This document shows, in pieces, positions 1 through 64,000 of a stretch of 64,000 bases of DNA. Each line of letters opens with the position of its first letter. Positions within the stretch are counted from its first letter, which is position 1. The position numbers and the translations under genes were made by a program. The notes beneath the pieces were generated by a model, which had not been told where the DNA came from, did no database searches, and saw only the letters and a program-made list of their open reading frames with translations. Origin of the DNA: Deltaproteobacteria bacterium (GTDB taxonomy: Bacteria > Myxococcota_A > Polyangia > HGW-17); contig JAFGWM010000053.1 in the NCBI GenBank assembly GCA_016937155.1, positions 15,495 through 79,494 on the forward strand. The letters are read 5' to 3'.

Positions 1-15
1 TCCGGAAATCTATGG

Positions 16-1074
16 TTATAGACTTTCATCCCAGTCTTTCCAGACCGGTTCAAAACCTTTTGCAGTTATAACTTCAGATATTTCTTTGGGACTTCTGGAA
101 TCATCTATTTCAAACTGCTCCAGAGAGGCCCCTGAGCCGCTATATCCACCAACCATGGTAGAGCTGCCGGCGCTCATTCTTGTAATACCAAGACCAATGA
201 AACCATCCCTCAGGGAACTGCTTTCTCTGGTGGACATAACAAGCTCGGCATCAGGAAAAGCAATTCGTAGAGAAAAAATCATTAGTGCCAGTTCTTCATC
301 ATTTACAGGAAAATCCACCTGAAAATCACCTTCATGGGGGCGAAGACGAGGGAAACTCACAGCAATACGAGCACGCCAGTCGATTTTCATTACTTCATGA
401 GTATGACGATAAAGCTCAATGATTTCCTCCCTCCAGGGTGCCAGACCCAGCAAAAATCCCATGCCAATACTTTTCATTGAAGCCCTGGCAGCTCTGATGG
501 GTGTCTGATAACGATAGTCATAGTCCTTTTTTGGTCCGGCCACATGAACACTTTTATAAATATCACGATTATAAGTTTCCTGATAAATTGTAACCCCGTC
601 ACATCCTGCTTTAACCAGCTCGCTGTATTCATCCGTTGACATCGGGAAAACTTCTATACTCACATGCTCCATATGCTCCTTGGAAATTTTCACCATTTCC
701 TTAAGATAAGAGACATCTGTGATATGTGGAGCTTCACCAGTAAGTAGTAACACATGCCTGAAGCCTTCATCCTTCAGAGCTGCAAGTTCTTTTCTTACTT
801 CTGAAGAAGTCAGCTTCTTTCTGTCAATTCGGTTGTGAACATTAAAACCACAGTATTTGCATGAATTTATACAGTAACTACTGAGATAAAGTGGTGCATA
901 AAGAGAAATTGTCTTCCCAAAGCGCCTTAACGTAATACTTCTGCTGGCCCAGGCAAGCTGTTCAATAAAAGGAAGACTCTTTTCACTAATCAGTAGTTGA
1001 AAATCATCTTCAGATATAAAATCTTTTGAAATAATATTCTCAAGTTGTTTCTGATGGCTGTTGTTGGAGTGCAT
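16..1074 (-). CDS. thiH: 2-iminoacetate synthase ThiH (radical-SAM tyrosine lyase, thiazole biosynthesis)
   Basis: 352-aa ORF with radical-SAM CxxxCxxC box (CINSCKYC) near the N-terminus and a full-length ThiH-like layout. Its ATG lies 1 nt after the thiG stop. Confidence 0.85.
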   Translation of the reverse strand: MHSNNSHQKQLENIISKDFISEDDFQLLISEKSLPFIEQLAWASRSITLRRFGKTISLYAPLYLSSYCINSCKYCGFNVHNRIDRKKLTSSEVRKELAALKDEGFRHVLLLTGEAPHITDVSYLKEMVKISKEHMEHVSIEVFPMSTDEYSELVKAGCDGVTIYQETYNRDIYKSVHVAGPKKDYDYRYQTPIRAARASMKSIGMGFLLGLAPWREEIIELYRHTHEVMKIDWRARIAVSFPRLRPHEGDFQVDFPVNDEELALMIFSLRIAFPDAELVMSTRESSSLRDGFIGLGITRMSAGSSTMVGGYSGSGASLEQFEIDDSRSPKEISEVITAKGFEPVWKDWDESL

Positions 1075-1075
1075 C

Positions 1076-1876
1076 TTATTTTCTCAAAAAACCGGTAAGC
1101 GGACTGGACGCCCTTGCTTCGTTAAATACTGTTCCAGGTCTGGAAAGATATGCCATTCTCCCGGCTTTAACTCCTAAAGCAAATGCCTCTGCCATAAGTG
1201 CAGGATTGTCAGCTGTTGCAATGGCAGTATTTGCTAAAATTGCACTGGCTCCAAGTTCCATTGCTTCGCTGGCATGAGAAGGAAGCCCAAGACCAGCATC
1301 AATAACAACAGGTATTTTGACCCTGTCGATTATAATCCTTAACTGCTCAACAGTTTTCAATCCCTTGTTGGTACCAATAGGTGCAGCAAGAGGCATTACT
1401 GTGGCACATCCTGCATCTTCCAGGTGCAAAGCAAGTATGGGATCCGCGTTGATATAGGGTAAAACCGTGTATCCCTGAGATATGAGAATAACTGCTGCTT
1501 TAAGAGTTTCCACAGGATCCGGTAACAGAGAAGCAGGATCCGGGGTTACTTCAAGCTTAACCCATGAATGCCCCACTAAAGCCTTTCCAAAAGCAGCAAG
1601 CCTGACAGCCTCCTGAGCATTTCTTGCACCACTGGTATTTGGTAAAAGCAGAACACTTTTCTGGTCTATCCCCGCTGTGGCAGGTTCTTCACCGCGGGAT
1701 TCAAGATTTACCCTTCTTATTGCAACGGTCACGACTTCACTTTGTGCCTTGTTAATAGCCATCTCCAATTGTCCGGGAGAACTGAATTTTCCGGTGCCAA
1801 TAAAAAATCTGCTTTTGAATTTTTTACCTGCAATTTCCAGATAATCATCATCCATAATACTGACAGTATTTTCCAA
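1076..1876 (-). CDS. thiG: Thiazole synthase ThiG
   Basis: 266-aa ORF with ThiG hallmarks FKSRFFIGTGKF and LLLPNTSGA. The TTG at 1876 has GGAG 7 nt upstream. The in-frame ATG at 1855 has no SD, so the TTG is preferred. Confidence 0.9.
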   Translation of the reverse strand: MENTVSIMDDDYLEIAGKKFKSRFFIGTGKFSSPGQLEMAINKAQSEVVTVAIRRVNLESRGEEPATAGIDQKSVLLLPNTSGARNAQEAVRLAAFGKALVGHSWVKLEVTPDPASLLPDPVETLKAAVILISQGYTVLPYINADPILALHLEDAGCATVMPLAAPIGTNKGLKTVEQLRIIIDRVKIPVVIDAGLGLPSHASEAMELGASAILANTAIATADNPALMAEAFALGVKAGRMAYLSRPGTVFNEARASSPLTGFLRK

Positions 1877-1885
1877 ATTGCCACT

Positions 1886-1913
1886 CCATCCCCGCTCAAA
1901 ACATACGGGATGG
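1886..1913 (-). promoter_or_regulatory. 7-bp stem hairpin (CCATCCC / GGGATGG, 14-nt loop) whose 3' arm overlaps the thiG Shine-Dalgarno
   Basis: Read directly. The mRNA-sense 3' arm GGGATGG runs into GGAG (1884-1887), which lies 7 nt before the TTG start. Confidence 0.3.
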
Positions 1914-2093
1914 AGATTTTACCAGAAATTTTTTCTTTTATGAATTTATTTTCCGACAAATTAAGGAATCGCAGTTCCATAATTAACTGAAAATTCAATC
2001 TGTTAAAGACATCATACAATATTAGACAGATAAAATTATTTTTTTTGGGTGAAAATTGACTACAACAAGTTATATTTTCTTTCGGGGTGAAAC

Positions 2094-3929
2094 ATGTATT
2101 ACATCTATTTTATCATTTCTTTTGTTACGGCTCTTAACTCAACCACTTATTCTGAGCGTCTTAATGCAGCATATAAAAATAACGAGATCTCATTGAGAGA
2201 GAGGATAGATTTTGCTGAAAATGCCCTTAAAAACCCTAAGCTGCTTCCAGATAAATGGAAAAATATTCTTTATTCAAATCCAGTGATGCCCTGGGAAGGC
2301 ACATCACTGCTGGTTGAAGCATTTCAGTTGAGAATGCTGAATAATCTGAAGGCCGACTATACAATGCCTGCTGAACTGGAATTTCATCTGGACAGCGGAA
2401 ACTATCCAATCAGAGTGTATTATTCCAATGCATCACAGGAACAGCTTGCCCAGAGTGTTCTTCTTGCTGCTGATTACAGCTGGCAAGTGGAAATTGAAGA
2501 GTTTGGTTTTTATGCACCACCTATTGTTACCCCGGAGGGACGTTACAGAATATATATCGCCGACACAGGAATGGGTGGAGGTGGATATACTGCTCCTATC
2601 AGCGATTACCCTGACACCCTCAGAGATGACTGTGTAACTTACATTTACATTGATCCGAGCAATGACCCGATGACATCTGAAGGCGTAGTTGCCCATGAAT
2701 TGAATCACAGTATGCAGGCATCGATGGATTGCATTGAAACTACGGCCTTCTGGGAAAATACTGCCACATATATGATGCTGGCGGTATATCCTGACACTTC
2801 TTACTATGTGGGGTATTTTGCTGAGCCTTTTCAGGGTAATCCCTGGATGAGCCTGAGCGATGGTGGTCAGAATGATTACTACTGGTATGGCGGTTATCTC
2901 TGGCCTTTATGGCTTTCAGAGCATTATACCGGTGATTTTCAGGATGCAACCCTTATAAGGAAAATATGGGAGGATTCGATTCAGGAAAGCAACTTCTCGA
3001 ATAACTCTCCAAATTACATGGAAGCAATTGATTCAAATCTTCAGGCGGATCACAATGAGACCCTTGTGGATGCATTCAGAAAGTTCAATGTTGCCAGATA
3101 CTTCACCGGATACAATTACATAAGCGGCAAAACTGATTTACCCTTCGCCGAGGATGCTTACTATTACCCGGAATACACATCGGTAATATATTTGGATGAA
3201 ACTTTTTCTAAAACGCCTACCACCACTTTACCTAAAAAGTTCGGTGTAAATTATTATCTGATTGGTAATCCCGGAAATTATTCGCGTGAAACTGTGATCC
3301 GACTCACACCTGCCAGAAATCCTGAAGAATGGAGTATGCAGCTGGTTTCCAAGGAGACCGGTGTTGAAAATCTATACTCTTCACCCGCTGATGATGCTCA
3401 CATTATAATTCTGAATCCGTCAGATACGGGTGAAGCAGTTCTGATTGTTGAAAGAAACGGAGGAACAGACTTTGATCCCGATTCAATTGGCAGCTCATCA
3501 AGTTATACTTTGGATGTTTATCCTGAAATACCTCCCCCTGAAATTACGATGATCATGCCTCAAAGCGCTTTTAATGAATCCACAGAAACTGTTTCCGTTT
3601 TTGGAGAAAATTTTGATGAAAATACAGTTTTAACATTCAGTCCAGGAACAGGTATTAGTGTTGAAAACTGTACTCTGGAAGGAACCACAAGGATAAACTG
3701 CACTTTAATAATGGATGAAACTGCTCTTGGCCCTCAGGATGTAGTTATATCAACTGTTCTTGACGAAGTAACTTTAGAAGACGGTTTTACAGTAATGGAG
3801 AATACAGAGACCGATTCATCATCTTCCGGTTGCAGTTGTTCCAGTACTACTTCCGGACCTTTGAAAAACAATATAATTATGATGCCACTGCTTATGCTTA
3901 TGGCATTCATTTTAAGGAGGCGTTTATAA
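2094..3929 (+). CDS. Secreted HExxH zinc-metalloprotease-like protein with IPT/TIG-like domain and Cys-box C-terminal sorting tail (paralog A)
   Basis: 611 aa. N-terminal hydrophobic signal/anchor, HELNH motif (VVAHELNHSMQ), and a late beta-sandwich-like segment (PPPEITMIMPQ...VSVFGENF...). Tail is GCSCSSTTSGPLKNNIIMMPLLMLMAFILRRRL. Confidence 0.7.
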   Translation: MYYIYFIISFVTALNSTTYSERLNAAYKNNEISLRERIDFAENALKNPKLLPDKWKNILYSNPVMPWEGTSLLVEAFQLRMLNNLKADYTMPAELEFHLDSGNYPIRVYYSNASQEQLAQSVLLAADYSWQVEIEEFGFYAPPIVTPEGRYRIYIADTGMGGGGYTAPISDYPDTLRDDCVTYIYIDPSNDPMTSEGVVAHELNHSMQASMDCIETTAFWENTATYMMLAVYPDTSYYVGYFAEPFQGNPWMSLSDGGQNDYYWYGGYLWPLWLSEHYTGDFQDATLIRKIWEDSIQESNFSNNSPNYMEAIDSNLQADHNETLVDAFRKFNVARYFTGYNYISGKTDLPFAEDAYYYPEYTSVIYLDETFSKTPTTTLPKKFGVNYYLIGNPGNYSRETVIRLTPARNPEEWSMQLVSKETGVENLYSSPADDAHIIILNPSDTGEAVLIVERNGGTDFDPDSIGSSSSYTLDVYPEIPPPEITMIMPQSAFNESTETVSVFGENFDENTVLTFSPGTGISVENCTLEGTTRINCTLIMDETALGPQDVVISTVLDEVTLEDGFTVMENTETDSSSSGCSCSSTTSGPLKNNIIMMPLLMLMAFILRRRL

Positions 3930-5746
3930 TGCTGGTGGCAATTCTTATTTTCAGCCTGATTCAGTCAACAACGTGGATTGAAAAGCTGCAGGATGATTTT
4001 TATTCCGGGAAAATATCACTGGATGAAAAACTGGATATACAAAGGAGAGCTGTTGTATCACCAGAGACTCTTCCGGAAAAATGGCGTGAAATTATTAAAA
4101 AATATCCAGCTGAAATGCAGAGTGCAACACCACTACTTGTTGATGCATTCCAAAAATCCAGAATTCCAAAGGCTTACAATATGCCTGATCCTATGGCTTA
4201 TTATCTTGACAGTGTAATATACCCAATCAGGGTTTATTATTATCAGGAAAGTCAACTTGAACTAGCCACCTCGGTTTTAGAAGCTGCAGATGAAAGCTGG
4301 ATGAAAGAAATTGATGAGTTTGGTTTTTATGCACCTCCCATAACAACCCCTGAAGAAAAATATCGGATTTTTATCATGGGTGCCAGCGGTGCCAGTGGCT
4401 ATACTTCACCCATTGGAAGCTATGATGAAACACCATGGGATGATTGTGTCACTTACATAGTAATCGAAGAAAACTCATATCCACAGATGGCCAAATCAAC
4501 TGTAGCACACGAGTTAAGCCATGCCACTCAGGGTGCTATGGATTGCATGGAGCCCGTTGTGTTTTGGGAAAACACAGCAGTATTTACTGAAATTGCTGTT
4601 TATCCTTCAATTATTGGATGGATGAGATATTACGCCCAGTATTTTCAGGAAAGTCCCTGGTGGTCGATAAGTGAAAACGAAACCCCTTACTGGTATGGTG
4701 GTTTTTTATGGCCTCTTTTTCTGGCTGATAAATTCGGCTCAGGACCCCATGATGGAAATTTCGTTCAGGAAATCTGGGAAAGAAGCATGCAGGAAACTGG
4801 AAATTCCACAAATGATCCCAATTATATGGAGACAATTACCGAAATGATAGAGGAAGGAGGCTCAACTCTGGATGAGGCCTTTACTCTTTTCAGTGTAGGA
4901 AGATTTTTTGTAGGAAGTGATACCAGCAGTGGGTATGAAATAATTCCATTCTCGGATCAACTTGATCTCAGTGTTCCAATACAAAAAACAATTTATGTTG
5001 ATGAGGAAACTACATACGAACCACCATCATCAGAAAGACCAAAGCCGTATGGAATAAATTATTTCAGACTCAGAAGCGATTCACTTAACAGACCCACAAC
5101 AATTGAATTAAAGGAAGAATCCGAAGTGAATTCATGGCAGCTTACCCTTGCACCAATAAATGGCTCAATTGAGGATATTATTTCATCTTCTTCAACTGAG
5201 AAGGGTAGTGTATCCATAGAATTTGATCCCTCAGAAACAGGGGATATGTTATTGCTTGTTATTAATAAGGGCAAAGACTCCTTTAGTTTTAATTCCGTGC
5301 CTGTTTATGGAACAGATTATCAGTTGACAGTCAGACCAACAGTTCCCCTTCCGGAAATAAGTACTGTTCTTCCTCAAACTGTTGAAAGTGGAAGTAAAGT
5401 TACCGTGACGGTTTTCGGTTCTGATTTCATTGAAGGTGCAACGGTGGAATTTTTTCCGGCGGATGATATTGAAATTACAAATATAAACTTCATCGACAGC
5501 TCCAAAATGGAAATTACCCTGGTTACACCGGAAGATACCGTTCCCGGAGTGCGTCAGATTACCGTTATCAATCCTGATGAAGGTCAGGGTTCTCTGGCCA
5601 GCGGACTCAACTTTGTTGATCCTGTGAAATACTCCACTCAGCCAGGAAGCGGATGTTCTTCCAGCGGTGAAAATAACTCTTCAGATCCATCTATACTCCT
5701 TATTTTCACGCTGATGACTTTTTTAATATTCAGAAGAAAAATCTGA
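3929..5746 (+). CDS. Secreted HExxH zinc-metalloprotease-like protein with IPT/TIG-like domain and Cys-box C-terminal sorting tail (paralog B)
   Basis: Start re-set to ATG 3929 (TAATG overlap with the upstream stop, AAGGAGG at 3914-3920), giving MLVAILIFSLIQ signal. HELSH motif (TVAHELSHATQ). Collinear similarity to paralog A along the whole length. Tail is GSGCSSSGENNSSDPSILLIFTLMTFLIFRRKI. Confidence 0.7.
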   Translation: MLVAILIFSLIQSTTWIEKLQDDFYSGKISLDEKLDIQRRAVVSPETLPEKWREIIKKYPAEMQSATPLLVDAFQKSRIPKAYNMPDPMAYYLDSVIYPIRVYYYQESQLELATSVLEAADESWMKEIDEFGFYAPPITTPEEKYRIFIMGASGASGYTSPIGSYDETPWDDCVTYIVIEENSYPQMAKSTVAHELSHATQGAMDCMEPVVFWENTAVFTEIAVYPSIIGWMRYYAQYFQESPWWSISENETPYWYGGFLWPLFLADKFGSGPHDGNFVQEIWERSMQETGNSTNDPNYMETITEMIEEGGSTLDEAFTLFSVGRFFVGSDTSSGYEIIPFSDQLDLSVPIQKTIYVDEETTYEPPSSERPKPYGINYFRLRSDSLNRPTTIELKEESEVNSWQLTLAPINGSIEDIISSSSTEKGSVSIEFDPSETGDMLLLVINKGKDSFSFNSVPVYGTDYQLTVRPTVPLPEISTVLPQTVESGSKVTVTVFGSDFIEGATVEFFPADDIEITNINFIDSSKMEITLVTPEDTVPGVRQITVINPDEGQGSLASGLNFVDPVKYSTQPGSGCSSSGENNSSDPSILLIFTLMTFLIFRRKI

Positions 5747-5753
5747 TAAAAAA

Positions 5754-6905
5754 TCAGTTTTTCCCCAAGTGCGTTTTCATAACACTAACCGTTTTTTGAA
5801 TTTTTCCGTTTTCATAGAGAAGCTTTAATTTTTTTGCCAGAAGTTCCGTGACCTGCTGTCCCCGACTTACCAGAAGAATTCCATTTTCAGTACGAACCTC
5901 TTCAACAAAAATATCATCTGAACTCACCATATTCAGAAGAAGTGTAACAATACTGAATTTATCTTCAATTCCACTTACCGTATTCAACGCTGCAAGAATT
6001 GTGGGGTCATACCTTGTATTATGGAGATCCATAATTTTTAGAGCCTTCTCAACACCCCCCTCAAGCCTCGAATACCGGTCAAAATCAGTTGCAGCTTTTA
6101 AAATTCTGCTTTCAATAGGAATATCCTGTCCCTGAACACTGTCATCGGGATATCCTCCACCATTGTAATATTTTTCCTGAAATTTTATTGCTCTTGCCAC
6201 AACGCCCATTCTCGGAATTTTTGAAATAAGTTCATATGTGGTCTCACAGTGACTGCAGTAGTGAACCATCTCATCCGAGGACAATTCACCACCATCAAGA
6301 TATTTTTCCACAAGATATGGATTTAAAACAATAGTGCCAATTAAAGAAAGCATGGCAGCAGTCTCAATGTGCCATATTGAATCTAGTTTCAGTGTCCTAG
6401 CAAGCATAGCTGAAATACGTTTTATTCTTCCAGATCGACCGAAAATTTCCGGATTAATCATTGCATTCAAATCACTCAGTACACCTATGGATTCTTTAAG
6501 GGTATTTTCAAGAAGTTCTTTTTCAGATATCAAAAGCTTATAATATCTTATCGCTTCATAAAGTGCTCTTGAAAGAGCAACACTGGAAACGGGTTTTGTA
6601 AGAAACCGGAATATTTCACCATCATTTATTGCTTTTACTGCACTATCAACATCAGCGTTGCCTGTAAGCATAATTCTCACTGTATCCGGTGAGAAGGCCT
6701 TTACCTTGGAAAGGAATTCTATACCATCCAGATGAGGCATCCTCAGATCACTTACCACAGCAGCATATTCACAACCGTTTTTCATTTTTTCAAGCCCCTC
6801 AAGTGGACCTAGAGCAAAATCCATATTGAAGTTTTTTCTGAACTGTCGTTTGAATGCATCAAGAATACTTTTATCGTCATCAACAAATAATATTTTATCG
6901 CTCAT
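5754..6905 (-). CDS. Response regulator: receiver domain + degenerate HD-GYP-like output domain
   Basis: Start set to MSDKILFVDDD (ATG 6905). REC motifs (VVSDLRMPHLDG, LTKP). The C-terminal domain keeps GGGYPDD and IPIESRILKAATDFDRY, but the HD and HHE metal ligands are replaced (SLIG, FQEKY). Confidence 0.7.
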   Translation of the reverse strand: MSDKILFVDDDKSILDAFKRQFRKNFNMDFALGPLEGLEKMKNGCEYAAVVSDLRMPHLDGIEFLSKVKAFSPDTVRIMLTGNADVDSAVKAINDGEIFRFLTKPVSSVALSRALYEAIRYYKLLISEKELLENTLKESIGVLSDLNAMINPEIFGRSGRIKRISAMLARTLKLDSIWHIETAAMLSLIGTIVLNPYLVEKYLDGGELSSDEMVHYCSHCETTYELISKIPRMGVVARAIKFQEKYYNGGGYPDDSVQGQDIPIESRILKAATDFDRYSRLEGGVEKALKIMDLHNTRYDPTILAALNTVSGIEDKFSIVTLLLNMVSSDDIFVEEVRTENGILLVSRGQQVTELLAKKLKLLYENGKIQKTVSVMKTHLGKN

Positions 6906-8115
6906 TTTTTTCCTCCAGAACAGGAACAACTTTCTCACGGATTTCATCCAGAAGATTATCCACCCCGATTTTTCCAAGGTATTTCATATCGAGTTCACCT
7001 CTTTCAAACTGTACTTCATTCATAAGTTTCATTTCATGATCCAGATGATTAGCAATATATACTGCAGTTAAAGGTCTGAATTCATCACTAGGGCTGTATG
7101 GAGCGTGATGAAAAGCGATTGCTTCCACTACAGGTTCAGTAAGTCCCCACAGTCCAAGAAGATATGCTCCCACTTCGGCATGAGTTGTTCCCATAATTTC
7201 AGTCTCCACATCCCACATCAGCCTCTCTTCTTTTTTAACCTTGTTCAATATCAGTGAATACTGGGCAGTAAAATTAGCCCCCATTATCAGTTTTCCAACA
7301 TCATGAAGCATACCTGCTATAAAGGAATCCTCAGCAATTTCTTTATCAGAGCTACATGTTTCAGATACTATTCTTGAAATTTTCCCGACTCTGAGACAGT
7401 GCTCCCAGAGCATTTCAAAACTGAAAAGTTTCATTGATTTCTGTTCAAAAACACTAAAGATATGTTCATAAAGTATGAGACTCTTCAAGATGTTCAATCC
7501 TATAAGATTCACGGCCTGTTCAGTACTTGAAATATGCCTTGCAAAGCCAAAAAAGGATGAATTTACAAGTTTCATAATTTTCGCGCTCATACCAACATCT
7601 TTTGAAATTATATAACCTATTTCCTTCATACTGCTGTCAGGGTTGTTAAGTTCTCCAAGTAATTCATTATAAACACTGGGTAAAACAGGTAGAGTTTCAA
7701 TCTGGCTGATGAGTTTTTTTACAGTTTCATTGGATATTATCCGGCTCATTCCCAGAGCTCTCTCGACAACATCTTTCAACTTTGCCCCATCACAGGGCTT
7801 GGACAGATACTGATGTGCAGGAAGTATGGATTTCAAAACCAGTTCAATATCACTGTGACCACTAAGCACAATTCTCACTGTTTCAGGATACAGCTTCATT
7901 ACCTCAGTCAGAAGTTCTGCACCGTTCATTTCAGGCATCCTCATATCTGAAACAATGACTTCAAATTTAATAATTTTCATAAGTTTGAGTGCCTGTTCAC
8001 CGCTGACTGCAAATGACATTTCCCAGATATCTCTCATGGGTCTCAGCATCCTTCTGAGCCCATTGAGGACATTCAGTTCATCATCCACAAAAAGAATACG
8101 ATATTTCATACTCAA
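6895..8115 (-). CDS. Response regulator: receiver domain + HDOD domain
   Basis: 406 aa. REC (ILFVDDE, VSDMRMPEMNG, LSKP), then HDOD-like LPVLPSVYNELLGEL...GMSAKIMKLVNSSFFG...GMLHDVGKL...HAEVGAYLL. ATGA overlap with the upstream kinase gene. Confidence 0.85.
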   Translation of the reverse strand: MSMKYRILFVDDELNVLNGLRRMLRPMRDIWEMSFAVSGEQALKLMKIIKFEVIVSDMRMPEMNGAELLTEVMKLYPETVRIVLSGHSDIELVLKSILPAHQYLSKPCDGAKLKDVVERALGMSRIISNETVKKLISQIETLPVLPSVYNELLGELNNPDSSMKEIGYIISKDVGMSAKIMKLVNSSFFGFARHISSTEQAVNLIGLNILKSLILYEHIFSVFEQKSMKLFSFEMLWEHCLRVGKISRIVSETCSSDKEIAEDSFIAGMLHDVGKLIMGANFTAQYSLILNKVKKEERLMWDVETEIMGTTHAEVGAYLLGLWGLTEPVVEAIAFHHAPYSPSDEFRPLTAVYIANHLDHEMKLMNEVQFERGELDMKYLGKIGVDNLLDEIREKVVPVLEEKNER

Positions 8116-10424
8116 ACCTCTTCAACCGGGAGTTTAATTATAAAAGTGGTTCCTTTTCCTAAATCCGATTCCACATCAATATGTCCACTATGCTTTTCTA
8201 CAACCAGTTGATAGGCGATAGAAAGACCCTGTCCGGTGCCTTTTCCCACTGCCTTCGTTGTAAAAAAGGGATCAAAAATTTTATTAAGATTTTCTGATTT
8301 TATTCCTGATCCGGAATCACTTATTTTTACAATAAACCAGTTATCAGTATAGCTGGTTGAAATTTTAATTTTACCCTTATCATTCTGACCTCCACCTTTT
8401 TCCTCAATGGCATGAGCTGCATTGATTATCATATTCAAAAACACCTGATTCAGTTCACCAAGATGACAGGGAACCAGGGGACTGGACTGATCCAGATCCA
8501 ATTCCATATCAGCCACATACTTCCATTCATTTCGACAGACTGTAACTGTGTTTTCTATCCCTTCATTTATATTTGATAAAGTTTTTTCTTCTTGCCCAGG
8601 ATGGCTGAAGTTCTTCATTGCTCTGACGATATGACTTATCCGTTCTATTCCACTGGCAGCATCAGAAATTGCTGATGGCACTTCTTCAAGTAAAAAATCC
8701 CAATCATATTCAGAAAAAATCTTTTCAATTTTTCTTGTTTTATCACCTTCCTCAGATGCTTCATAAGAATTTATAATTAAACTGCTCATATCATCAATGA
8801 GTTGTTTCATATCATTAAATGAATCAGCGAAAAACTTAATATTATCTCCAACATATTGCGAAGGCGTATTAATTTCATGTGCAATTCCAGCTGCAAGCTG
8901 CCCTATTGATTCCATCTTCTGGGCATGAGAAAGATTTCTTTCAAGAGCAATTCTCTCTGTTATATCCACCAGAATTTCGATTATATAATCCTTATCATTT
9001 ATATTCTGAGTCAGTAGTGTTTTAAGTACTGTAATGTACTGTCCGTCTTTTTTCTCAATCAGTTTTTCCACATTCAGAATCACTTCTCCTTTTTTAAGGT
9101 TTTTGCACATATTCACACTGTCTGCATTAGAATCACAAAATACATCCTCACAGCAGATATCCGGGTTTTCAGGTGAAATCCCATATATATCTGAAACCAC
9201 AGAATTTATTTCTGCAATTTTATGTGTATTCACATCAATTTTCATGAATCCAACTTTAAGGACTTCCATAATTTTCCTAAGTAGATTCTCACTTTCACGA
9301 AGTTTCCTGTCATTTTCCATTCTCTCTGTTATATCCTGCTTAAATGCCAGCATATGTGTGATAAATCCACCCTTGGTCCGAATAGGAAAAATTGTGGTTT
9401 CCTCCCAGTAACAGCTGCCGTCTTTTCTTCTGTTATAAATTTCGCCTTTCCACATTCTTCCAAATAGCAGGCTCTGCCACATCGTCCGATAAAATGCATC
9501 ATCATGGTATCCTGATTTCAGAATGGAGGGTTTTTTCCCCAGAGCTTCTTCTTCACTAAAACCAGTAACCTGAGTGAAATTTCTGTTGATAAATTCAATA
9601 TCCCCCATTGCACTGGTGAGAACAATGGCCACCGGACTTTGCTCAATAGCTTTTTCAAAAATTTCAAGTCTTCTCGAAGTATCCGATTGCTTTATAAGTT
9701 CAATTATTCTTTCAGTTATAATGTTGGAAAACTCGTTAAAGTCATGGTCAAAATAATCAGGGTACTGAAAATATATTCTAAAAGATGCGGCTTTCTTTAA
9801 AAATAGAGTAAATTCTTTCTCAAAAACCAGATGCTCAATACTTTCATCACCCATACTAAAAACCGAATCGGAATATTCAAAAACAATTCTTGATGAAGTT
9901 TTTTTGTTAAAAACATCCAGAGTCAATGAAATTACACTTTTAATTCTGGTCTCAAATGGAATACTGAAGGATCCAAATAATCGGGAAATTTCACTCAAAG
10001 CGTGTAAAATAGTAATTTTATCAGACAATGACTGATTGATACTGCGGTATTTCTTTAAGAGGGCACTGTTTTTCAATCTTAGTTCCACTGAAAATAATAC
10101 CTGTGTTTTTATGAATGGTTTGGTCAGATATCCTTGAGGATTTGCAATTGAAGCCTTGATAAACGTTTCTTGCGAATTATCACCCGTAAGAAAAATTATA
10201 GGCACACCATATGTCTGATGTGCCCAGAATGCAGCTTCGATACCGTCATCATTCTCTGAGATTGATATATCGCATATAGCAAGATCTCTGTATCCGCTTT
10301 TAACAAGCTTCATGAATTCAGCAACCAGTTTTGCCCATACCACCTTATACCCTCTTTCCTCTAAAATACTCCGCAGTATAGCCGCACTGACACTGTCATC
10401 TTCGAGAATAACTATTTCCGCCAT
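8112..10424 (-). CDS. Hybrid sensor histidine kinase: N-terminal receiver, PAS domains, HisKA, HATPase_c
   Basis: Start set to ATG 10424 (MAEIVILEDD, GGAG 7 nt upstream). PAS-like segments (EGDIEFINRNFTQVTGFSEEEALGK...). H-box AAGIAHEINTP, N-box NMIINAAHAI, G-boxes DSGSGI and GTGQGLSI. Confidence 0.88.
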   Translation of the reverse strand: MAEIVILEDDSVSAAILRSILEERGYKVVWAKLVAEFMKLVKSGYRDLAICDISISENDDGIEAAFWAHQTYGVPIIFLTGDNSQETFIKASIANPQGYLTKPFIKTQVLFSVELRLKNSALLKKYRSINQSLSDKITILHALSEISRLFGSFSIPFETRIKSVISLTLDVFNKKTSSRIVFEYSDSVFSMGDESIEHLVFEKEFTLFLKKAASFRIYFQYPDYFDHDFNEFSNIITERIIELIKQSDTSRRLEIFEKAIEQSPVAIVLTSAMGDIEFINRNFTQVTGFSEEEALGKKPSILKSGYHDDAFYRTMWQSLLFGRMWKGEIYNRRKDGSCYWEETTIFPIRTKGGFITHMLAFKQDITERMENDRKLRESENLLRKIMEVLKVGFMKIDVNTHKIAEINSVVSDIYGISPENPDICCEDVFCDSNADSVNMCKNLKKGEVILNVEKLIEKKDGQYITVLKTLLTQNINDKDYIIEILVDITERIALERNLSHAQKMESIGQLAAGIAHEINTPSQYVGDNIKFFADSFNDMKQLIDDMSSLIINSYEASEEGDKTRKIEKIFSEYDWDFLLEEVPSAISDAASGIERISHIVRAMKNFSHPGQEEKTLSNINEGIENTVTVCRNEWKYVADMELDLDQSSPLVPCHLGELNQVFLNMIINAAHAIEEKGGGQNDKGKIKISTSYTDNWFIVKISDSGSGIKSENLNKIFDPFFTTKAVGKGTGQGLSIAYQLVVEKHSGHIDVESDLGKGTTFIIKLPVEEV

Positions 10425-10647
10425 GTGATTACTCCACAAGTAACATATCGGTTATTCCATCTTTATATATAAAGAAAATTTTTCAAAACATTGTGCTGGA
10501 TAGAGTTGTTTTAATAAAATCACTTTGGAAAACACCACTGTTTACTGAGGATAGCAGTTCTTTTTGTTTACCAGTACTTAGCTGAAGAGCAACCTGATAA
10601 TGATATTCTATAAAACCCCGGATTTTTTTCAGTAGGTTAAAAAAATA

Positions 10648-11187
10648 CTATTTCCGGCACATGTTCAGTAAAAGAGCACTTAAAACAACAGAGTTTTTTA
10701 TACTGCCTGAACTCACCAGTGCATAAAGTTCATCCTGTGTAGCAGTAAACATCTCAATTTCTTCATCATCATCAAACTGAACATCATGAGTTTTTCTGCA
10801 GCCCTTTGCCAGAAAAACATGACAGAAATTCGTTTGAATGGCATTATTTGGAGAAACTTTTCCAAGATATGTCCAGTCATCAGATGTAAAACCTGTTTCC
10901 TCAAGCAGCTCTCTTCTGGCTCCATCAAGAGGTTTCTCTCCATTTTCAAGTACCCCTCCTGGAATTTCCGTAGAGAATTCGAGGGTCCCATGTCTGAATT
11001 GATTAATTAATATTATTTTTCCATCATCTGTCATAGGAATAACATTAGCCCAGTCTGGAAATCCCAGACGAAAGAAATCCCCATCTCTGCTGTTATCCTC
11101 CATACAATGATGACTTTTTTGTATTTTCATGAAGGAATTTTCAAAAACAATCTCGGAGTGGACAACATTCCATTTTCTAATTTTCAT
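10648..11187 (-). CDS. Nudix hydrolase (ADP-ribose pyrophosphatase-like)
   Basis: 179 aa with a perfect Nudix box GGVLENGEKPLDGARRELLEETGF. Its start overlaps the 3' end of the kinase gene by 11 nt. Confidence 0.85.
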   Translation of the reverse strand: MKIRKWNVVHSEIVFENSFMKIQKSHHCMEDNSRDGDFFRLGFPDWANVIPMTDDGKIILINQFRHGTLEFSTEIPGGVLENGEKPLDGARRELLEETGFTSDDWTYLGKVSPNNAIQTNFCHVFLAKGCRKTHDVQFDDDEEIEMFTATQDELYALVSSGSIKNSVVLSALLLNMCRK

Positions 11188-14100
11188 TTTCCAGAATTTC
11201 TTTCCAGTCGTTCAAAGCTTTTCTTGCTTCATACCAGTCAAGATCACTTACTATTCCTTCTGAAATCTCAACCAGATGTCTGGTTTCATCGTGATTATTA
11301 CCGAAAGAGAGTCTGAAAATATTCTGTACAGCCTCAAAAAGCTCAACCTTCATATCAAGTTTTTCATAGTCCGTCATGGCACATCTCAAATGCTCAATTG
11401 CACCAGAGACATCACCTTCTTCGAGATGAGTACGATAAAGAACTTCTTCAACCTGAATGCGGCTTACAGGATCCCTTTCAGCCAGTACCTGAGCTGATTT
11501 AAGCCAGACATTTGACATTTCACGGCTGATATTTTTTGCGCTCTCACTTACACTTATCAGAACATTTACAGCACCTTTCGAGGCAAGTATCCTATTAAGA
11601 TTATCACTGATAAATGACAAGCCCGAAACATCATCACCTTTTTCAGCATACATTTTCAAAACCCCGGATAGGAAAACATCCGAGAACTCCGTATTGACAT
11701 CGCTGAGAGAATTGACAACCTTAAATACTTCCATGGCTTTTTCAAGTTCCCCCTGATCTACATACATGTAGAAAAGAAACATGAGGAATTTCATATGTAA
11801 TTCAGGTTCATTTCCAAGTACATTCAGCATTGTCAGAAGAACATTTTCAGCTTTCTCAAACTGACCATCATTACTCAGCATATTGACATATGCATCAACA
11901 CAGTCATGCAGTTTGTTAACATCCTGTTTGAATATCTCTCCGTGTTCAAGAAGATGCCGTCTAAAACTGTCAATGGCTTTTTCAAGGTAAATTTTTGTAC
12001 TAAAGCCTTCTTCACATAATAAGAAACTATGAGATGTATCATTGAAAAGCTCGAAGGCCCTCACGTATTCACCAGCTTCAAAATATAATTCAGCACATAT
12101 TGCAGGTGAAATATCTACTGTTCCTCGCTCATGCAATCCTATGATATTCTGACAGAATTCTTTTCTAAGCTCTCCTGGAATCATTCCCTTGATAACCTTT
12201 TTAAGCATAGGATGAGGAATATACCAACTGTCATCCCTTTTATATAAAAGCCCACGATTACTCAATAATTCGAGAGGCATATTCAGAGTATTTATATCGG
12301 TATCAAGAATTGTTGAGAATTCAGATGAACTTAGACCTTCATCAAGCATACTTGAAATTTCAAGGAGTTCTCGCATTCGTGTGGGAAGACGATTGAATCT
12401 GACTTCAAGAACCTCCATGGGAGATGACAGATTAGCTGGAATATGTTCTTCACACGCCAGATCCACATACTGAAGAAGCATGAGAACATTTCCCTCCAGC
12501 AGACTCAGGTGATTTCTCACCTGAGATGGAACATCTCTTTTGCTGAGTTGTGAAAAAAGATCACAGGAGTCATCCTCTGTAAGGGGTTCAAAGTTTATCT
12601 GGACAGCATCCTTAAGCATTACACTGTTGGTGCACTCCACCAAAAGCGACTGTGAAAAATTCCTGTAAGTGGTGGAAAGACTTTCAAGGAAACCATAATC
12701 CGAAATATTTTCAAGACCATGAAGAAATAGATGATGGGGATATTTTTTAAGTTTCAGTTCCAGAAAAAGTCTTATGGCTTTTCTGGTTCTGAGTTTCCAG
12801 GTCTTTATATTACGCTTTGGAACAGTACATTCGAGAAGACTGAAAATATATTCTGTCTGTTTACGAAGTTTCCTACTGTATTCAGAAATGAAATCCAGGC
12901 CTATGACAGAACTGACAATAGCTCTTTCCAGTGACCATGGAGTCCCATGACCTGTTTCTTCCATATTAAGACTTAAAAAATGATCTCCAATGCTACCCAG
13001 TGCATTAAATGCGGCAAAGCTCCTCCCGCTTCCCTGCTCCCCCATTAAAAGAACATGGTTTTTGGATGTGACCGCCTTTTTTATTGTAGCAATTTCAAGA
13101 GGCCTAATCACATGTGAAGAACTGGCATGGAGAATACCATTAACTCCAGTAAGTGTTCCGGTAACTGTTCCAAGGGCAGGATGATTAACACTGCTGAGAG
13201 TTGAAGTAACAATCTGTTCCTCGGATATATCGTCCATCCAGTCCATTGAGGAGGATTCCTCTTCAACCACCAGATCCTCCTCGAGATTTCTTACTGAAAT
13301 AATATCTCTGGTCTCAACAACCTGAATTTTCTCGACAGGAGAAGCTCTCTCTGAGGTATTGATCGAATGAAGACAGCTGGGGCAAATTTTACTTCCAGGT
13401 GGAATGTTATTGCCACAAATCGGGCAACTGCCATCATCATGCTCTCCACTGACTGCAAGCCATCCTTCAAGAACCCGTCTAAATTCGGAGGCGCTGGAAA
13501 TACGATCGTCTTTTTTCTTTTCAATAGCCCACATGATAATAGCTTCAAGAGCAGGGGGAATTTTTCCTGGAACAGCCACTGTAGATGGCAACTGGGGCTT
13601 TTCGTGAACATGACAAATAAGAATTTCTGTGGGATTTTCGCTGACAAATGGAGGTCTTCCACAAAGAAGTTCATAAAACAGAATTCCCAGTGAATAAAGG
13701 TCTGTCCTTTCATCAAGTTGCTTTCCTGTTGCCTGTTCAGGTGACATATATTCCGGGGTTCCCCAGACCATACCTGGTCGGGTGAGGCTTGTATCCTGCT
13801 GATTGAGCTGCTTGGCAATCCCAAAGTCAAGAACAGTAACATGATCGCTACCAGTCTGCTGCTTCTCAACAAAAATGTTTTCAGGTTTAAGATCCCTGTG
13901 AACAAGACCTATGCGGTGTGCTGCCTCAAGTGCAAGAAGTATCTGTCTGATCCAGGAGGCAATTCTGGTTACAGAAATACTCCTCTCCTTTTTCATAAGA
14001 CTGGAAAGGCTCACTCCCCTGAGATACTCCATGACCATATATATGATTCCCTCTTCTGTCTGGCCGAAATCATAAATAGTTATGGAATTTGGATGATTAA

Positions 14101-14404
14101 GCTTAGCAGCAAGACGGGCTTCTCTATAAAACATCGCAACAGCGCGCTCATCTTCAAGATTGTTTGCATGTAGAATCTTAATTGCAACAAGTTTATCGAG
14201 AAATCTCTGTTTTCCCCTGTACACACGCCCCATCCCACCCTCACCAATGTATTCCTCTATCTCATATTTGTTATCAATCTGCTTGCCTATTAAAGGATCA
14301 GATTTTTCCTTCTGAACCCCATTCAAAGGTAACACCACGCCACAACTTATACACACCAGAGCGCTGGACTTGTTTGAAAACCCACATGAAGGACAACTTA
14401 TCAT
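11177..14404 (-). CDS. Large Ser/Thr protein kinase with two zinc-ribbon motifs, AAA_16/STAND-like NTPase region and TPR-like helical C-terminus
   Basis: Start set to MISCPSCG (ATG 14404). CPSCG...CISCG ribbon. Hanks kinase motifs HRDLKPENIF, DFGIAK, GTPEYMSPE. Second ribbon CPICG...CPSC. P-loop-like LLMGEQGSGRS (Lys replaced by Arg). Long helical repeat tail. Confidence 0.85.
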   Translation of the reverse strand: MISCPSCGFSNKSSALVCISCGVVLPLNGVQKEKSDPLIGKQIDNKYEIEEYIGEGGMGRVYRGKQRFLDKLVAIKILHANNLEDERAVAMFYREARLAAKLNHPNSITIYDFGQTEEGIIYMVMEYLRGVSLSSLMKKERSISVTRIASWIRQILLALEAAHRIGLVHRDLKPENIFVEKQQTGSDHVTVLDFGIAKQLNQQDTSLTRPGMVWGTPEYMSPEQATGKQLDERTDLYSLGILFYELLCGRPPFVSENPTEILICHVHEKPQLPSTVAVPGKIPPALEAIIMWAIEKKKDDRISSASEFRRVLEGWLAVSGEHDDGSCPICGNNIPPGSKICPSCLHSINTSERASPVEKIQVVETRDIISVRNLEEDLVVEEESSSMDWMDDISEEQIVTSTLSSVNHPALGTVTGTLTGVNGILHASSSHVIRPLEIATIKKAVTSKNHVLLMGEQGSGRSFAAFNALGSIGDHFLSLNMEETGHGTPWSLERAIVSSVIGLDFISEYSRKLRKQTEYIFSLLECTVPKRNIKTWKLRTRKAIRLFLELKLKKYPHHLFLHGLENISDYGFLESLSTTYRNFSQSLLVECTNSVMLKDAVQINFEPLTEDDSCDLFSQLSKRDVPSQVRNHLSLLEGNVLMLLQYVDLACEEHIPANLSSPMEVLEVRFNRLPTRMRELLEISSMLDEGLSSSEFSTILDTDINTLNMPLELLSNRGLLYKRDDSWYIPHPMLKKVIKGMIPGELRKEFCQNIIGLHERGTVDISPAICAELYFEAGEYVRAFELFNDTSHSFLLCEEGFSTKIYLEKAIDSFRRHLLEHGEIFKQDVNKLHDCVDAYVNMLSNDGQFEKAENVLLTMLNVLGNEPELHMKFLMFLFYMYVDQGELEKAMEVFKVVNSLSDVNTEFSDVFLSGVLKMYAEKGDDVSGLSFISDNLNRILASKGAVNVLISVSESAKNISREMSNVWLKSAQVLAERDPVSRIQVEEVLYRTHLEEGDVSGAIEHLRCAMTDYEKLDMKVELFEAVQNIFRLSFGNNHDETRHLVEISEGIVSDLDWYEARKALNDWKEILENEN

Positions 14405-14525
14405 TCGGTTATTATTTCCCACAATAAGTACAATGTCCACAGAAAATAGCAGGTACATATTCTTATAATATTTTAACTCTGATACTTAGGTAAAAATTTG
14501 GCCGTATATGAAATGGAGTGTTATA

Positions 14526-15893
14526 ATGCACCCCATGTCTGATGTTAATTTCCACCCCACAGTTCTTATAGTAGATGATGAACCTTCAATGCGTAAAATG
14601 CTTTCCATAGCCCTGAAAAGAAATGGGTACCATTGTGAAACAGCTCAAAGTGGAGAGGCAGCCCTTGAGTTTCTGGAACATTCAGAAGTGGATATTGTAA
14701 TTTCAGACATGAGAATGGGTGGCATGAATGGTCTGGAGCTTCTGGAAAAACTCAAAAAACATCATCCACTAATTGAATTTCTTCTAATTACTGCTCATGG
14801 AACTATTGAAACAGCAATTGAAGCAGTTAGAGGAGGCGCCTTCGATTTTATTCAAAAACCCTTTAAGGTAGCTGAAATTGAACTGGCTGTAGACAGGGCA
14901 ATGGATCAGATAAACCTGAGAAGAGAAAATGAAAGTCTGAGGAAAGAGGTTTCCGGTGTTGGAGTACTGGGAAACCTGATAGGAAACAGCGTTGCTATAA
15001 AAACAGTAATGGATCTTGTTCGGCGTAGTGCTCCTTCGAGAAGTAACGTTCTTGTTTCCGGTGAAAGCGGAACAGGCAAGGAAGTTGTCGCAAGAACTCT
15101 GCATATGCTCAGTCAGAGAAGTTCCGGCCCCTTTCTCGCTGTGAACTGCGGTGCAATACCTGGCGAATTACTTGAAAGTGAGCTTTTTGGGCATATTAAA
15201 GGTTCCTTTACAGGGGCTGCCACTGATAAGGCTGGTCTTTTTCAGGCTGCAAAGGGAGGAACTATACTACTGGATGAAATAGGGGAAATGCCAGTCTTGT
15301 TGCAGGTAAAACTTCTGAGAGCACTACAGGAAAGAAGAGTGAGGCCTGTGGGTTCAACCAGGGAAATTGATGTGGATGTAAGAATCATTGCATCCACCAA
15401 CAGAAATCTTTCTGATGAAGTGACTGCCGGAAACTTCAGAGAAGATCTTTATTACAGATTAAATGTTATCCACATTGAAATACCTCCTCTAAGGGAAAGA
15501 AAAGAGGATATTCTTCCTCTGACTGATTTATTACTTGGTAAACTCTGTGGCGAAATGGCCATGGTGGTTCCGGAATTTTCCCCAGGAGCAAAAAATTTCC
15601 TTCAAAGCTATGATTATCCCGGTAATGTCAGGGAACTTGAAAATATTCTTGAAAGAGGCCTCGTTTTGGATGTTGACGGTACTCTTGACAGTGAGGACCT
15701 GATTCCCACTGCCAGTGGAGAGTTCAGGGCTGCTAATACAACTCTTGATGAAAAACTTAATGAATTTGAAAAAAAACATATTCTGGAAGCCCTCAATAAA
15801 AACGGATGGAACAGGACTCAGACATCTGCAGATTTAGGAATCTCATTCAGATCTCTCAGATACCGTATGGAAAAACTTGGGCTTGGTCAGTGA
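14526..15893 (+). CDS. Sigma54-dependent response regulator (NtrC family, PilR-like by context)
   Basis: REC (LIVDDEP, VISDMRMGGMNG). AAA+ motifs GESGTGKE, LLDEIGEM, and GAFTGA-type loop GSFTGA. C-terminal Fis-type HTH (TSADLGISFRSLRYRMEKLGL). ATG 14526 has GGAG 7 nt upstream. The ATG at 14508 is an alternative start. Confidence 0.88.
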   Translation: MHPMSDVNFHPTVLIVDDEPSMRKMLSIALKRNGYHCETAQSGEAALEFLEHSEVDIVISDMRMGGMNGLELLEKLKKHHPLIEFLLITAHGTIETAIEAVRGGAFDFIQKPFKVAEIELAVDRAMDQINLRRENESLRKEVSGVGVLGNLIGNSVAIKTVMDLVRRSAPSRSNVLVSGESGTGKEVVARTLHMLSQRSSGPFLAVNCGAIPGELLESELFGHIKGSFTGAATDKAGLFQAAKGGTILLDEIGEMPVLLQVKLLRALQERRVRPVGSTREIDVDVRIIASTNRNLSDEVTAGNFREDLYYRLNVIHIEIPPLRERKEDILPLTDLLLGKLCGEMAMVVPEFSPGAKNFLQSYDYPGNVRELENILERGLVLDVDGTLDSEDLIPTASGEFRAANTTLDEKLNEFEKKHILEALNKNGWNRTQTSADLGISFRSLRYRMEKLGLGQ

Positions 15894-15927
15894 CAATTTA
15901 GGTAAAGTAAATGACAAAAATTGTCAC
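15890..15927. promoter_or_regulatory. Inverted-repeat cluster with three TGTC/GACA half sites; candidate enhancer (UAS) for the sigma54 activator, or terminator of the regulator gene
   Basis: GTGACAATTT (15890-15899) and AAATTGTCAC (15918-15927) are perfect 10-bp inverted repeats. An extra TGACAA sits at 15912-15917. The cluster lies about 85-120 nt upstream of the -24 element. Confidence 0.4.
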
Positions 15928-16010
15928 ATTTTATTTGCATGGATAAATATTAACACTAAAATAAGTTGTTATATTAAAAAGTTATATTTTTATTTCAAGA
16001 TTTTTACTAT

Positions 16011-16026
16011 TGGATCCGATTTTGCT
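16011..16026 (+). promoter_or_regulatory. Sigma54 (-24/-12) promoter candidate for the pilin genes
   Basis: TGGATCCGATTTTGCT matches TGGCACG-N4-TTGCW at TGG and TTGC with the exact canonical spacing. It lies 13 nt before AAGGAG (16039-16044) and 26 nt before ATG 16052, directly downstream of a sigma54 activator gene. Confidence 0.6.
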
Positions 16027-16051
16027 TTAACACATACCAAGGAGTCGGTTA

Positions 16052-16579
16052 ATGAAGTCATCCGGTTTTACAATGATTGAACTATTACTGGTTGTAGTGG
16101 TAATTGGAATTCTTGCTGCCATTGCTATTCCGCAGTTCAATTCCCAGAGTAAAAAAGCCAAGGCCAGTGAAGTTCCGGGAATGTTCACTGCGATCAAAAC
16201 TGCCCAGTTTGCATACAAGAGTGAATATGGGATGTTTCTGTCCACCGGCTCAACTGAAACTGACTTTTACCCGGCTTTACTTTCTTCTGGTGAACCGGTG
16301 AAAAAGAAATGGGAACCTGCTTCATCAAGCAAGTGGGTGGATCTTGGCGTCCAGCCTCCGGATTATCAACTTTACTGTGGTTATGTCACCATTGGCGGAA
16401 GTGCGGGAACTGGTCCTTCTGGCACTCATGGACAGAATATTTTCAGAAACACAGTGCCAACAAAACCATGGTTTTATATAGTCGCTGCCTGTGACCTCGA
16501 TGGCAGACCAACTACAAATACAACATACATTACATCCTCGGATGTTGAAAAAACTGTAACGAGGAATAACGGTAACTGA
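16052..16579 (+). CDS. Type IV pilin / pseudopilin-like protein (prepilin N-terminal methylation motif)
   Basis: 175 aa. MKSSG|[24 protein letters not shown] is a class III signal with G-1, F+1, E+5. Good SD. Confidence 0.85.
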
Positions 16580-16625
16580 TTACTTTTTTAACTGTTGGGT
16601 TACATACCCGGAAAGGAATTTTAAC

Positions 16626-17183
16626 ATGAAAAAACAGTCAGGTTTCACTCTCATCGAACTTATGATCGTTGTGGCAATTATTGGTATTCTCGCAGCTATC
16701 GCAATCCCTTCATTCCTGAGATATATCTCAACATCCAAAAATGCTGAGGTACCTAACGCTATGAAGGCTCTTTATGATGGTAGTGTTGCTCACTACAGAA
16801 ATCCCAACATCCATGTGGATGCCATTGGTGATGCTATCACCCCTACCTTCCCTGCCACACACGACTGGTCACCAAGTGCTACATGCTGTGATGGTACCAG
16901 ACCTGTTAAATGTGATCCTTCTAATACTGGTAATCCCGGTAGTTATAGTGGTGCAACTGTATGGGAAGAGACCACCTGGACAGAGCTCAATTTCAGAATG
17001 GAGAACAAACACTATTATCAGTATAACTATACCGGAAGTAGTTCCGATACTTTCATAGCTGGAGCTCAGGGCGATCTCGACTGCGATGGAACTTATTCAC
17101 TCTTCCAGAGAAAAGGTACCGTTGATACAGCCACAAATGACATCAAAGGCGCTGATCTTAAACCTGTCCGTCCCGGTGAATAA
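16626..17183 (+). CDS. pilA: Type IV major pilin, PilA-like
   Basis: 185 aa. MKKQSG|[24 protein letters not shown] is the canonical prepilin motif, with Cys pairs in the C-terminal globular part (CC...C, C). Confidence 0.85.
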
Positions 17184-17222
17184 TTACTCCCTCTCTTTCA
17201 GGATATCCTGATTTCCTGAATC

Positions 17223-18449
17223 TTATTTACCCTCATTAAATTCAATATGATTTATTCCAGTATCAATCGGATCCACCTTAATCATCTGTGAAACAAACAG
17301 TCCGGTAAGCATGGTGTGATAAAATAAATATCCGATGATTATATGTCTGGCAAAATACCTGGAAACCGGCACACCATCCCTTGATATCAATGATCGCCAG
17401 GATAACGCATTAACAATACTGAAAATAATACCAACAAAAGGAAACATGGCAGGGAAAAAAACTATCACCCACTCAAAACCCCAGTGATGATCCACCATAT
17501 TAATTGCTGTTTTATGCTCCATCATTCCCAATATAAAAGATACAAAAAATACTAGAAAGCAAATTGAAAATATAACAAGAAGTGGGAGAATAAGAGCGTC
17601 TGAAATTCCAGACAAAGCTGCCAGTAATAAAATCGTACTGAAAAATCCCGAAATTGCTGTAAAGAGAGTTACTTTTCCGGATTTTTTTTGATAATTCATG
17701 TAATCCGTGTATTTCAGTTCTTCTCTTTTCTTTTGTTCATCAATCCTTCTTTGCTCTTTCTCTTTTCTGGCCTCAATTTTTCTATCAAAAAGAGACTTTC
17801 CTTCAAATCTGATATACCACTCTTTTACAGTCCTTACTGGATGTATCCTTTGCCAAATAGCATCAGGAATGAAAAATTCAGAACTACAAAAATCACATTC
17901 TGTCACACGTTCATTTGCAACTGAAATGGAAATATTTGAACCACACTGAGGACAATTCATTAGAACAGGTTTTTTATCCTCCTCAATCATTTGTTTTTCA
18001 GAATCCAATTCTTCAGGATTTTCAGTGCCAATAAGGAGAGATCCTGTTGGCATGAGTGTTCTCAACCATGTCGGAAAAGGATATACTGAAGTGGATTTTC
18101 CACATTTTCCACAATTAATTTTACCTGATTCAGTTGCATGGAAATTGTCGAAATTAAGAGGTGCCTTGCAATGATCGCATACCGGATTTTTCCAGGTTTC
18201 ATGATACCTGAATGTATGACCGGAACTGAGAGTACCGCTGTATGTTCCACCTGAACGAAACCTATCTGGATATTCCTCTTCCAGATGCTGTAATATATTC
18301 GGCCACTCAGTATCTTCAATAACCATCCTGTAAAAACAGTTATGGCATAAAATTCTTCTGGATATTCCTCCAACCATGATTGGCGAGCCGCAATTATCAC
18401 AGGTGGTTCTTAGTTTATAAGCCACATAACGATATACTTTGGTCACCAT
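17223..18449 (-). CDS. Membrane protein with three N-terminal zinc-ribbon-like modules, a charged coiled segment and a multi-TM C-terminus
   Basis: 408 aa. CDNCG...CHNC, CDHC...CGKCG, CPQCG...CDFC. KEKEQRRIDEQKKREE linker. At least 4 hydrophobic helices after residue ~265. Confidence 0.5.
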   Translation of the reverse strand: MVTKVYRYVAYKLRTTCDNCGSPIMVGGISRRILCHNCFYRMVIEDTEWPNILQHLEEEYPDRFRSGGTYSGTLSSGHTFRYHETWKNPVCDHCKAPLNFDNFHATESGKINCGKCGKSTSVYPFPTWLRTLMPTGSLLIGTENPEELDSEKQMIEEDKKPVLMNCPQCGSNISISVANERVTECDFCSSEFFIPDAIWQRIHPVRTVKEWYIRFEGKSLFDRKIEARKEKEQRRIDEQKKREELKYTDYMNYQKKSGKVTLFTAISGFFSTILLLAALSGISDALILPLLVIFSICFLVFFVSFILGMMEHKTAINMVDHHWGFEWVIVFFPAMFPFVGIIFSIVNALSWRSLISRDGVPVSRYFARHIIIGYLFYHTMLTGLFVSQMIKVDPIDTGINHIEFNEGK

Positions 18450-18515
18450 TCACCTCATTTCAGGATGTAAAATAATTTTGAATATTAATGAAATAATACA
18501 ACACAAGTGTTTTAA

Positions 18516-19331
18516 TCAGTAAATTGAAAAATACAGACTCTGAAAATCCCTTGAAAGTTTATAATCGGTTTCTGTATATCCCATATTCAGGTAGGATGTA
18601 ACCACAACACCCATTCTAAGGAAGGTATTCTTGAAAACCCTTCTGCTGATAAAAGCCGCAAAATAACCAAGACTAAAACTGTAAGTACACTCATCATTGT
18701 TTTCATCACTGCAAAAAGAAAGTTCTCTGGATGCAACACTGGACTGGATACCTACTCTCCAGTTTCTGTTGATTTTATATATCATTGAGAATGAAGTCGT
18801 TTGCAGAACATCAAAATCGCTCATTGTAACTGTAGCTGAAAGTTCAAAAAGAAATCTCCAGGGCTGCCACCTGAACCCCATCATTAAACCGGGTGTGAGT
18901 ATATTCTTCTCTTTTATATCCAGTGTGTGATCTCCCATAACAGGAACATCTCCACTATGAAGCATCCCCAGATGTATACCCCATACCATGTCAAGGGTTG
19001 GCCAGTGCCATCTTCTACCGGTATCAACAAAATGAATATAATAACTGTGGAGAGACTGACCTGCATCCCAATGAAAAGGAGTCAGATTTTGACCCACACC
19101 TTCAAAATTCATTGTAGAAAAAAACCACTTTTTATAATGCAAATACCCGGTGGAAACAGACAAAAATTCCTGATTTGAAAATCCTATTATATCAAACCCA
19201 GGCAAAGTAAATTTCAGATCTGTATTTTCTATTTTTACCGGATCGTTCAGAGGAGGGGTGCTCTGTAAAGTTCCCCACGGATAGGTAACCATGAAAAACA
19301 CTATTAAAAGCCCAGCCCTGTAATTCAGCAT
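18516..19331 (-). CDS. Hypothetical secreted protein, possible small outer-membrane beta-barrel
   Basis: Start set at MLNYRAGLLIVFFMV (signal-like). Alternating hydrophobic pattern and aromatic C-terminal residues (...LYFSIY). No recognised motif. Confidence 0.3.
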   Translation of the reverse strand: MLNYRAGLLIVFFMVTYPWGTLQSTPPLNDPVKIENTDLKFTLPGFDIIGFSNQEFLSVSTGYLHYKKWFFSTMNFEGVGQNLTPFHWDAGQSLHSYYIHFVDTGRRWHWPTLDMVWGIHLGMLHSGDVPVMGDHTLDIKEKNILTPGLMMGFRWQPWRFLFELSATVTMSDFDVLQTTSFSMIYKINRNWRVGIQSSVASRELSFCSDENNDECTYSFSLGYFAAFISRRVFKNTFLRMGVVVTSYLNMGYTETDYKLSRDFQSLYFSIY

Positions 19332-19344
19332 ATCCAGATACCAG

Positions 19345-20061
19345 CTAATCAAGAAAAGTCAGGAAATCATCATTTTCATCCTGAGTCCTGTTCTCTTTGG
19401 ATGAATCCTCAAACACCTCATTAATACCCATAAGTCCTCTCAATTTTTCATTTGCAACAACTGTTCTTGCTGTCTTGGACCAGTCCAGATACCATGCCCA
19501 GACTTCTTCCTCATGCTTCTTGCGTTTTTCTATCTCATCAGGTTCTATGAGAAACTCTTCAGACATTTTCTCCAGTGTCACATCCTCAAGAATATGCTTA
19601 ATAGTATCTCTTTCGGACTGGGTCAGCCCCCTCTTTTCAAGTATAGCCAGAGCATTTATGGCATCCTGTGTCTGATCAGCCTCAAGTTCTTCCAGCCTTC
19701 CTACAAGTGTCTGAATATTTTTCACAACACCAAAACCACTGCCACGACTGATACCTGAAAAAAGCTTCCTGTGAACATCCGGATAAAGTCTGGCTAAAGC
19801 CGCATCTGCCACATCAAACCAGGTGTTTTCCCATCTGTCCAGCAATGCAACTGTATCAGATTTGACAGCAAAACTGGTGGAATCCAGTTGTTTTATTTCA
19901 AACATCCAGTCTGCTGCCTGCCTCAGGAGATTCCAGCCTTCACTCAATGAATCATGGTCAAATCCTCTGGCTCCCATAAGGGCAACTACTTTGGGATTAT
20001 GGAAAGAAATGAGGAATTTTAAGACTTTATGAAATTTTTCATCACGGGGTAAATTTGCCAC
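19345..20061 (-). CDS. Hypothetical cytoplasmic helical protein
   Basis: 238-aa ORF with GTG start and GGAGG 8 nt upstream. No recognisable motif. Confidence 0.45.
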   Translation of the reverse strand: MANLPRDEKFHKVLKFLISFHNPKVVALMGARGFDHDSLSEGWNLLRQAADWMFEIKQLDSTSFAVKSDTVALLDRWENTWFDVADAALARLYPDVHRKLFSGISRGSGFGVVKNIQTLVGRLEELEADQTQDAINALAILEKRGLTQSERDTIKHILEDVTLEKMSEEFLIEPDEIEKRKKHEEEVWAWYLDWSKTARTVVANEKLRGLMGINEVFEDSSKENRTQDENDDFLTFLD

Positions 20062-20176
20062 TTCTAAACCTCCATAAGAGTTACAGATTTATCATGTTAC
20101 TTCAGGAAAATCATTTACAGGTTAAAAAAGGGAAGTATTAAAGTCAAGCAATCAAAACTGTTTTTGGGCAACTAAA

Positions 20177-20677
20177 TTAAGTTCCCATTTGTGAAATATC
20201 AAGATATAGATTTTTTTCAACAGTTCTTGAGTATAAATAATTATCCAGAGGATCTGCCATGTAAACTGCATATACTCTGGATTTTTCTTCTGCTGTTCTA
20301 TCCGGGTATAACAAACTCCAATCGTGAAAAAAGTCATGAATCTCCTGAACAAGAATCTGAAGATTATGAGTTAAAAGAGCAGTGGTATACATGTCAACTG
20401 ACTCCGAAATTCTCTTTTGCAGCAGTGGGACACCAATTCTGCAAGCCAGTTTTTCCTTCATTACATATTCAAATACTGAATCTGATTTACTGATACTTAT
20501 TTTACCAGTGATGTTTAGTGGCTCATTTTTTCCATTTTCCACCAGTTTCATGAAAAGTCCCCTGCTTTCAGGGAGCAACTCCTCATGCCACCAAGATGAG
20601 TGAATGGAATCAATGGATTCTTCCAGCAGCTTTCTGCGCTCCTGAATTAAAGTTTTCAGATCACAAAAATTCATCAT
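20177..20677 (-). CDS. Hypothetical protein
   Basis: 166-aa ORF starting 6 nt after the stop of the upstream amidase-like gene. No recognisable motif. Confidence 0.45.
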   Translation of the reverse strand: MMNFCDLKTLIQERRKLLEESIDSIHSSWWHEELLPESRGLFMKLVENGKNEPLNITGKISISKSDSVFEYVMKEKLACRIGVPLLQKRISESVDMYTTALLTHNLQILVQEIHDFFHDWSLLYPDRTAEEKSRVYAVYMADPLDNYLYSRTVEKNLYLDISQMGT

Positions 20678-20683
20678 TGGAAC

Positions 20684-23446
20684 TCAATTCAGAAAGGATT
20701 GTCTTTTTCTTATCAGGAAAAGACCAACAGCAAATATTACCACTAAAGATAATTCATGTCCCACTGGGGTTTTTGTACCTGGAACATTTTTACAGTGACA
20801 GCCGATTACGGTTTCGGTTTTACAATCATAGTTTTCCTCACAACTGTCAGAATCATTACCAGCATCATCAGCATCGGTCCCTGTATCCTCAGTATCTGTG
20901 CCTGCATCAGGAATTAAAGGAGGATAAACACCAAAATAATCTGTAACTGCTTCCATAATATCTGACTGAATATCCTCTTCGATTATGTTTTCAAATGGAA
21001 ACCCCAGAGTCAGAACTCCACCGGACTCATTTACTTCATAAAGCAGCCCGGCAGTGGTCCCTGATGAAAAAGTAACAACAGTTGATCCATCCGGTAGCGG
21101 AGTGATAACATTCATATCACCAGGATAATACCCCTCACTTTCACCATCATTCAGCGTTGAACCTGAAATTCCAGCAAAAATTCCAGCACCAGACATTCCT
21201 ATACTGAAATCTGTGGTATCAACTGTGTATGATTCCGCACCAATAAAAGCCAGTAGATCATTTCTGCCTGATACATAGAAGTCTTCCAGAAGATTTGAGC
21301 CTGAAATAAACAGATTTCCACCAGTAGCAACATATGTGCTCAAATCATCCCACAGATAATCAGGAAATTCATTTTGTCCTCTACCATTTACTACATCAAT
21401 AAGCTCATATCTGGTCAGATCGACTTCGCCACTGATATATTTCTCCAGGGATATGGTATCAAATACAAGATCATTCCTTCCCAAAGCCCTTGCATGTGAA
21501 GTGAACCCATCTCTGAAATCGTACATTTCACGCAAAAGCATTCGATGAACCAGAGATGTATACCCCAGATCCTGTTTAATATTAAGCGCTTCTCCAAGAG
21601 CAGTAAATGCATCGATTATCAGAATATTCGCACTTCCTGTGGGACTCACCCCGACGGCTACCGGAGGACTTATTATACTTTCACCGCCACTGTTAACGCT
21701 GCTCACCCTGATATATAGAACCTGTCCGGACACAAGACCAGTAAGATCCATAGATGTTTCAGAGGTAAACACACCCTCTCCCCAATCTCTCTCTACAGGA
21801 CTTATATATACTCTATATCCTTCAGGGGCACTACCTCCAACGGGATCCTCCAGTGGAGGATTCCAACTGATCCTGACACCGGATTCAGAATTAAAAACAC
21901 TTACTCCATTTACAGGCTCAGGAGGAAGAACTGCCTGATAACCATCACGCTGTGCAAAATATTTGATAATCGCATGACAAGCCGCCCGCCCTGCAATATA
22001 TCTTTCAGGAGCCCTTCTGTAATAAATCATGTCCTGAGCGCTGTCGTGAAACAGCGCCTCCACAAGTGCTGCAGGAACATCACTGTCATGATAAGACGGA
22101 TTGATTTCTCCGAAGTAGGCGCTTCTAACACCACGGTCATACCATGGATTTTCATAGTGAACATTGAATGCGCTAACCATCTGGCTTTGAACAAGTGCTG
22201 CAAACTCATCACTTCCTGCCGTTCCCATCCCAGGAGTATATGTTCCATCCGGGGGATTTGATGAATAAACATAGGTTGAAGTACCCCGTCCACCACCTGC
22301 GTTTGTATGCCATGAGAAATAAACACTGTCTTCACCGGTTTCATGAATCCAGGCGGCAAGTCTTGATCGGCAACTTACATCATCATTATTATCCTCACTT
22401 GATGAATTCCAGACTGTGGAGGGCGCACCTGAAAACTGGGCATGATAACGACAGCATTCTTCATATCTGGGTTTCTGACTGGTGCCACCCCCTCTGTCCC
22501 ACAAACCCCTTCCACCACCAATACGAACCGCATCCAGACTAACCTGTGCGTTTGATGAACTGTATTCGCTGTCATTTGCAACCGCAATACTGCCGATTGA
22601 TGAATTTACTCCCTTTTTGAACCAGAACCGTCCCAGTAAAACCCATGTTGCGCCATGATGTCTCTGATCAACCCTGAAATGAGTCTGTCCCCCGGGATGG
22701 TTCACGATATAGTGAGCATCCGGAGCACGCTCTGAGTAGGATGTATAACTGATATAGACATTATAATAGGAACTGACGGGCACGTTAAAGGTGTAAACAG
22801 CCCTCGCTGTTTCCTGAGCAGAAGTATCCATAAGTCTGTTGGTTCCCTCTTCAAAGGGATTCGTACCGTCAGACAGTGGTGGTTCAACCCAGCCGAATGA
22901 TTGAAGAGAGCTATTTGAAAAAAGTCCCGAGTCCCCTGTTTCAATATATGTCCCTCTGTCAGGATTTGCCTCCATATCATCGTTATCTACAACCACCATA
23001 AAATCCGTGAGATCAATTTCTCTTACAGGCACCACATATGCACCACTTCTCCAGAGACAAGGCACCAGAAACTGGTTAACTGTCTCCGCATTTGATAAAT
23101 CCTCAACAACACCTTCACTGAGTCCCCTTTGAGTGGTCCATCTGGTTCCTGTCCAGTACCATCCATGACCTGGTGAAACATAAATACTTTTTCCGGCAAG
23201 AGCCCCCTCATCAGAAGAAAACAACGATTTTGAAAATTCAGGACGAACTCGTCTGACGACTGAACCGACTCTCTGGTCTGGTCTTTCCCATGGTCTTTGA
23301 GGAACTTTATCAAGTCCTTCCACTCCTCTGATATTTTCACCTGCAAGCCCTGTAATATCAGCATTTTTATCTGCCACACTGCTTGTGCTGTCAAAAATAA
23401 ACGAAAAAATAATAATAACCGAAAATAATGAAAGGATTGTTTTCAT
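20684..23446 (-). CDS. Secreted N-acetylmuramoyl-L-alanine amidase-like (Amidase_3-type, split by a large insert) protein with FN3 domain, alpha/beta C-terminal domain and Cys-box sorting tail
   Basis: Start set to MKTILSLFSVIII (ATG 23446, GGGAG upstream). Amidase_3-like blocks YVSPGHGWYW, FSWHTNAGGGRGTSTYVY, ALVEALFHDSAQD. FN3-like GVRISWNPP...GYRVYISP...YIRVSSVN. Tail is GCHCKNVPGTKTPVGHELSLVVIFAVGLFLIRKRQ. Confidence 0.6.
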   Translation of the reverse strand: MKTILSLFSVIIIFSFIFDSTSSVADKNADITGLAGENIRGVEGLDKVPQRPWERPDQRVGSVVRRVRPEFSKSLFSSDEGALAGKSIYVSPGHGWYWTGTRWTTQRGLSEGVVEDLSNAETVNQFLVPCLWRSGAYVVPVREIDLTDFMVVVDNDDMEANPDRGTYIETGDSGLFSNSSLQSFGWVEPPLSDGTNPFEEGTNRLMDTSAQETARAVYTFNVPVSSYYNVYISYTSYSERAPDAHYIVNHPGGQTHFRVDQRHHGATWVLLGRFWFKKGVNSSIGSIAVANDSEYSSSNAQVSLDAVRIGGGRGLWDRGGGTSQKPRYEECCRYHAQFSGAPSTVWNSSSEDNNDDVSCRSRLAAWIHETGEDSVYFSWHTNAGGGRGTSTYVYSSNPPDGTYTPGMGTAGSDEFAALVQSQMVSAFNVHYENPWYDRGVRSAYFGEINPSYHDSDVPAALVEALFHDSAQDMIYYRRAPERYIAGRAACHAIIKYFAQRDGYQAVLPPEPVNGVSVFNSESGVRISWNPPLEDPVGGSAPEGYRVYISPVERDWGEGVFTSETSMDLTGLVSGQVLYIRVSSVNSGGESIISPPVAVGVSPTGSANILIIDAFTALGEALNIKQDLGYTSLVHRMLLREMYDFRDGFTSHARALGRNDLVFDTISLEKYISGEVDLTRYELIDVVNGRGQNEFPDYLWDDLSTYVATGGNLFISGSNLLEDFYVSGRNDLLAFIGAESYTVDTTDFSIGMSGAGIFAGISGSTLNDGESEGYYPGDMNVITPLPDGSTVVTFSSGTTAGLLYEVNESGGVLTLGFPFENIIEEDIQSDIMEAVTDYFGVYPPLIPDAGTDTEDTGTDADDAGNDSDSCEENYDCKTETVIGCHCKNVPGTKTPVGHELSLVVIFAVGLFLIRKRQSFLN

Positions 23447-23512
23447 TTGCTGCTCCCGATAATTCCATGGTTCTTTTTGCAAAAGACTTTTGCGATAATA
23501 TACCCCGAATAA

Positions 23513-24274
23513 TCAGTTTTTTCTGCTTTTTAAAGTGAGTATAAGAATAAAAATACCAAACCCCAGCATAAGTTCACCAAGTAAAAGTGGCCAGATGGGT
23601 CTGTTAACAACATCAGTCTCAATATAAAGTTTCAGAGCCTCAGGATGAAAAGGCTTTTTAAGAGGATTCTCAGAACTTTTCAGATGAATTGAAGAAGGAA
23701 GCCTTGATTCAACAGCTGAAACGTCAATCTGAGCCATCAACCACAGTTTTTTACCTTCAACAGAATTCATTGGTACACTGAATAAAAGTCCTGAAATTTT
23801 TCCGGCTTTAAGAACTGCAGTGACATGAGAATGGGAAACATCCTTTAAAAACGGGATAAGTTTAATTTTTTCCATTTCATCCCTGCTGCCGGCACATGCT
23901 ATTTCAGTTCTTTCTTCATCCATAACCAGAAGACTCTTAAATGGGGCAATTTTTTTCAATAGTTCAAAGTGTCTTTTAACAGTCTCTGGAGGAACTGTAC
24001 TTACCGGAGAAAGTGATTCAAAGTGCCCGGCAGTCAGTTTAAGAGGGTTTAATAAAACATCAATGGATGCCTTTACCATCTTCCCTGGAATATCCAATTC
24101 AGTGTTCGATTTACGATATCGACCACCAAAAATTGTCAGAATAAGAACCAGTATGATGGCCACCACAGGGATAAGCCATAATATTGCATTAAGATTAATA
24201 TTTTTTTTCAGAGAATGGTGTGGATAAGGATTCTCAGCCATATGGTATTGCTTCCTTCTTTGAACTTCCTGCAA
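23513..24274 (-). CDS. Hypothetical bitopic-loop membrane protein (TM / ~170-aa extracytoplasmic domain / TM, no output domain)
   Basis: Hydrophobic helices at ILWLIPVVAIILVLILTIFGG and IWPLLLGELMLGFGIFILILTL. The true start may be MAENPY (24241). Confidence 0.5.
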   Translation of the reverse strand: MQEVQRRKQYHMAENPYPHHSLKKNINLNAILWLIPVVAIILVLILTIFGGRYRKSNTELDIPGKMVKASIDVLLNPLKLTAGHFESLSPVSTVPPETVKRHFELLKKIAPFKSLLVMDEERTEIACAGSRDEMEKIKLIPFLKDVSHSHVTAVLKAGKISGLLFSVPMNSVEGKKLWLMAQIDVSAVESRLPSSIHLKSSENPLKKPFHPEALKLYIETDVVNRPIWPLLLGELMLGFGIFILILTLKSRKN

Positions 24275-24308
24275 CCATATTATCGGATGAAGGATAATTC
24301 AACTTTTA

Positions 24309-25424
24309 TCAGATTCCTTCTTCCAGAAATTTTTCAGAATATGTATAAACCAGACCGCAACGGCTCATCCAGTTCAACGCCCTTTCCTCATCAATACAAC
24401 CTTCAGGAGGATAAACACCCTTAACTTCTATTTCCCCATTTGCCAGAAAAACAGCACCGGTGACCACCGGATAGGCCAGAAGATTTTCAAGCTTGTTAAT
24501 AGTGCCACAACTGATCTGAACTCTTGCACCCTTACGAATACCGGTGACATTTACACGCAGTGCAGCATTCCCAAGATTTTTTTTTCGAATGTGAAACTGG
24601 GCATATCTAGACGTCATATGAAAAATTGATGCCACTTTTTCACGGACTGTACCATCCTTTGAAATTCCGGTTTTTCCCGCAGCTCTTATTAAAAATTCTG
24701 TCCATGAGGGTATCAATCCGCCCTTAACACTCACCTCATTAACATCCATGTACTCGGAAAGTGTTATCACTTCAGGATAGCCCATATGAGAAAGTTTTTT
24801 TAAACCTACCGGATACGGAAACTTGAACATTTCAGTTCCAGAAAATGCATCAACCCTTGTACGTGTTCTTCTGGAATAAAATGGCACCTTTTCATTCACA
24901 AGATACATTAAATGTTCAATCTGAGCCTGTCCGGAAAGCTCATCAATGCTGGAAACCCAGCCGATACTAACTTTTTCTACAGTTTCAAGAGAAGAAGCTG
25001 CCCTCATTGCAAAAAGATTCGATAACCCTGGAGAAAAACCAAGGGATGTAATATAGGTTACATTTCTTTTTCTTGCCTCATCATCAAGAGCTAAAAGTGA
25101 TGTAATGGCATTACTGTCATTACAAATATCGACGCCACTGATACCTGCCCCTATGACTGATCTGGCTATAATTTCCCCGTACCTGTAAAATGGTCCGATG
25201 CAGTTGATTACAATACTACTTCCTGATATGGCAGAAGGAATTGTTTCCTCCCTTATTGCATCCAGTCGGGTGTATGTAACTCTGTCGATCCCATGGGGGA
25301 ACATCTGACTTATATCAAGAAAGTTTCTGTCGCAGATGTTAATCTTTGAGTCAGTATATTTCAGAAGTGCCCTGACAACACTGCTCCCCATTGAACCAAA
25401 TCCGCCAAGAACACTAATCAGCAT
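24309..25424 (-). CDS. Saccharopine dehydrogenase-family NAD(P)-binding oxidoreductase
   Basis: 371 aa. N-terminal Rossmann motif ISVLGGFGSMGSSV and family-typical INCIGPFYRYG and SLGFSPGLSN blocks. Confidence 0.65.
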   Translation of the reverse strand: MLISVLGGFGSMGSSVVRALLKYTDSKINICDRNFLDISQMFPHGIDRVTYTRLDAIREETIPSAISGSSIVINCIGPFYRYGEIIARSVIGAGISGVDICNDSNAITSLLALDDEARKRNVTYITSLGFSPGLSNLFAMRAASSLETVEKVSIGWVSSIDELSGQAQIEHLMYLVNEKVPFYSRRTRTRVDAFSGTEMFKFPYPVGLKKLSHMGYPEVITLSEYMDVNEVSVKGGLIPSWTEFLIRAAGKTGISKDGTVREKVASIFHMTSRYAQFHIRKKNLGNAALRVNVTGIRKGARVQISCGTINKLENLLAYPVVTGAVFLANGEIEVKGVYPPEGCIDEERALNWMSRCGLVYTYSEKFLEEGI

Positions 25425-25439
25425 CTAAATATCCAATAA

Positions 25440-25868
25440 TTACTCTGCAAACATGTCTCTCAGTTTGTTATCCCATTCATCAGCAACTTTTGCAACAGTA
25501 TGTAAAATATCCACAAATTCCTCATAATCCAGACCGGCCAGTCCTCTGAGAGCTCTCAGAAAAACTTTATTCGGACTGGTGCGATTATCAATTGCAAAAG
25601 AACCATCTTCAGTAACGAGAAAATTTAGCTCCAGAAGTTTCCTGAACAGCTCGAACTGTTTTGTTTCCGGAACATCCATAATAAAAGCAAGAAATACTAT
25701 GATCTTATGGCTTTCAAACACATTAATGGTAACTCTTGCACTGCCTTTTTGCACAAAAGTATAACCATTTTCATCAAAGGGTCTGAATGTCTTACCCATT
25801 GATTCTCCAAATTTTTTCAGATACTTGTTTACAAGGGCAATCCCGGGATTATCGATATTTTCAGTCAT
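25440..25868 (-). CDS. YbjN / T3SS-chaperone-like small acidic protein
   Basis: 142 aa. Overall pattern (YTFVQKGSARVTINVFE...IVFLAFIMDVP...LLELNF...GSFAID) resembles the YbjN-type fold family. Weak call. Confidence 0.4.
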   Translation of the reverse strand: MTENIDNPGIALVNKYLKKFGESMGKTFRPFDENGYTFVQKGSARVTINVFESHKIIVFLAFIMDVPETKQFELFRKLLELNFLVTEDGSFAIDNRTSPNKVFLRALRGLAGLDYEEFVDILHTVAKVADEWDNKLRDMFAE

Positions 25869-25996
25869 TTATTTACTCCTGTGAAAACAGACAGAAGTGG
25901 ATTCTAACAAAAAAAAGCTGAATTACAACAATCTAAAACAAACTGATATAAAGGGGAGAAAAAGAGGATGAAGGGAAAATGATAAACACTCCCGAG

Positions 25997-26656
25997 TTAT
26001 TCTTTAGCTTTTTTCTTTTTATCAGTTATTTTGCAGTCCTTAACCCTGATCAGACGCCAGTCATCATCCTTGAGCTTAAGAGCCACCAGTGAACATTTGA
26101 GAAGTTTTTTGTCTTTCATTTTAGCTATTACCTTAGCCTGCCATACTGTAACTTCCTTTGTAATGTTCTCGATCAATTCCTTGAATTTTTCGTTTTTATC
26201 ACCAGGTTTGAAAGTGAATTTTTCCTTATCATCGGTCTTAACTTTAAGGAATTTCGATTTGGAAGCATTTTCCTTCCACATTGAAAATTTCTCTGTCATT
26301 TTCTCACTGTTTACATATTTTTTAAAGAAATCAGGTTTTGCAAAAGCTTTGCCTTCTTCTTCGGTGAGAACAATTTTCTTTACTTTATCAAAATCCTTGT
26401 CAAAGGCTGCTCTGAAAACAAATTTTGTGAGGTCACCCACTGATTTTTTTGCATTTTCAAAGGTAACTTCCGGTGCTTTTGCCTTAAATTCCTTATGTTT
26501 TTTATGCTTTTTATGTTTCTTGTATTCCTTGTGTTCTTTGTGCTTTTTATGCTTTTTGTAATGTTTGTCCTTGTGCTTTTCGCCACCGCATCCTAATGCG
26601 AAAACACTTCCTGAGAGCATCAGTAAAGTCATTAAAACAGATAACTTTTTAATCAT
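25997..26656 (-). CDS. Lipoprotein with His/Lys-rich N-terminal tract
   Basis: 219 aa. Signal peptide with lipobox FALGC. Directly after the Cys comes GGEKHKDKHYKKHKKHKEHKEYKKHKKHKKHKEF. The rest is Lys/Glu-rich. Confidence 0.65.
   Translation of the reverse strand: MIKKLSVLMTLLMLSGSVFALGCGGEKHKDKHYKKHKKHKEHKEYKKHKKHKKHKEFKAKAPEVTFENAKKSVGDLTKFVFRAAFDKDFDKVKKIVLTEEEGKAFAKPDFFKKYVNSEKMTEKFSMWKENASKSKFLKVKTDDKEKFTFKPGDKNEKFKELIENITKEVTVWQAKVIAKMKDKKLLKCSLVALKLKDDDWRLIRVKDCKITDKKKKAKE
26492..26575 (-). repeat. Imperfect short tandem repeats encoding the (H-K-K)n tract
   Basis: + strand reads ttatgttttttatgctttttatgtttcttgt...gtgctttttatgctttttgt. Codes 8 His and 14 Lys in about 28 residues. 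Confidence 0.7.
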
Positions 26657-26726
26657 TCAAACACCTCCATGTTTTTCCTGACCGAAAAATAGCAGATTGA
26701 AATAAACTGTGCAATCTATATGTAAC

Positions 26727-28049
26727 ATGGCAGTTTATGACAATTGTAAAGAAACTCTTAAAATGCTATTTATTACTCAGATGGATTTATCAGGTAAGTT
26801 TTTCAAATCTTCTGCAAATAAAAGTCCCACATCAGGGGAATTCCCCAGAAGGGATCAGTTTGCAAGTCGTGCAAGATCGATGATCTATGCCCGACTTTTT
26901 CTGGATGGACTTGGTATCCTGTTTCTGTTTATTCCAAAATGGTCACAGACCATTGTTCCTTTTCTTTCAAAGGGTCTGTTTTTTTATATACTTATTCTCA
27001 CAGGACATGTTGTAAGTTTTCTGTGGATAGGGCACCGGTGGGATAAAATAGTTTATTTTATCACTTTGTGCATTGATATCATGGTGCTCGCGTCCCTAAT
27101 AATAGTAACAGGAGGGCTGGCAAGTCCACTTATGGCGGGACATATAGTCTACGCAGTTTTTTTTGCTATTTTATATCCTCACCCTCTCGCAATACTCCCT
27201 CCACTGTTACTTCTTCCTGCAATGGCAAAGGTTACACAGTTGATGGGTACTGAAATTCCCGGGAGAGATCTTTTGCTATTGCTGTGGTACAGCGCTCTTG
27301 ACCTTATTATTGTCTATGTTGTTGTGTTCTTTGATTTACAGGAAAATGCAAGATTCAGAGAAGCCGTATCCCTTGAGCGGGAGAAAAGACGTATGGATCT
27401 GGTTGATGAACGACAGAGAATAGCCCGTGAGATGCATGATGGTCTTGGTGCCATGCTCAGTGCTTTGAAAATACAGGCTGAATTCATTTCTGAAATATCA
27501 GAGGAAAGAGAACTAAAGGATGAAATAGAACTTCTGCATTCCAGAAGTGCCCTTGCTCTTGATGAACTCAGAAGAACTGTAAGAATAATGAGAGAGGATT
27601 TCGATTTGGGAAATTCTCTTGATGAACTTATTCACAACATGGCTGAAATCTGGAAATATCAGGTTGATTTCGATGCACCGGGAGAGGATCTTAATCTGAG
27701 TGCACGAAAACAGCTGAACATTTATCGTATAGTCCAGGAAACACTCACAAATGCAGGAAAGCATGCCAGAGCAAAAGCAGTATCTGTAAATATAGATAAA
27801 CTGACTGAAATCCCGCAATGGATCGAAGATATTGAAAGTATTAATAAAGGACATAAAGAAGGAATACAACTAACCATTACAGATGATGGCAAGGGTATCA
27901 GCGGAGAAATTCTCCGTGAGGGACACTACGGAATGCTTCATCTTAAGGAAAGAGCAATGGAACTGGGAGGGGACTTTTTTATTGCCTCCAAAGAGGGTGA
28001 AGGCACGTGCATCAAAATATGGTTCCCTCTGGAAAATGAATTATGCTGA
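26727..28049 (+). CDS. Membrane sensor histidine kinase, HisKA_3 (NarX/LiaS-type) class
   Basis: Multi-TM N-terminus. H-box ERQRIAREMHDGLGAMLSAL. HATPase_c blocks (ETLTNAGKHA, DDGKGI, GHYGMLHLKERA). Start uncertain (GTG 26709 / ATG 26727 / later Met). Confidence 0.8.
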   Translation: MAVYDNCKETLKMLFITQMDLSGKFFKSSANKSPTSGEFPRRDQFASRARSMIYARLFLDGLGILFLFIPKWSQTIVPFLSKGLFFYILILTGHVVSFLWIGHRWDKIVYFITLCIDIMVLASLIIVTGGLASPLMAGHIVYAVFFAILYPHPLAILPPLLLLPAMAKVTQLMGTEIPGRDLLLLLWYSALDLIIVYVVVFFDLQENARFREAVSLEREKRRMDLVDERQRIAREMHDGLGAMLSALKIQAEFISEISEERELKDEIELLHSRSALALDELRRTVRIMREDFDLGNSLDELIHNMAEIWKYQVDFDAPGEDLNLSARKQLNIYRIVQETLTNAGKHARAKAVSVNIDKLTEIPQWIEDIESINKGHKEGIQLTITDDGKGISGEILREGHYGMLHLKERAMELGGDFFIASKEGEGTCIKIWFPLENELC

Positions 28050-29461
28050 AAATCTATTTTATGATTATCCTGTGTATGGTGCCAAGTAGAGCATCTGCAG
28101 ACTCTTTTTTACCACGTTTCATGGGAGGTATTGATCCAGGCATACCAACTGACAATAAAGTTTCCGGAATTTATTTCAACCCTGCCGCCATTGGTAAAAT
28201 AAAGGGCACTTCTATATCTTTGTCTTTCAGCCCGAATTTTCAGACCAGCACTGCTTCAAGATATCCCATTTCAACTTTAACAGGAAACACATCTGCAACC
28301 CCCGATAAGTTCTTCAGTTCTGGCAGCTACAGTAATAATATCTGGGACTTTTTCGGCGGAATCACAACCGATTTCGGGATGGATCGTATCACACTTGGTA
28401 TTGCAGTTTTTTCTCCCCTTCAACAGGATATCTCTGATGTACCTGAACCACTAAAGTATCACCTGGTGGAAAGAAAACTCATGAATCTGTTTATCAGCAG
28501 TGTGGTTTCCTTAAAACTTCATAAAAAATTCCATATCGGATTTGGCCTCAGTTATGTTTACTCCAAAATACACATGGATGTAATCAGAGACAGGTATCTT
28601 AGGGGAACAACCCCTGATGGAGTACTGGAAGCCTATGAGACCGGAGGATATGCTGATGAAAAAGTAATTGTAGACAGTGACGATAATAATTTCGGGTTCA
28701 GTGTGGGATTTTACTGGCTTGTAAAAAAATGGTTGACTGTAGGTGGCTCATACAGAAGTAAAATACGCGGTATTGATTCAACAGGTGTGAGGACCACTGG
28801 TAGTGGAAGCATTACCAGGTATGTGGATGGAGAAGGATTTACAACTTTAAATGGAGATGCTCAACTAACCACTTCTTTCCCGGACTCGTATAACCTTGGA
28901 GCGAAAATAAAGCTATCCAGATACTGGGAAGGTGATTTTACACTGACATGGACCCGTTGGAGCACTCATAAATCCATGAAGATTTTATTATCCGGAAATG
29001 ATTTCACCAACTCAAGTCTCACAAACTGGGATCTGAATATTTCTTCATATCGTGGTTTTCAGGACACAATAACCCCACAGTTAACAATGTTTTATACAGG
29101 ACTGAGGGGCTTCAGTTTTATCACTTCATTACGATATCTTCCACCCTCTACCCCCCTTTCATGGGTGAATCCTTCAGTTGTTGATAATCACAGTGTGGAA
29201 CTTCTGCTAAGTTCCACTTTTAAAGTATTCAGTAACATGAGTATCCGTCTTGGATACGCTGTGAGTTATATGTTTGAAACTGATGTTTCAAAATCCGGAT
29301 ATGATCCTTCTCTGGCAATAATTTGTCTTGACAATCACATCGATGTGGTATGGTCACAGGCCTGTCGTGATACTTACGCAGGCAAGGCAATGCCCACCGC
29401 TGCAGGTGTTTATAACAGGATTACGCATCAGATAGGTCTTGGAATCGAACTTTCATTTTAG
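28043..29461 (+). CDS. FadL/OmpP1/TodX-family-like outer-membrane beta-barrel transporter
   Basis: 472 aa. Signal peptide, early GIYFNPAAIG motif, beta-strand periodicity, C-terminal ...GLGIELSF. Overlaps the kinase gene by 7 nt. Confidence 0.6.
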   Translation: MLKIYFMIILCMVPSRASADSFLPRFMGGIDPGIPTDNKVSGIYFNPAAIGKIKGTSISLSFSPNFQTSTASRYPISTLTGNTSATPDKFFSSGSYSNNIWDFFGGITTDFGMDRITLGIAVFSPLQQDISDVPEPLKYHLVERKLMNLFISSVVSLKLHKKFHIGFGLSYVYSKIHMDVIRDRYLRGTTPDGVLEAYETGGYADEKVIVDSDDNNFGFSVGFYWLVKKWLTVGGSYRSKIRGIDSTGVRTTGSGSITRYVDGEGFTTLNGDAQLTTSFPDSYNLGAKIKLSRYWEGDFTLTWTRWSTHKSMKILLSGNDFTNSSLTNWDLNISSYRGFQDTITPQLTMFYTGLRGFSFITSLRYLPPSTPLSWVNPSVVDNHSVELLLSSTFKVFSNMSIRLGYAVSYMFETDVSKSGYDPSLAIICLDNHIDVVWSQACRDTYAGKAMPTAAGVYNRITHQIGLGIELSF

Positions 29462-29488
29462 CTAATAAGTTAAAAAAAGGTGATTACA

Positions 29489-30181
29489 TCAAAAATCAAA
29501 TGATAACTGCTCACCGGAATATTTTTTTAATTTCCATGATTTTCTCATATGAACCGGATACGCTCCCGTTAATTCTTTATAATTGTTGATAAATTGCAAA
29601 GTTCCCTGGTTTACATAGCCCCCACCTGAAGGGTAGTAACCAATGGATTTACTAATAGAAGAATAATACTTTTTTACCCATAAATCTCTTCTATGCTTGG
29701 CACAGATTGAAGCAGCCATTGTCGCTGGATATAATGAATCAGCTTTATTTTCAGATCTGACATGGGAAAAAGTCAACGATAATGGAGAAAAAATATTTTT
29801 ACCATCTGCCATACATAGTGATTTATCGTTGCATGCTGTATTTACCATACTGAGTAAAGCAGATGCTCCTGTTCTTTCAAGCACATTCAATCCAGCACCA
29901 CAAATGACCTCCCGATCAATCCTACTACTTGAAATTTCAGATATGTAAACATCGCAGCAAGTTAGTATCTCTTCATATAGTACTTTTCTTTTTTTCATTC
30001 CGTTTAATGACGAACCAAACTTTTTTGAATCATCCAGATGAAGCTGGTCAAATACGGCTCTATTTTGTACAACCACAAGGGAAATGAACATCGGTCCCAC
30101 AAGACAACCTCTACCGGCTTCATCAATACCCTGATTGTAAACTTCCATTTCTACCTTATCTGTCAGTATTTTTTTTCCCAT
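29489..30181 (-). CDS. rnhB: Ribonuclease HII
   Basis: 230 aa with the RNase HII signature GIDEAGRGCLVGPMF near the N-terminus. Confidence 0.8.
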   Translation of the reverse strand: MGKKILTDKVEMEVYNQGIDEAGRGCLVGPMFISLVVVQNRAVFDQLHLDDSKKFGSSLNGMKKRKVLYEEILTCCDVYISEISSSRIDREVICGAGLNVLERTGASALLSMVNTACNDKSLCMADGKNIFSPLSLTFSHVRSENKADSLYPATMAASICAKHRRDLWVKKYYSSISKSIGYYPSGGGYVNQGTLQFINNYKELTGAYPVHMRKSWKLKKYSGEQLSFDF

Positions 30182-30267
30182 TCCATACTTTTCCAGTCAT
30201 TTTAAAGTACCCCGGTTCAATCCATTCCCGATTTTCTACAGAGTCGCTTACCTGATTGGGCTTTATT

Positions 30268-32190
30268 CTATTCACTTGGATACCTGATATTTTTTTTCTC
30301 TCCACTCCCCGTTTTTTTGTTGAAAGGAATTGTGGTATTCAATTCTTTCTTTATCTGGATATTTTTTTCTGTATTTACTGAAGGTTTTTGCTTTTTATCA
30401 GGATTCTTTTTAGCTTTTTTTGAAGTATATCCAGTGGCCCGTTTAATGTCTGAATACACTATAATGATATCTCCAGACTTTATCTTTCTTAAGGAACTGT
30501 GATTCACTGATCTTATGTATGAGATTCTGGATTTAAACCTTTTTGCAATTGACTTGAGAGTATCCCCTTTTCTTACCCTGTAAGTGATTCGCACCTTTTT
30601 AATCTTTTTAAGATAATGAGAGTGAAACTGGTCACTGTCAATTACCCTCATTTTGACGTCGTGCTCCTCCAGAAGAGATGGAACAGTTTTTTTATTCAGG
30701 AACACCTGTAAATACATGTTTTTAGTTAGTGGCACATCAGGCAGAAGAAAATTCCATTTCAGCAGATTTTCAGTACTGACACCCAAACCTTTTGACACTG
30801 CTTTCACCGTATCTCCCGAAGAAGTCCTGTAAAAATAACGTTTTAATCCATGCGGAGCATCTATTTTTGATGGTACATTAACATTTGGAATATCTTTCAC
30901 TGAAACCGTCTTTCTTGACGAATTTTCAGGAAGGATAAGGTTCACACCAGCTTTAAGGGGTTCATTAATATCAAGGTTGTTTAACTTCTTTATTTTTGAA
31001 ATACTGACTCCAAAGGAACTGCTTATTGATTGAACACTGTCTCCAAACTGCACTACATATTTCCTGTAGTTTCCCCACGCCCTGTATTTTCTTAACAATT
31101 TTATTGCTGTTTCTGTTTTTTTATCAACAGGAAGCCTTACAGGATAAGCCTTATTCCCTGGAGGTAACCTTTTCCTTGTGTATTCCCTGTTGAGAAACTG
31201 AAGTTTTTTTAGGGAATATCCTGTTACGGAAGCAACCCTTGATAAATGTACTCCACCAGGCAAGTAAATTTCCCTAAAATTATAAGGTGTTACGCAGTTC
31301 AATTTTCCCAGATTAAATTTATCACGATTTAAATCAGCAATCGCGACAGCCAGAAGTTTGGGAATATACAAACGTGTTTCTCTGGGTAATGCATTTTCAT
31401 ATTTTTTTAATTTCCAGAAACTGTTTGTATTGTAACGTCTCATGGACTGAAGCATTCTGCCATACCCACAATTATATGCTGCAAGAGCCAGATGCCAGTC
31501 TTTAAATCTGTAATATAAATCCCTGAAATAATCCACCACTGCAAGAGTACTGAGTTCAGGGTTGTAGCGTTGATCTATCCAGAAATTCAGTTCCAGTCCA
31601 TAAATTTTTGAACCACTTTTCATTATCTGCCAGAGACCTGTTGCCCCTGCCCAGCTTCTTGTGGTTTTTTCGTAACCACTTTCAATCATAGCAATATATA
31701 ATAAAATTTCGGGAAGTTTTTCTCTTTTAATAATTGTTTTAATCATGTCCCGATATCTATATGACTTTTCAATCCAGTCCTTAATCGTTGCTCTGCCTCC
31801 TGCTGTGTTTTTAAAATATTTGAGATAATAAACTACTGTTTTGTCAAAATACACTGGTATATCAGGATATTTCATTCCTTTGAGCCAGGAAAGTTCTTCA
31901 GGTATTTTCTCATGACGAACGGAAACGGGGTTTGGATTATTAATTTTTACAGGGTAAAGTGCTTCTTCCATTAGTAAAAGGGCCCGCATTGAATCGCTTA
32001 TCCGAACATCCGGAAGAGGTCCACCCCGCACCCATATTCTCCCGTTACGGTGTGGTTTAAGTCTGGTTTTGTAATCACTCCCGGGTATAAATGCAGATCC
32101 CGAGGAAAACATCATAGTAAAAACTGTATAAAAAATCATAATCATGGGGATTGAATATAATCCAACATTGAGTTGAATACAAATATACAC
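30268..32190 (-). CDS. Membrane-bound lytic murein transglycosylase D-like (SLT domain + three LysM repeats)
   Basis: SLT catalytic block IAMIESGYE...GATGLWQIM. LysM units YVVQFGDSVQSISSSFGV, YRTSSGDTVKAVSKGLGV, YRVRKGDTLKSIAKRF. Lys-rich tail. Confidence 0.85.
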   Translation of the reverse strand: MYICIQLNVGLYSIPMIMIFYTVFTMMFSSGSAFIPGSDYKTRLKPHRNGRIWVRGGPLPDVRISDSMRALLLMEEALYPVKINNPNPVSVRHEKIPEELSWLKGMKYPDIPVYFDKTVVYYLKYFKNTAGGRATIKDWIEKSYRYRDMIKTIIKREKLPEILLYIAMIESGYEKTTRSWAGATGLWQIMKSGSKIYGLELNFWIDQRYNPELSTLAVVDYFRDLYYRFKDWHLALAAYNCGYGRMLQSMRRYNTNSFWKLKKYENALPRETRLYIPKLLAVAIADLNRDKFNLGKLNCVTPYNFREIYLPGGVHLSRVASVTGYSLKKLQFLNREYTRKRLPPGNKAYPVRLPVDKKTETAIKLLRKYRAWGNYRKYVVQFGDSVQSISSSFGVSISKIKKLNNLDINEPLKAGVNLILPENSSRKTVSVKDIPNVNVPSKIDAPHGLKRYFYRTSSGDTVKAVSKGLGVSTENLLKWNFLLPDVPLTKNMYLQVFLNKKTVPSLLEEHDVKMRVIDSDQFHSHYLKKIKKVRITYRVRKGDTLKSIAKRFKSRISYIRSVNHSSLRKIKSGDIIIVYSDIKRATGYTSKKAKKNPDKKQKPSVNTEKNIQIKKELNTTIPFNKKTGSGEKKNIRYPSE

Positions 32191-32320
32191 GGGTTTCTTA
32201 ACACCGGATTATCTTCACAGGAGGAGATTTTTATAACCGGATAAAAATCACTTTATGAACATATATGAAATCGTTGTTTTACTTCTTGTGCACCTTATAT
32301 CCATCGGATAAAATCCTTCC

Positions 32321-32968
32321 ATGAGCTGGAATTTATTTGTTACTCTCACCTCATTCACATTATGGATGGCCATTGTCACCGGTTCAGGGTTGTCATGGTA
32401 CGACTTTTCTCCATTCATTGTTTTTCCATGGCTTGTTATTGATCTGAAATTCAACCACTTTGTGAGAATTTTTCTATGGCCATTTTCGATTGCAATGCTT
32501 TTGATTACGAGACCTGAATCCGGAAACCTGAAGCTCATAACTGTTCTTGTTTTATGGGTTGTGTATTATCTTGCTGTGTTAAATTATGAAGACACTCTCA
32601 GTAATTCAAGCTCCTCAATGGTTCCGGTTACTTCAGATAATATTCTCCCTGAGGTTTTTCCGGTTATTCACACTCTGATTTTTCTCATTATTTACCTGAT
32701 CTTTGGGAGACAAAACATACTTTTACTGTCTCTTAGTGCCTATGTTTCCTGTGGTCAGTTTGTCTGGTGGACAAAAATTACTGAAGGTTCGAAACATGCA
32801 AGAAATGTTTCCATAGTTATGACTTCAGTATCCTCAGTAATGTTTGCCGGTCTACTGATTCTTTATAACCATGGAATTTATACAGCACTTTTTTATGGCA
32901 TTTTTGTGGCGACAGGAGCCTTATCCCTTTTAGGCCCCTATGCCGCAGATTCCCTAAAATCATCATGA
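32321..32968 (+). CDS. Hypothetical polytopic membrane protein
   Basis: 215 aa with about 6 hydrophobic helices, no catalytic motif recognised, weak RBS. Confidence 0.4.
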   Translation: MSWNLFVTLTSFTLWMAIVTGSGLSWYDFSPFIVFPWLVIDLKFNHFVRIFLWPFSIAMLLITRPESGNLKLITVLVLWVVYYLAVLNYEDTLSNSSSSMVPVTSDNILPEVFPVIHTLIFLIIYLIFGRQNILLLSLSAYVSCGQFVWWTKITEGSKHARNVSIVMTSVSSVMFAGLLILYNHGIYTALFYGIFVATGALSLLGPYAADSLKSS

Positions 32969-33056
32969 TAACAGGAATCGTCATCCACATATAAATGCAG
33001 AAAACCGTTTAATGTTTATTTAATGTGAAAGTATTAATAAGAAAGGGGCAGAAAAA

Positions 33057-33380
33057 TTATTTCTTACCTTTTTTAACAGGATTCATTTTGCCTTTGAGGA
33101 TTGAACTGGGAGTGAAAGTAATTGTGTAATGCTCAGGAATTTTAATTTCTTCATTTGTCTGAGGATTACGTCCTCTTTTGGCATTACGTTTTTTCTTTTT
33201 GAAAGTACCAAATCCAGGATATGTCAGTTTAGGATCAGTGGTCTTGGTGGGTTTGGTTTTAATGAAGAAAGTTCCTAATTCTTCAAAAAGTGCGTCAACA
33301 ATTACACCAACCTGTTTTTTGGTGATACCTGACATTGCTTTTGCTTTGGTAATTTTGTCGATGAGTTCAGTCTTGGTCAT
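33057..33380 (-). CDS. HU/IHF-family DNA-binding protein with Lys-rich tail
   Basis: 107 aa. MTKTELIDKI...; arm motif GFGTFKKKKRNAKRGRNPQTNEEIKIP. GAGGAG RBS. Confidence 0.85.
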   Translation of the reverse strand: MTKTELIDKITKAKAMSGITKKQVGVIVDALFEELGTFFIKTKPTKTTDPKLTYPGFGTFKKKKRNAKRGRNPQTNEEIKIPEHYTITFTPSSILKGKMNPVKKGKK

Positions 33381-33546
33381 TATTTCTCCTCACGTCCTGC
33401 TATAAATAGCAGATGAAAATGGGTTATAAAGGTAATGTGATTAATTACCGTGATAATCCTGAGTTAATTTGTATTAGTTTCTTCAAACCTTGACATCTAG
33501 GATTATTCCAGTTTTTAAAGTTGTCAAGCCCTTGTTTCAATTATTT

Positions 33547-34914
33547 CTACTTTTTTTTCGTTTCCCATGCAGGCATAGACAACTTTCCAGACAATACAAG
33601 TCTCGAACTTCCACCTTGAACTGGACTTAAGCGAATACCTGCTGCAGCTGTTTTACTACCTGCACTTTCATAGGCCAGAAGGTTGCAATGCGGGCTCCAG
33701 GTGGGATTCTCGGCATTCGGAGCGCTTGTGGATGTTGCCTGCCAGCCTGCTCGTGTTAAAACATTGTAGATATAAATTACACTACGATTACCTACCAGTT
33801 GTGTAAATGCAATATATTCACGATTTCCCGATTTACACCATTTAGGAGTGAATGTTCTGTTCGATGTGCTTAACAAACGTGTAATTTTTCCAGTACTCAG
33901 ATGCTTGATGTATATCTGAGCATTTCCCCTTCTGGCACTTACGAATGCTATTTTTTTCCCATCAGGGGAAAAGACCGGGGATGTATCTATATTGTGGTGT
34001 TTGGTAAGTTTCTTTGCAACTCTCCATTTTCTTGTGGAATTAAACTCCGAATGCAGAAGATATATATCTGGATTTCCCTTATAATCCATTGTAAGTGCCA
34101 GCCTTGTATTATCAGGACTGAATGCTGCGGCATGATTCATACCTTTTCTTGCACTGATTCGATGAGGACTTTTTGAACCATCACTCTTAACAATGTACAA
34201 ATCAGGGTTATACCTTATGTGAGAAGTAAAAACGATGTACCGGTTACCATTACTCCAGGCTGGTTCCTTGTTGAGACTTCGTGAAAAACTAAGAAGTTTT
34301 CCATAAGAGCCTGCTGTTTTGTATGACTTACCGTTTACTGCGGATACTCTGATTACTGACTTGCCTACACTCAAAGTTTCCACATAGGCCAGACGGCTAC
34401 CAAACGCATCAAATTTTCGTCCCAGTATCTTTGCCATACACTGATTAGAAATTGCATCAAGGGCATTTCTTAATGTTGTTTCATTCTGATGTCTGATTTT
34501 TAAGTTAGTTTTCCATTTCAAAATACTTTTTCTGGAATGAGAAGGAAAACGCTCATGATATTCAATTCTGAAATCAATTCCTGTGCCATTTTTCAAAGCA
34601 TCAATTTTTATCACTGACCATCTGGGTATCTGATCCACAGGAGTTGATGATTTATATCCACGAGGTTTATATGATTTCTTTAATTTAAATATTGCAGTCA
34701 TATCAAAATTATTAGTCATATGTTCCACAAGTATTTTCCTGGCCTTGGTATCCAGATTTCCCGTCTTAAAATCCAGGACCAGATAATGGGGAGGGGGGGG
34801 TGGACAAAAACAAAGCTGTCCTGCTGGACAATTGGGAATTGGACACTGAACAGCCCTGACTTTGGGAGAAAATGACACAGCAAAAATAAAAAGGAAAGAG
34901 GTCAAATATTTCAT
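33547..34914 (-). CDS. tolB: Tol-Pal system beta-propeller protein TolB
   Basis: 455 aa. Repeated SPDG/SPDN...IAF/LAL...GN.(Q/D)IY propeller blades. Position after tolQRA. Unusual Cys/Pro-rich N-terminal insert. Confidence 0.85.
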   Translation of the reverse strand: MKYLTSFLFIFAVSFSPKVRAVQCPIPNCPAGQLCFCPPPPPHYLVLDFKTGNLDTKARKILVEHMTNNFDMTAIFKLKKSYKPRGYKSSTPVDQIPRWSVIKIDALKNGTGIDFRIEYHERFPSHSRKSILKWKTNLKIRHQNETTLRNALDAISNQCMAKILGRKFDAFGSRLAYVETLSVGKSVIRVSAVNGKSYKTAGSYGKLLSFSRSLNKEPAWSNGNRYIVFTSHIRYNPDLYIVKSDGSKSPHRISARKGMNHAAAFSPDNTRLALTMDYKGNPDIYLLHSEFNSTRKWRVAKKLTKHHNIDTSPVFSPDGKKIAFVSARRGNAQIYIKHLSTGKITRLLSTSNRTFTPKWCKSGNREYIAFTQLVGNRSVIYIYNVLTRAGWQATSTSAPNAENPTWSPHCNLLAYESAGSKTAAAGIRLSPVQGGSSRLVLSGKLSMPAWETKKK

Positions 34915-35831
34915 TTTTTATCCTTCGCACTCTGAATAGAGCCAGATTTTAAATCCGATTTATCTGATTTCATATCTGAACTACTATTTAGTTTAATAAT
35001 TGATTCGGTTTTTTTAACTTTCCGCGCACCAATGGTAACAGGAAAAACGCATCCTCTTGAAACCGCACAGGCACTTACCCTAGATGAAGGTAGTACTCTG
35101 AGAGTTCTGCTGACGGCCTTTTGAATAGCATTATCAAAAGTGGTATTTCCACTTTTTTTCAAAAATCCGTGCAATCTTACACTCCCACTTGAATCCACTC
35201 TGACACTTATAGTGGCAGCAAGAAAGGTATCCCCCCCGAAAGAAAGCGTTATTCTACCCAGTTGGCTGTATACAGCCTGTCTCACCCCCGGGCAGAAAGT
35301 GGATTTCATTTCTGTCAAAGCTTGTGCCGTACAGGGATCCTCTTTTTCACACGGAGGATTAGGGCATCCTGATTTTTTTTCAGTTGTGTTATTGTTTGTT
35401 TCTCCCGGAGTACCTTTGGAATCATCAGTATTTTTTGAACAGCATTTGGCACAAATCTTTGCTTCAGCCAGACATGGCGAACACGAGCTTTCATCAAAAA
35501 GACTGCAATCGGTATCTTCTGCATGAGGCATTTTTTCAGGATTTTTCTTATGTGTTTTTCTGGTTATAGTGGGTCTGGGATTATGCTTAATTATTTTTTT
35601 TTCTTTTTTAATCTTTTCAGTTTTTTCAGTTTTTTCAGGGGACGGCAAATTTTCCGGTTCCCTCTCAGTTATAATACTTACAGGCAAAGGGTTTTCGATT
35701 GGATTTTTCGGTTTTTTTTCAGCAGAAGAAAATAAAATCATCCACAGTACAGCAAGAATATGGATTGCTATTGCGATTACCGCACTGGTCAGATGCTCAT
35801 ATTTTGGCCTGTCAAGAACCGATGCAGTCAT
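34911..35831 (-). CDS. tolA: TolA-like (TonB-family C-terminal domain) protein with Cys-rich linker
   Basis: N-terminal anchor AVIAIAIHILAVLWMILF, Lys/Glu/Pro linker (EKTEKTEKIKKEKK), 10 Cys in about 75 aa, TonB_C-like end. ATGA-type overlaps with both neighbours. Confidence 0.65.
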   Translation of the reverse strand: MTASVLDRPKYEHLTSAVIAIAIHILAVLWMILFSSAEKKPKNPIENPLPVSIITEREPENLPSPEKTEKTEKIKKEKKIIKHNPRPTITRKTHKKNPEKMPHAEDTDCSLFDESSCSPCLAEAKICAKCCSKNTDDSKGTPGETNNNTTEKKSGCPNPPCEKEDPCTAQALTEMKSTFCPGVRQAVYSQLGRITLSFGGDTFLAATISVRVDSSGSVRLHGFLKKSGNTTFDNAIQKAVSRTLRVLPSSRVSACAVSRGCVFPVTIGARKVKKTESIIKLNSSSDMKSDKSDLKSGSIQSAKDKK

Positions 35832-36259
35832 TTTTTCTCACCATCAGGCTTTGTAGAAGTCATAAGACCTATTCCTTTTATACCGGCTTTCCTCACGGCA
35901 ACAAGTAATTCCATCACTTTCTGGTACTTCAGATTTTTGTCAGCACGTACATTGGCTTCGTTCGTACCGGGAAAAGCGGACTTTAGTGTACCCTCCAAAC
36001 CGTTCAAATCTGTTTCAATCCTTTTCCCTTCACCCATTGTTAATACAACCTTTTCATCAAACCCCATAAAAATTGTTAACTTGTCACGATTCCCCGGCAC
36101 AGGAGCCCCTTTTGTCTCAGGAAGTTCCAGATTAATTCCTGCAGGTTCAACGGGACTGGTAACCATAAAAATAATCATTAGAACCATCATAACATCAATA
36201 AGGGGAGTCAAATTCATATCGGCAATTGGCCTGGAACTAGGGTCATAATTAAGATTCAT
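35828..36259 (-). CDS. tolR: TolR / ExbD-family protein
   Basis: 143 aa. IADMNLTPLIDVMMVLMIIFMV signature. Confidence 0.88.
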   Translation of the reverse strand: MNLNYDPSSRPIADMNLTPLIDVMMVLMIIFMVTSPVEPAGINLELPETKGAPVPGNRDKLTIFMGFDEKVVLTMGEGKRIETDLNGLEGTLKSAFPGTNEANVRADKNLKYQKVMELLVAVRKAGIKGIGLMTSTKPDGEKK

Positions 36260-36268
36260 AGCTTCCTC

Positions 36269-36964
36269 TTATTGAAAAAACTTTCTCTGGGCAATATTCA
36301 AAAAGTCGTTTGCAAACGTTTCCATGTCAGCCACATGTAATCTTACTTTCCGAAGAAAATAATTATAGGCTATTGTTGCCGGAATAGCCGCAATAAGTCC
36401 CAGAGCCGTTGTAACAAGCGCATCAACTATACCGGGAGCAACAGTCGCCAGAGTTGTATTACCAGTGATCCCTATGGCACTGAAGGAAACCATGATTCCC
36501 CAAACTGTTCCGAAAAGACCAAGAAATGGTGCTGTTGCACTGATAGTTGCCATTACCGGAAGCATACCCTCAAGCCGGGTAATCTCAACCATTGCTGATT
36601 TTTTAAGAGCTCTCTCAAGATTCTGAAGATCCCCTCTATCATCTCCCTGCTCCCTGTTTCTGGATTTCAGTCTGGCCAGTTCCTTATAACCGGCAATAAA
36701 AACCTGACTTATGGGACCTCGTGGATTCTCCTCTGCTACTTTATATATCTGATCAAGATTTCCACCCCCCCAAAAAGCATCCAAAAAAACTTTATTGGAC
36801 TTCAATGCCCTGTAATAGAATATTCCTTTGTAAACAATAGCATACCATGTAACTATACTGAATGCGAAGAGAACAATAAGATCAACAAGAACCATTCCTC
36901 TGGAATTAAGTATCATATCAACCAGATTAATAGTCTGTGCCTTTGCCAGAAATATTTGTTCCAT
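36269..36964 (-). CDS. tolQ: TolQ / ExbB / MotA-family proton channel protein
   Basis: 231 aa. ISATAPFLGLFGTVWGIM and GIVDALVTTALGLIAAIPA blocks. Confidence 0.9.
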   Translation of the reverse strand: MEQIFLAKAQTINLVDMILNSRGMVLVDLIVLFAFSIVTWYAIVYKGIFYYRALKSNKVFLDAFWGGGNLDQIYKVAEENPRGPISQVFIAGYKELARLKSRNREQGDDRGDLQNLERALKKSAMVEITRLEGMLPVMATISATAPFLGLFGTVWGIMVSFSAIGITGNTTLATVAPGIVDALVTTALGLIAAIPATIAYNYFLRKVRLHVADMETFANDFLNIAQRKFFQ

Positions 36965-37014
36965 CTCACCACCTTTCGGAAATCAGGTAATTTTACATCA
37001 GGTGGGAATACTAA

Positions 37015-37383
37015 TCAAATTCCCTGTTGTTGCAAAGTTTTTAGCGTAGTTGTCAAACTTTGAAACATCCTCATGAATAACTCAATCTGCCTCATATTAC
37101 CAAGCATCAGTTCCTGTACAACTATTAAATCCTTCATATCCAGGCTATTGCCTGACTGGATCTTTTTCATATAGTCAGACAGCAGTTTTTCCTTTTCAAG
37201 AAAATTCTTTGCAAACTTTTCAAGAGCTAACCTTTCCTCTTTTTGTAAAATTCCCTTTGCGGGCCTTAAAGGACCAAATGAACGATGTTCTATTGGTAAA
37301 TTATCCCGTTTTACTCCGGGCGTTATGCTGGATTGATAGTCCTGTCGTTTAAAACCTATTTTGGGCAATTCAGTAATCCTCAT
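37015..37383 (-). CDS. Hypothetical small protein upstream of tolQ
   Basis: 122-aa ORF 50 nt upstream of tolQ. Helical, Gln/Leu-rich C-terminus. No secure motif. Confidence 0.4.
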   Translation of the reverse strand: MRITELPKIGFKRQDYQSSITPGVKRDNLPIEHRSFGPLRPAKGILQKEERLALEKFAKNFLEKEKLLSDYMKKIQSGNSLDMKDLIVVQELMLGNMRQIELFMRMFQSLTTTLKTLQQQGI

Positions 37384-37479
37384 TTAATACCTCCATAAAC
37401 AATTCTCCTGTGATCAGCAAAAAAGTTGCACCTGAAGGCCTGAATTTTTAATTTTTTATGGAAACAGAACTCAGAAAAT

Positions 37480-38982
37480 TTACGAATTTTCGTCTTTTCG
37501 AAGAATAGCCCTTATACCCAGAACACCAAGAGTAAGAAGTATGATACTTTGAATAAGGGTTTTAGGAATTAGTTTTCCGCCAATAATCTGACTTATTACA
37601 AAATAAACCGCTGTGGATATAAAAATACCGTAAACAACTACGAGGGCTTTCTTGGCTCTGGATCTTGTTTTTTCCGAATTCACTCCAAAAAAATAATTAA
37701 AAAGGAATAATCCCCCCATACTGAAAAGACCAAGAACTCCAAACACCAGCCAGAAGTTCCTTAATGATGAAGAAATTCCAGTTTTTCCCACAAGGGGACT
37801 CATGAACCTGGTATACATTTCTCCACCAAGATTTGATCCGATAAGACTTCCTATCACGCCATAGAGAAATGCGTACCCCATATAAGTGGCCTTCTTCTCC
37901 TGAGGTGCAATCAACCCAATGTAACTTACATATTTTGGGTGACACGTCATTTCTCCAATAGAGAAAATGGCAATTCCAAGAATGAAAATCCAAACATTTT
38001 GACTTAAGGCTAGAAAGAAAAAACCCAAAGCACCTATGGCCATACCCACCATCATTGTCGGCAATGCCTTGAATCTTTTGGTAATAAATGAAATCAAAAC
38101 CTGAAGAAGAACAATTGTCCCTGCATTAATGACAGTTACGTGCTCCGGTGAAAAACTGTACTTTATTCCAAAAGTAGACTGGAAAAACTTATTAAACGGA
38201 GTTGGATCAACAAAATCCCTCAGATACCATAGAACAGTACCGAAATTCTGGAAATACAGAATCCAGAAAGTGGAATAAATGAAGATCATAAGCATGAATC
38301 TGCTGTCTGATAGAACAACAAGAGCATCGCCGAGAACTTCACTGAGTTTTTTAGTACTTTTTGGCTTGGGCGGATCCCGGTAGAAGAAAATGGTGGGAAT
38401 AAGCATAGAAAGAGTCAGCAGCCCGGAAAAAATAAAAACATAATTCCATGAATATTTCCTCAGATAGTAAACCACCAGAGGTGCAATTAACGCACCAAGA
38501 TTTATCATCCAGTAATAAACACCGAACCCGAAACCGCTGTTTTTTTCATTTGTTGTTCTGGCTATAGTACCACTGATAATTGGCTTAAAAAGGCCACTAC
38601 CCATCGCCATAAGGCCCAGAGTGGCAAAAATAAGCCAGTAGGAAGTGACCTGAGAGGTCATGGCATATCCACAGCTTATAAATGAAAATGCAAACAGTAG
38701 CATCCGCCTGTATCCATATCTGTCTGCAAGAGCCCCTCCAAGTATGGGCAATATGTATGTCATTGCGTATATGAGCCCCTGAAGAAAACCCACTCTGTCT
38801 TCCCTGAACCCCAAACCATCCTTTGATGAAAGATATACCGCCAGAACACTATTCATTCCGTAGTAGGCGCCTCTTTCAAAAAGCTCCATTACATTTACAA
38901 TCCAGAAATTTGCGGGAAATGAAGAGAATAATCCCCCCGAGGATTTTGCTCCTTCGGAATCACTCATTTTATACCTTCTCAA
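37480..38982 (-). CDS. Proton-dependent oligopeptide transporter (POT/PTR2, MFS)
   Basis: 500 aa. PTR2 signatures GGALADRYGYRR and VYYWMINLGALIAP. About 12-14 TM. Confidence 0.85.
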   Translation of the reverse strand: MRRYKMSDSEGAKSSGGLFSSFPANFWIVNVMELFERGAYYGMNSVLAVYLSSKDGLGFREDRVGFLQGLIYAMTYILPILGGALADRYGYRRMLLFAFSFISCGYAMTSQVTSYWLIFATLGLMAMGSGLFKPIISGTIARTTNEKNSGFGFGVYYWMINLGALIAPLVVYYLRKYSWNYVFIFSGLLTLSMLIPTIFFYRDPPKPKSTKKLSEVLGDALVVLSDSRFMLMIFIYSTFWILYFQNFGTVLWYLRDFVDPTPFNKFFQSTFGIKYSFSPEHVTVINAGTIVLLQVLISFITKRFKALPTMMVGMAIGALGFFFLALSQNVWIFILGIAIFSIGEMTCHPKYVSYIGLIAPQEKKATYMGYAFLYGVIGSLIGSNLGGEMYTRFMSPLVGKTGISSSLRNFWLVFGVLGLFSMGGLFLFNYFFGVNSEKTRSRAKKALVVVYGIFISTAVYFVISQIIGGKLIPKTLIQSIILLTLGVLGIRAILRKDENS

Positions 38983-39295
38983 TTGCGTTATGCCATTGTA
39001 ATTATTGTACCAATGACCATTTTTACCAATTCATAAATAACAATATGACAAAAAAGTTACAACAGGAGTGAAAATACTATATTGTGCAATACATAACAAC
39101 ACAAAAGTCTTTTGCATGTCAGTTATTCTTTAAAATTCCCATAAAAACAACTTATTCTGAAGATACTTCCATGTTGATTGTTTATACTGCAGTCGGAAAT
39201 TCTAATAACATCAAATAGTACTGGTTTTCAAAAGTAATCCCTTTCAGATTTTTTTGGAAATTATACAATACGCTCATTAAGAAGGAGATATATCC

Positions 39296-40405
39296 ATGGA
39301 AGAGAAAATCTGGAAAATCGATTTTGAAACCCTTGAAAAGTTTATGTCAGACGTGTTCAGTTCGTGCGGCGTTCCAAAAAATGAAGCCGAAGTTTGTGCA
39401 AGAGTGCTCATTACAAGTGATAAACGTGGAATTGAAAGCCACGGCATAGGCCGTATGAAAACAATATATTACGACCGCATAAAAAAGGGAATTCAATCCC
39501 CTGTAACAAAATTTGAAATAGTTTCGGAGACACCCACTACTGCAGTTATAGATGGCAATCATGGTATGGGGCATGTAATCTCCACACGGGCTATGGAAAT
39601 GGCTATTGAAAAGGCTAAGACAAACGGCCTTGGCATGACAGCAGTCCGTAACAGCACACATTACGGAATATGCGGGTACTATCTGCTTATGGCAGCAGAG
39701 GCCGGAATGATTGGAATAACGGGAACAAACGCCAGACCCTCTATTGCACCAACTTTTGGTGTTGAAAATATGCTTGGAACCAATCCTCTGGCTCTAGGAT
39801 GTCCTACTGATGAGGATTTTCCTTTTATTCTCGATGCTGCAACGAGTGTAAGCCAGAGGGGAAAAATTGAGGTTTATTCAAGAGCAGAAAAGGATATTCC
39901 AGAAGGTTGGGTAATTGACAGAAGTGGAAACTATAGAACTGATACTCAACAGATTCTGAAGGATCTTGTTAGTGGAGATGCTGCTCTCGTAGCTCTAGGC
40001 GGTATGGGTGAAGAAACCGGGGGACATAAAGGATATGGATATGCAACATTTGTGGAAATTCTGAGCAGTGCACTTTCAAACGGCAGTTATATGAAACAGC
40101 TTCTGGGATTTGAAAACGGTAAACCTGTTCCATACAAACTTGGACATTTTTTCATGGCCATCAATATTGAGAATTTTATTCCACTGCCGATTTTTAAGGC
40201 TACTGCAGGTAGTATTTTACGACAGTTGAGAAATTCTGATAAAGCTCCGGGGCAGGAGAGAATATACACTGCCGGAGAGAAAGAACATCTTATGTGGCTT
40301 GAAAGAAGCAAAACAGGCGTCCCAATAAATTCAAATCTTTCAGTTGAGCTTGATATCATGCGAAAAGAATGCAGCCTTGACAATTACATCTTCCCCTGGG
40401 ATTAA
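39296..40405 (+). CDS. Ldh_2-family (malate/L-lactate/ureidoglycolate-type) dehydrogenase
   Basis: 369 aa. Family-typical SHGIGRM, NSTHYG, TNPLALG, GGHKGYG blocks. AGGAG RBS. Confidence 0.8.
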   Translation: MEEKIWKIDFETLEKFMSDVFSSCGVPKNEAEVCARVLITSDKRGIESHGIGRMKTIYYDRIKKGIQSPVTKFEIVSETPTTAVIDGNHGMGHVISTRAMEMAIEKAKTNGLGMTAVRNSTHYGICGYYLLMAAEAGMIGITGTNARPSIAPTFGVENMLGTNPLALGCPTDEDFPFILDAATSVSQRGKIEVYSRAEKDIPEGWVIDRSGNYRTDTQQILKDLVSGDAALVALGGMGEETGGHKGYGYATFVEILSSALSNGSYMKQLLGFENGKPVPYKLGHFFMAINIENFIPLPIFKATAGSILRQLRNSDKAPGQERIYTAGEKEHLMWLERSKTGVPINSNLSVELDIMRKECSLDNYIFPWD

Positions 40406-40420
40406 AACCCCATATATTCT

Positions 40421-41809
40421 TCAGGTTGTGAAAAACAAAAAACTTCCTCTGGGATAAAACATCATAAATCGTGAAAAAGTAACCGCACCGAAAAGATTTA
40501 TCAGCATACCCAATATGGCGAGAGTATAAAAAAGCTTTGTAAATTTGAATCTGGAAAACGCCATAATCAGTAGCAAAAAGACTGTAAAATCAAGACTAAA
40601 TCTATAACCAAACTGCACAAAGCCGCTGTTCTGATAGGAAAGTACCATAACTGCCATTATGCCGGAAACAACAAGCATCGGAATTACAAATCGCTTTTTC
40701 AAATCAGATTTAAACAGATAAAAGAAAACGGGTGTTGTAATCCAGAGCGCCATACCATGAGGACTGATCTGGATCCAAGGTTTTGAAAATGTAATTCGAG
40801 GGAGCAAAGTAAGTGCCACACTGAGGTTTCTGGATAAATATTCGTAGTTGAAAAGACCATATTTTTGAATTCTGCCCTGCCATCTGATGTTCAGATAATT
40901 GTGCCCGAATTCAAATGCATTATCAAATCGCAGATAATTATGAACCACTGCCAGTAAAATGGAAATAATAACAGGAATGGAAAAAAGTATCAGTTTTTGT
41001 AAATCCTCCTTCCATTTAGAAATTCCATTTTCCTGATACATACTGAATGGATACAACAGACCTGCAAAAAGCATTGGAGTTCTGGATAAAAATGCAAATC
41101 CCAGGGCGATGCCTGCCAGAAGATGATTTTTTCTGAAAAAACTCCATAAAAAAACAGTCAGAAAAAACAAACCGGTAATATGAGCAGTAAACCAGACCTC
41201 TCCCCTTACAGAACTGAAAAAATATACTGTACCAAACCCCAGAACTGAAGTGAGGAAAAGACTTTCATTCAGTGAGCGCTCATGATATCCCTTAACCCGT
41301 GATTCTATAAGAACCAGAAAGAAAAAAACCAGTGTAATACCTGAGAGTATTATAGTAAGGATTACATCATTGGCGTTAATGCCAAAAGCTTTGACAAATG
41401 GAAGCATAAGCAGCGCAGGTGCAGGAGGAAAACTGACATACCACTTATATGAGACTCTCCCGATGTCCTGGTTGCTGACTTTCACCAGTCTACCTCTGGT
41501 GGTTTTAAATTTTTTATTTTTTCCGGAACCCACAAATCGTCCCTTTAATTTTTCACTATTTTTTAGATGTAAAATAGTGACTCTGGCCCAGTCGTTTCCA
41601 TGGGGTGGTCTCCCGGTCATATTCAACTGACCTTGTAACCAGTTTTGAGCAAGATATGCAAAATGATTATTTGAGGAAGCCTTTCCCATCCTTGACCATG
41701 CAACCAGAGAAAAAGCAAATACAGATACAAAAAAAATACCTGCGCTATACTTAAACAGAGCGTTTCCTGATAAATGTACGGATTTTTCAGACATCTGATT
41801 CATGTACAA
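40421..41809 (-). CDS. Polytopic membrane protein, GT-C-type (ArnT/PMT-like) glycosyltransferase candidate
   Basis: 462 aa, more than 10 TM helices with an extracytoplasmic loop after TM1. Topology-level call only. Confidence 0.4.
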   Translation of the reverse strand: MYMNQMSEKSVHLSGNALFKYSAGIFFVSVFAFSLVAWSRMGKASSNNHFAYLAQNWLQGQLNMTGRPPHGNDWARVTILHLKNSEKLKGRFVGSGKNKKFKTTRGRLVKVSNQDIGRVSYKWYVSFPPAPALLMLPFVKAFGINANDVILTIILSGITLVFFFLVLIESRVKGYHERSLNESLFLTSVLGFGTVYFFSSVRGEVWFTAHITGLFFLTVFLWSFFRKNHLLAGIALGFAFLSRTPMLFAGLLYPFSMYQENGISKWKEDLQKLILFSIPVIISILLAVVHNYLRFDNAFEFGHNYLNIRWQGRIQKYGLFNYEYLSRNLSVALTLLPRITFSKPWIQISPHGMALWITTPVFFYLFKSDLKKRFVIPMLVVSGIMAVMVLSYQNSGFVQFGYRFSLDFTVFLLLIMAFSRFKFTKLFYTLAILGMLINLFGAVTFSRFMMFYPRGSFLFFTT

Positions 41810-43814
41810 AATTTACAGTTTCTCTTAAAAAATCAACTTTTTTTATTTTCAACCGTACTTTATCACCTTTTTTTGCTTCACCTTTGAAAAAAACCATAAA
41901 TTTTCTGGCGATTTCATGAATATGAACCATGCCCTTGTTGCCATCAGAAAACAGCTCAATCACTGTTCCGGTATATATCATCTTATCATTTTGCTCCAGA
42001 TACCGGAATACCGCGGCTGTCTCTGAATTCTTTTCCACAATAGACCCCTGGGTTACGGCAGCCTGAATTTTTCCATGAAGAACACTTACCGTTGATTCAT
42101 CCATAATATCATGGCTTTTATATAAAAAAGCTTTAATCTGCCGGTGGGCTACAAGATCAACACCACGTCTTATGGGACTTGTTACCTGAAGATAATTATC
42201 AACACCGAGTCCATGATGACGACCGGGGTGAACTGTATACTCACCTTTTTTTATAAATTTTAACGATTCATATGATTCAACAAGACCGGAAACAGAATTA
42301 AGTACAATTGAGGGAGGTGGCTGCACTCTATAGACAACCGGAATTGAATTATCAGAACAGAATCTGCCTGCAATCATATTTGCCAGTATCATTAATTCTG
42401 AGACAAGTTTTCTTGACGGAGATTCCTCATTGATTAATTTTACAGCAACGATACCATCAGCGTCGGATTTTATTTTTAACTCAGGCAGATTTATGGCAAA
42501 AGCCCCGTTTTTAGTTCTTTTATTTGACAGTATTTCAGAAACTTTCAGAAGATCATTAATCAATACGGGAGCTGTGTTTTTCATTATCATTGAGTCTACT
42601 TCATCATATGATAATTTTTTATCTGTATTAATAATCGAGTTGAAAATCTCAATATCTGACACATCACTGTCTGCATTCAGTACACATTTGAAAGTCAGGG
42701 CTCTACGGTTTTTTCCCTCAAGCAGTGAGGCAAGATCCTCACTGATACAACCGGGGTACATATTTATAACCTTTTCGGGAAGATAGAGAGAAGTACCCCT
42801 TTCAATGACCTCAATTTCCAGATCGGGAAACAGAAGATTAAAATAACCCGGATCTGCAATATGAACATAAATTAAAAAATTCTCTCCACTTACTTTACAG
42901 CTTAGAGCATCATCAATATCCCGGGTTTCCTCATCATCAATCGTAACAGTGTAAAGATCAGTCAAATCAGTACATTCATTGAATTCAATTGTCTGAATTT
43001 TCTGACATTCATTCCACTGAAAATCTTCCCGGATACCATATCTCACAAGATCCGTATTCTCAAACTCTCCAATTATACCCCCTTTTCTCAGAAGATAGTT
43101 TATACCGTTATAGGGATTACCATGACCTATTGAACAGCTTTCAAGAAGCAACTGAACAAAATCCCCAAAACTCTTTTGATAACTGCAGTCTTCACGAAAA
43201 ACAGCATACTGTTTTAACTGCTGGATAATGCTAAAATACTTCGGGCTCTGAAGCTCCCCTATTAGATTTTTTTCCTGATTATTATCAAGATTACTATCAA
43301 ATATAAGCAGTTTGAAAATACCGATCACATCCTTTTGGGCATTTTCTTTTTCGGTCAGTTGTTTTTTTTGAAGTATAATCTGCTCAACTGATTCAGGCTT
43401 TCTTACTTCCCAGGTACCTTTTTTCCTCTTAAAGTAAATATTTTCATCCCAGAGAGCTATAAACACCGCCAGAGTCGAAGCATTATCCCCTGTATCAAAA
43501 ACAAGATCCCTCAGAAAACAGGTATCAGTTTCAGTATATTCCGATTGAACCATCTCATATAAATCAGATGTGGAAATGAACTCTCTCAACTCCTGTGATT
43601 TTTCCACAAGCACATGAAGATGAGACAAATCATCGTTTCTTGAAATAACAGAATGTGGAAGACGTTCCTCAATTCTGGATTCAGTCAGGCGCTTTTTTGA
43701 ACCGCCGGAATCAAGAATCGAAAATACACCCATTTTGTCCGGCCCATCCAAAATGAGACCTGCACCAACAGCTCCCGAACCATCAGGATACAAAGCCACC
43801 ACATACTCAGACAC
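41787..43814 (-). CDS. RNase II/R-family 3'-5' exoribonuclease (RNB domain + C-terminal S1-like domain)
   Basis: 675 aa. RNB motifs DDEETRDIDDALS and VTSPIRRGVDLVAHRQI. S1-like end YTGTVIELF...GDKVRLKIKKVD. Confidence 0.85.
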   Translation of the reverse strand: MSEYVVALYPDGSGAVGAGLILDGPDKMGVFSILDSGGSKKRLTESRIEERLPHSVISRNDDLSHLHVLVEKSQELREFISTSDLYEMVQSEYTETDTCFLRDLVFDTGDNASTLAVFIALWDENIYFKRKKGTWEVRKPESVEQIILQKKQLTEKENAQKDVIGIFKLLIFDSNLDNNQEKNLIGELQSPKYFSIIQQLKQYAVFREDCSYQKSFGDFVQLLLESCSIGHGNPYNGINYLLRKGGIIGEFENTDLVRYGIREDFQWNECQKIQTIEFNECTDLTDLYTVTIDDEETRDIDDALSCKVSGENFLIYVHIADPGYFNLLFPDLEIEVIERGTSLYLPEKVINMYPGCISEDLASLLEGKNRRALTFKCVLNADSDVSDIEIFNSIINTDKKLSYDEVDSMIMKNTAPVLINDLLKVSEILSNKRTKNGAFAINLPELKIKSDADGIVAVKLINEESPSRKLVSELMILANMIAGRFCSDNSIPVVYRVQPPPSIVLNSVSGLVESYESLKFIKKGEYTVHPGRHHGLGVDNYLQVTSPIRRGVDLVAHRQIKAFLYKSHDIMDESTVSVLHGKIQAAVTQGSIVEKNSETAAVFRYLEQNDKMIYTGTVIELFSDGNKGMVHIHEIARKFMVFFKGEAKKGDKVRLKIKKVDFLRETVNFVHESDV

Positions 43815-43841
43815 GATTTAATTGAATTTCCCGAAGAAAAA

Positions 43842-44204
43842 TTAGCGTTTGAAGGTTTTTTCGCGGATTCTTGCTGCACGACCTCTGAGAGCACGAAGGT
43901 AATAGAGTTTAGCTCTTCTCACTCTACCACGCATTCCCAGTTCCACTTTTTCTATAACAGGGCTGGATACCGGGAAAATTCTCTCTACACCAACGCCATA
44001 GGACATTTTACGAACTGTAAAAGTGGATCTGTTTCCGCCGTTACGTCTCTTTATAACAACACCTTCGAAGACCTGAACACGGTCTCTGTTGCCTTCTTTT
44101 ACTTTTACATGAACTCTAACTGTATCGCCAACGCGAAAAGCAGGATAGTCGTTTCTGATAAAATCTTTCTCAATTTTTTCTACGATCGGATGAGCGTATG
44201 ACAT
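43842..44204 (-). CDS. rplS: 50S ribosomal protein L19
   Basis: 120 aa. [29 protein letters not shown]...[23 protein letters not shown]. Confidence 0.95.
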
Positions 44205-44487
44205 TTCTATTGCTCCTAATAAATGAAATAATTACAAACAAATAATCTTTCTGACAGAATGACTTCGTGAAACCATCCTCAGTTCAGAGTGCATCTATAT
44301 ACCTGAATGAGTTTAATTTACAACCTTTTTTTGGATTTCAGGGATGGAAATTCTGATTTTTTTTGTTTTCCGGAAACAGAGATTTTTCATGAATTTATTC
44401 ATAAAAGTCTGACATTTTTTTTCTTATCTGAAAATTAAATCTGATGCAGAAAATGTGGAAGTGACTGTAACGAAAAGTTTTTTCTCA

Positions 44488-45186
44488 CTATTTAAAAGTA
44501 CAGGTACCAGCACTGCCAAGATTTTCTTCAAGAAGGTAATCACAGGAATCAGTGGTTCCAGTGACATAAATATCATTACAGGTAAGTTCCAGAGCCTCAA
44601 CACTCAGAGCTTCAGCACAGAAACTGAGATCTTCAAGTAAAACTTCGTCTTCAGCATAAGATGCATACTCATCAAGACATGTGGTTGCAGTTGTACAGTC
44701 GTCATAGCATCCTTCAAGCCAGTCAGCATAATAGTCACATACTATATAACCGCAGTCTTCAGCACAGTTTATTTCATCCTCGTCAGTATCACAGGTTTCG
44801 TCACCACAATAGCTTGCAACAACACAGTCAGCAGGGCATGTTTCTTCATCCTCGTCAGTATCACAGGTTCCATCGCCACAGTATGGATCTACAGTACAAA
44901 CTACACCAAGATAATCAACGCCCAGATCAACACATTCCTGTACAGTGGTACTCCAGTCGGCACATCCTGCACTTACAATGATGTCACTGCATTCATCAAG
45001 GTCCATCTGGATATCAACCGGGAGATCAAGATAGTTGTCTTCACATGCGACACTCACTGAACAGTTATCACAGCTTGAAAGCCATGCGTCATAATTGTCA
45101 CATGTGATTACAGCATCCGAAGTATCTTCACAGCTGATTACAAACATAGAAAGCAAAAGTGAACCAATAAGCATAAATCTCTTCAT
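44488..45186 (-). CDS. Acidic Cys-rich lipoprotein with duplicated CGD(G/E)TCDTDEDE-x2-C-x2-DC module
   Basis: 232 aa. Signal with lipobox VISC. Many Cys and Asp/Glu. PYCGDGTCDTDEDEETCPADC and SYCGDETCDTDEDEINCAEDC in tandem. Confidence 0.6.
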   Translation of the reverse strand: MKRFMLIGSLLLSMFVISCEDTSDAVITCDNYDAWLSSCDNCSVSVACEDNYLDLPVDIQMDLDECSDIIVSAGCADWSTTVQECVDLGVDYLGVVCTVDPYCGDGTCDTDEDEETCPADCVVASYCGDETCDTDEDEINCAEDCGYIVCDYYADWLEGCYDDCTTATTCLDEYASYAEDEVLLEDLSFCAEALSVEALELTCNDIYVTGTTDSCDYLLEENLGSAGTCTFK

Positions 45187-45306
45187 AATAATCCTCCTGT
45201 TAAAAAGTTAGACCCGAAATAAACCGGGATAGAGATATATTGTCTTTTATCACAAATAAGAAAAAAAGCAAATAACAGGGAGCCAGACTAAGCTTGAAAG
45301 AGAGTC

Positions 45307-47334
45307 TTAAAACAACTTCCGAAAGAGCAAAAGAAAGACTCCTAACATCATAAGTAGTGTATTACCGGCAATTTGCCTGTTGTCACCAGCGTTATTACAT
45401 GAGCATCCTGTATCTTCAGATGTTGTATCACTCATTGAATAAGCATCAACGTAGTAACACAAAGTAAGAGAAGCGCAATCAGGGTCATCACAATCAACCT
45501 TGCCGTCACCGTCATCATCAATATAATTCAAACAATTCTCACCGGCTACATTCTCACAATATACACTGGACTGACAGTCAGCATCTTCACAGTCAGTGAA
45601 GCCGTCACCATCGTTATCATTTCCGTCCATACACATTTCTTTTCTGGGAGCACAAAGCGATGAAGAAATACATTTCACATCATCACAATCAACCCGACCA
45701 TTTCCGTCATCATCTACACCATTTCCGCAGACCTCTTTAACACTGTTGCATAGTGCTGTAGCGAAACAGTCGGCATCATCACAGTCAGCCTTCATATCTC
45801 CATCGTCATCGATGTAGTTATCACAGATTTCAGTACGAGTTGTACAAACCTGATTAAAGAAGCAATCGGCATCATCACAGTCAACCGCATTGTCACCATC
45901 ATCATCAATACCATTGTCACAGATTTCAATGTCTTCAGCTATACAGTTCATCGCTGTTTCGCAATTTGGGTCATCACAATCAGTCAAACCATCAAGATCA
46001 TCGTCAATATTATTATCACAAACTTCTGTTGTAGGGCTGGTACCCTGACAGGTTATTGTAAGAGTATAGGCACCAGGATTTTCATAAGTTTCCACGAAAA
46101 GATAACTGGTAAGACCATCTGTTGTAAATGTCAGAGATTCCTGAACTCCAGCATTGTTTAAGGATGAATCCACACATGATGTAGGAGAACAACTGCCTTT
46201 AATAAGCAAAAGATCCAAATCCAGACTCGAACCTGACAAATTCAAAGTGGCAGTTACAACTGTTCCCGAAGGAACTCCAACCCTGTAAACATTTTCCGGG
46301 CCGCTTTCACTATAACCGTTTGTACACACATCAGGATAACCTGTATAAGCATTCCCTCCAGTGACTGTTGTCCCTGAAACTGTGTCACCACAGGAAATAT
46401 CCGTTTTCATAGAACAGGCATCGATAATGCAGTCACTTGATGTGGCACAGTCTGAGTCATCGCAATCCACATCCCCGTCTCCATCATCATCAGTACCATT
46501 GGAGCAATCCTCAAAATCACTTCCGGTAATCCCATTTATAAAAGAAGAAAATTTATCCACTTTTGTACTCACACCAAAATAATCACATTCATCATAAGAG
46601 TTGAGAAGCACATATGATGACACCCCTGCCACGTATTCGCTACCACCTCTGGTAACAAAAGCAGGACCTCCACTGTCACCGGAACATATTCCGCCATCGG
46701 TATCCATCCTTATTCCCAGCGTTGAGGGCGGCATATTAACATATCCCACACCTGAAATATTGTATGAACACTGGGAAGAGCCGTCACAGATAGCAACCGG
46801 CGGTCTGGTGATTGTAAGTTTCGTACCACTGGAACCGGTTTCGGTAACACCAAACCCTACGTACTGAAGAGGAGTGACATTAACATCACTGCTTGTAATA
46901 GCACTGGCTGGAGGCAGAGGCGGTATAGGAGTGACACTTGATGGAGCTGAGGAGCTCAGTGTAAGTACTGATATATCATTTGTAAGTGCAGATTCATCAT
47001 ATGAAGGATGCACTGTAACAGCACTTACATTTCTTGAGTCCCAGAAACCGCCATTCACAGTGTTTCCGAAAAGAACCTGCATACTTGATGGAGAGCTTGC
47101 ACAGTGTCCTGCTGTGAGTACATGGTAGGGAGTAATGAGAGTTCCTGTGCAGGCACTTCCGTATCCCCCACCGGCATCAATTTCAATGTAAACAACTGCC
47201 TGGTGTTCAGTTGAAGTATCGGGTTCTCCGTACAAAATGTACCCATCAATGTACACAATCCCCTTTTGTTCCTCATGAGTGCATGAAAACATAACTGACT
47301 GAATTAAAAGAATAAAAATTGATATATACTTCAT
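45307..47334 (-). CDS. Trypsin-like (S1) serine protease lipoprotein with PPC-like domain, 7 Cys/Asp-rich repeats and Cys-box sorting tail (paralog 1)
   Basis: Lipobox VMFSC. Triad contexts LTAGHC, NDISVLTL, GDSGGPAF. PPC-like ...LDLDLLLIKG...YTLTITC. Repeats C-x-N-G-x-DDDGD-x3-DC-x-D-x-DC. Tail GCSCNNAGDNRQIAGNTLLMMLGVFLLLFRKLF. Confidence 0.8.
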   Translation of the reverse strand: MKYISIFILLIQSVMFSCTHEEQKGIVYIDGYILYGEPDTSTEHQAVVYIEIDAGGGYGSACTGTLITPYHVLTAGHCASSPSSMQVLFGNTVNGGFWDSRNVSAVTVHPSYDESALTNDISVLTLSSSAPSSVTPIPPLPPASAITSSDVNVTPLQYVGFGVTETGSSGTKLTITRPPVAICDGSSQCSYNISGVGYVNMPPSTLGIRMDTDGGICSGDSGGPAFVTRGGSEYVAGVSSYVLLNSYDECDYFGVSTKVDKFSSFINGITGSDFEDCSNGTDDDGDGDVDCDDSDCATSSDCIIDACSMKTDISCGDTVSGTTVTGGNAYTGYPDVCTNGYSESGPENVYRVGVPSGTVVTATLNLSGSSLDLDLLLIKGSCSPTSCVDSSLNNAGVQESLTFTTDGLTSYLFVETYENPGAYTLTITCQGTSPTTEVCDNNIDDDLDGLTDCDDPNCETAMNCIAEDIEICDNGIDDDGDNAVDCDDADCFFNQVCTTRTEICDNYIDDDGDMKADCDDADCFATALCNSVKEVCGNGVDDDGNGRVDCDDVKCISSSLCAPRKEMCMDGNDNDGDGFTDCEDADCQSSVYCENVAGENCLNYIDDDGDGKVDCDDPDCASLTLCYYVDAYSMSDTTSEDTGCSCNNAGDNRQIAGNTLLMMLGVFLLLFRKLF
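45457..46020 (-). repeat. Array of six ~31-34-codon Cys/Asp-rich coding repeats in protease paralog 1
   Basis: CDNNIDDDLDGLTDCDDPNC, CDNGIDDDGDNAVDCDDADC, CDNYIDDDGDMKADCDDADC, CGNGVDDDGNGRVDCDDVKC, CMDGNDNDGDGFTDCEDADC, CLNYIDDDGDGKVDCDDPDC. Confidence 0.85.
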
Positions 47335-47430
47335 TAGACACCTCGAATAAGAGATTCAGAATACAATTTCTTAGCACTTTATGAAAAGACTTGCCATAAA
47401 TGAGTTCATAAATCTGCAAATAAATTTTTT

Positions 47431-47961
47431 TTAATTATCTGACCGGTGAATTTCAAGAGCAGTATCAAGTTTGCCATCAATTAAAACGGCACTTCTGAAG
47501 AAAATACTTCTCCTGCCGTCGCATTCCGGTTCCCACACTGCCATGGCTTTGAATGATTTCCTCAAATCCGTTGATGTATTTTCAAACCTATATCTGAAAA
47601 GATGAGGTTTTTCAATTGAGAATCTCAGATCCTTCCAGCTCCCCGTCTCCCATTGAAAGGGATCATAAGACAGAAAATCAGTACCTCCGGGATTACAAAA
47701 AGATGGTTTGGAGTTTTTGCAGCAGCGTATCGAGGGAGTAAGTTCTGTGGATGGGGGAAACCAGGGCATTTCTATTTTTCCGTCAACATTCTTCAAAATT
47801 GCTCTATTGGAATGTATTGCAGCACCTTCATATATTCTCCGCAGATTCACTGGAACTTCAGCAAAGCGAACAGATTTTTTCCAACTTGCTAAAATAACAG
47901 TTGTAAGCAAAACACAACTGAAAACAATTAAAGAAGATATAAGGATCTGAAGTCTGGTCAT
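47431..47961 (-). CDS. Pilin-domain paralog lacking the prepilin cleavage/methylation motif
   Basis: 176 aa, collinear with the pilin at 16626-17183. AEVPVNLRRIYEGAAIH vs [19 protein letters not shown]...C vs CC...C. WETGSWKDLRFSIEKPHLFRYRF vs [32 protein letters not shown] vs DCDGTYSLF. The N-terminus is MTRLQILISSLIVFSCVLL, with no G|F(T/M)xxE. Confidence 0.65.
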   Translation of the reverse strand: MTRLQILISSLIVFSCVLLTTVILASWKKSVRFAEVPVNLRRIYEGAAIHSNRAILKNVDGKIEMPWFPPSTELTPSIRCCKNSKPSFCNPGGTDFLSYDPFQWETGSWKDLRFSIEKPHLFRYRFENTSTDLRKSFKAMAVWEPECDGRRSIFFRSAVLIDGKLDTALEIHRSDN

Positions 47962-48138
47962 TTTATCCTCGGAATATCAGGAAAACCTCTGATGAACAAA
48001 TCTAATTAACCCTGAAATTCCCACTACAGGATTAAAATCAGGAAAAAACCTCAACCAATTTTTTATCTCCGTTTCAGATCGGTTGCAAATATAAAATAAA
48101 TAAAGTAATTAATTCTATCTGGAGAACTTGAGCCACCA

Positions 48139-48951
48139 ATGAAAAAACTTTGGACGATTCTTGAAAATATTTCTGATGCCTTTTACAGGCCTTTTTTCTC
48201 ATTTCTTGAAGAACTGGGAAATATTTTCTCGTTGTTCATGACAAGTCTTGCATGGCTTTTCAGACCTCCATTCAGAGCCTCACTTCTGGTTCAGAATATG
48301 GATTTCATCGGACTGGGCTCCATTGGTATCGTTGCACTTGTGGCTTCTTTCACTGGAGCTGCTTTTTCACTACAGACAGTATATACGTTTAAACTTTTTC
48401 AGGCTGAAGCATATATTGGTGTAACCGTAGCTCTTTCTCTGTCCAAAGAACTTGCCCCGGTTCTTACAGCTTTGATGGTAACTGCCCGTGCCGGAAGCGC
48501 AATGGCCACTGAACTTGGCTCTATGAGAATAACTGAGCAGATCGATGCCATGCATACCATGGCAGTGAGTCCAATGCAGTACCTGGTTACGCCTAGAATT
48601 CTTGCAAGTATCATAATGATGCCATTCCTTACCATGGTATTCAATCTGGTGGGTATTTTAGGTGCAACTTTTGTAGCTGTAAATGTCATGGGAGTTGATG
48701 AAGGCCCCTACTGGCATAATATTTTCTGGTTTATTGATGCAAAAGACCTGTTTGAAGGTATTATCAAGGCTGTTTTCTTTGGTGCCGCATTTTCCACGAT
48801 TGCTTGCTATCAGGGGTTTTACGCAAGTGGAGGTGCTGCAGGTGTTGGAAGAGCCACCACAAGAGCTGTAGTGAGGGCAAGCGTGACTATACTGTTTCTT
48901 GATGTTGTACTCACAGACATCCTGTTGCTGGTTTTCAGGACTTCAAACTGA
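48139..48951 (+). CDS. mlaE: MlaE-family ABC transporter permease
   Basis: 270 aa. Characteristic ELGSMRITEQIDAM and CYQGFYASGGAAGVGRATTRAVV blocks. Confidence 0.88.
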   Translation: MKKLWTILENISDAFYRPFFSFLEELGNIFSLFMTSLAWLFRPPFRASLLVQNMDFIGLGSIGIVALVASFTGAAFSLQTVYTFKLFQAEAYIGVTVALSLSKELAPVLTALMVTARAGSAMATELGSMRITEQIDAMHTMAVSPMQYLVTPRILASIIMMPFLTMVFNLVGILGATFVAVNVMGVDEGPYWHNIFWFIDAKDLFEGIIKAVFFGAAFSTIACYQGFYASGGAAGVGRATTRAVVRASVTILFLDVVLTDILLLVFRTSN

Positions 48952-48964
48952 AAACGCCAGGAAA

Positions 48965-50974
48965 TCAATTACTCTGTCTGCTTTCAATCTCTGATTTTTT
49001 CGATTCATAAAGTTCGCTCTGATAAGACCATCTTCCCATCAAATCCTCAAGCTTACTTTGATTTTCCTTGAATTCCCTGAGCATATCAGGAAATTCAGGT
49101 CTGGAAAATGATTCAGGATCTGCCATTGATTTCTCAAGATAATCCTGACGTTCCTCCATATCACCTATTCGTTTTTCCAGTTCTGCAATTTTTTTCTTGA
49201 TAGGGCCTGTTTCCCTCAGAAGAATTTCACGAAGCTTCGCTTCCTTTTTTCGCCTGTCAGATTTTGTTGCCTTCTTTCTGTTTTCATCAGAAGTAATGAT
49301 TTCTGAAATGCCCGATGTCTTTTGCTGTGACAAACCTTCAACAGGGATAAAAACCCTGCTTTGATCCCTTAAGTGCAGGTGTTCATTATACTCTGAGAAG
49401 TTCCCTGGAAAAATGGATAGTGTATTGTCATTTATCTCCCATATTTCATTAGCAAGGTTATCAAGAAAACTTCTGTTATGCGAAACGAACAAAATAGTTC
49501 CATCATACTGTGCAAGAGCCTGTAAAAGTGCCTCAGAGCTTTCCAGATCAAGGTGATTTGTCGGTTCATCAAGGAGCAACACGTTCCCTGGATTTACAAG
49601 AAGTTTAGCCAGAGCGACCCTTGCTTTTTCTCCACCACTTAGCACCTTAATGAGTTTATCTGCATCTTCACCCTTGAAAAGAAAGGCCCCAAGAATATTT
49701 CTTACCATAGTTTCCCCTAGTGAAGGTGCAATCATCCTGACTTCTTCCACAATGGTTTTTGAAATATCCAGCGCCTGAGCCTGATGCTGTGCATAATAGC
49801 TCAGTTTTACACCTGAGCCTTCAAGTATTTTTCCTGTATCAGGTTTTAGCTCACCTGCAATAATCCGGAGAAGTGTAGTCTTGCCGGTACCGTTAACCCC
49901 AACAATTCCTATTTTCCGCCCTCTGCTGACAACATGAGAAATTCCTTTATATAACTGATTAGTTCCAAATGATTTACTTATTTCCTCAAGAACAATTGCT
50001 CTGTCACCACATCTTGCAGGCTTGGGAAATCTGAAAACAAAATGCTCCTCATATTCGAGAGTTTCAACTTCATCCAGTTTTTTAAGAAACTTTGCCTTGC
50101 TCTTAGCCTGCCTTGCTTTAGTGGCCTTGGCTTTAAACTTCTCTATAAAATTTTCCAGTTGCTTTCTTTCTTTTTCAACGTTCCTTCTTCTGTTTTCAAG
50201 GATCTTTTCCTCCTCTTCCCTGAGAAGCCTTGATTGAGTATAATTCCCTTTGTACTGCCGGAAACCCTCAGGTTCTAGTGCAAATATCCTTTTCACATGC
50301 CTATCAAGAAAATCACGATCGTGAGAAATCATTATCATTGTTTTTTTATACGACGACAAATATTGATCAAGCCAGGTCAGTGAGGGCAAATCCAGATGAT
50401 TGGTGGGTTCATCCAGTAACAGAAGATCAGGCTTCATAAAAAGAAGGGAAGCAAGATGAATTCTCATCTTCCACCCCCCACTGAATTCATCAATTTTCCT
50501 GTTGAAATCAGTTATTTTAAAGCCAAGCCCCATAAGAATCATTTCTGCCTCGTGGGGAGAGTATAAATTTTCGTTATTTATAAGTTCCTCGTGAAACTCA
50601 GCCAGCTCATGGGCCAGATTTTCTATTATATTTTCATTGACTTCAATTTTTAGTTGATTTTCCAGCAAATAAATTTTCTCACGAATCTCTTCAGTATTCG
50701 TATGGTTACTCATAACATGTTCAATAACAGTTTTTTCCGATGAGAATTCCATCTCCTGAGGGAGATAACCCATAAGTGAGTTCTTTGCCATATGAACTTC
50801 ACCGCTGTCAATAGTCTGTTCTCCCCTGAAAATTTTGAACAATGTTGTTTTTCCACGGCCATTTGCTCCTGTGAGACCTATATGATCTCCAGAAGTAACC
50901 TGAAGTGAAAGATTGCTAAAAATTTCCCTGGAACCAAATGAAAGACATACATTGTTGAGAGTAAGTAGTGACAT
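48965..50974 (-). CDS. ABC-F family ATPase (two ABC cassettes, coiled-coil linker and tail)
   Basis: Start set to MSLLTLNNV (ATG 50974). Walker A GANGRGKTT and GVNGTGKTT. Signatures FSGGWKMR and LSGGEKAR. No TM domain. Confidence 0.88.
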   Translation of the reverse strand: MSLLTLNNVCLSFGSREIFSNLSLQVTSGDHIGLTGANGRGKTTLFKIFRGEQTIDSGEVHMAKNSLMGYLPQEMEFSSEKTVIEHVMSNHTNTEEIREKIYLLENQLKIEVNENIIENLAHELAEFHEELINNENLYSPHEAEMILMGLGFKITDFNRKIDEFSGGWKMRIHLASLLFMKPDLLLLDEPTNHLDLPSLTWLDQYLSSYKKTMIMISHDRDFLDRHVKRIFALEPEGFRQYKGNYTQSRLLREEEEKILENRRRNVEKERKQLENFIEKFKAKATKARQAKSKAKFLKKLDEVETLEYEEHFVFRFPKPARCGDRAIVLEEISKSFGTNQLYKGISHVVSRGRKIGIVGVNGTGKTTLLRIIAGELKPDTGKILEGSGVKLSYYAQHQAQALDISKTIVEEVRMIAPSLGETMVRNILGAFLFKGEDADKLIKVLSGGEKARVALAKLLVNPGNVLLLDEPTNHLDLESSEALLQALAQYDGTILFVSHNRSFLDNLANEIWEINDNTLSIFPGNFSEYNEHLHLRDQSRVFIPVEGLSQQKTSGISEIITSDENRKKATKSDRRKKEAKLREILLRETGPIKKKIAELEKRIGDMEERQDYLEKSMADPESFSRPEFPDMLREFKENQSKLEDLMGRWSYQSELYESKKSEIESRQSN

Positions 50975-51035
50975 GGGGGGCACCATAATTGAAAAAAAAT
51001 GAAAATAAAACCGGAAAATCTCTATCCTCAGCTTG

Positions 51036-51041
51036 TATAAT
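51036..51041 (+). promoter_or_regulatory. Candidate -10 hexamer (TATAAT, preceded by TG) for protease paralog 2
   Basis: cTTGTATAATg lies 46 nt upstream of ATG 51087. No convincing -35. Confidence 0.3.
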
Positions 51042-51086
51042 GCCCGAAGGTGTGGAAAATTGTCAAAAGTTGAAAAGGAGTGTGAC

Positions 51087-53177
51087 ATGAAAAACATTTT
51101 TTCTTCGGTTATTTTCCTGACTTTTCTTTCATTTTTTGCGTCATGCCAGGAAAATCAACCATTAAACACTGAAACAATATCCACCAACAGACCGATATTT
51201 TATGGTGATCCTGACACCAGCACAGCACATAAAGCAGTCGTTTATCTTGAATCGAATACAGGATTTTCATGCACTGGAACTGTCATTGCACCTACGTGGG
51301 TACTCACCGCAGGACACTGTGTTGAGGGCGTTAGCAGCATAGATGTGAAGATAGGAAATTCAAGTTATTCTTATGATTACTCAGTCGCAAGTGTAGATAT
51401 AATACAGCATCCCAACTATGTGGGAACAAGTCAGAACATATACAACGACATTGCACTGATTGAGCTTGAATCTGATGTATCCTCAGTTCTCAATCCTATT
51501 CCAATTTTACCTCCTTCACTTGCCATCTCTGATTCTGATGAAAGAAGCACAATGCTTGAATTTGTAGGGTACGGATTGACTGAAACATATTCAAGTGGAG
51601 TGAAACTTACAGTTGATCACGTTCTCGGAGATCAGTGCTCATCCTCAAACTATTGTAGCATCCAGACTTCACCTTACAGCATACCACCAGGAAGTATAAG
51701 TTATGGACAAAATGGCGGAGGTCCCTGCAGTGGTGACAGTGGAGGTCCTGCATTCGTTGTGAGATCAGGTACTGAGTATGTCGCCGGAGTAACCAGTTAC
51801 GGTGATGAGGACTGTCTGGTTTATGGTGTATCAACAAAAGTTGATTACTTTTATAATTGGATTACTTCATATACAGGAACAACAACATCCACCGAGAACT
51901 GTACCAATGGCACTGATGACGATGGAGACGGGGCTGTGGATTGCAGTGACAGTGATTGTTTTTCAAATTCTGCATGCCAGACAACTGAGAATGCCTGTGG
52001 AAACACAATCACTTTAGGCTGTGGAGACAGCGTATCCTCTTCAACTGCAACCGGAGCTTATACCGCTTATACTTCCTATAATTGCCTTGATGGTTGGACA
52101 GAAGATGGTCCTGAGCGGATTTATGAGTTACTTCTGAATACCGGGGCAGATGTCACAATTACCCTGAGCAGCGGTTCCACAAATGATCTTGATTTGCTTA
52201 TCCTTGAGGGAAATTGTGATACAAACTCGTGTGCTACTGGAAGTGTAGAGGATGCCGGCGTGGACGAGGTACTTTCTTTCCCTTATGACGGTTCATCAAC
52301 ATTATATGCAGTTGTTGAAACATTTCAGAATGCAGGTGATTTCACACTTACAGTAGAATGCGACGGTGGTGAAGTTCAGGAAAACTGCACTAACGGAACT
52401 GATGATGACGGTGACAATATGGTGGACTGTAATGATCCTGATTGTTCACAGCATTCAAACTGCACTACAACAGGAGAAAACTGTACCAACGGTGTTGATG
52501 ATGATGGTGACAATATGGTGGACTGCAATGATCCTGATTGTCAGACAAATGCCAACTGTATAACAAATCCTGAAAACTGCACTAATGGAGTTGATGATGA
52601 CGGCGATGGAGCTGTTGACTGTGATGATGCTGACTGTGTAACTCTCAGTTCATGTACTGAAAGAGTTGAAGACTGTACCAATGGTATTGATGATGATGGT
52701 GATGGGGCTGCTGACTGTGACGATGTTGACTGTGCAAACAATGCCAACTGCTCAGGTACTATCTCAGAAAACTGTTCAAACGGTATTGACGACGACGGTG
52801 ATGCAAAAATTGACTGCAATGACAGTGACTGCAGAACTTTCAGTGCATGTCAGGCACCTGTTGAAATCTGTTACAACGGTACTGATGATGATGGCGACGG
52901 ACTAACTGACTGTAATGACAGTGACTGTGCCTCCTATGTTGGATGTGGAATGAGCGGTGGTGAAATATGCTATAACGGTATTGATGATGATGGCGACGGT
53001 AAGACAGACTGTGGAGACAGTGATTGTGCAAGTTACTCAAAATGCAGCAATTACAATTCCTCTAGCGATGACGGTGGCTGTTCTTGTTCAAATGCCGGTT
53101 CAAACGTACCCCCTGAAAATTATTTTTTCATTATCATTCTTCTTATAGGATTGGCATCCACAAGAAAACTCATCTGA
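51087..53177 (+). CDS. Trypsin-like (S1) serine protease lipoprotein with PPC-like domain, 8 Cys/Asp-rich repeats and Cys-box sorting tail (paralog 2)
   Basis: Start set to MKNIFSSVIF (ATG 51087, AAAGGAG upstream). Lipobox FFASC. LTAGHC, NDIALIEL, GDSGGPAF. PPC-like ...NDLDLLILEG...FTLTVEC. Tail GGCSCSNAGSNVPPENYFFIIILLIGLASTRKLI. Confidence 0.8.
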   Translation: MKNIFSSVIFLTFLSFFASCQENQPLNTETISTNRPIFYGDPDTSTAHKAVVYLESNTGFSCTGTVIAPTWVLTAGHCVEGVSSIDVKIGNSSYSYDYSVASVDIIQHPNYVGTSQNIYNDIALIELESDVSSVLNPIPILPPSLAISDSDERSTMLEFVGYGLTETYSSGVKLTVDHVLGDQCSSSNYCSIQTSPYSIPPGSISYGQNGGGPCSGDSGGPAFVVRSGTEYVAGVTSYGDEDCLVYGVSTKVDYFYNWITSYTGTTTSTENCTNGTDDDGDGAVDCSDSDCFSNSACQTTENACGNTITLGCGDSVSSSTATGAYTAYTSYNCLDGWTEDGPERIYELLLNTGADVTITLSSGSTNDLDLLILEGNCDTNSCATGSVEDAGVDEVLSFPYDGSSTLYAVVETFQNAGDFTLTVECDGGEVQENCTNGTDDDGDNMVDCNDPDCSQHSNCTTTGENCTNGVDDDGDNMVDCNDPDCQTNANCITNPENCTNGVDDDGDGAVDCDDADCVTLSSCTERVEDCTNGIDDDGDGAADCDDVDCANNANCSGTISENCSNGIDDDGDAKIDCNDSDCRTFSACQAPVEICYNGTDDDGDGLTDCNDSDCASYVGCGMSGGEICYNGIDDDGDGKTDCGDSDCASYSKCSNYNSSSDDGGCSCSNAGSNVPPENYFFIIILLIGLASTRKLI
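52386..53045 (+). repeat. Array of seven ~31-33-codon Cys/Asp-rich coding repeats in protease paralog 2
   Basis: CTNGTDDDGDNMVDCNDPDC, CTNGVDDDGDNMVDCNDPDC, CTNGVDDDGDGAVDCDDADC, CTNGIDDDGDGAADCDDVDC, CSNGIDDDGDAKIDCNDSDC, CYNGTDDDGDGLTDCNDSDC, CYNGIDDDGDGKTDCGDSDC. The first two units share long identical nucleotide runs. Confidence 0.9.
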
Positions 53178-53291
53178 TACATCACACCGCTATTGACTAC
53201 AGACAACCAATAATATAACCAGTAGAGCGTGTTACAGTCTTGTTAAAAAATGGATTGAATTCAAGATTTGGACAGAGAGCACTGGTGAAAA

Positions 53292-54695
53292 ATGATTACG
53301 GTTCTGCAACGGGTTAGTAAAGGTGAGGTCACAGTAGATGGAGAAACCAGAGGTTTTGATGGCCCCGGAGTGTGTGCACTTATTGCCATTACAGTTAATG
53401 ATACAGAAAAAGATGTCACCCTGATGGCTTCAAAAATTGTGTCTCAAAGGATCTTTTCTGATCAGGACGGACGGTTTAATTTCTCCGTAAAGGATGTAAA
53501 AGGAAGCATTCTGGCTGTTTCCAATTTTACTGTAGCTGCTGACACTTCAAGGGGAAACAGACCATCATTTTCCAATGCCATGCCTGGAGAAAATGCACAG
53601 TCTCTGTTTTCAAAACTTCTTCAGGAAATTGAAAAGCATAGACTTCCTGTATTCAGGGGAGTATTCGGAGCTCATATGGATATTCATCTGGTTAATGATG
53701 GACCTGTTACAGTGATTATTGATACATCATCTTCCGGGGACATGAAGAAATCAGACAGTAATAGTAAACACACTGAGAAATTCAGGAATGATCCTGATTC
53801 CATAATTGAAGGAGCTCTTTTGCCACTTTCATGGAATAATTTTTCAGCGGATGAAAAATCCAGAATAAACTCATTAGCATCCGGATTGGTTAATTATGAA
53901 TTACTTCGTAAGACTCTGGATATGTGTCTTTTATCTGAATCATCAAGTAGTGCTTTGTCGTGGCTTCAAAAATCCGGAGTATTTAAAGCTCTGGTTCCAG
54001 AAATTGAGGAAATGGTGTTTCTATCAAGTGAGGATGACAGAAGACACAAACATGTGTGGGATCATACACTTCAGGTTGTCAAGCAGACTCCACCCCAGCT
54101 TGAAATAAGATACGCCGCGTTATTCCACGATATTGGAAAAGCGAGAACAAGAAAATTTGAACCTGATGGAAAAGTAACCTTCTACGGACATGACAGTGTG
54201 GGAGCCAGAATGTTCTGGAAAATATCCAAAAAACTGGGTCTTTCAAAAGAGTTTACAGAATATGTGGCTTATCTTATCCGAAATCATCTGCGACCAGGGC
54301 AGTATTCTTCAGACTGGACATCAAGTGCTGTAAGACGATTCGACAGGGAAACCCGTGAAAATATGCTTGAGGATCTTCTTGAACTGGGAAGAGCAGATAT
54401 AACTTCGAAGAGACCTGGAAGAAGGGAGGATGCAGTACGGCTTATTGATGAGCTTTACAGCAGAATACTTGAAATAAGAGAAACAGATAATAAACTTCCG
54501 CCTCTTCCAAAGGGACTCGGAAATGAGATCATGAATGAATTCAAACTCAGACCGGGCCCAGTTCTTGGAATAATAAAAAATACACTTGAGCAGCAGATTA
54601 TTGAGGGAAATATTGAGCCCTTCATGGATTCATCATATTACATCTCCAGAATCAAAAACCTGTTTCCTGAAATAGGAGATAAAAATGATTCATAA
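53292..54695 (+). CDS. dtd: Fusion protein: D-aminoacyl-tRNA deacylase (Dtd) + Cca-type HD phosphohydrolase domain
   Basis: N-terminal ~145 aa is Dtd (MITVLQRVS..., SNFTVAADTSRGNRPSF, GVFGAHMDIHLVNDGPVTVIID). A Ser-rich linker follows, then HKHVWDHTLQV...ALFHDIGKA...FYGHDSVGA...LIRNHLR. One uninterrupted 467-aa frame. Confidence 0.75.
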   Translation: MITVLQRVSKGEVTVDGETRGFDGPGVCALIAITVNDTEKDVTLMASKIVSQRIFSDQDGRFNFSVKDVKGSILAVSNFTVAADTSRGNRPSFSNAMPGENAQSLFSKLLQEIEKHRLPVFRGVFGAHMDIHLVNDGPVTVIIDTSSSGDMKKSDSNSKHTEKFRNDPDSIIEGALLPLSWNNFSADEKSRINSLASGLVNYELLRKTLDMCLLSESSSSALSWLQKSGVFKALVPEIEEMVFLSSEDDRRHKHVWDHTLQVVKQTPPQLEIRYAALFHDIGKARTRKFEPDGKVTFYGHDSVGARMFWKISKKLGLSKEFTEYVAYLIRNHLRPGQYSSDWTSSAVRRFDRETRENMLEDLLELGRADITSKRPGRREDAVRLIDELYSRILEIRETDNKLPPLPKGLGNEIMNEFKLRPGPVLGIIKNTLEQQIIEGNIEPFMDSSYYISRIKNLFPEIGDKNDS

Positions 54696-55671
54696 CGGCA
54701 AAGGCATTAAAATTGGCAGTCTGGAGCTCAGACCACCTGTTTTACTTGCTCCCATGGCGGCAATAACCACACCTGCTGTGAGAAAAATAGCTGAAGAGTT
54801 TGGCGCAGGAGCTACCTTTACTGAAATGATCAGTGCTGCAGCACTTTTCAGAGGAATTAAAGCGGCTCGCTCTCTGGTGAGAAAAAGCGGTGAGAACGCT
54901 GTTTTTGCATCACAGATTTTTGGAAGTGATGCTCATGAAATGGCTTATGCTGCATGGTATCTGGTGGATAATGGCGTTCAGTGGATTGACATTAACATGG
55001 GATGTCCCATGAAGGATATCATTTCAAATGGCAGTGGAGCCGCACTGATGAAATCTCCTGAAAAAGCCGGTGAAATAGTTTCTGAAGTACTTAATTCTGC
55101 CGGGAAATTTGCATCCATCACAGTTAAATTCAGGGCTGGATGGGATTTTGCTTCAATCAATGCACCTGAATTTGCTGCTGAAATGGAAAAAGCAGGAGCC
55201 ATGGCAATGACTGTCCATGGAAGAACAAGAAGCCAGATTTATACGGGTAGCAGTAATCCTGAAATAATCAGGGATGTTAAAAAATCCGTAAAGGTTCCGG
55301 TTATTGCAAACGGTGATATTAAAACAGCTGCTGATGCCGCCAGAATTCTGGAAATAACAGGTGCTGATGGAGTAATGCTGGCTCGTGGTACCTTTGGAAA
55401 TCCCTGGATGGTAAAGGATATTGTACATTATTTTGAATCAGGAGAAGTTGTCGAAACACCTATCACTCCTGAACACAGACTTGAGATTATTTTAAAACAT
55501 CTGGATCTCATTGAAATGGAAAATGGACCTGATTCCCTTCAACAAAGCAGAAAACAAATTGCCTGGTATTCAAAAAATGTCAGGGATTCCTCTACTTTCA
55601 GAAAAATGGTCTTTTCAACTCCCGATATTGATTCACTTAGAAATCTTGCCAGAGAAATTTTCACCCGTTAA
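54685..55671 (+). CDS. dus: tRNA-dihydrouridine synthase
   Basis: 328 aa. LAPMAAITTPAVR, DINMGCP, TVHGRTR, IANGDI blocks. Overlaps the dtd-HD gene by 11 nt. Confidence 0.88.
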   Translation: MIHNGKGIKIGSLELRPPVLLAPMAAITTPAVRKIAEEFGAGATFTEMISAAALFRGIKAARSLVRKSGENAVFASQIFGSDAHEMAYAAWYLVDNGVQWIDINMGCPMKDIISNGSGAALMKSPEKAGEIVSEVLNSAGKFASITVKFRAGWDFASINAPEFAAEMEKAGAMAMTVHGRTRSQIYTGSSNPEIIRDVKKSVKVPVIANGDIKTAADAARILEITGADGVMLARGTFGNPWMVKDIVHYFESGEVVETPITPEHRLEIILKHLDLIEMENGPDSLQQSRKQIAWYSKNVRDSSTFRKMVFSTPDIDSLRNLAREIFTR

Positions 55672-56549
55672 AACCCGTAAAAATCTGCTATCTGATATTG
55701 TGGGAACTGCTCAGATACAAGGGAAAAATAATCAATCGGGGAAATGATGTTTCCTGATACTGATGATGAATTTAGAGATATTCCAAGAATTTCAGGTTTC
55801 TTCTGAACTCTAAGCACAGTCAGTGCTTTTCTGAGAATATTATCCGGAAGAAAAATATGTGATGGAGAAGGTACATTAATAATTTTTCCAGGTTCAAATA
55901 CATCCTTGAAAACAGACTCTGTCAGAGGACCATTGATATCAATATGTTCAAAAGATATATCTTCTCTGGTCATCTTTTTGATTTCAAGAAGTTCCAGACG
56001 TCTTTTCAGCCACATTATACTGGCTTCAACTGTGGGAAATGTTCCAGGAGAAACAGCGATAATAATATAATGTTCAGAAGTAGATGTAACAGTCCAGCGA
56101 TTAAAACTACCATCAATGAGAATAATATTATTAAACTTTTCAAGTATTTTTATATAGCCCCACAAACTGTCATTGGAGGGTGCTCCAAAAAGTTCCACTG
56201 TTCCAGAGTTTTTTATTAGAAATACACCCAGATAATCATCTGAAGCAAGTTTAGTATTCAATGGATAAATCAACTCAGCCTGTGTATTTTTGAGTCCTTT
56301 GGCTGTTGTTACAATAATATCTCCATTTTGCACACTTACCGGAGGTTTTCTTATGGAATAAAGGGCATCAGTATCTTCACCATCATGACCTGTAGTCATC
56401 AGTGAAAATTTTTGCAGATGCTCTCTCCAACTGGCCATAACTGCGTTCAGTGTACTGGTTTTCCCTGAGTTCTTCTGACTGCCCACAATAAAAACATTTC
56501 CCGCATGTGGAGGTGGTGAAATTCGTCCTAACATTACAATACCTGACAA
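55668..56549 (-). CDS. Hypothetical P-loop NTPase-like protein
   Basis: 293 aa. Walker-A-like VGSQKNSGKTST followed by MTTGHDGEDTD. Family not recognised. Stop overlaps the dus stop (TTAA). Confidence 0.4.
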   Translation of the reverse strand: MSGIVMLGRISPPPHAGNVFIVGSQKNSGKTSTLNAVMASWREHLQKFSLMTTGHDGEDTDALYSIRKPPVSVQNGDIIVTTAKGLKNTQAELIYPLNTKLASDDYLGVFLIKNSGTVELFGAPSNDSLWGYIKILEKFNNIILIDGSFNRWTVTSTSEHYIIIAVSPGTFPTVEASIMWLKRRLELLEIKKMTREDISFEHIDINGPLTESVFKDVFEPGKIINVPSPSHIFLPDNILRKALTVLRVQKKPEILGISLNSSSVSGNIISPIDYFSLVSEQFPQYQIADFYGF

Positions 56550-56664
56550 CTATCAGTATCAGTCAGGAATACAATTATCAAGATCCATGTTTGCATCATT
56601 AACAAAAATTGAGTATAACTCTTGTGCGACTTCATTTATCCATTAATAGATTCAAAGGTGAGGG

Positions 56665-57417
56665 ATGCGAACATACCTGATATTTTCCATTTTTTTCTCA
56701 TTGACGTTTTTCGGATGCGCCAGACCCACGAAATGTACTCTGGTATCCTATTCCAAAATTGAGAAGGATATTATCAGTGCATCACCGGATTCATATCTGA
56801 ACATTATTCTCTCACCTGCTTATCTTACTGTTAACGGGGCCCGAGTAGGAGAGATCAGAAACGGTAAACTAAAGGATCAAACCGATAACGAATCTTATAA
56901 TCCACTGATGGAAGCCGTCTATGATTATTTTCGCAGGCGGGGTGATGAACCATACACAAGGATTATTTTATATCTTCACAAAAATCATAAGCCGGAACTG
57001 GTAAATCTAATCTTCAGGACAGTCTCCAGAACATACCTTGCACCGGTGGTTATGATGCCTTACAATTTTTCTGTTACAGACTGCAAATATAAACCGCCTC
57101 AGATGGAGATGAACCCAAAAACCGTGTACAAACTACCCGGAAGGCTGCTGATACGACAGGAAAAATCCCGAATTCTTGTGGATGGACATGTCATCACTGA
57201 ACTCACTGATGGAAAAATCCCGGTGGGTGACTTCGGAAAGGAAGGACTTTTAATTAACCCCCTTCTAGAAGTGTTAAAAAAGAATATCTTTAAAAAAAAT
57301 ATAGTTCCTGTACTTTACATCACATTCGATGCCGATATGAAGGTAACCAGACATATTTTAATCACTGCGGGCAAGGCAGGCATTTACAAACTTAGAACCT
57401 ACAGGGTTCTGCCATGA
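56665..57417 (+). CDS. Hypothetical lipoprotein with internally duplicated ExbD/TolR-like halves
   Basis: 250 aa. Lipobox FFGC. Halves align (LTVNGARVGEIRNGKL / ILVDGHVITELTDGKI; YNPLMEAV / INPLLEVL). Confidence 0.45.
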   Translation: MRTYLIFSIFFSLTFFGCARPTKCTLVSYSKIEKDIISASPDSYLNIILSPAYLTVNGARVGEIRNGKLKDQTDNESYNPLMEAVYDYFRRRGDEPYTRIILYLHKNHKPELVNLIFRTVSRTYLAPVVMMPYNFSVTDCKYKPPQMEMNPKTVYKLPGRLLIRQEKSRILVDGHVITELTDGKIPVGDFGKEGLLINPLLEVLKKNIFKKNIVPVLYITFDADMKVTRHILITAGKAGIYKLRTYRVLP

Positions 57418-57878
57418 AATTTTTCTTTTTTTTAACCTTGCTCCTTTCATTAAATTCATGCACTGAGTATACCGGCGGCAGTGTTGAAATAGCATGGGTA
57501 ATCAGAGGCACAGACCACAGAGTGTATGCCTGTGATGCCAGCATTTTAGGTGATAAGTATATCCATTCCATTCGACTGAAAATTATAGGGGAAAACGAGC
57601 CATATAAGGATGTGGATATTTGTGAAAATGGACTGGTTGAAAACTGCATCTTCAGATGCAAAGCAAGTAGCGGAGGGTCAACCCAGAGAGGTGTTACAAC
57701 ATTTTCAATTCCTTCAGGAGTGTGGTTTGTGGGTATGGTTCCTCTGGATTCAAATGGAGAGGAAATTCCCCCACATGTTATTCAGGTACCTCAGGTTGTA
57801 AAAACCACCATTGCTCCAGGAGAACTCACTTTCATGGGCGTATGGCAACTGGTCATTGATCTCAATATTCAGAAATAA
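57414..57878 (+). CDS. Hypothetical small lipoprotein
   Basis: 154 aa. Lipobox SLNSC. ATGA overlap with the preceding lipoprotein gene. Confidence 0.5.
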   Translation: MKFFFFLTLLLSLNSCTEYTGGSVEIAWVIRGTDHRVYACDASILGDKYIHSIRLKIIGENEPYKDVDICENGLVENCIFRCKASSGGSTQRGVTTFSIPSGVWFVGMVPLDSNGEEIPPHVIQVPQVVKTTIAPGELTFMGVWQLVIDLNIQK

Positions 57879-57881
57879 AGG

Positions 57882-59015
57882 TTAGATCATAAACTGGAAA
57901 ATTTTCTCTATCCTGTTTCTAATCTTGGTATATTCATTAATAAAATCGAAATGCTGAGCTTTAAATGTCTGGCTGTAGTGTTTTTTTCTGTTGGCCATTG
58001 CAACTTCATCCCGGTACTGAAGCAGATGCTCAAACATCATTTTTCTGGTACTGAAACTCAGATGTTTTTTTCTCAAATCAAGAAGTTTCGCATCCGATGG
58101 AGTGAAATGCCCCTCCCTCTGGGTTCCCTGAACTGACTCAATTTCGAAGATATCAAGCGGGCCACTTTCTCCTGGAACATTGTCAAAAACATAGCAATGA
58201 CTGTTGGGAAAATTTGTTTTCAACGCATTTGCTACTGTTGTTCCTGGCAAATCCGGAAGATTTGAATTAACAAGAGCAAAGTCAACTTCAAGATCTCCAA
58301 TAGAACTCAGAACTTCACTTCCAAGACTTGCATTTGAAATTGACCAGCCGCGTTCCTGGGGGAATTCGGATCTTAAAACCGGATAGAGTTCAGATGCGGT
58401 TTCAACCACCAAAATCTTGAAATCAACATAATCTTCAGCTAAAGATGATGGTGAAAGATTTTCTTCAAGATCCATAACCCTTATATGGAGCGCCATAAGA
58501 TTTTTGAAAAATTTATGATGAATTTTCAGGATACTCTGTAAAAGCACATCACGTTCATCCTGATAACGTTTCTGTGTCGCATACTGAATAACTCTTGCTG
58601 CCAGAAAATTATTTTCAACTTTATTGGTGAGAACACATTCATCACAACCGTTGGTGTATGCTTTTACTATTCTTTTAGGGCTGCATTTTCTACCAACAGC
58701 GAGTATTACAAATGATCCTGGACTCTTCTCTTTCACTTTGACTACGGTATCAAGACCACCATTTTCAGATAATGCATCGAGATCTATGATTACCACAGAG
58801 AAGAATTTTTCATAAAGAAGCTCTTCCACCTGAGATTGAGAATTACTTTCCCATAAAAACAGACCCCTCGATGTAATCTCTTCCTTCAAATATGGAATAT
58901 AATCAGCATCAGGCCCGATATACAGAATTTCCAAACCAGTAAATGCCGGCATTTTTATCTCCATTTCCCTAAACTTTACCAAAAGTCTGAATGTATCATA
59001 AAACAGAATACGCAT
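57882..59015 (-). CDS. Hypothetical protein with two receiver-like (probably pseudo-receiver) domains
   Basis: 377 aa. LEILYIGPDAD...VVIIDLDAL...ILAVGRK and FKILVVETAS...FALVNSNLPDLPG resemble REC strands, but the acidic pocket is incomplete. Confidence 0.4.
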   Translation of the reverse strand: MRILFYDTFRLLVKFREMEIKMPAFTGLEILYIGPDADYIPYLKEEITSRGLFLWESNSQSQVEELLYEKFFSVVIIDLDALSENGGLDTVVKVKEKSPGSFVILAVGRKCSPKRIVKAYTNGCDECVLTNKVENNFLAARVIQYATQKRYQDERDVLLQSILKIHHKFFKNLMALHIRVMDLEENLSPSSLAEDYVDFKILVVETASELYPVLRSEFPQERGWSISNASLGSEVLSSIGDLEVDFALVNSNLPDLPGTTVANALKTNFPNSHCYVFDNVPGESGPLDIFEIESVQGTQREGHFTPSDAKLLDLRKKHLSFSTRKMMFEHLLQYRDEVAMANRKKHYSQTFKAQHFDFINEYTKIRNRIEKIFQFMI

Positions 59016-59246
59016 AAATTCTTCAGGAAAGTTACAAAATTTCTCATTTGAATTGTATTTTCATCTCTGAAAATTATGAATTGTGTAATCCTCCTGAACA
59101 AACAATTATCTACTTATAATAAAGTAAGACTTCAGGTATTCACTCATGATAGATGCGTATTATACATTCAGGCAAAAAGTTATGCAGAATTTCAGAAAAT
59201 TTAATCTCGGCAATAAAATTTCAGTGGAAAAGAAGAATCAGAAGAA

Positions 59247-61814
59247 TTAATAACAGCCGGAAGTGCCAGGAGCGACAAAACAGATTGATGTTTCATCGTT
59301 GATATCCTCTGAATTACAGCTGTATGTAGTTGAATCATCCGCTGTAGGCCCAATAATACCTGTAGTTGAATCAGCACCGTTTTCAACTCCGGCGTCCTTA
59401 ATCTGAACAAGAATATTTCCGTCCTCAAACATAATTATTTCAAAGGTTCCCGCAATATTTGTATCAGACCATGAGTAATGATGGAAGTTATCAAATTCAA
59501 CTATTGTACAGCCCAAATCACCAAGACCCCATGGACATGATTCAAATTTTTTGTAGTATGCACTATCAACAAGATCAGGATTCAGATCATCCCAGTAAGG
59601 AGCAATAAGGTTGAAATAGCTGTAAGAACCACTTAAAGGACACACATTGCTGTCAACGCCTAGACCTTCATCAAATGAAATAAAGCCATTTGCGCTTATA
59701 TAAAACTGGTTTTTTGTATATCCATAATAATTAAAATCAAATCCGATATTAAATGGACCCGAATAATTATAATCATCAAGAGTAGTTATCGCTGTTGCAT
59801 CCTGATCAGCATTCAGTTCAATCCAGGCGAAGTTTGCTGTAGTGTTAGCATAAACATACTGACACCCGGTTGTATCCAGTGAACCGCAGTCAGATGCACA
59901 TGCAACATCACCCATAAGCCCCAGACTTTCACAGGTAACTCCAGCAGTATCTGTGCCGTCACAAACTTCAGTTCCATCAACTGTATTGTTACCACAGCCA
60001 CCATTACATGAATCATAATTAAAGGAGCAATCAGCATTGCAGTTCATTGCTCCATCAACAAATCCGTATTCACTGCAAAGTGCTCCGCCGAGATCTGTTC
60101 CATCACACTCCTCAGTTCCTTCAAGGAAATTATTTCCACAACCATCGGTGCACTGATCAAAATCAAATTTACAGTTGCTTCCACAGGCCAGAGTACCACC
60201 TGAAAAGCCATGATCAGTACAGTCATCACCATTTAACTCCATGGTGTCACAATCCTCGAGACCTTCTATGACATAATTTCCACAGGTTGGTTCAATGCAA
60301 TTGGTCGTGTCATACCCGTTGCACTCCCCGTTACACGCAAGCAGACCACCAATATATCCCTCACCGAGAGAGACACATGTTTTTCCATTCAGACTGGTAC
60401 CATCACACACTTCATCACCGGTAATTGAATTATCACCACAAAATGGGGCCAGACATTCAGATACATCGTATCCATAACAGGTTTCATCACATCGGAGTGT
60501 TCCACTGTAGTATCCCTCTCCCAAACTGAGACATGTAGCAGTACCCACATCATCCCCGTCACAAAGTTCATCACCATTTTTGGAGCCGTCACCACACGCT
60601 GGAAGAACACATAAGCCATCATCATATCCATCACACTGATCATTACATGCTAAAACACCTGAAACATAACCCCCTGGAATGCTGGTGCAACTCTGACCAT
60701 TAAGATTATCTGAATCACAGACTTCGTTTCCTTCAATAAGGCCGTCACCACATGGTGGAAGTGTACATGCCTCAACATTCCAGCCATCACAACTGTCATT
60801 ACAGGCAAGAACGCCTCCGGTATAACCCATACCTATACTTGCGCAATTCTGTCCATCAAGATTTGTACCGTCACAGGTTTCAAGACCGTGAAGAAGGTTA
60901 TCACCGCAATCAGGTTCTGTGCATCCTGTAACATCCCAGCCATCGCATGTACTGTTACAAGCCAGACTTCCGCCAATATAACCATGGCCAATAGTTTCAC
61001 AGCTCTGACCGTTTAGATTTGAGCTGTCACAGATTTCACCGGAATTTATAACATCATTTCCACATGTAAGACAGTTGGTGGTATCAAACTGGCAATTTGC
61101 ATTGCAGAGAAGTTCTCCACCCACAAACCCCTGACCCAGAGATACACAGGATTGTCCGTTTAAATCAGATGCTTCACATGCTTCCAAACCATTTATTTCA
61201 CCATCGCCGCAGCTGGGTGCTGTACAATCTGATGCATTGAAAGTGCAATTATCATTACACTTCAGGATACCACCACTGAAACCTAGTGATTCACAGGTAT
61301 TTGTACCAAGAGCATCACCATCACAGCTTTCACCTGATTCAATGGTTCCATTGCCACATTCCTGACTGATGATAACACAATTGGAAGTAATATAACCATC
61401 ACATGTACTGTTACACTGGAGTTGGCCACCCGTGAAACCACCCTCCACCGTGAGACAGGTTTCTTCCCCAAGATCTGTGCCATCGCAGGTTTCAGTACCT
61501 TCAATAATTCCATTCCCACAATCGGGATTTCCTGTGGTGCACTGTGAAACATCATAGGAACTGCAGTCACTGCTGCAACTGAGAGAACCACCTGTGTACC
61601 CCTGACCTATGCTGGAGCAGTCATTTCCTCCAAGGTCTGTTCCATCACAAGTTTCTAAAGCTTCAATCAGGTTATTTCCACATGATACATTATTGGTTGT
61701 GTTGTTTGTTGTGTTATTGGTGATATTGTTGCTTGTGTTGTTAGAATCATCATCACAGCCAAAAACACCACCAGCCAGTACTGTAACTATAAGAAAAAAT
61801 TTCAGTGTTCTCAT
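59247..61814 (-). CDS. Lipoprotein with 12 Myxococcus-type cysteine-rich repeats (DUF4215-like) and a ~200-aa C-terminal domain
   Basis: 855 aa. Lipobox VFGC, then Asn/Thr linker NNTSNNITNNTTNNTTNN. 12 units of CG(D/N)(G/N)xxxxxExCD...L.G..C.S.G.G(Y/F).GG.L.C...C..(Y/W/F)D...C. Confidence 0.8.
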   Translation of the reverse strand: MRTLKFFLIVTVLAGGVFGCDDDSNNTSNNITNNTTNNTTNNVSCGNNLIEALETCDGTDLGGNDCSSIGQGYTGGSLSCSSDCSSYDVSQCTTGNPDCGNGIIEGTETCDGTDLGEETCLTVEGGFTGGQLQCNSTCDGYITSNCVIISQECGNGTIESGESCDGDALGTNTCESLGFSGGILKCNDNCTFNASDCTAPSCGDGEINGLEACEASDLNGQSCVSLGQGFVGGELLCNANCQFDTTNCLTCGNDVINSGEICDSSNLNGQSCETIGHGYIGGSLACNSTCDGWDVTGCTEPDCGDNLLHGLETCDGTNLDGQNCASIGMGYTGGVLACNDSCDGWNVEACTLPPCGDGLIEGNEVCDSDNLNGQSCTSIPGGYVSGVLACNDQCDGYDDGLCVLPACGDGSKNGDELCDGDDVGTATCLSLGEGYYSGTLRCDETCYGYDVSECLAPFCGDNSITGDEVCDGTSLNGKTCVSLGEGYIGGLLACNGECNGYDTTNCIEPTCGNYVIEGLEDCDTMELNGDDCTDHGFSGGTLACGSNCKFDFDQCTDGCGNNFLEGTEECDGTDLGGALCSEYGFVDGAMNCNADCSFNYDSCNGGCGNNTVDGTEVCDGTDTAGVTCESLGLMGDVACASDCGSLDTTGCQYVYANTTANFAWIELNADQDATAITTLDDYNYSGPFNIGFDFNYYGYTKNQFYISANGFISFDEGLGVDSNVCPLSGSYSYFNLIAPYWDDLNPDLVDSAYYKKFESCPWGLGDLGCTIVEFDNFHHYSWSDTNIAGTFEIIMFEDGNILVQIKDAGVENGADSTTGIIGPTADDSTTYSCNSEDINDETSICFVAPGTSGCY
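59862..61682 (-). repeat. 12 tandem ~50-codon cysteine-rich coding repeats
   Basis: Counted from the translation, residues 45-651. Six conserved Cys per unit. Confidence 0.85.
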
Positions 61815-61924
61815 AAAAAGCTCCTCACAGGAAATCAGAAAATTTCAGTTCGCTACCAGTATATTTACTACAACATTTCCAGAAAACGACAAGTATTATC
61901 CCCCCATCAATTGATATTTATTGA

Positions 61925-62272
61925 TTATTCCATATCCATGGTTTCAAACTCTGTCACTTCTGCAAGACCGGTTTTCTCAGCATAATCATACTGTCCTTCA
62001 ATAAGATATCCCTGACCGCTGATCGGATCGATAGTCTTTCCCTTGAACAAAATACCGGTGGAATTGTTTTCCATTGTTTTAATCTCATCCAGATAGACGT
62101 GAAACTCTCTTTTGTGAAGCTCGTTATCTCCAATGAGAAATGGTATTGGCAACTGAGTCACTTCTTTCGGGGCTGTCCAGTCATCAATTTTAGGTGTCTG
62201 CAGCCATAGAAAGCGTCTCTCAGGACCGCTGAAAATTTTGAATACACGCTGTGTTTTAATTTCATGTTGCAT
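61925..62272 (-). CDS. Hypothetical protein
   Basis: 115-aa ORF with no recognisable motif. Confidence 0.4.
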   Translation of the reverse strand: MQHEIKTQRVFKIFSGPERRFLWLQTPKIDDWTAPKEVTQLPIPFLIGDNELHKREFHVYLDEIKTMENNSTGILFKGKTIDPISGQGYLIEGQYDYAEKTGLAEVTEFETMDME

Positions 62273-62531
62273 GGTTTCGCCAGTCTATGGTATTTGTCCC
62301 CTGATTTCAATAGCACAGTTTTACAAAAAACTGATTTACAGGTTATAACTTATTTTTCGACCGTATTCACTTTTTTTTAAGTTCTTTCACTTCTTCCAGA
62401 CTCCTCTACCGGAATCCGGGAGAAATAACATAATCTGTATGCCAGTTTTTTGTAAAAAGTTGTTGTTTTGCAAAAAATCACAACTTTTTTCTGACCAGTT
62501 GTCATAGATGGAGAAGCGATAGACTGAAACA

Positions 62532-63806
62532 ATGCTTGCATTTATTCCCATTACTTTTGTAATTATATTTTTCTTTATTTTTTCCCTGTTTTTCCTTAGG
62601 AGTCTGGGAAGTTATGAGAAAAATTTTATTATAAAAACACTTTTTATTGCCCTGATTCTGAGGATGGGGATCTCATTTCTCTATATCGAAGTAATGAATC
62701 GTCCTGAGCTCACAGGGCCTGATTGTTTTGGATATATAAGAGGCGGATACTCCATTTCCAATTCCTGGAAAAATCTTGACTTTGATAAAAAATACCATCC
62801 CAAATATACACCAAGAACCCACACAGGATACCAGTATATTACAGCCAGTTTTTATCTTTTATTTGGCACTGCTCTTTCCACACCAGCCTATTTCAACGCA
62901 CTTATGGGAATTATGATCATCATGATTCTGGCAAAACTTTTCTTGGAAATATTTGCATGGGGGATTGTCAGATTCTTTATTCTGTCCATGGCCTTTTACC
63001 CTTCAATAATCATCTGGAACAGTGCAATTCTGAAAGATACGTCCATACTTTTTTTGGCCATTGTGGCTTTTTATGGATATTTCCAGTTCATGTATAAGAG
63101 GAGTTTTAATCATCTGGTATGGGCCATTCTCCCACTTTTCCCATTATTTTTCATCAGATTTTACATAACCATGGTTATTCTGGCAGTCTATCTTTTCAGT
63201 GCTTTAATATCATTCGGAAACTTTAGCATAAAAAGAATTTTTCAAACTATGCTGGTCGCTCTTTCTGTTATGGCGTTATTACTAGTCTTCGGACTTGGAG
63301 GCGAAGTATCCACTGTAATGGAAAATCAGGCAAATGTTGAAACTTTAAATAAACATCAACGAAATCTTGGCATTGGGAAAACAGAACTTTATGAGGATCA
63401 ACACTACAACAATGTCGGTGATATTGTTAAATATTTTCCAATACGTCTGATTCACTTCCTGTTTTCGCCATTTCCATGGCAGATAGTATCTGTAAACAGT
63501 GCCTTAGGTGCAGTGGAAGTTCCCTTACTCTGGTTTCTCGGGGTTTACTTCATTATTGGTTTAAAATTTTGCCTGCTGCATCCCAAAGCAAGATCTTTTT
63601 TGCCGATAATAATTTATGCTGCATTTTTAACAGCCCTTTATACCATTGTGGAAAGCAACATTGGCACAATTTACCGAATGCGTTATCAGATAATTCCATT
63701 TTATTTTATTCTTTCAGGAGTTGGCCTCGCAGTTAATAGGGCGAAAAAACTTGCTATTGACACCGACTTCATACTATCTGAAAGGATGAGGAAACATTTT
63801 TCATGA
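62532..63806 (+). CDS. Polytopic membrane protein, polysaccharide-assembly candidate (polymerase / GT-C-like)
   Basis: 424 aa, more than 10 TM. ATGA-coupled to a Wzz-type gene. Context-level call only. Confidence 0.4.
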   Translation: MLAFIPITFVIIFFFIFSLFFLRSLGSYEKNFIIKTLFIALILRMGISFLYIEVMNRPELTGPDCFGYIRGGYSISNSWKNLDFDKKYHPKYTPRTHTGYQYITASFYLLFGTALSTPAYFNALMGIMIIMILAKLFLEIFAWGIVRFFILSMAFYPSIIIWNSAILKDTSILFLAIVAFYGYFQFMYKRSFNHLVWAILPLFPLFFIRFYITMVILAVYLFSALISFGNFSIKRIFQTMLVALSVMALLLVFGLGGEVSTVMENQANVETLNKHQRNLGIGKTELYEDQHYNNVGDIVKYFPIRLIHFLFSPFPWQIVSVNSALGAVEVPLLWFLGVYFIIGLKFCLLHPKARSFLPIIIYAAFLTALYTIVESNIGTIYRMRYQIIPFYFILSGVGLAVNRAKKLAIDTDFILSERMRKHFS

Positions 63807-64000
63807 CTATGAATTCACCAGGGCCCTTTGATGCTCCTTCAGTTTCAACCAGAGAAAAGGGACAGACTGATTTAAAAAGAGCCATTCATATTATTCAGAA
63901 ATATTTCTGGATTGTTGTTCTTTTCGCTACGTCTGGAACAGCGCTAAGCTACCTGATTACTAAACGTCAGACTCCTTTATACAGAACTCATGCAACTGTA
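63803..64000 (+). CDS. Polysaccharide chain-length determinant (Wzz/GumC-type) protein, 5' fragment truncated by the window end
   Basis: 66 codons. Cytoplasmic head, then TM (YFWIVVLFATSGTALSYLI) followed by the Wzz-typical PLY(R/E)(T/A).A.(V/I). Confidence 0.6.
   Translation, partial: MTMNSPGPFDAPSVSTREKGQTDLKRAIHIIQKYFWIVVLFATSGTALSYLITKRQTPLYRTHATV

Follow-up and report, generated by a model that had tools for sequence, protein, structure and literature searches.

The locus analyzed here is a window of 64 kb (the whole stretch of DNA under study), part of a 145-kb contig, in which five hydrolases end in a similar C-terminal tail, and the question is whether this tail is a protein-sorting signal and, if so, of which system. 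The original prediction was that the tails resemble MYXO-CTERM and serve to display degradative enzymes on the surface of a bacterium from an unusual, AT-rich lineage. We conclude that the five tails are, very probably, MYXO-CTERM sorting signals in a low-GC form from an uncultured lineage of Myxococcota. The system is a known rather than a new one; what is new are the low-GC members that the standard model misses.

The five carriers and their tails

The proteins that carry the tail (carriers) are encoded at the following positions:

Carrier 1, 2094..3929, plus strand: MXAN_6640-like HExxH / DUF6055 metalloprotease, 611 aa; tail at 3816-3926, SSSSGCSCSSTTSGPLKNNIIMMPLLMLMAFILRRRL (GCSCS, spacer, helix, RRRL)
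Carrier 2, 3929..5746, plus strand: 605-aa tandem paralogue with 36% identity to carrier 1; tail at 5645-5743, GSGCSSSGENNSSDPSILLIFTLMTFLIFRRKI (GSGCSSSG...DP...RRKI, single Cys)
Carrier 3, 45307..47334, minus strand: 675-aa serine protease of the trypsin family, which contains a PPC domain as well as 7 acidic double-disulfide repeats; tail at 45310-45420, SEDTGCSCNNAGDNRQIAGNTLLMMLGVFLLLFRKLF (GCSCN...FRKLF)
Carrier 4, 51087..53177, plus strand: 696-aa serine protease of the trypsin family, which contains 8 acidic double-disulfide repeats; tail at 53073-53174, GGCSCSNAGSNVPPENYFFIIILLIGLASTRKLI (GGCSCS...TRKLI)
Carrier 5, 20684..23446, minus strand: Golvesin_C, Amidase_3-like and fn3 domains, about 920 aa if translated from the ATG at 23446; tail at 20687-20812, TVIGCHCKNVPGTKTPVGHELSLVVIFAVGLFLIRKRQSFLN (IGCHCK, 13-residue spacer, helix, RKRQSFLN)

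The ATG of carrier 2 overlaps the stop codon of carrier 1, and the ORF of carrier 5 is open to position 23482. Carriers 3 and 4 are 43% identical over their whole length, the tail included, and their acidic double-disulfide repeats correspond to NF033662. The domain matches agree with the enzyme classes originally assigned, namely two metalloproteases, two serine proteases and one amidase-like protein, the Amidase_3 match of carrier 5 being below threshold (22 bits vs 27). When the translations were inspected by eye, N-terminal hydrophobic leaders were seen in all five carriers; those of carriers 1 and 2 have no basic n-region, and carriers 3 and 4 contain possible N-terminal lipoboxes (VMFSC and FFASC, respectively).

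The tails of carriers 1-4 translate as originally read, apart from one or two residues at their beginning. The tail of carrier 5 is present as well, but the range first given for it (20687-20810) is not divisible by three and runs out of frame, and the C-terminus quoted with it lacked the final four residues, SFLN, the real end being ...LIRKRQSFLN. A regular expression that describes the predicted succession of Cys box, polar spacer, hydrophobic helix and basic cluster, applied to all stop-to-stop ORFs of 100 aa or more on either strand of the window, matches exactly these five ORFs, compared with a mean of 0.046 and a maximum of 2 matches in a control in which the last 50 residues of 104 ORFs were shuffled in 500 rounds.

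The box reads GCSC in carriers 1, 3 and 4, GCHC in carrier 5, and GC with a single Cys in carrier 2; beyond the GCSC core, carriers 3 and 4 have the box GCSC(N/S)NAG in common. The helices of carriers 2, 3 and 4 contain neither charged residues nor proline, that of carrier 1 includes one Pro (IIMMPLLMLMAFIL), and the 16-residue helix of carrier 5 starts with His-Glu and is followed by RKR. Because the same box-helix-basic architecture is found on three unrelated enzyme families in one window, the tail appears to be a portable signal.

Homologues and the host lineage

The family of carriers 1 and 2 was found only in Myxococcota-type MAGs with 40-70% GC. The same tail is present in 24 of 24 carrier 1 homologues with an intact C-terminus, from genomes spanning that GC range; a Cys/TM/Arg tail occurs in all of the homologues P0002-P0026 (carrier 2 is P0020), and the intact members of the family end in G-C-(S/T/A)-x-(S/G) followed by a helix and a cluster of Arg. 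The closest relative is the MAG Old_saline.mb.39 (41% GC), which has the gene order ThiH-ThiG-carrier-carrier in common with the window, and the closest relatives are labelled as MAGs of Myxococcota, Polyangia, Haliangium or Kofleriaceae. Judging from these relatives, the host probably belongs to an uncultured lineage of Myxococcota. The expectation of an AT-rich genome is borne out by the GC content of the window (39.5%), and in this respect the lineage is indeed unusual; otherwise, it would be a member of the Myxococcota, in which tag and protease alike have been described as universal (PMC11980579).

Scores against curated and lineage-specific models

The curated cut-offs are 20 bits for TIGR03901.2, 15.85 for TIGR03382, 27 for JDVT-CTERM (NF033191) and 15.5 for GlyGly-CTERM. 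The tail of carrier 1 scores 8.9 bits with TIGR03901.2 and 7.9 with TIGR03382, both under the cut-off; the MYXO-CTERM models do not match the tails of carriers 2-5, and neither TIGR03501 (GlyGly-CTERM) nor TIGR02595 (PEP-CTERM) matches any of the five window tails at E <= 10. The best match of the carrier 2 tail is JDVT-CTERM, with 23.4 bits. At curated cut-offs the tails fail every sorting-signal HMM, an outcome that the original prediction had named as a refutation. It is not a valid one because, according to Haft, lineage-specific forms are beyond the reach of any one HMM, and because the syntenic carrier 2 orthologue of Old_saline.mb.39 (L001, 9074-10897), which lacks the DP, passes TIGR03901.2 with 21.2 bits against 20. 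MYXO-CTERM is highly divergent, often has two Cys (GCGC type) and needs lineage-specific models (Haft).

Several orthologous tails also pass TIGR03901.2, including P0006 (35.4), P0004 (28.2), P0014 (24.5), P0003 (24.3) and P0016 (20.2), the last annotated by JGI as a 'MYXO-CTERM domain-containing protein'. With 22 of 29 aligned tails matched at E <= 10, TIGR03901.2 is the model that recognizes the most tails. Taken with the Myxococcota-type MAGs in which the carriers' relatives reside, these matches support the proposed likeness to MYXO-CTERM. A Pro inside the helix is atypical for MYXO-CTERM (Haft), but the model accepts orthologous tails that have one (LLLPLLFFVL), with 28 bits. The sub-cut-off scores of the window tails are in line with low-GC amino-acid drift.

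A family tail HMM built exclusively from homologues outside the window was scored on 299 ORF C-termini, and the top four of these 299 are carriers 2, 4, 3 and 1, in this order (18.7, 15.1, 11.3 and 8.7 bits; E from 2e-5 to 0.025). Carrier 5 behaves differently, with 4.0 and 5.8 bits in two tail HMMs, which is the background level, and a search for its homologues recovered none. It might therefore stand outside the system, its tail being a plain membrane anchor with a chance CxC nearby, as its longer spacer, the His-Glu and the six extra residues past the basic cluster would also suggest. We consider this doubtful, although it is the alternative with the best prospects: the G-C-x-C box of carrier 5 lies at the same distance from the helix that precedes RKR, the regular expression matches no ORF of the window beyond the five, and a MurNAc-LAA amidase is among the MYXO-CTERM substrates of M. 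xanthus. What argues for the membership of carrier 5 is its architecture.

The sorting protease and the proposed pathway

As originally stated, no sorting enzyme is encoded nearby: the window contains no myxosortase, rhombosortase or exosortase. A tblastn search of the window with M. xanthus MrtX returned nothing (best E 5.7), and among the polytopic membrane proteins of the window, all of which were scanned with Pfam and/or NCBIfam, there is no CPBP, rhomboid or exosortase protein. Among the matches listed, none links a myxosortase to this genome or its closest relatives. Low-GC proteins that pass Mrt_core (NF040914) do exist. One of these, a protease from a contig with 42% GC (L257; 132 bits vs 100), is encoded 188 bp from, and divergently to, a 720-aa ORF that ends in NAGGCALVSNETRSLTLIMWLLLGLFIIRKRK, a tail of the same style that TIGR03901 does not match.

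The myxosortase pathway, which comprises MrtX, MrtC, MrtP and the type II secretion system, is already in the literature, and parts of it have been tested experimentally in M. xanthus; the tag and mrtX orthologues are found throughout Myxococcota, cleavage depends on MrtX, and the typical substrates are hydrolases (Guo, Haft and Wall 2025). Carried over from M. xanthus, the mechanism would be as follows. The N-terminal leader would direct Sec export of the enzyme, and the C-terminal helix would then retain it in the inner membrane while the Arg/Lys cluster would face the cytoplasm. A lipid would probably be attached to the Cys of the G-C-x-C box, and a CPBP-family glutamic intramembrane protease (a Mrt_core myxosortase), whose gene presumably lies at another site of the genome, would remove the helix. 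Delivery of the protein to the cell surface, where the modified C-terminus would keep it anchored, would finally fall to the type II secretion system. By analogy, the genome would be expected to encode the protease, and the carriers to be lipidated, cleaved and dependent on type II secretion.

Two genes of the window could bear on the secretion step:

16052-16579, plus strand: prepilin-type (N-methyl) pilin/pseudopilin gene (Pfam N_methyl)
16626-17183, plus strand: prepilin-type (N-methyl) pilin/pseudopilin gene (Pfam N_methyl)

Their N-terminal NCBIfam matches are sub-threshold and include both myxobacterial PilA and GspG. The two genes may be part of either a type II secretion system or a type IV pilus; it is conceivable that they are connected with the sorting pathway. 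A T2SS F-protein gene (PF00482) is present on a contig of a relative.

The cargo (two metalloproteases, two trypsin-like proteases and one amidase-like protein) is the usual cargo of MYXO-CTERM. The same enzyme classes occur among the M. xanthus substrates, with a trypsin-like protease, a Zn metalloprotease, a MurNAc-LAA amidase and FN3 (PMC11980579 supplement), which lends support to the predicted surface display of hydrolases by a tail-removing enzyme encoded elsewhere.

Alternative explanations

A more far-reaching version of the sorting scheme is that the low-GC clade (this contig, Old_saline.mb.39, 20BLK6-1.bin.28 and GH18) possesses a separately evolved signal, in which a G-C-S-C box and a spacer rich in Asn and Ser precede an Ile/Phe/Met helix and a cluster of both Arg and Lys, along with a myxosortase subtype outside MrtX, MrtC and MrtP, and that the two trypsin-like proteases are perhaps lipid-anchored at both ends, through the N-terminal lipobox Cys and the C-terminal tag. 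We regard this as speculative and rather unlikely.

The simplest alternative is that the tails are plain, unprocessed C-terminal TM anchors that hold periplasm-facing hydrolases in the inner membrane, the Cys box being incidental or disulfide-forming. Such a reading could appeal to the window scores below the curated sorting-signal cut-offs, to the Cys-rich nature of carriers with acidic double-disulfide repeats and to the lack of a protease gene nearby. It is nevertheless improbable, given that across the 29 aligned tails the G and the C of the box are each at least 90% conserved whereas no such conservation is seen in the spacer or the helix, that orthologous tails pass the MYXO-CTERM model, and that one architecture recurs on three unrelated enzyme families.

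The least probable option, to which we give hardly any weight, is a different Cys- or Gly-type sorting system, either JDVT-CTERM with MrtJ, for which the single Cys, the DP just before the helix and the 23.4 bits of carrier 2 could be invoked, or GlyGly-CTERM with rhombosortase (cf. the trypsin-like VesB of Vibrio cholerae), whose cut-off the orthologous tail P0006 reaches (17.1 vs 15.5): the JDVT-CTERM score is under 27 and the other window tails have no match to this model, JDVT-CTERM proteins are neighbours of MrtJ in 16 of 17 cases and, reportedly, are never present in Myxococcota, no CPBP gene adjoins carrier 2 or is present in the window, the DP-less orthologue of carrier 2 passes MYXO-CTERM instead, P0006 scores twice as high on MYXO-CTERM, and the window tails match neither GlyGly-CTERM nor PEP-CTERM.

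Assignment of the tails to MYXO-CTERM implies no new mechanism, given that the tag, the protease and the secretion route are already described. It matters chiefly for annotation: none of the five genuine-looking tags of this ~40%-GC Myxococcota window is picked up by TIGR03901.2, which also overlooks tags in related MAGs, and automated pipelines will accordingly under-count surface-anchored hydrolases in such genomes. By analogy with M. xanthus, the proteases and the cell-wall amidase-like enzyme would be located on the surface of this uncultured lineage, which fits a predatory or degradative lifestyle.

Comparison with known sorting systems

The closest known system is MYXO-CTERM / myxosortase (TIGR03901.2; MrtX, MrtC and MrtP), whose substrates in M. 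xanthus are TraA and ~34 other proteins. The window tails have in common with it the tripartite signal and its invariant Cys (in many cases part of a C-x-C that follows Gly), the Myxococcota host (a group that includes Bradymonadales), a cargo of secreted proteases, amidase and adhesin-like proteins, and a protease gene that presumably lies away from most substrates. They differ in that their basic clusters contain Lys besides Arg (RRKI, RKLF, RKLI and RKRQ), their helix abounds in Ile, Phe and Met instead of Leu, Ala and Gly, their spacer is rich in Asn and Ser, and their scores are 0-9 bits against the cut-off of 20.

JDVT-CTERM / MrtJ (NF033191, NF033192) resembles the window tails in its Cys-containing tripartite tail and, for carrier 2, in the single Cys and the DP; moreover, MrtJ is a close relative of the myxosortases. 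However, JDVT-CTERM is a two-gene cassette of beta- and gamma-proteobacteria, whereas the window has no adjoining protease and a putative Myxococcota host, and four of its five tails have two Cys. GlyGly-CTERM / rhombosortase, exemplified by VesB, is set apart by a signature of Gly-Gly rather than Cys and by a protease that is a rhomboid serine protease. With LPXTG / sortase A and PEP-CTERM / exosortase, which have unrelated motifs, enzymes and attachment chemistry and whose models give no match, the window tails share the general logic of a motif followed by a helix and a basic cluster.

Tailed proteins encoded in the window

Five ORFs of the window (GC content 39.5%) encode proteins that end in a Cys box, a spacer, a hydrophobic helix and a basic cluster and are denoted here carriers 1 to 5:

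Carrier 1, 2094-3929 (+): MXAN_6640-like HExxH metalloprotease; NF045524 match below threshold, Pfam DUF6055 match above threshold
Carrier 2, 3929-5746 (+): tandem paralogue of carrier 1, with a start that overlaps the carrier 1 stop codon
Carrier 3, 45307-47334 (-): trypsin-family protease with 7 acidic double-disulfide repeats (NF033662)
Carrier 4, 51087-53177 (+): trypsin-family protease with 8 acidic double-disulfide repeats (NF033662)
Carrier 5, 20684-23446 (-): protein with Golvesin_C and fn3 domains; Amidase_3 match below threshold

Translation reproduces four of the tails at the positions assigned to them in the original prediction. The fifth C-terminal tail exists as well, but the range proposed for it, 20687-20810, spans 124 bases and is out of frame: in translation, the ORF at 20684-23482 (-) terminates in TVIGCHCKNVPGTKTPVGHELSLVVIFAVGLFLIRKRQSFLN, so that the predicted version was four residues short. 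The architecture was written as a regular expression ([GSTD]-C, then a spacer, a stretch of 12-22 uncharged residues and two basic residues at most 8 from the end); among all stop-to-stop ORFs of 100 aa or more on either strand of the window, it matches exactly these five, compared with a mean of 0.046 matches (maximum 2) when the last 50 residues of 104 ORFs are shuffled in 500 rounds. The observation of five tails is thus borne out, and shuffling rules out an origin by chance or low complexity. The local density of carriers, five per approximately 50 window genes, is high, in part because they include two pairs of paralogues, the tandem carriers 1 and 2 and, at a distance of 4 kb from each other, carriers 3 and 4; the latter two are 43% identical end to end, tail included. 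The ATG of carrier 2 overlaps the stop codon that ends carrier 1 by 1 nt (3927-3931), which indicates putative co-transcription and translational coupling of the tandem genes.

A hydrophobic N-terminal leader is readable in the translations of all five carriers. In the trypsin-like carriers 3 and 4, the leader ends in a Cys within a lipobox-like context (VMFSC and FFASC, respectively), which, together with the C-terminal tag, suggests that these proteases might carry lipid anchors at the N- and the C-terminus. The gene immediately downstream of carrier 3 (44488-45186, minus strand) encodes a very acidic, Cys-rich protein of 232 aa that has a lipoprotein-type leader (FVISC) and no Pfam match.

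Relatives of the carriers and classification of the tails

The original prediction described the tails as MYXO-CTERM-like. None of the five reaches a curated NCBIfam cut-off. The tail of carrier 1 scores 8.9 bits with the curated MYXO-CTERM model TIGR03901.2 (cut-off 20) and 7.9 bits with TIGR03382 (cut-off 15.85), the sole match of carrier 2 is to JDVT-CTERM, that of carrier 3 is a weak one to the C-terminus of the model of a myxosortase-dependent phytase, and carriers 4 and 5 match no curated model. Taken alone, the window tails accordingly fail in the sorting-signal HMMs, the outcome that the original prediction had named as its refutation; orthologous tails, in contrast, pass TIGR03901.2.

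A search of a collection of 5.8 billion proteins with carrier 1 returned 28 proteins, the named ones coming from "Myxococcota bacterium" MAGs, HGW-Deltaproteobacteria-22 and one Polyangia MAG; one homologue carries the JGI label "MYXO-CTERM domain-containing protein". According to the same search, the window is part of a contig of 145,099 bp. The closest relative (57% identity) is encoded on contig JAHJMN010000093 of the MAG Old_saline.mb.39 (GCA_018821305.1; 41% GC), which has in common with the left end of the window the gene order ThiH, ThiG and two DUF6055 genes. When one genome of each GTDB species was scanned with a profile, 34 loci of the carrier family were found, with a local GC content of 0.40 to 0.70, nearly all labelled as Myxococcota, Polyangia, Haliangium, Kofleriaceae or Deltaproteobacteria MAGs. 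Carriers 3 to 5 have no homologues in the collected loci, and carrier 5 has none in the JGI metagenomes.

In at least seven of the relatives' loci, among them L004, L005, L008, L009 and L011, the DUF6055 carriers lie a few kb from homologues (40-46% identity) of another window protein, an 855-aa Cys-rich protein (59247-61814, minus strand) with a leader of the lipoprotein type (VFGC) and DUF4215-like repeats, which ends in APGTSGCY with no helix beyond the Gly-Cys. This recurring proximity suggests a conserved partnership.

In every carrier homologue whose C-terminus is intact, a Gly-Cys box is followed by a spacer, then a helix and finally an Arg-rich cluster. Conservation of at least 90% across 29 aligned tails is confined to the Gly, the Cys and the first Arg. 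The tails are unlikely to be plain, unprocessed membrane anchors, given that the Gly-Cys box is their conserved part and is found on three unrelated enzyme families.

At E <= 10, TIGR03901.2 matches 22 of these 29 tails, more than any other model. Among the homologues of carrier 1, the cut-off is passed by P0006 (35.4 bits), P0004 (28.2), P0014 (24.5), P0003 (24.3) and P0016 (20.2), P0018 (19.1) and P0019 (14.4) fall narrowly below it, and the tails of P0002, P0008 and P0026, which are low-GC in style, show no match. Across the orthologous tails, the scores thus form a gradient with composition. When 299 C-termini of window ORFs were scored with a family tail HMM trained only on 24 tails from outside the window, carriers 2, 4, 3 and 1 occupied the top four positions (18.7, 15.1, 11.3 and 8.7 bits, respectively), followed by another ORF at 4.3 bits; carrier 5, at 4.0 bits, lies within the background. 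In a second tail model, enriched in low-GC tails, carrier 5 ranks fifth (5.8 bits, E = 0.21).

Assignment to JDVT-CTERM is suggested by carrier 2 only, in which a single Cys and DP precede the helix. However, the score of this tail is below the cut-off (23.4 vs 27 bits), MrtJ is not adjacent, and Myxococcota are reported to lack JDVT-CTERM altogether (PMC11980579); moreover, the syntenic orthologue of carrier 2 in Old_saline.mb.39, with the tail DDGGCSSSGTRSTSFPTILFVLFGLLFAVRRRIFL, instead passes TIGR03901.2 at 21.2 bits. The JDVT-CTERM reading is therefore rejected, as are GlyGly-CTERM and PEP-CTERM, neither of which has a match among the five window tails.

Judging from their sequences, the five tails are very probably MYXO-CTERM sorting signals of a low-GC, uncultured lineage of Myxococcota. 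Because of the tail-model scores and the homologue searches, the case for predicted membership is strong for carriers 1 to 4, whereas carrier 5 is a candidate by architecture alone.

The sorting enzyme

A tblastn search with the M. xanthus MrtX sequence, which was obtained via a published primer searched against GTDB genomes, gave no match in the carrier loci of relatives and none in the window, where the best E is 5.7; a motif regular expression for myxosortase matched neither the window nor any of 36 loci of relatives. All polytopic membrane proteins encoded in the window were scanned: three match no family, and the others are a histidine kinase, an MFS/POT transporter, MlaE, homologues of TolQ and TolR and a putative glycosyltransferase; CPBP, rhomboid and exosortase proteins are absent among them, in agreement with the original prediction that the window encodes no sorting enzyme. 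The Tol homologues belong to a Tol-Pal-like cluster (33547-36964, minus strand) in which these genes follow one another: MotA/TolQ, ExbD/TolR, a TonB_2-domain protein and a TolB-like PD40 beta-propeller protein.

In the set of 5.8 billion proteins, the best 120 matches to MrtX are from Myxococcaceae only. A myxosortase profile yielded 1977 matches among 1.84 billion representative proteins, and all ten of those with the most low-GC-like composition pass the cut-off of the myxosortase core model Mrt_core (NF040914). A profile of low-GC Mrt proteins was also used, with 8000 candidates scored; none of the low-GC Mrt_core proteins could be linked to Old_saline.mb.39 or other low-GC relatives. In GTDB genomes, the target MAGs are not among the best 80 of more than 421 matches to the myxosortase profile, and the matches listed for a codon-biased DNA pattern scan are mostly generic CPBP genes, with no target MAGs among them. 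One CPBP protein of 228 aa from a Myxococcota MAG (P0303) bears the NCBI name "JDVT-CTERM system glutamic-type intramembrane protease", probably a cross-hit within the Mrt family since the literature places the JDVT system outside Myxococcota.

Comparison by tblastn of the ORFs of the window and its relatives with Mrt-bearing loci gave one notable match (68.7% identity), between Ldh_2-family dehydrogenase genes at 39296-40405 (+) of the window and at 2491-3615 of L055, a locus of a 52%-GC MAG labelled Oligoflexales (AS08sgBPME_423). The L055 gene lies 2.4 kb from a myxosortase-family gene; no other gene of this locus is similar to the window. Two further low-GC myxosortase-family genes, P0350 and P0357 (L252 7413-11301 and L254 7121-11294), have a common neighbourhood: an endonuclease III-like gene flanks them in one direction, and a radical-SAM protein, an ORF of ~60 aa and a TPR protein lie in the opposite direction.

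In L257 (7650-10780), a Logan contig of 42% GC, the protease P0185, which passes Mrt_core (132 bits vs 100), is divergent from a 720-aa ORF 188 bp away, the layout of protease and tagged ORF reported for Anaeromyxobacter (PMC11980579). The tail of this ORF, NAGGCALVSNETRSLTLIMWLLLGLFIIRKRK, is of the GGC...RKRK type and of the same low-GC style as the window tails, and has no TIGR03901 match although it is encoded next to an Mrt_core protease; failure in the generic model is thus no evidence against membership of low-GC tails. The enzyme that processes the window tails would most likely be a myxosortase whose gene lies elsewhere in the genome.

Comparison with the known MYXO-CTERM system

MYXO-CTERM is a highly divergent region of ~34 residues in which the Cys is invariant, often with a second Cys nearby; no single HMM works across lineages, so that species-specific iterative models are needed, and the cognate CPBP-family proteases, MrtX, MrtC and MrtP, have a conserved core, NF040914 (Haft, bioRxiv 10.1101/2023.06.07.544157). 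The present results imply that the curated model under-detects the tag at ~40% GC. Both in M. xanthus and in E. coli, the tag is cut by MrtX, a reaction for which the Cys residues are required; surface exposure requires the type II secretion system, and orthologues of mrtX, like the tag itself, are found across the whole of Myxococcota (Guo, Haft and Wall, mBio 2025, PMC11980579). The system is therefore already known, and the window tails add further examples. Adhesins and hydrolases make up most of the 35 substrates in M. xanthus, and the domains listed for the substrates include trypsin-like serine protease, zinc metalloprotease, MurNAc-LAA amidase and FN3 (PMC11980579, Table S1); the cargo of the window tails is of the same kind.

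Follow-up and report, generated by a model that had tools for sequence, protein, structure and literature searches.

How is a protease handled that carries a lipid-attachment signal at its N-terminus and a cysteine-bearing sorting tail at its C-terminus? This question is raised by two genes, here called A and B, which lie near each other in a 64-kb stretch of DNA (64,000 nucleotides, hereafter the window) from an uncultured myxobacterium (Myxococcota). The protease of MYXO-CTERM sorting, myxosortase, was identified only recently; it cleaves the tag, which targets proteins to the surface (PMC11980579). For the enzyme modifying the tail Cys, Lgt heads the candidates, and where the N-terminus is concerned, the published model speaks solely of "N-terminal signal peptides" (PMC11980579). 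Lipoproteins and lipoboxes are mentioned nowhere in an in-silico preprint on myxosortase, and we found no description in the literature of a lipobox paired with the tail in MYXO-CTERM sorting. A first-pass annotation of the window had pointed out this pairing in both genes, called it unusual for such cargo, and suggested either attachment at both ends or sequential processing.

Two paralogous genes with one domain order

Gene A occupies positions 45307–47334 of the minus strand and encodes 675 amino acids; the ORF was confirmed as described. A Shine-Dalgarno sequence (GAGG) is located 7 nt 5' of its ATG. Gene B occupies positions 51087–53177 of the plus strand. Its ORF opens upstream at TTG 51033, but ATG 51087 is the likely start, giving 696 amino acids, with a Shine-Dalgarno sequence (GGAG) 7 nt 5' of this ATG. 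The two genes are paralogs with 43% identity from end to end, B having one repeat more than A. Positions 44400–53300 are also present, with zero differences, in a Logan contig obtained independently from a DNA run of a freshwater metagenome, so the A and B sequences are not an assembly artefact. No cultured host was found among the best 80 of 185 genome matches, all of which are MAGs.

As first described, A and B have the same layout. The signal peptide ends in a lipobox Cys and is followed by a disordered linker of 14–16 residues, an S1A protease domain, a single Cys-rich repeat, a PPC-type β-sandwich, six (A) or seven (B) further repeats, and a tail composed of G-C-S-C, a transmembrane helix, and R-K.

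A conserved lipobox at the N-terminus

The signal peptide of A (residues 1–18, positions 47281–47334, minus strand) consists of MKYISIFILLIQSVMFS and the lipobox Cys18, and that of B (residues 1–20, positions 51087–51146, plus strand) of MKNIFSSVIFLTFLSFFAS and Cys20. Both are of the Sec type, with a basic n-region and a hydrophobic core, and their ends, VMFS before Cys18 and FFAS before Cys20, fit the PROSITE-type lipobox pattern [LVI..]-x-[AGS]-C, in agreement with the first-pass annotation. The lipobox Cys is invariant in an alignment of 40 homologs with 38–68% identity to A, while the residues flanking it vary across relatives. It is present in 70 of the 75 N-terminally complete relatives and in 63/71 loci of an independent genome set. 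Among 60 relatives, 33 have Leu or Phe at position -3 and all have Ala, Gly, or Ser at position -1, as expected of substrates of signal peptidase II rather than of signal peptidase I. Protein A has 43 Cys residues; 40 belong to the domains and two to the tail, so Cys18 has no spare partner. A and B carry a conserved lipobox and are putative substrates of signal peptidase II.

The same alignment connects the lipobox with the rest of the protein. Besides the lipobox Cys, the invariant residues are the Ile and Gly of the IVGG equivalent, the triad Asp, and the Asp194 equivalent, and conservation is at least 90% for the triad His, the triad Ser, and the first Cys of the tail. This conservation across 40 homologs indicates that the two tags are not paired by chance, and the pairing is common to more than 100 relatives. 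Judged by sequence conservation, the lipobox and the tail are family traits.

The pairing is also atypical for cargo with such tails, as had been claimed. The window holds five tail-bearing ORFs, and none of the three besides A and B has the lipobox Cys. Two of these encode MXAN_6640-like metalloproteases. The first, with an HExxH motif (positions 2094–3929, plus strand), has the tail SSGCSC...RRRL and an ordinary signal peptide without Cys, and the second (positions 3929–5746, plus strand) has the tail GSGCSS...RRKI and no lipobox. The third encodes a 920-aa protein with Golvesin_C and fn3 domains (positions 20684–23446, minus strand), with the tail IGCHC...IRKR and no lipobox. The tail-bearing metalloprotease family of the window served as a control, and a lipobox-like N-terminus was found in only 3 of its 67 members.

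The protease domain and the putative activation linker

The S1A domain comprises residues 33–270 of A (positions 46525–47238, minus strand; Pfam, AF2, and Foldseek) and residues 37–265 of B (positions 51195–51881, plus strand). Pfam Trypsin (PF00089, cut-off 20.6 bits) matches A with 92.7 bits (E 4e-26) and B with 103.2 bits (E 2e-29). The triad reported earlier is intact, His77/Asp120/Ser221 in A and His77/Asp121/Ser218 in B, in the canonical order and with the motifs TAGHC, NDI, and GDSGGP. The AF2 model of A shows the chymotrypsin double β-barrel with pLDDT mostly above 90, and Foldseek gives target TM-scores of 0.73–0.81 to solved S1A enzymes. Among PDB sequences, the protease of A matches elastase, protein C, and VesB (E 1.6e-11 for VesB). 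The top Foldseek matches of A are VesC and VesB of Vibrio cholerae (6bqm, 4lk4), which match over several domains.

The first-pass label "trypsin-like" is correct for the fold but not for the S1 pocket. Both proteins, like 86 of 87 relatives, have Gly instead of Asp at the equivalent of position 189, which argues against Arg/Lys specificity.

S1A enzymes need the free α-amino group of Ile16 paired with Asp194. Position 1 of the Pfam Trypsin profile aligns at Ile33 in A, the Ile16 equivalent, and at Ile37 in B, and the Ile-x-x-Gly stretch corresponds to profile positions 1–4, the IVGG N-terminus of active chymotrypsin-family enzymes. Ile33, Gly36, and Asp220 of A are invariant in the 40 homologs. 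These residues mark enzymes that depend on a free Ile16-type N-terminus, so activity may require cleavage.

The segment between the lipobox Cys and this Ile is a variable linker and putative activation peptide, which would bear the lipid. In A, it comprises residues 19–32 (positions 47239–47280, minus strand) and ends in DGY before Ile33, with pLDDT below 50 over residues 15–33. In B, it comprises residues 21–36 (positions 51147–51194, plus strand) and ends in NRP before Ile37, as seen from the alignment with A. The distance from Cys to Ile is 15 residues in A, 17 in B, and 10–20 in relatives. The residue before Ile falls into two classes, being aromatic (Y/F/W/H) in the closest relatives of A, while Arg-Pro is found in B-type and many other relatives. 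The Arg-Pro site before Ile in B is not an obvious autocatalytic site. Because the linker past the lipobox Cys stops exactly at the invariant Ile16 equivalent, sequential processing is the favoured one of the two options proposed earlier.

The PPC-type domain and the acidic repeats

The PPC-like β-sandwich predicted between the first and second repeats is borne out by the match of its predicted fold to solved PPC domains. It comprises residues 305–431 of A, with six conserved Cys residues (positions 46042–46422, minus strand), and residues 300–427 of B (positions 51984–52367, plus strand), where it was assigned by alignment to the PPC domain of A. Against the Pfam PPC model (PF04151, cut-off 25.9 bits), A reaches 22.7 bits when searched with the full protein and 27.0 bits when the domain is taken alone, and B reaches 18.9 bits, below the cut-off. 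The β-sandwich of A is modelled by AF2 with pLDDT 90–98. Its best Foldseek match is the PPC domain of Bacillus anthracis collagenase (5sv5; E 1.4e-6, TM 0.76, rmsd 2.9), and further matches include Tk-SP and the ColG collagen-binding domain.

The first repeat spans residues 275–302 of A (positions 46429–46512, minus strand) and 270–297 of B (positions 51894–51977, plus strand). The six tandem repeats of A span residues 437–626 (positions 45457–46026, minus strand; pLDDT 80–93), and the seven of B residues 432–653 (positions 52380–53045, plus strand). The repeat counts given earlier, 1+6 in A and 1+7 in B, hold, and every unit has the spacing C-x13-C-x4-C-x5-C. The module itself is not new, as it is already curated as the NCBIfam model NF033662, "acidic double-disulfide repeat", with four Cys per unit of about 32 residues. 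With a cut-off of 41 bits, A scores 152.7 bits over seven units and B 223.5 bits over eight. NF033662 repeats occur in Myxococcota, Bacteroidota, Planctomycetota, CPR bacteria, and DPANN archaea, and we found no paper on them.

The suggested likeness to TSP_3 or MopE was not confirmed, as neither Pfam TSP_3 (PF02412) nor Cu-binding_MopE (PF11617) matched the full proteins (E ≤0.1), the stalks, or a single repeat (E ≤10). EF-hand and dockerin identities were likewise rejected, with nothing above noise when Pfam was run on the stalks and the single repeat. The sole connection to the MopE homolog CorA (4bz4) is a weak fold match (TM 0.36); the repeat fold had no match in the PDB, and all significant Foldseek matches cover only the β-sandwich. 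A consensus of 925 repeats reads D-x-D-x-D-G-x-[VIT]-D-x-x-D flanked by Cys, which fits the DxDxDG calcium-loop pattern. In this the repeat core resembles thrombospondin type 3 and the DxDxDG loops of EF-hands and dockerins, but its Cys residues are spaced differently. From the consensus, the repeats may plausibly bind calcium and form a rigid stalk. In non-protease relatives with a lipobox and without the tail, the repeats begin directly after the lipobox Cys, suggesting that the repeats adjoin the anchored end.

The C-terminal tail and the genomic neighbourhood

The tail of A (residues 641–675, positions 45310–45414, minus strand) reads DTGCSC...NTLLMMLGVFLLLF-RKLF, with the conserved Cys644 and a helix predicted at residues 657–674. 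The tail of B (residues 662–696, positions 53070–53174, plus strand), which aligns with that of A, reads DDGGCSC...FFIIILLIGLAS-TRKLI. Both are located at the extreme C-terminus and consist of GCSC, about 10 residues, a hydrophobic helix, and RK. This tripartite arrangement, found in nearly all relatives, supports the GCSC sorting tail of the first-pass annotation, but A and B do not match the curated MYXO-CTERM model. TIGR03901 and TIGR03382 matched neither the proteins nor their isolated tails at E ≤10. With the isolated tails and N-termini as queries, NCBIfam yielded nothing but a match below threshold (E 0.18), to the tail region of a myxosortase-dependent phytase. The GlyGly-CTERM model did not match the G-C-S-C signature either. 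In contrast, 14 of the 40 orthologs match TIGR03901 at E ≤0.01, and the orthologs P0046 and P0079 pass its cut-off of 20 bits with 22.8 and 27.1 bits. The matches of the orthologs are the sole basis on which we assign the A and B tails to the MYXO-CTERM type, as diverged members. The miss is probably due to their low-GC, Lys/Phe/Ile-rich composition.

A search for a CPBP myxosortase of the MrtX, MrtC, or MrtP kind (EExxxR in a multi-pass ORF) found none in the window or in 59 further loci (L001–L059). The window likewise lacks T2SS, Lgt/Lsp, and Lol genes, so the neighbourhood provides no functional link. The neighbours are housekeeping or regulatory genes, including those for L19, an RNase II-like protein, MlaE, ABC-F, Dtd-HD, and Dus, Tol-type genes, and kinases. 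A 176-aa gene upstream was considered as an inhibitor or chaperone; it has one homolog among 5.8 billion proteins, which permits no inference. A scan for promoters and terminators gave counts equal to those of shuffled controls, and one metatranscriptome of the same study had no contig on the region; both are uninformative, the latter on expression.

A proposed zymogen and its alternatives

We propose, with a probability of about one half, that A and B are surface zymogens lipidated at both ends, from which a lipid-bearing activation peptide is cut off while the enzyme stays on its C-terminal stalk. Each gene would encode a pre-pro S1A serine protease displayed on the myxobacterial cell surface. 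After export, the N-terminal Cys would be lipidated and the signal peptide removed via Lgt/LspA, resulting in a zymogen with a lipid anchor at each end. A cut before the invariant Ile would then remove the lipid-bearing linker and free the α-amino group to pair with Asp194. The active protease would remain tethered solely by its C-terminus, atop a disulfide-locked and probably calcium-loaded repeat stalk, and the PPC domain would probably help in substrate binding or folding. A more detailed version has odds below even and is offered tentatively. In this version, the lipobox Cys and the MYXO-CTERM Cys are both lipidated, possibly by the same enzyme, the protein reaches the surface with both anchors attached, and the protease is switched on by shedding a membrane-retained lipopeptide of 14–16 residues, whereupon the enzyme swings out on a calcium-stiffened stalk. 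Several points speak against the zymogen model: the A and B tails miss the curated MYXO-CTERM model, the window lacks myxosortase, T2SS, and Lgt/Lsp genes, the Arg-Pro site of B does not look autocatalytic, and signal peptidase I could act on such signal peptides (see below). In addition, the N-terminal lipid is conserved although it would be discarded, for which the model offers no explanation.

A lipid anchor that stays in place would account more readily for its own conservation. Both lipids could be retained permanently, holding the protease near the outer membrane on a tether of 14–16 residues with the repeats looping back, and the enzyme would be active without a free Ile N-terminus or only on membrane-proximal substrates. 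The joint conservation of both tags agrees with such an arrangement, and N-terminal lipoboxes, as in PulA and InvL, and C-terminal tags have been described as two ways of surface retention for T2SS substrates (PMC13393428). We nevertheless regard permanent attachment at both ends as unlikely, because the invariant Ile33, Gly36, and Asp220 mark the need for a free Ile16-type N-terminus, and VesB, the nearest analogue that has been characterised, becomes active only on removal of its propeptide. The two class-specific residue patterns before Ile are also what is expected of a processing site, and the repeats reside only toward the C-terminal end, like the anchor-proximal repeats of the lipoprotein relatives. 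The N-terminal lipid may, alternatively, never be attached. Signal peptidase I could cut near the Cys, which would then serve as a free thiol, in a transient disulfide, or as a redox latch on the propeptide, and the protein would be ordinary MYXO-CTERM cargo anchored by its C-terminus only. Eukaryotic chymotrypsinogen provides a precedent, since its first residue after the signal peptide is a Cys, located 15 residues before Ile16 and bonded to Cys122, and A and B have their Cys at about the same distance from the Ile16 equivalent. Moreover, A-S-C/Q in B could formally be cut by signal peptidase I, and in E. coli this peptidase processed myxobacterial enzymes for which lipoboxes had been predicted (PMC13616975). 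The -3 and -1 preferences of the family, however, point to a lipobox rather than an AxA site, the Cys does not vary although its neighbours do, and the control cargo family lacks such a Cys. A disulfide of the Cys1–Cys122 type was rejected because there is no conserved unpaired partner, the Cys122-equivalent position lying in a Cys-free, Pro-rich stretch. We thus find it improbable that A and B are not lipoproteins.

The tails of A and B diverge from the curated model, and the stalk is long and probably stiff, which would also suit a protein spanning the envelope. Lol would place the N-terminal lipid in the inner leaflet of the outer membrane, the C-terminal helix would stay in the inner membrane, and the stalk would cross the periplasm, making the protease periplasmic. 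In M. xanthus, Lys at position +2 is reported to favour inner-membrane retention; in this family, +2 is Lys in only 2 of 60 relatives, so retention of the N-terminus in the inner membrane would not be favoured, in line with such a tether. Against it, orthologous tails match MYXO-CTERM, a tag that is cleaved by myxosortase and routes proteins to the surface (PMC11980579). The proteins closest in structure are secreted enzymes of the cell surface, and an unregulated broad protease would harm the periplasm. We give an envelope-spanning tether very little credence, and the surface zymogen that sheds its lipid-bearing activation peptide remains our preferred reading.

Comparison with known systems

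The closest known analogues are VesB and VesC of V. cholerae, GlyGly-CTERM proteins handled by rhombosortase and T2SS, which combine an S1A protease, a β-sandwich, and a tripartite sorting tail in the same manner as A and B. Unlike VesB and VesC, A and B have a Cys signature of the MYXO-CTERM type in the tail instead of Gly-Gly, a signal peptide ending in a lipobox Cys, and seven or eight acidic disulfide repeats, of which VesB and VesC have none. They also have Gly at position 189, whereas VesB and VesC have reported trypsin-like specificity. The M. xanthus MYXO-CTERM cargo (TraA, MXAN_4924, MepA, and a Tryp_SPc protein; myxosortase MrtX) shares the Cys-bearing tripartite tail, the many cargo proteins per genome, and the presence of hydrolases; a trypsin-like protease is among the 35 cargo proteins of M. 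xanthus (PMC11980579, supplement). A and B differ from this cargo in the conserved lipobox of their family, their tails fall below the curated model, and no myxosortase is found in the window. The T2SS surface lipoproteins PulA (pullulanase) and InvL resemble A and B in having an N-terminal lipobox on an outer-surface enzyme, but they lack a C-terminal sorting tag and the N-terminal lipid is their sole anchor. The Cys of A and B occupies a place similar to that in the chymotrypsinogen activation peptide, but stands in a lipobox context.

Implications for MYXO-CTERM sorting and surface proteases

With a textbook Lgt/LspA site and a MYXO-CTERM tail on one polypeptide, the family is a ready set of test substrates. 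One can ask whether the lipid is the same on both Cys residues, in which order the ends are processed, and whether T2SS transports a protein held by two lipids. If the Cys is not lipidated, A and B would belong to an ordinary MYXO-CTERM protease family. If the double-lipid zymogen is true, the family would be the first cargo class to use the lipoprotein pathway and myxosortase together, and its activation would be a lipid-latched variant of the trypsinogen type. If acidic double-disulfide repeats form a calcium-binding rod, they would provide a spacer module in wide use that has so far escaped study. The family also hints at a new means of holding a surface protease inactive until its arrival, namely a membrane-anchored activation peptide.

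Two paralogous S1A proteases at a conserved locus

The genes A (45307-47334, minus strand) and B (51087-53177, plus strand) are real open reading frames encoding paralogous S1A proteases of 675 and 696 amino acids, respectively. For gene B, we used the ATG at 51087 as the start instead of the TTG at 51033 given by the ORF lister; a Shine-Dalgarno sequence is located 7 nt before each ATG (GAGG for gene A and GGAG for gene B). The two proteins share 43% identity in an end-to-end alignment, with one repeat unit more in B than in A. An independent Logan assembly from a freshwater metagenome DNA run matches the region 44400-53300 with zero differences, so the repeat array is not an assembly artefact.

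The G+C content of the window is ~40%. Uncultured Myxococcota are its nearest relatives; a saline-lake MAG comes closest, with 70% identity and a matching local gene order (S1-B, ABC-F, MlaE, a 176-aa orphan, and S1-A). The protease paralogs flank the MlaE permease and ABC-F ATPase genes within 45307-53177, and the related MAG retains all five genes in this arrangement (locus L001, 3560-11998). Many Myxococcota MAGs carry three or four protease paralogs. The best 80 of 185 genome matches are all MAGs, so no cultured host was found among them.

Directly downstream of gene A lies a gene for a 232-aa predicted lipoprotein (44488-45186, minus strand; MKRFMLIGSLLLSMFVIS before C), which has a very high content of Cys, Asp, and Glu and bears a duplicated YCGD(G/E)TCDTDEDE..C..DC motif, with no match in Pfam or NCBIfam. 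A gene 96 nt upstream of gene A and in the same orientation (47431-47961, minus strand) encodes the 176-aa protein, which has an N-terminal membrane anchor. A search of 5.8 billion proteins found one homolog, with 55% identity, which the related saline-lake MAG encodes at the syntenic site; we classify the protein as a lineage-restricted orphan. The 467-aa single ORF at 53292-54695 (plus strand) encodes an unusual fusion of a D-Tyr-tRNA deacylase domain (residues 3-144) and an HD-domain region (residues 271-369).

Domain architecture and the acidic double-disulfide repeat

The protease domains match Pfam Trypsin (E 4e-26 for A and 2e-29 for B) with intact catalytic triads (His77/Asp120/Ser221 in A and His77/Asp121/Ser218 in B). 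The NCBIfam model NF033662, "acidic double-disulfide repeat", identifies 7 units in A (152.7 bits) and 8 units in B (223.5 bits; cut-off 41), all of which have the spacing C-x13-C-x4-C-x5-C. One unit precedes and 6 (A) or 7 (B) units follow a six-Cys domain of ~125 residues, which in isolation scores 27.0 bits (A) and 18.9 bits (B) against Pfam PPC with a cut-off of 25.9. AlphaFold2 modeling of A with 40 homologs yielded a mean pLDDT of 83 over the whole length and of 88.8 over residues 270-640. The predicted beta-sandwich of A matches the PPC domain of the Bacillus anthracis collagenase (5sv5, E 1.4e-6, TM 0.76), as well as the Tk-SP C-terminal domain and the ColG collagen-binding domain. The layout that the first-pass annotation had proposed for both proteases, comprising ORFs, triad, repeats, PPC-like sandwich, lipobox, and tail, is correct in every item.

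The consensus of 925 repeat units from 120 proteins is E-x-C-x-N-G-[IVL]-D-D-D-G-D-G-x-[VIT]-D-C-x-D-x-D-C-x5-C. The DxDxDG calcium loop is common to EF-hands, dockerins, and thrombospondin type 3 repeats, and the repeat core, D-x-D-x-D-G-x-[VIT]-D-x-x-D, fits this loop, a resemblance at the level of the motif. The annotation had suggested a resemblance to thrombospondin type-3-like or MopE-like motifs; the Pfam models for TSP_3, MopE, EF-hand, and dockerin gave no match in the proteases or repeats. No solved structure matched the repeat in a PDB fold search, and no paper mentioning the NF033662 family was found in a limited literature collection.

The repeats start directly after the lipobox Cys in non-protease relatives with a lipobox and without the tail, and they adjoin the C-terminal tag in the proteases; they are therefore placed next to the presumably anchored end, as expected of a spacer. 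By tblastn (L004-L059), repeat arrays were also found beyond Myxococcota in MAGs labelled Saprospiraceae, Planctomycetota, and Magasanikbacteria and Paceibacterota (CPR), as well as in archaeal-labelled MAGs of Woesearchaeota and Nanoarchaeota (DPANN) and Methanosarcinales. The 855-aa predicted lipoprotein encoded at 59247-61814 (minus strand; LAGGVFG before C) contains a low-complexity stretch rich in Asn and Thr, together with several CGNG..E.CDG units weakly matching TIGR02232 (Myxococcus cysteine-rich repeat); this Cys-rich acidic repeat is distinct from the NF033662 repeat of the proteases.

Lipobox and C-terminal tail

Both N-termini fit the PROSITE-type lipobox rule (VMFS before C18 in A and FFAS before C20 in B). 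The comparative evidence outweighs this pattern fit, since the Cys is conserved among relatives: Cys18 is invariant with variable neighbours in an alignment of 40 proteins (38-68% identity to A), and a lipobox-type Cys is present in 70 of 75 S1 relatives with complete N-termini. In four of the remaining five, the start is truncated or miscalled, and [AG]-C is still visible. The lipobox is also present in 63/71 loci of a second set, collected from species-representative genomes by means of a profile of the protease alone.

In the tails of both proteases, G-C-S-C is followed by some ten polar residues, a hydrophobic helix (657-674 in A by prediction), and R-K. Whereas the curated MYXO-CTERM models give no score for the tails of A and B, the tails of the orthologs P0046 (22.8 bits) and P0079 (27.1 bits) exceed the cut-off of 20 at the same alignment position. 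On this basis, we interpret the tails of A and B as MYXO-CTERM domains of diverged composition, formally outside the curated models. Among the 40 aligned homologs, TIGR03901 matches 14 and TIGR03382 matches 2 at E <= 0.01, and conservation of the first Cys of the tail reaches at least 90%.

Three other ORFs in the window bear such tails. Two are tandem MXAN_6640-like HExxH metalloproteases (2094-3929 and 3929-5746, plus strand) with MYXO-CTERM-type tails and ordinary signal peptides, the second tail showing a weak JDVT-CTERM likeness (17.3 bits, below the cut-off). The first stop codon and the second ATG share one base (TAATG), and AGGAGG closely precedes them, an arrangement suggestive of translational coupling. 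The third is a 920-aa Golvesin_C and fn3 protein (20684-23446, minus strand) with a G-C-H-C, helix, and RKR tail and without a lipobox. Cys is absent from the signal peptides of all three. In an exhaustive control search with one of these metalloproteases, 67/150 representatives had the tail, out of which 3 passed the lipobox test. Compared with other tail-bearing cargo, the predicted lipobox is specific to the protease family, bearing out the earlier remark that its combination with the tail is not usual for MYXO-CTERM cargo. No myxosortase-like gene was seen in the 64 kb window or in 59 loci, a negative of little weight given that the window is a fraction of the genome.

A putative activation peptide

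S1A activity requires pairing of the free Ile16 alpha-amino group with Asp194. The first four positions of the Pfam Trypsin profile, the IVGG N-terminus of active chymotrypsin-family enzymes, fall on I33-L-Y-G36 in A and I37-F-Y-G40 in B. Ile33, Gly36, and Asp220, the Asp194 equivalent in A, are invariant in the 40-protein alignment. Because of this requirement and these invariant residues, the linker looks like an activation peptide starting at the lipobox Cys. The distance from Cys to Ile is 10-20 residues in relatives with variable sequence between them, and the segment has pLDDT < 50 in the AlphaFold2 model of A. Immediately before the Ile, two classes of residue occur: an aromatic one in the relatives nearest to A (DGY, EPF, DSW) and Arg-Pro in B-type and many further relatives (NRP, GRP).

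A chymotrypsinogen-like Cys1-Cys122 disulfide tether is unlikely, as Cys18 has no spare partner: 40 of the 43 Cys in A reside in domains in even numbers, the others being Cys18 and two tail Cys, and the Cys122-equivalent position lies within a Pro-rich stretch without Cys. The position 189 equivalent is Gly in 86/87 relatives, so the proteases are predicted not to be Arg/Lys-specific. The paralogs probably differ in specificity, as A has Val and B has Gly at position 216. For A, its own DGY site before Ile33 predicts a preference for aromatic residues at P1.

Proposed mechanism and relation to known systems

From the observed sequence features, we infer lipidation, route, and cleavage as follows. 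Lipid would be added at both protein ends, the protein would be transported to the surface as a zymogen, and an activating cut before Ile33 (A) or Ile37 (B) would separate a short lipopeptide, which stays behind in the membrane, from the active enzyme, which remains held by its C-terminal stalk.

Permanent anchoring of the protease at both ends appears unlikely to us. We give still less credence to cleavage by signal peptidase I with a non-lipid role for the lipobox Cys, even though, in E. coli, predicted myxobacterial lipoboxes were handled as substrates of signal peptidase I (PMC13616975), which calls for caution on the lipoprotein reading. Only Ala, Gly, or Ser occurs at position -1, and Leu or Phe occupies position -3 in 33/60, a pattern that is typical of signal peptidase II cleavage but a poor fit to signal peptidase I. 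A tether spanning the envelope is the most improbable of all.

The best multi-domain fold matches of A are VesC and VesB from V. cholerae, both of which are S1 proteases that carry a beta-sandwich and a GlyGly-CTERM tag. N-terminal lipoboxes, as in PulA and InvL, and C-terminal tags are described as alternative means of surface retention for T2SS substrates (PMC13393428); the family of A and B has both features. The parts, namely the S1A domain, PPC domain, NF033662, and MYXO-CTERM, are already known, and NCBI names the relatives "trypsin-like serine protease". However, we found no description of the conserved pairing of lipobox and MYXO-CTERM in the literature searched: neither lipoprotein nor lipobox occurs as a word in an in-silico myxosortase preprint, and the experimental myxosortase paper (PMC11980579) mentions N-terminal signal peptides only. 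Although not yet in a cultured host, the pairing of the lipobox with MYXO-CTERM is testable.
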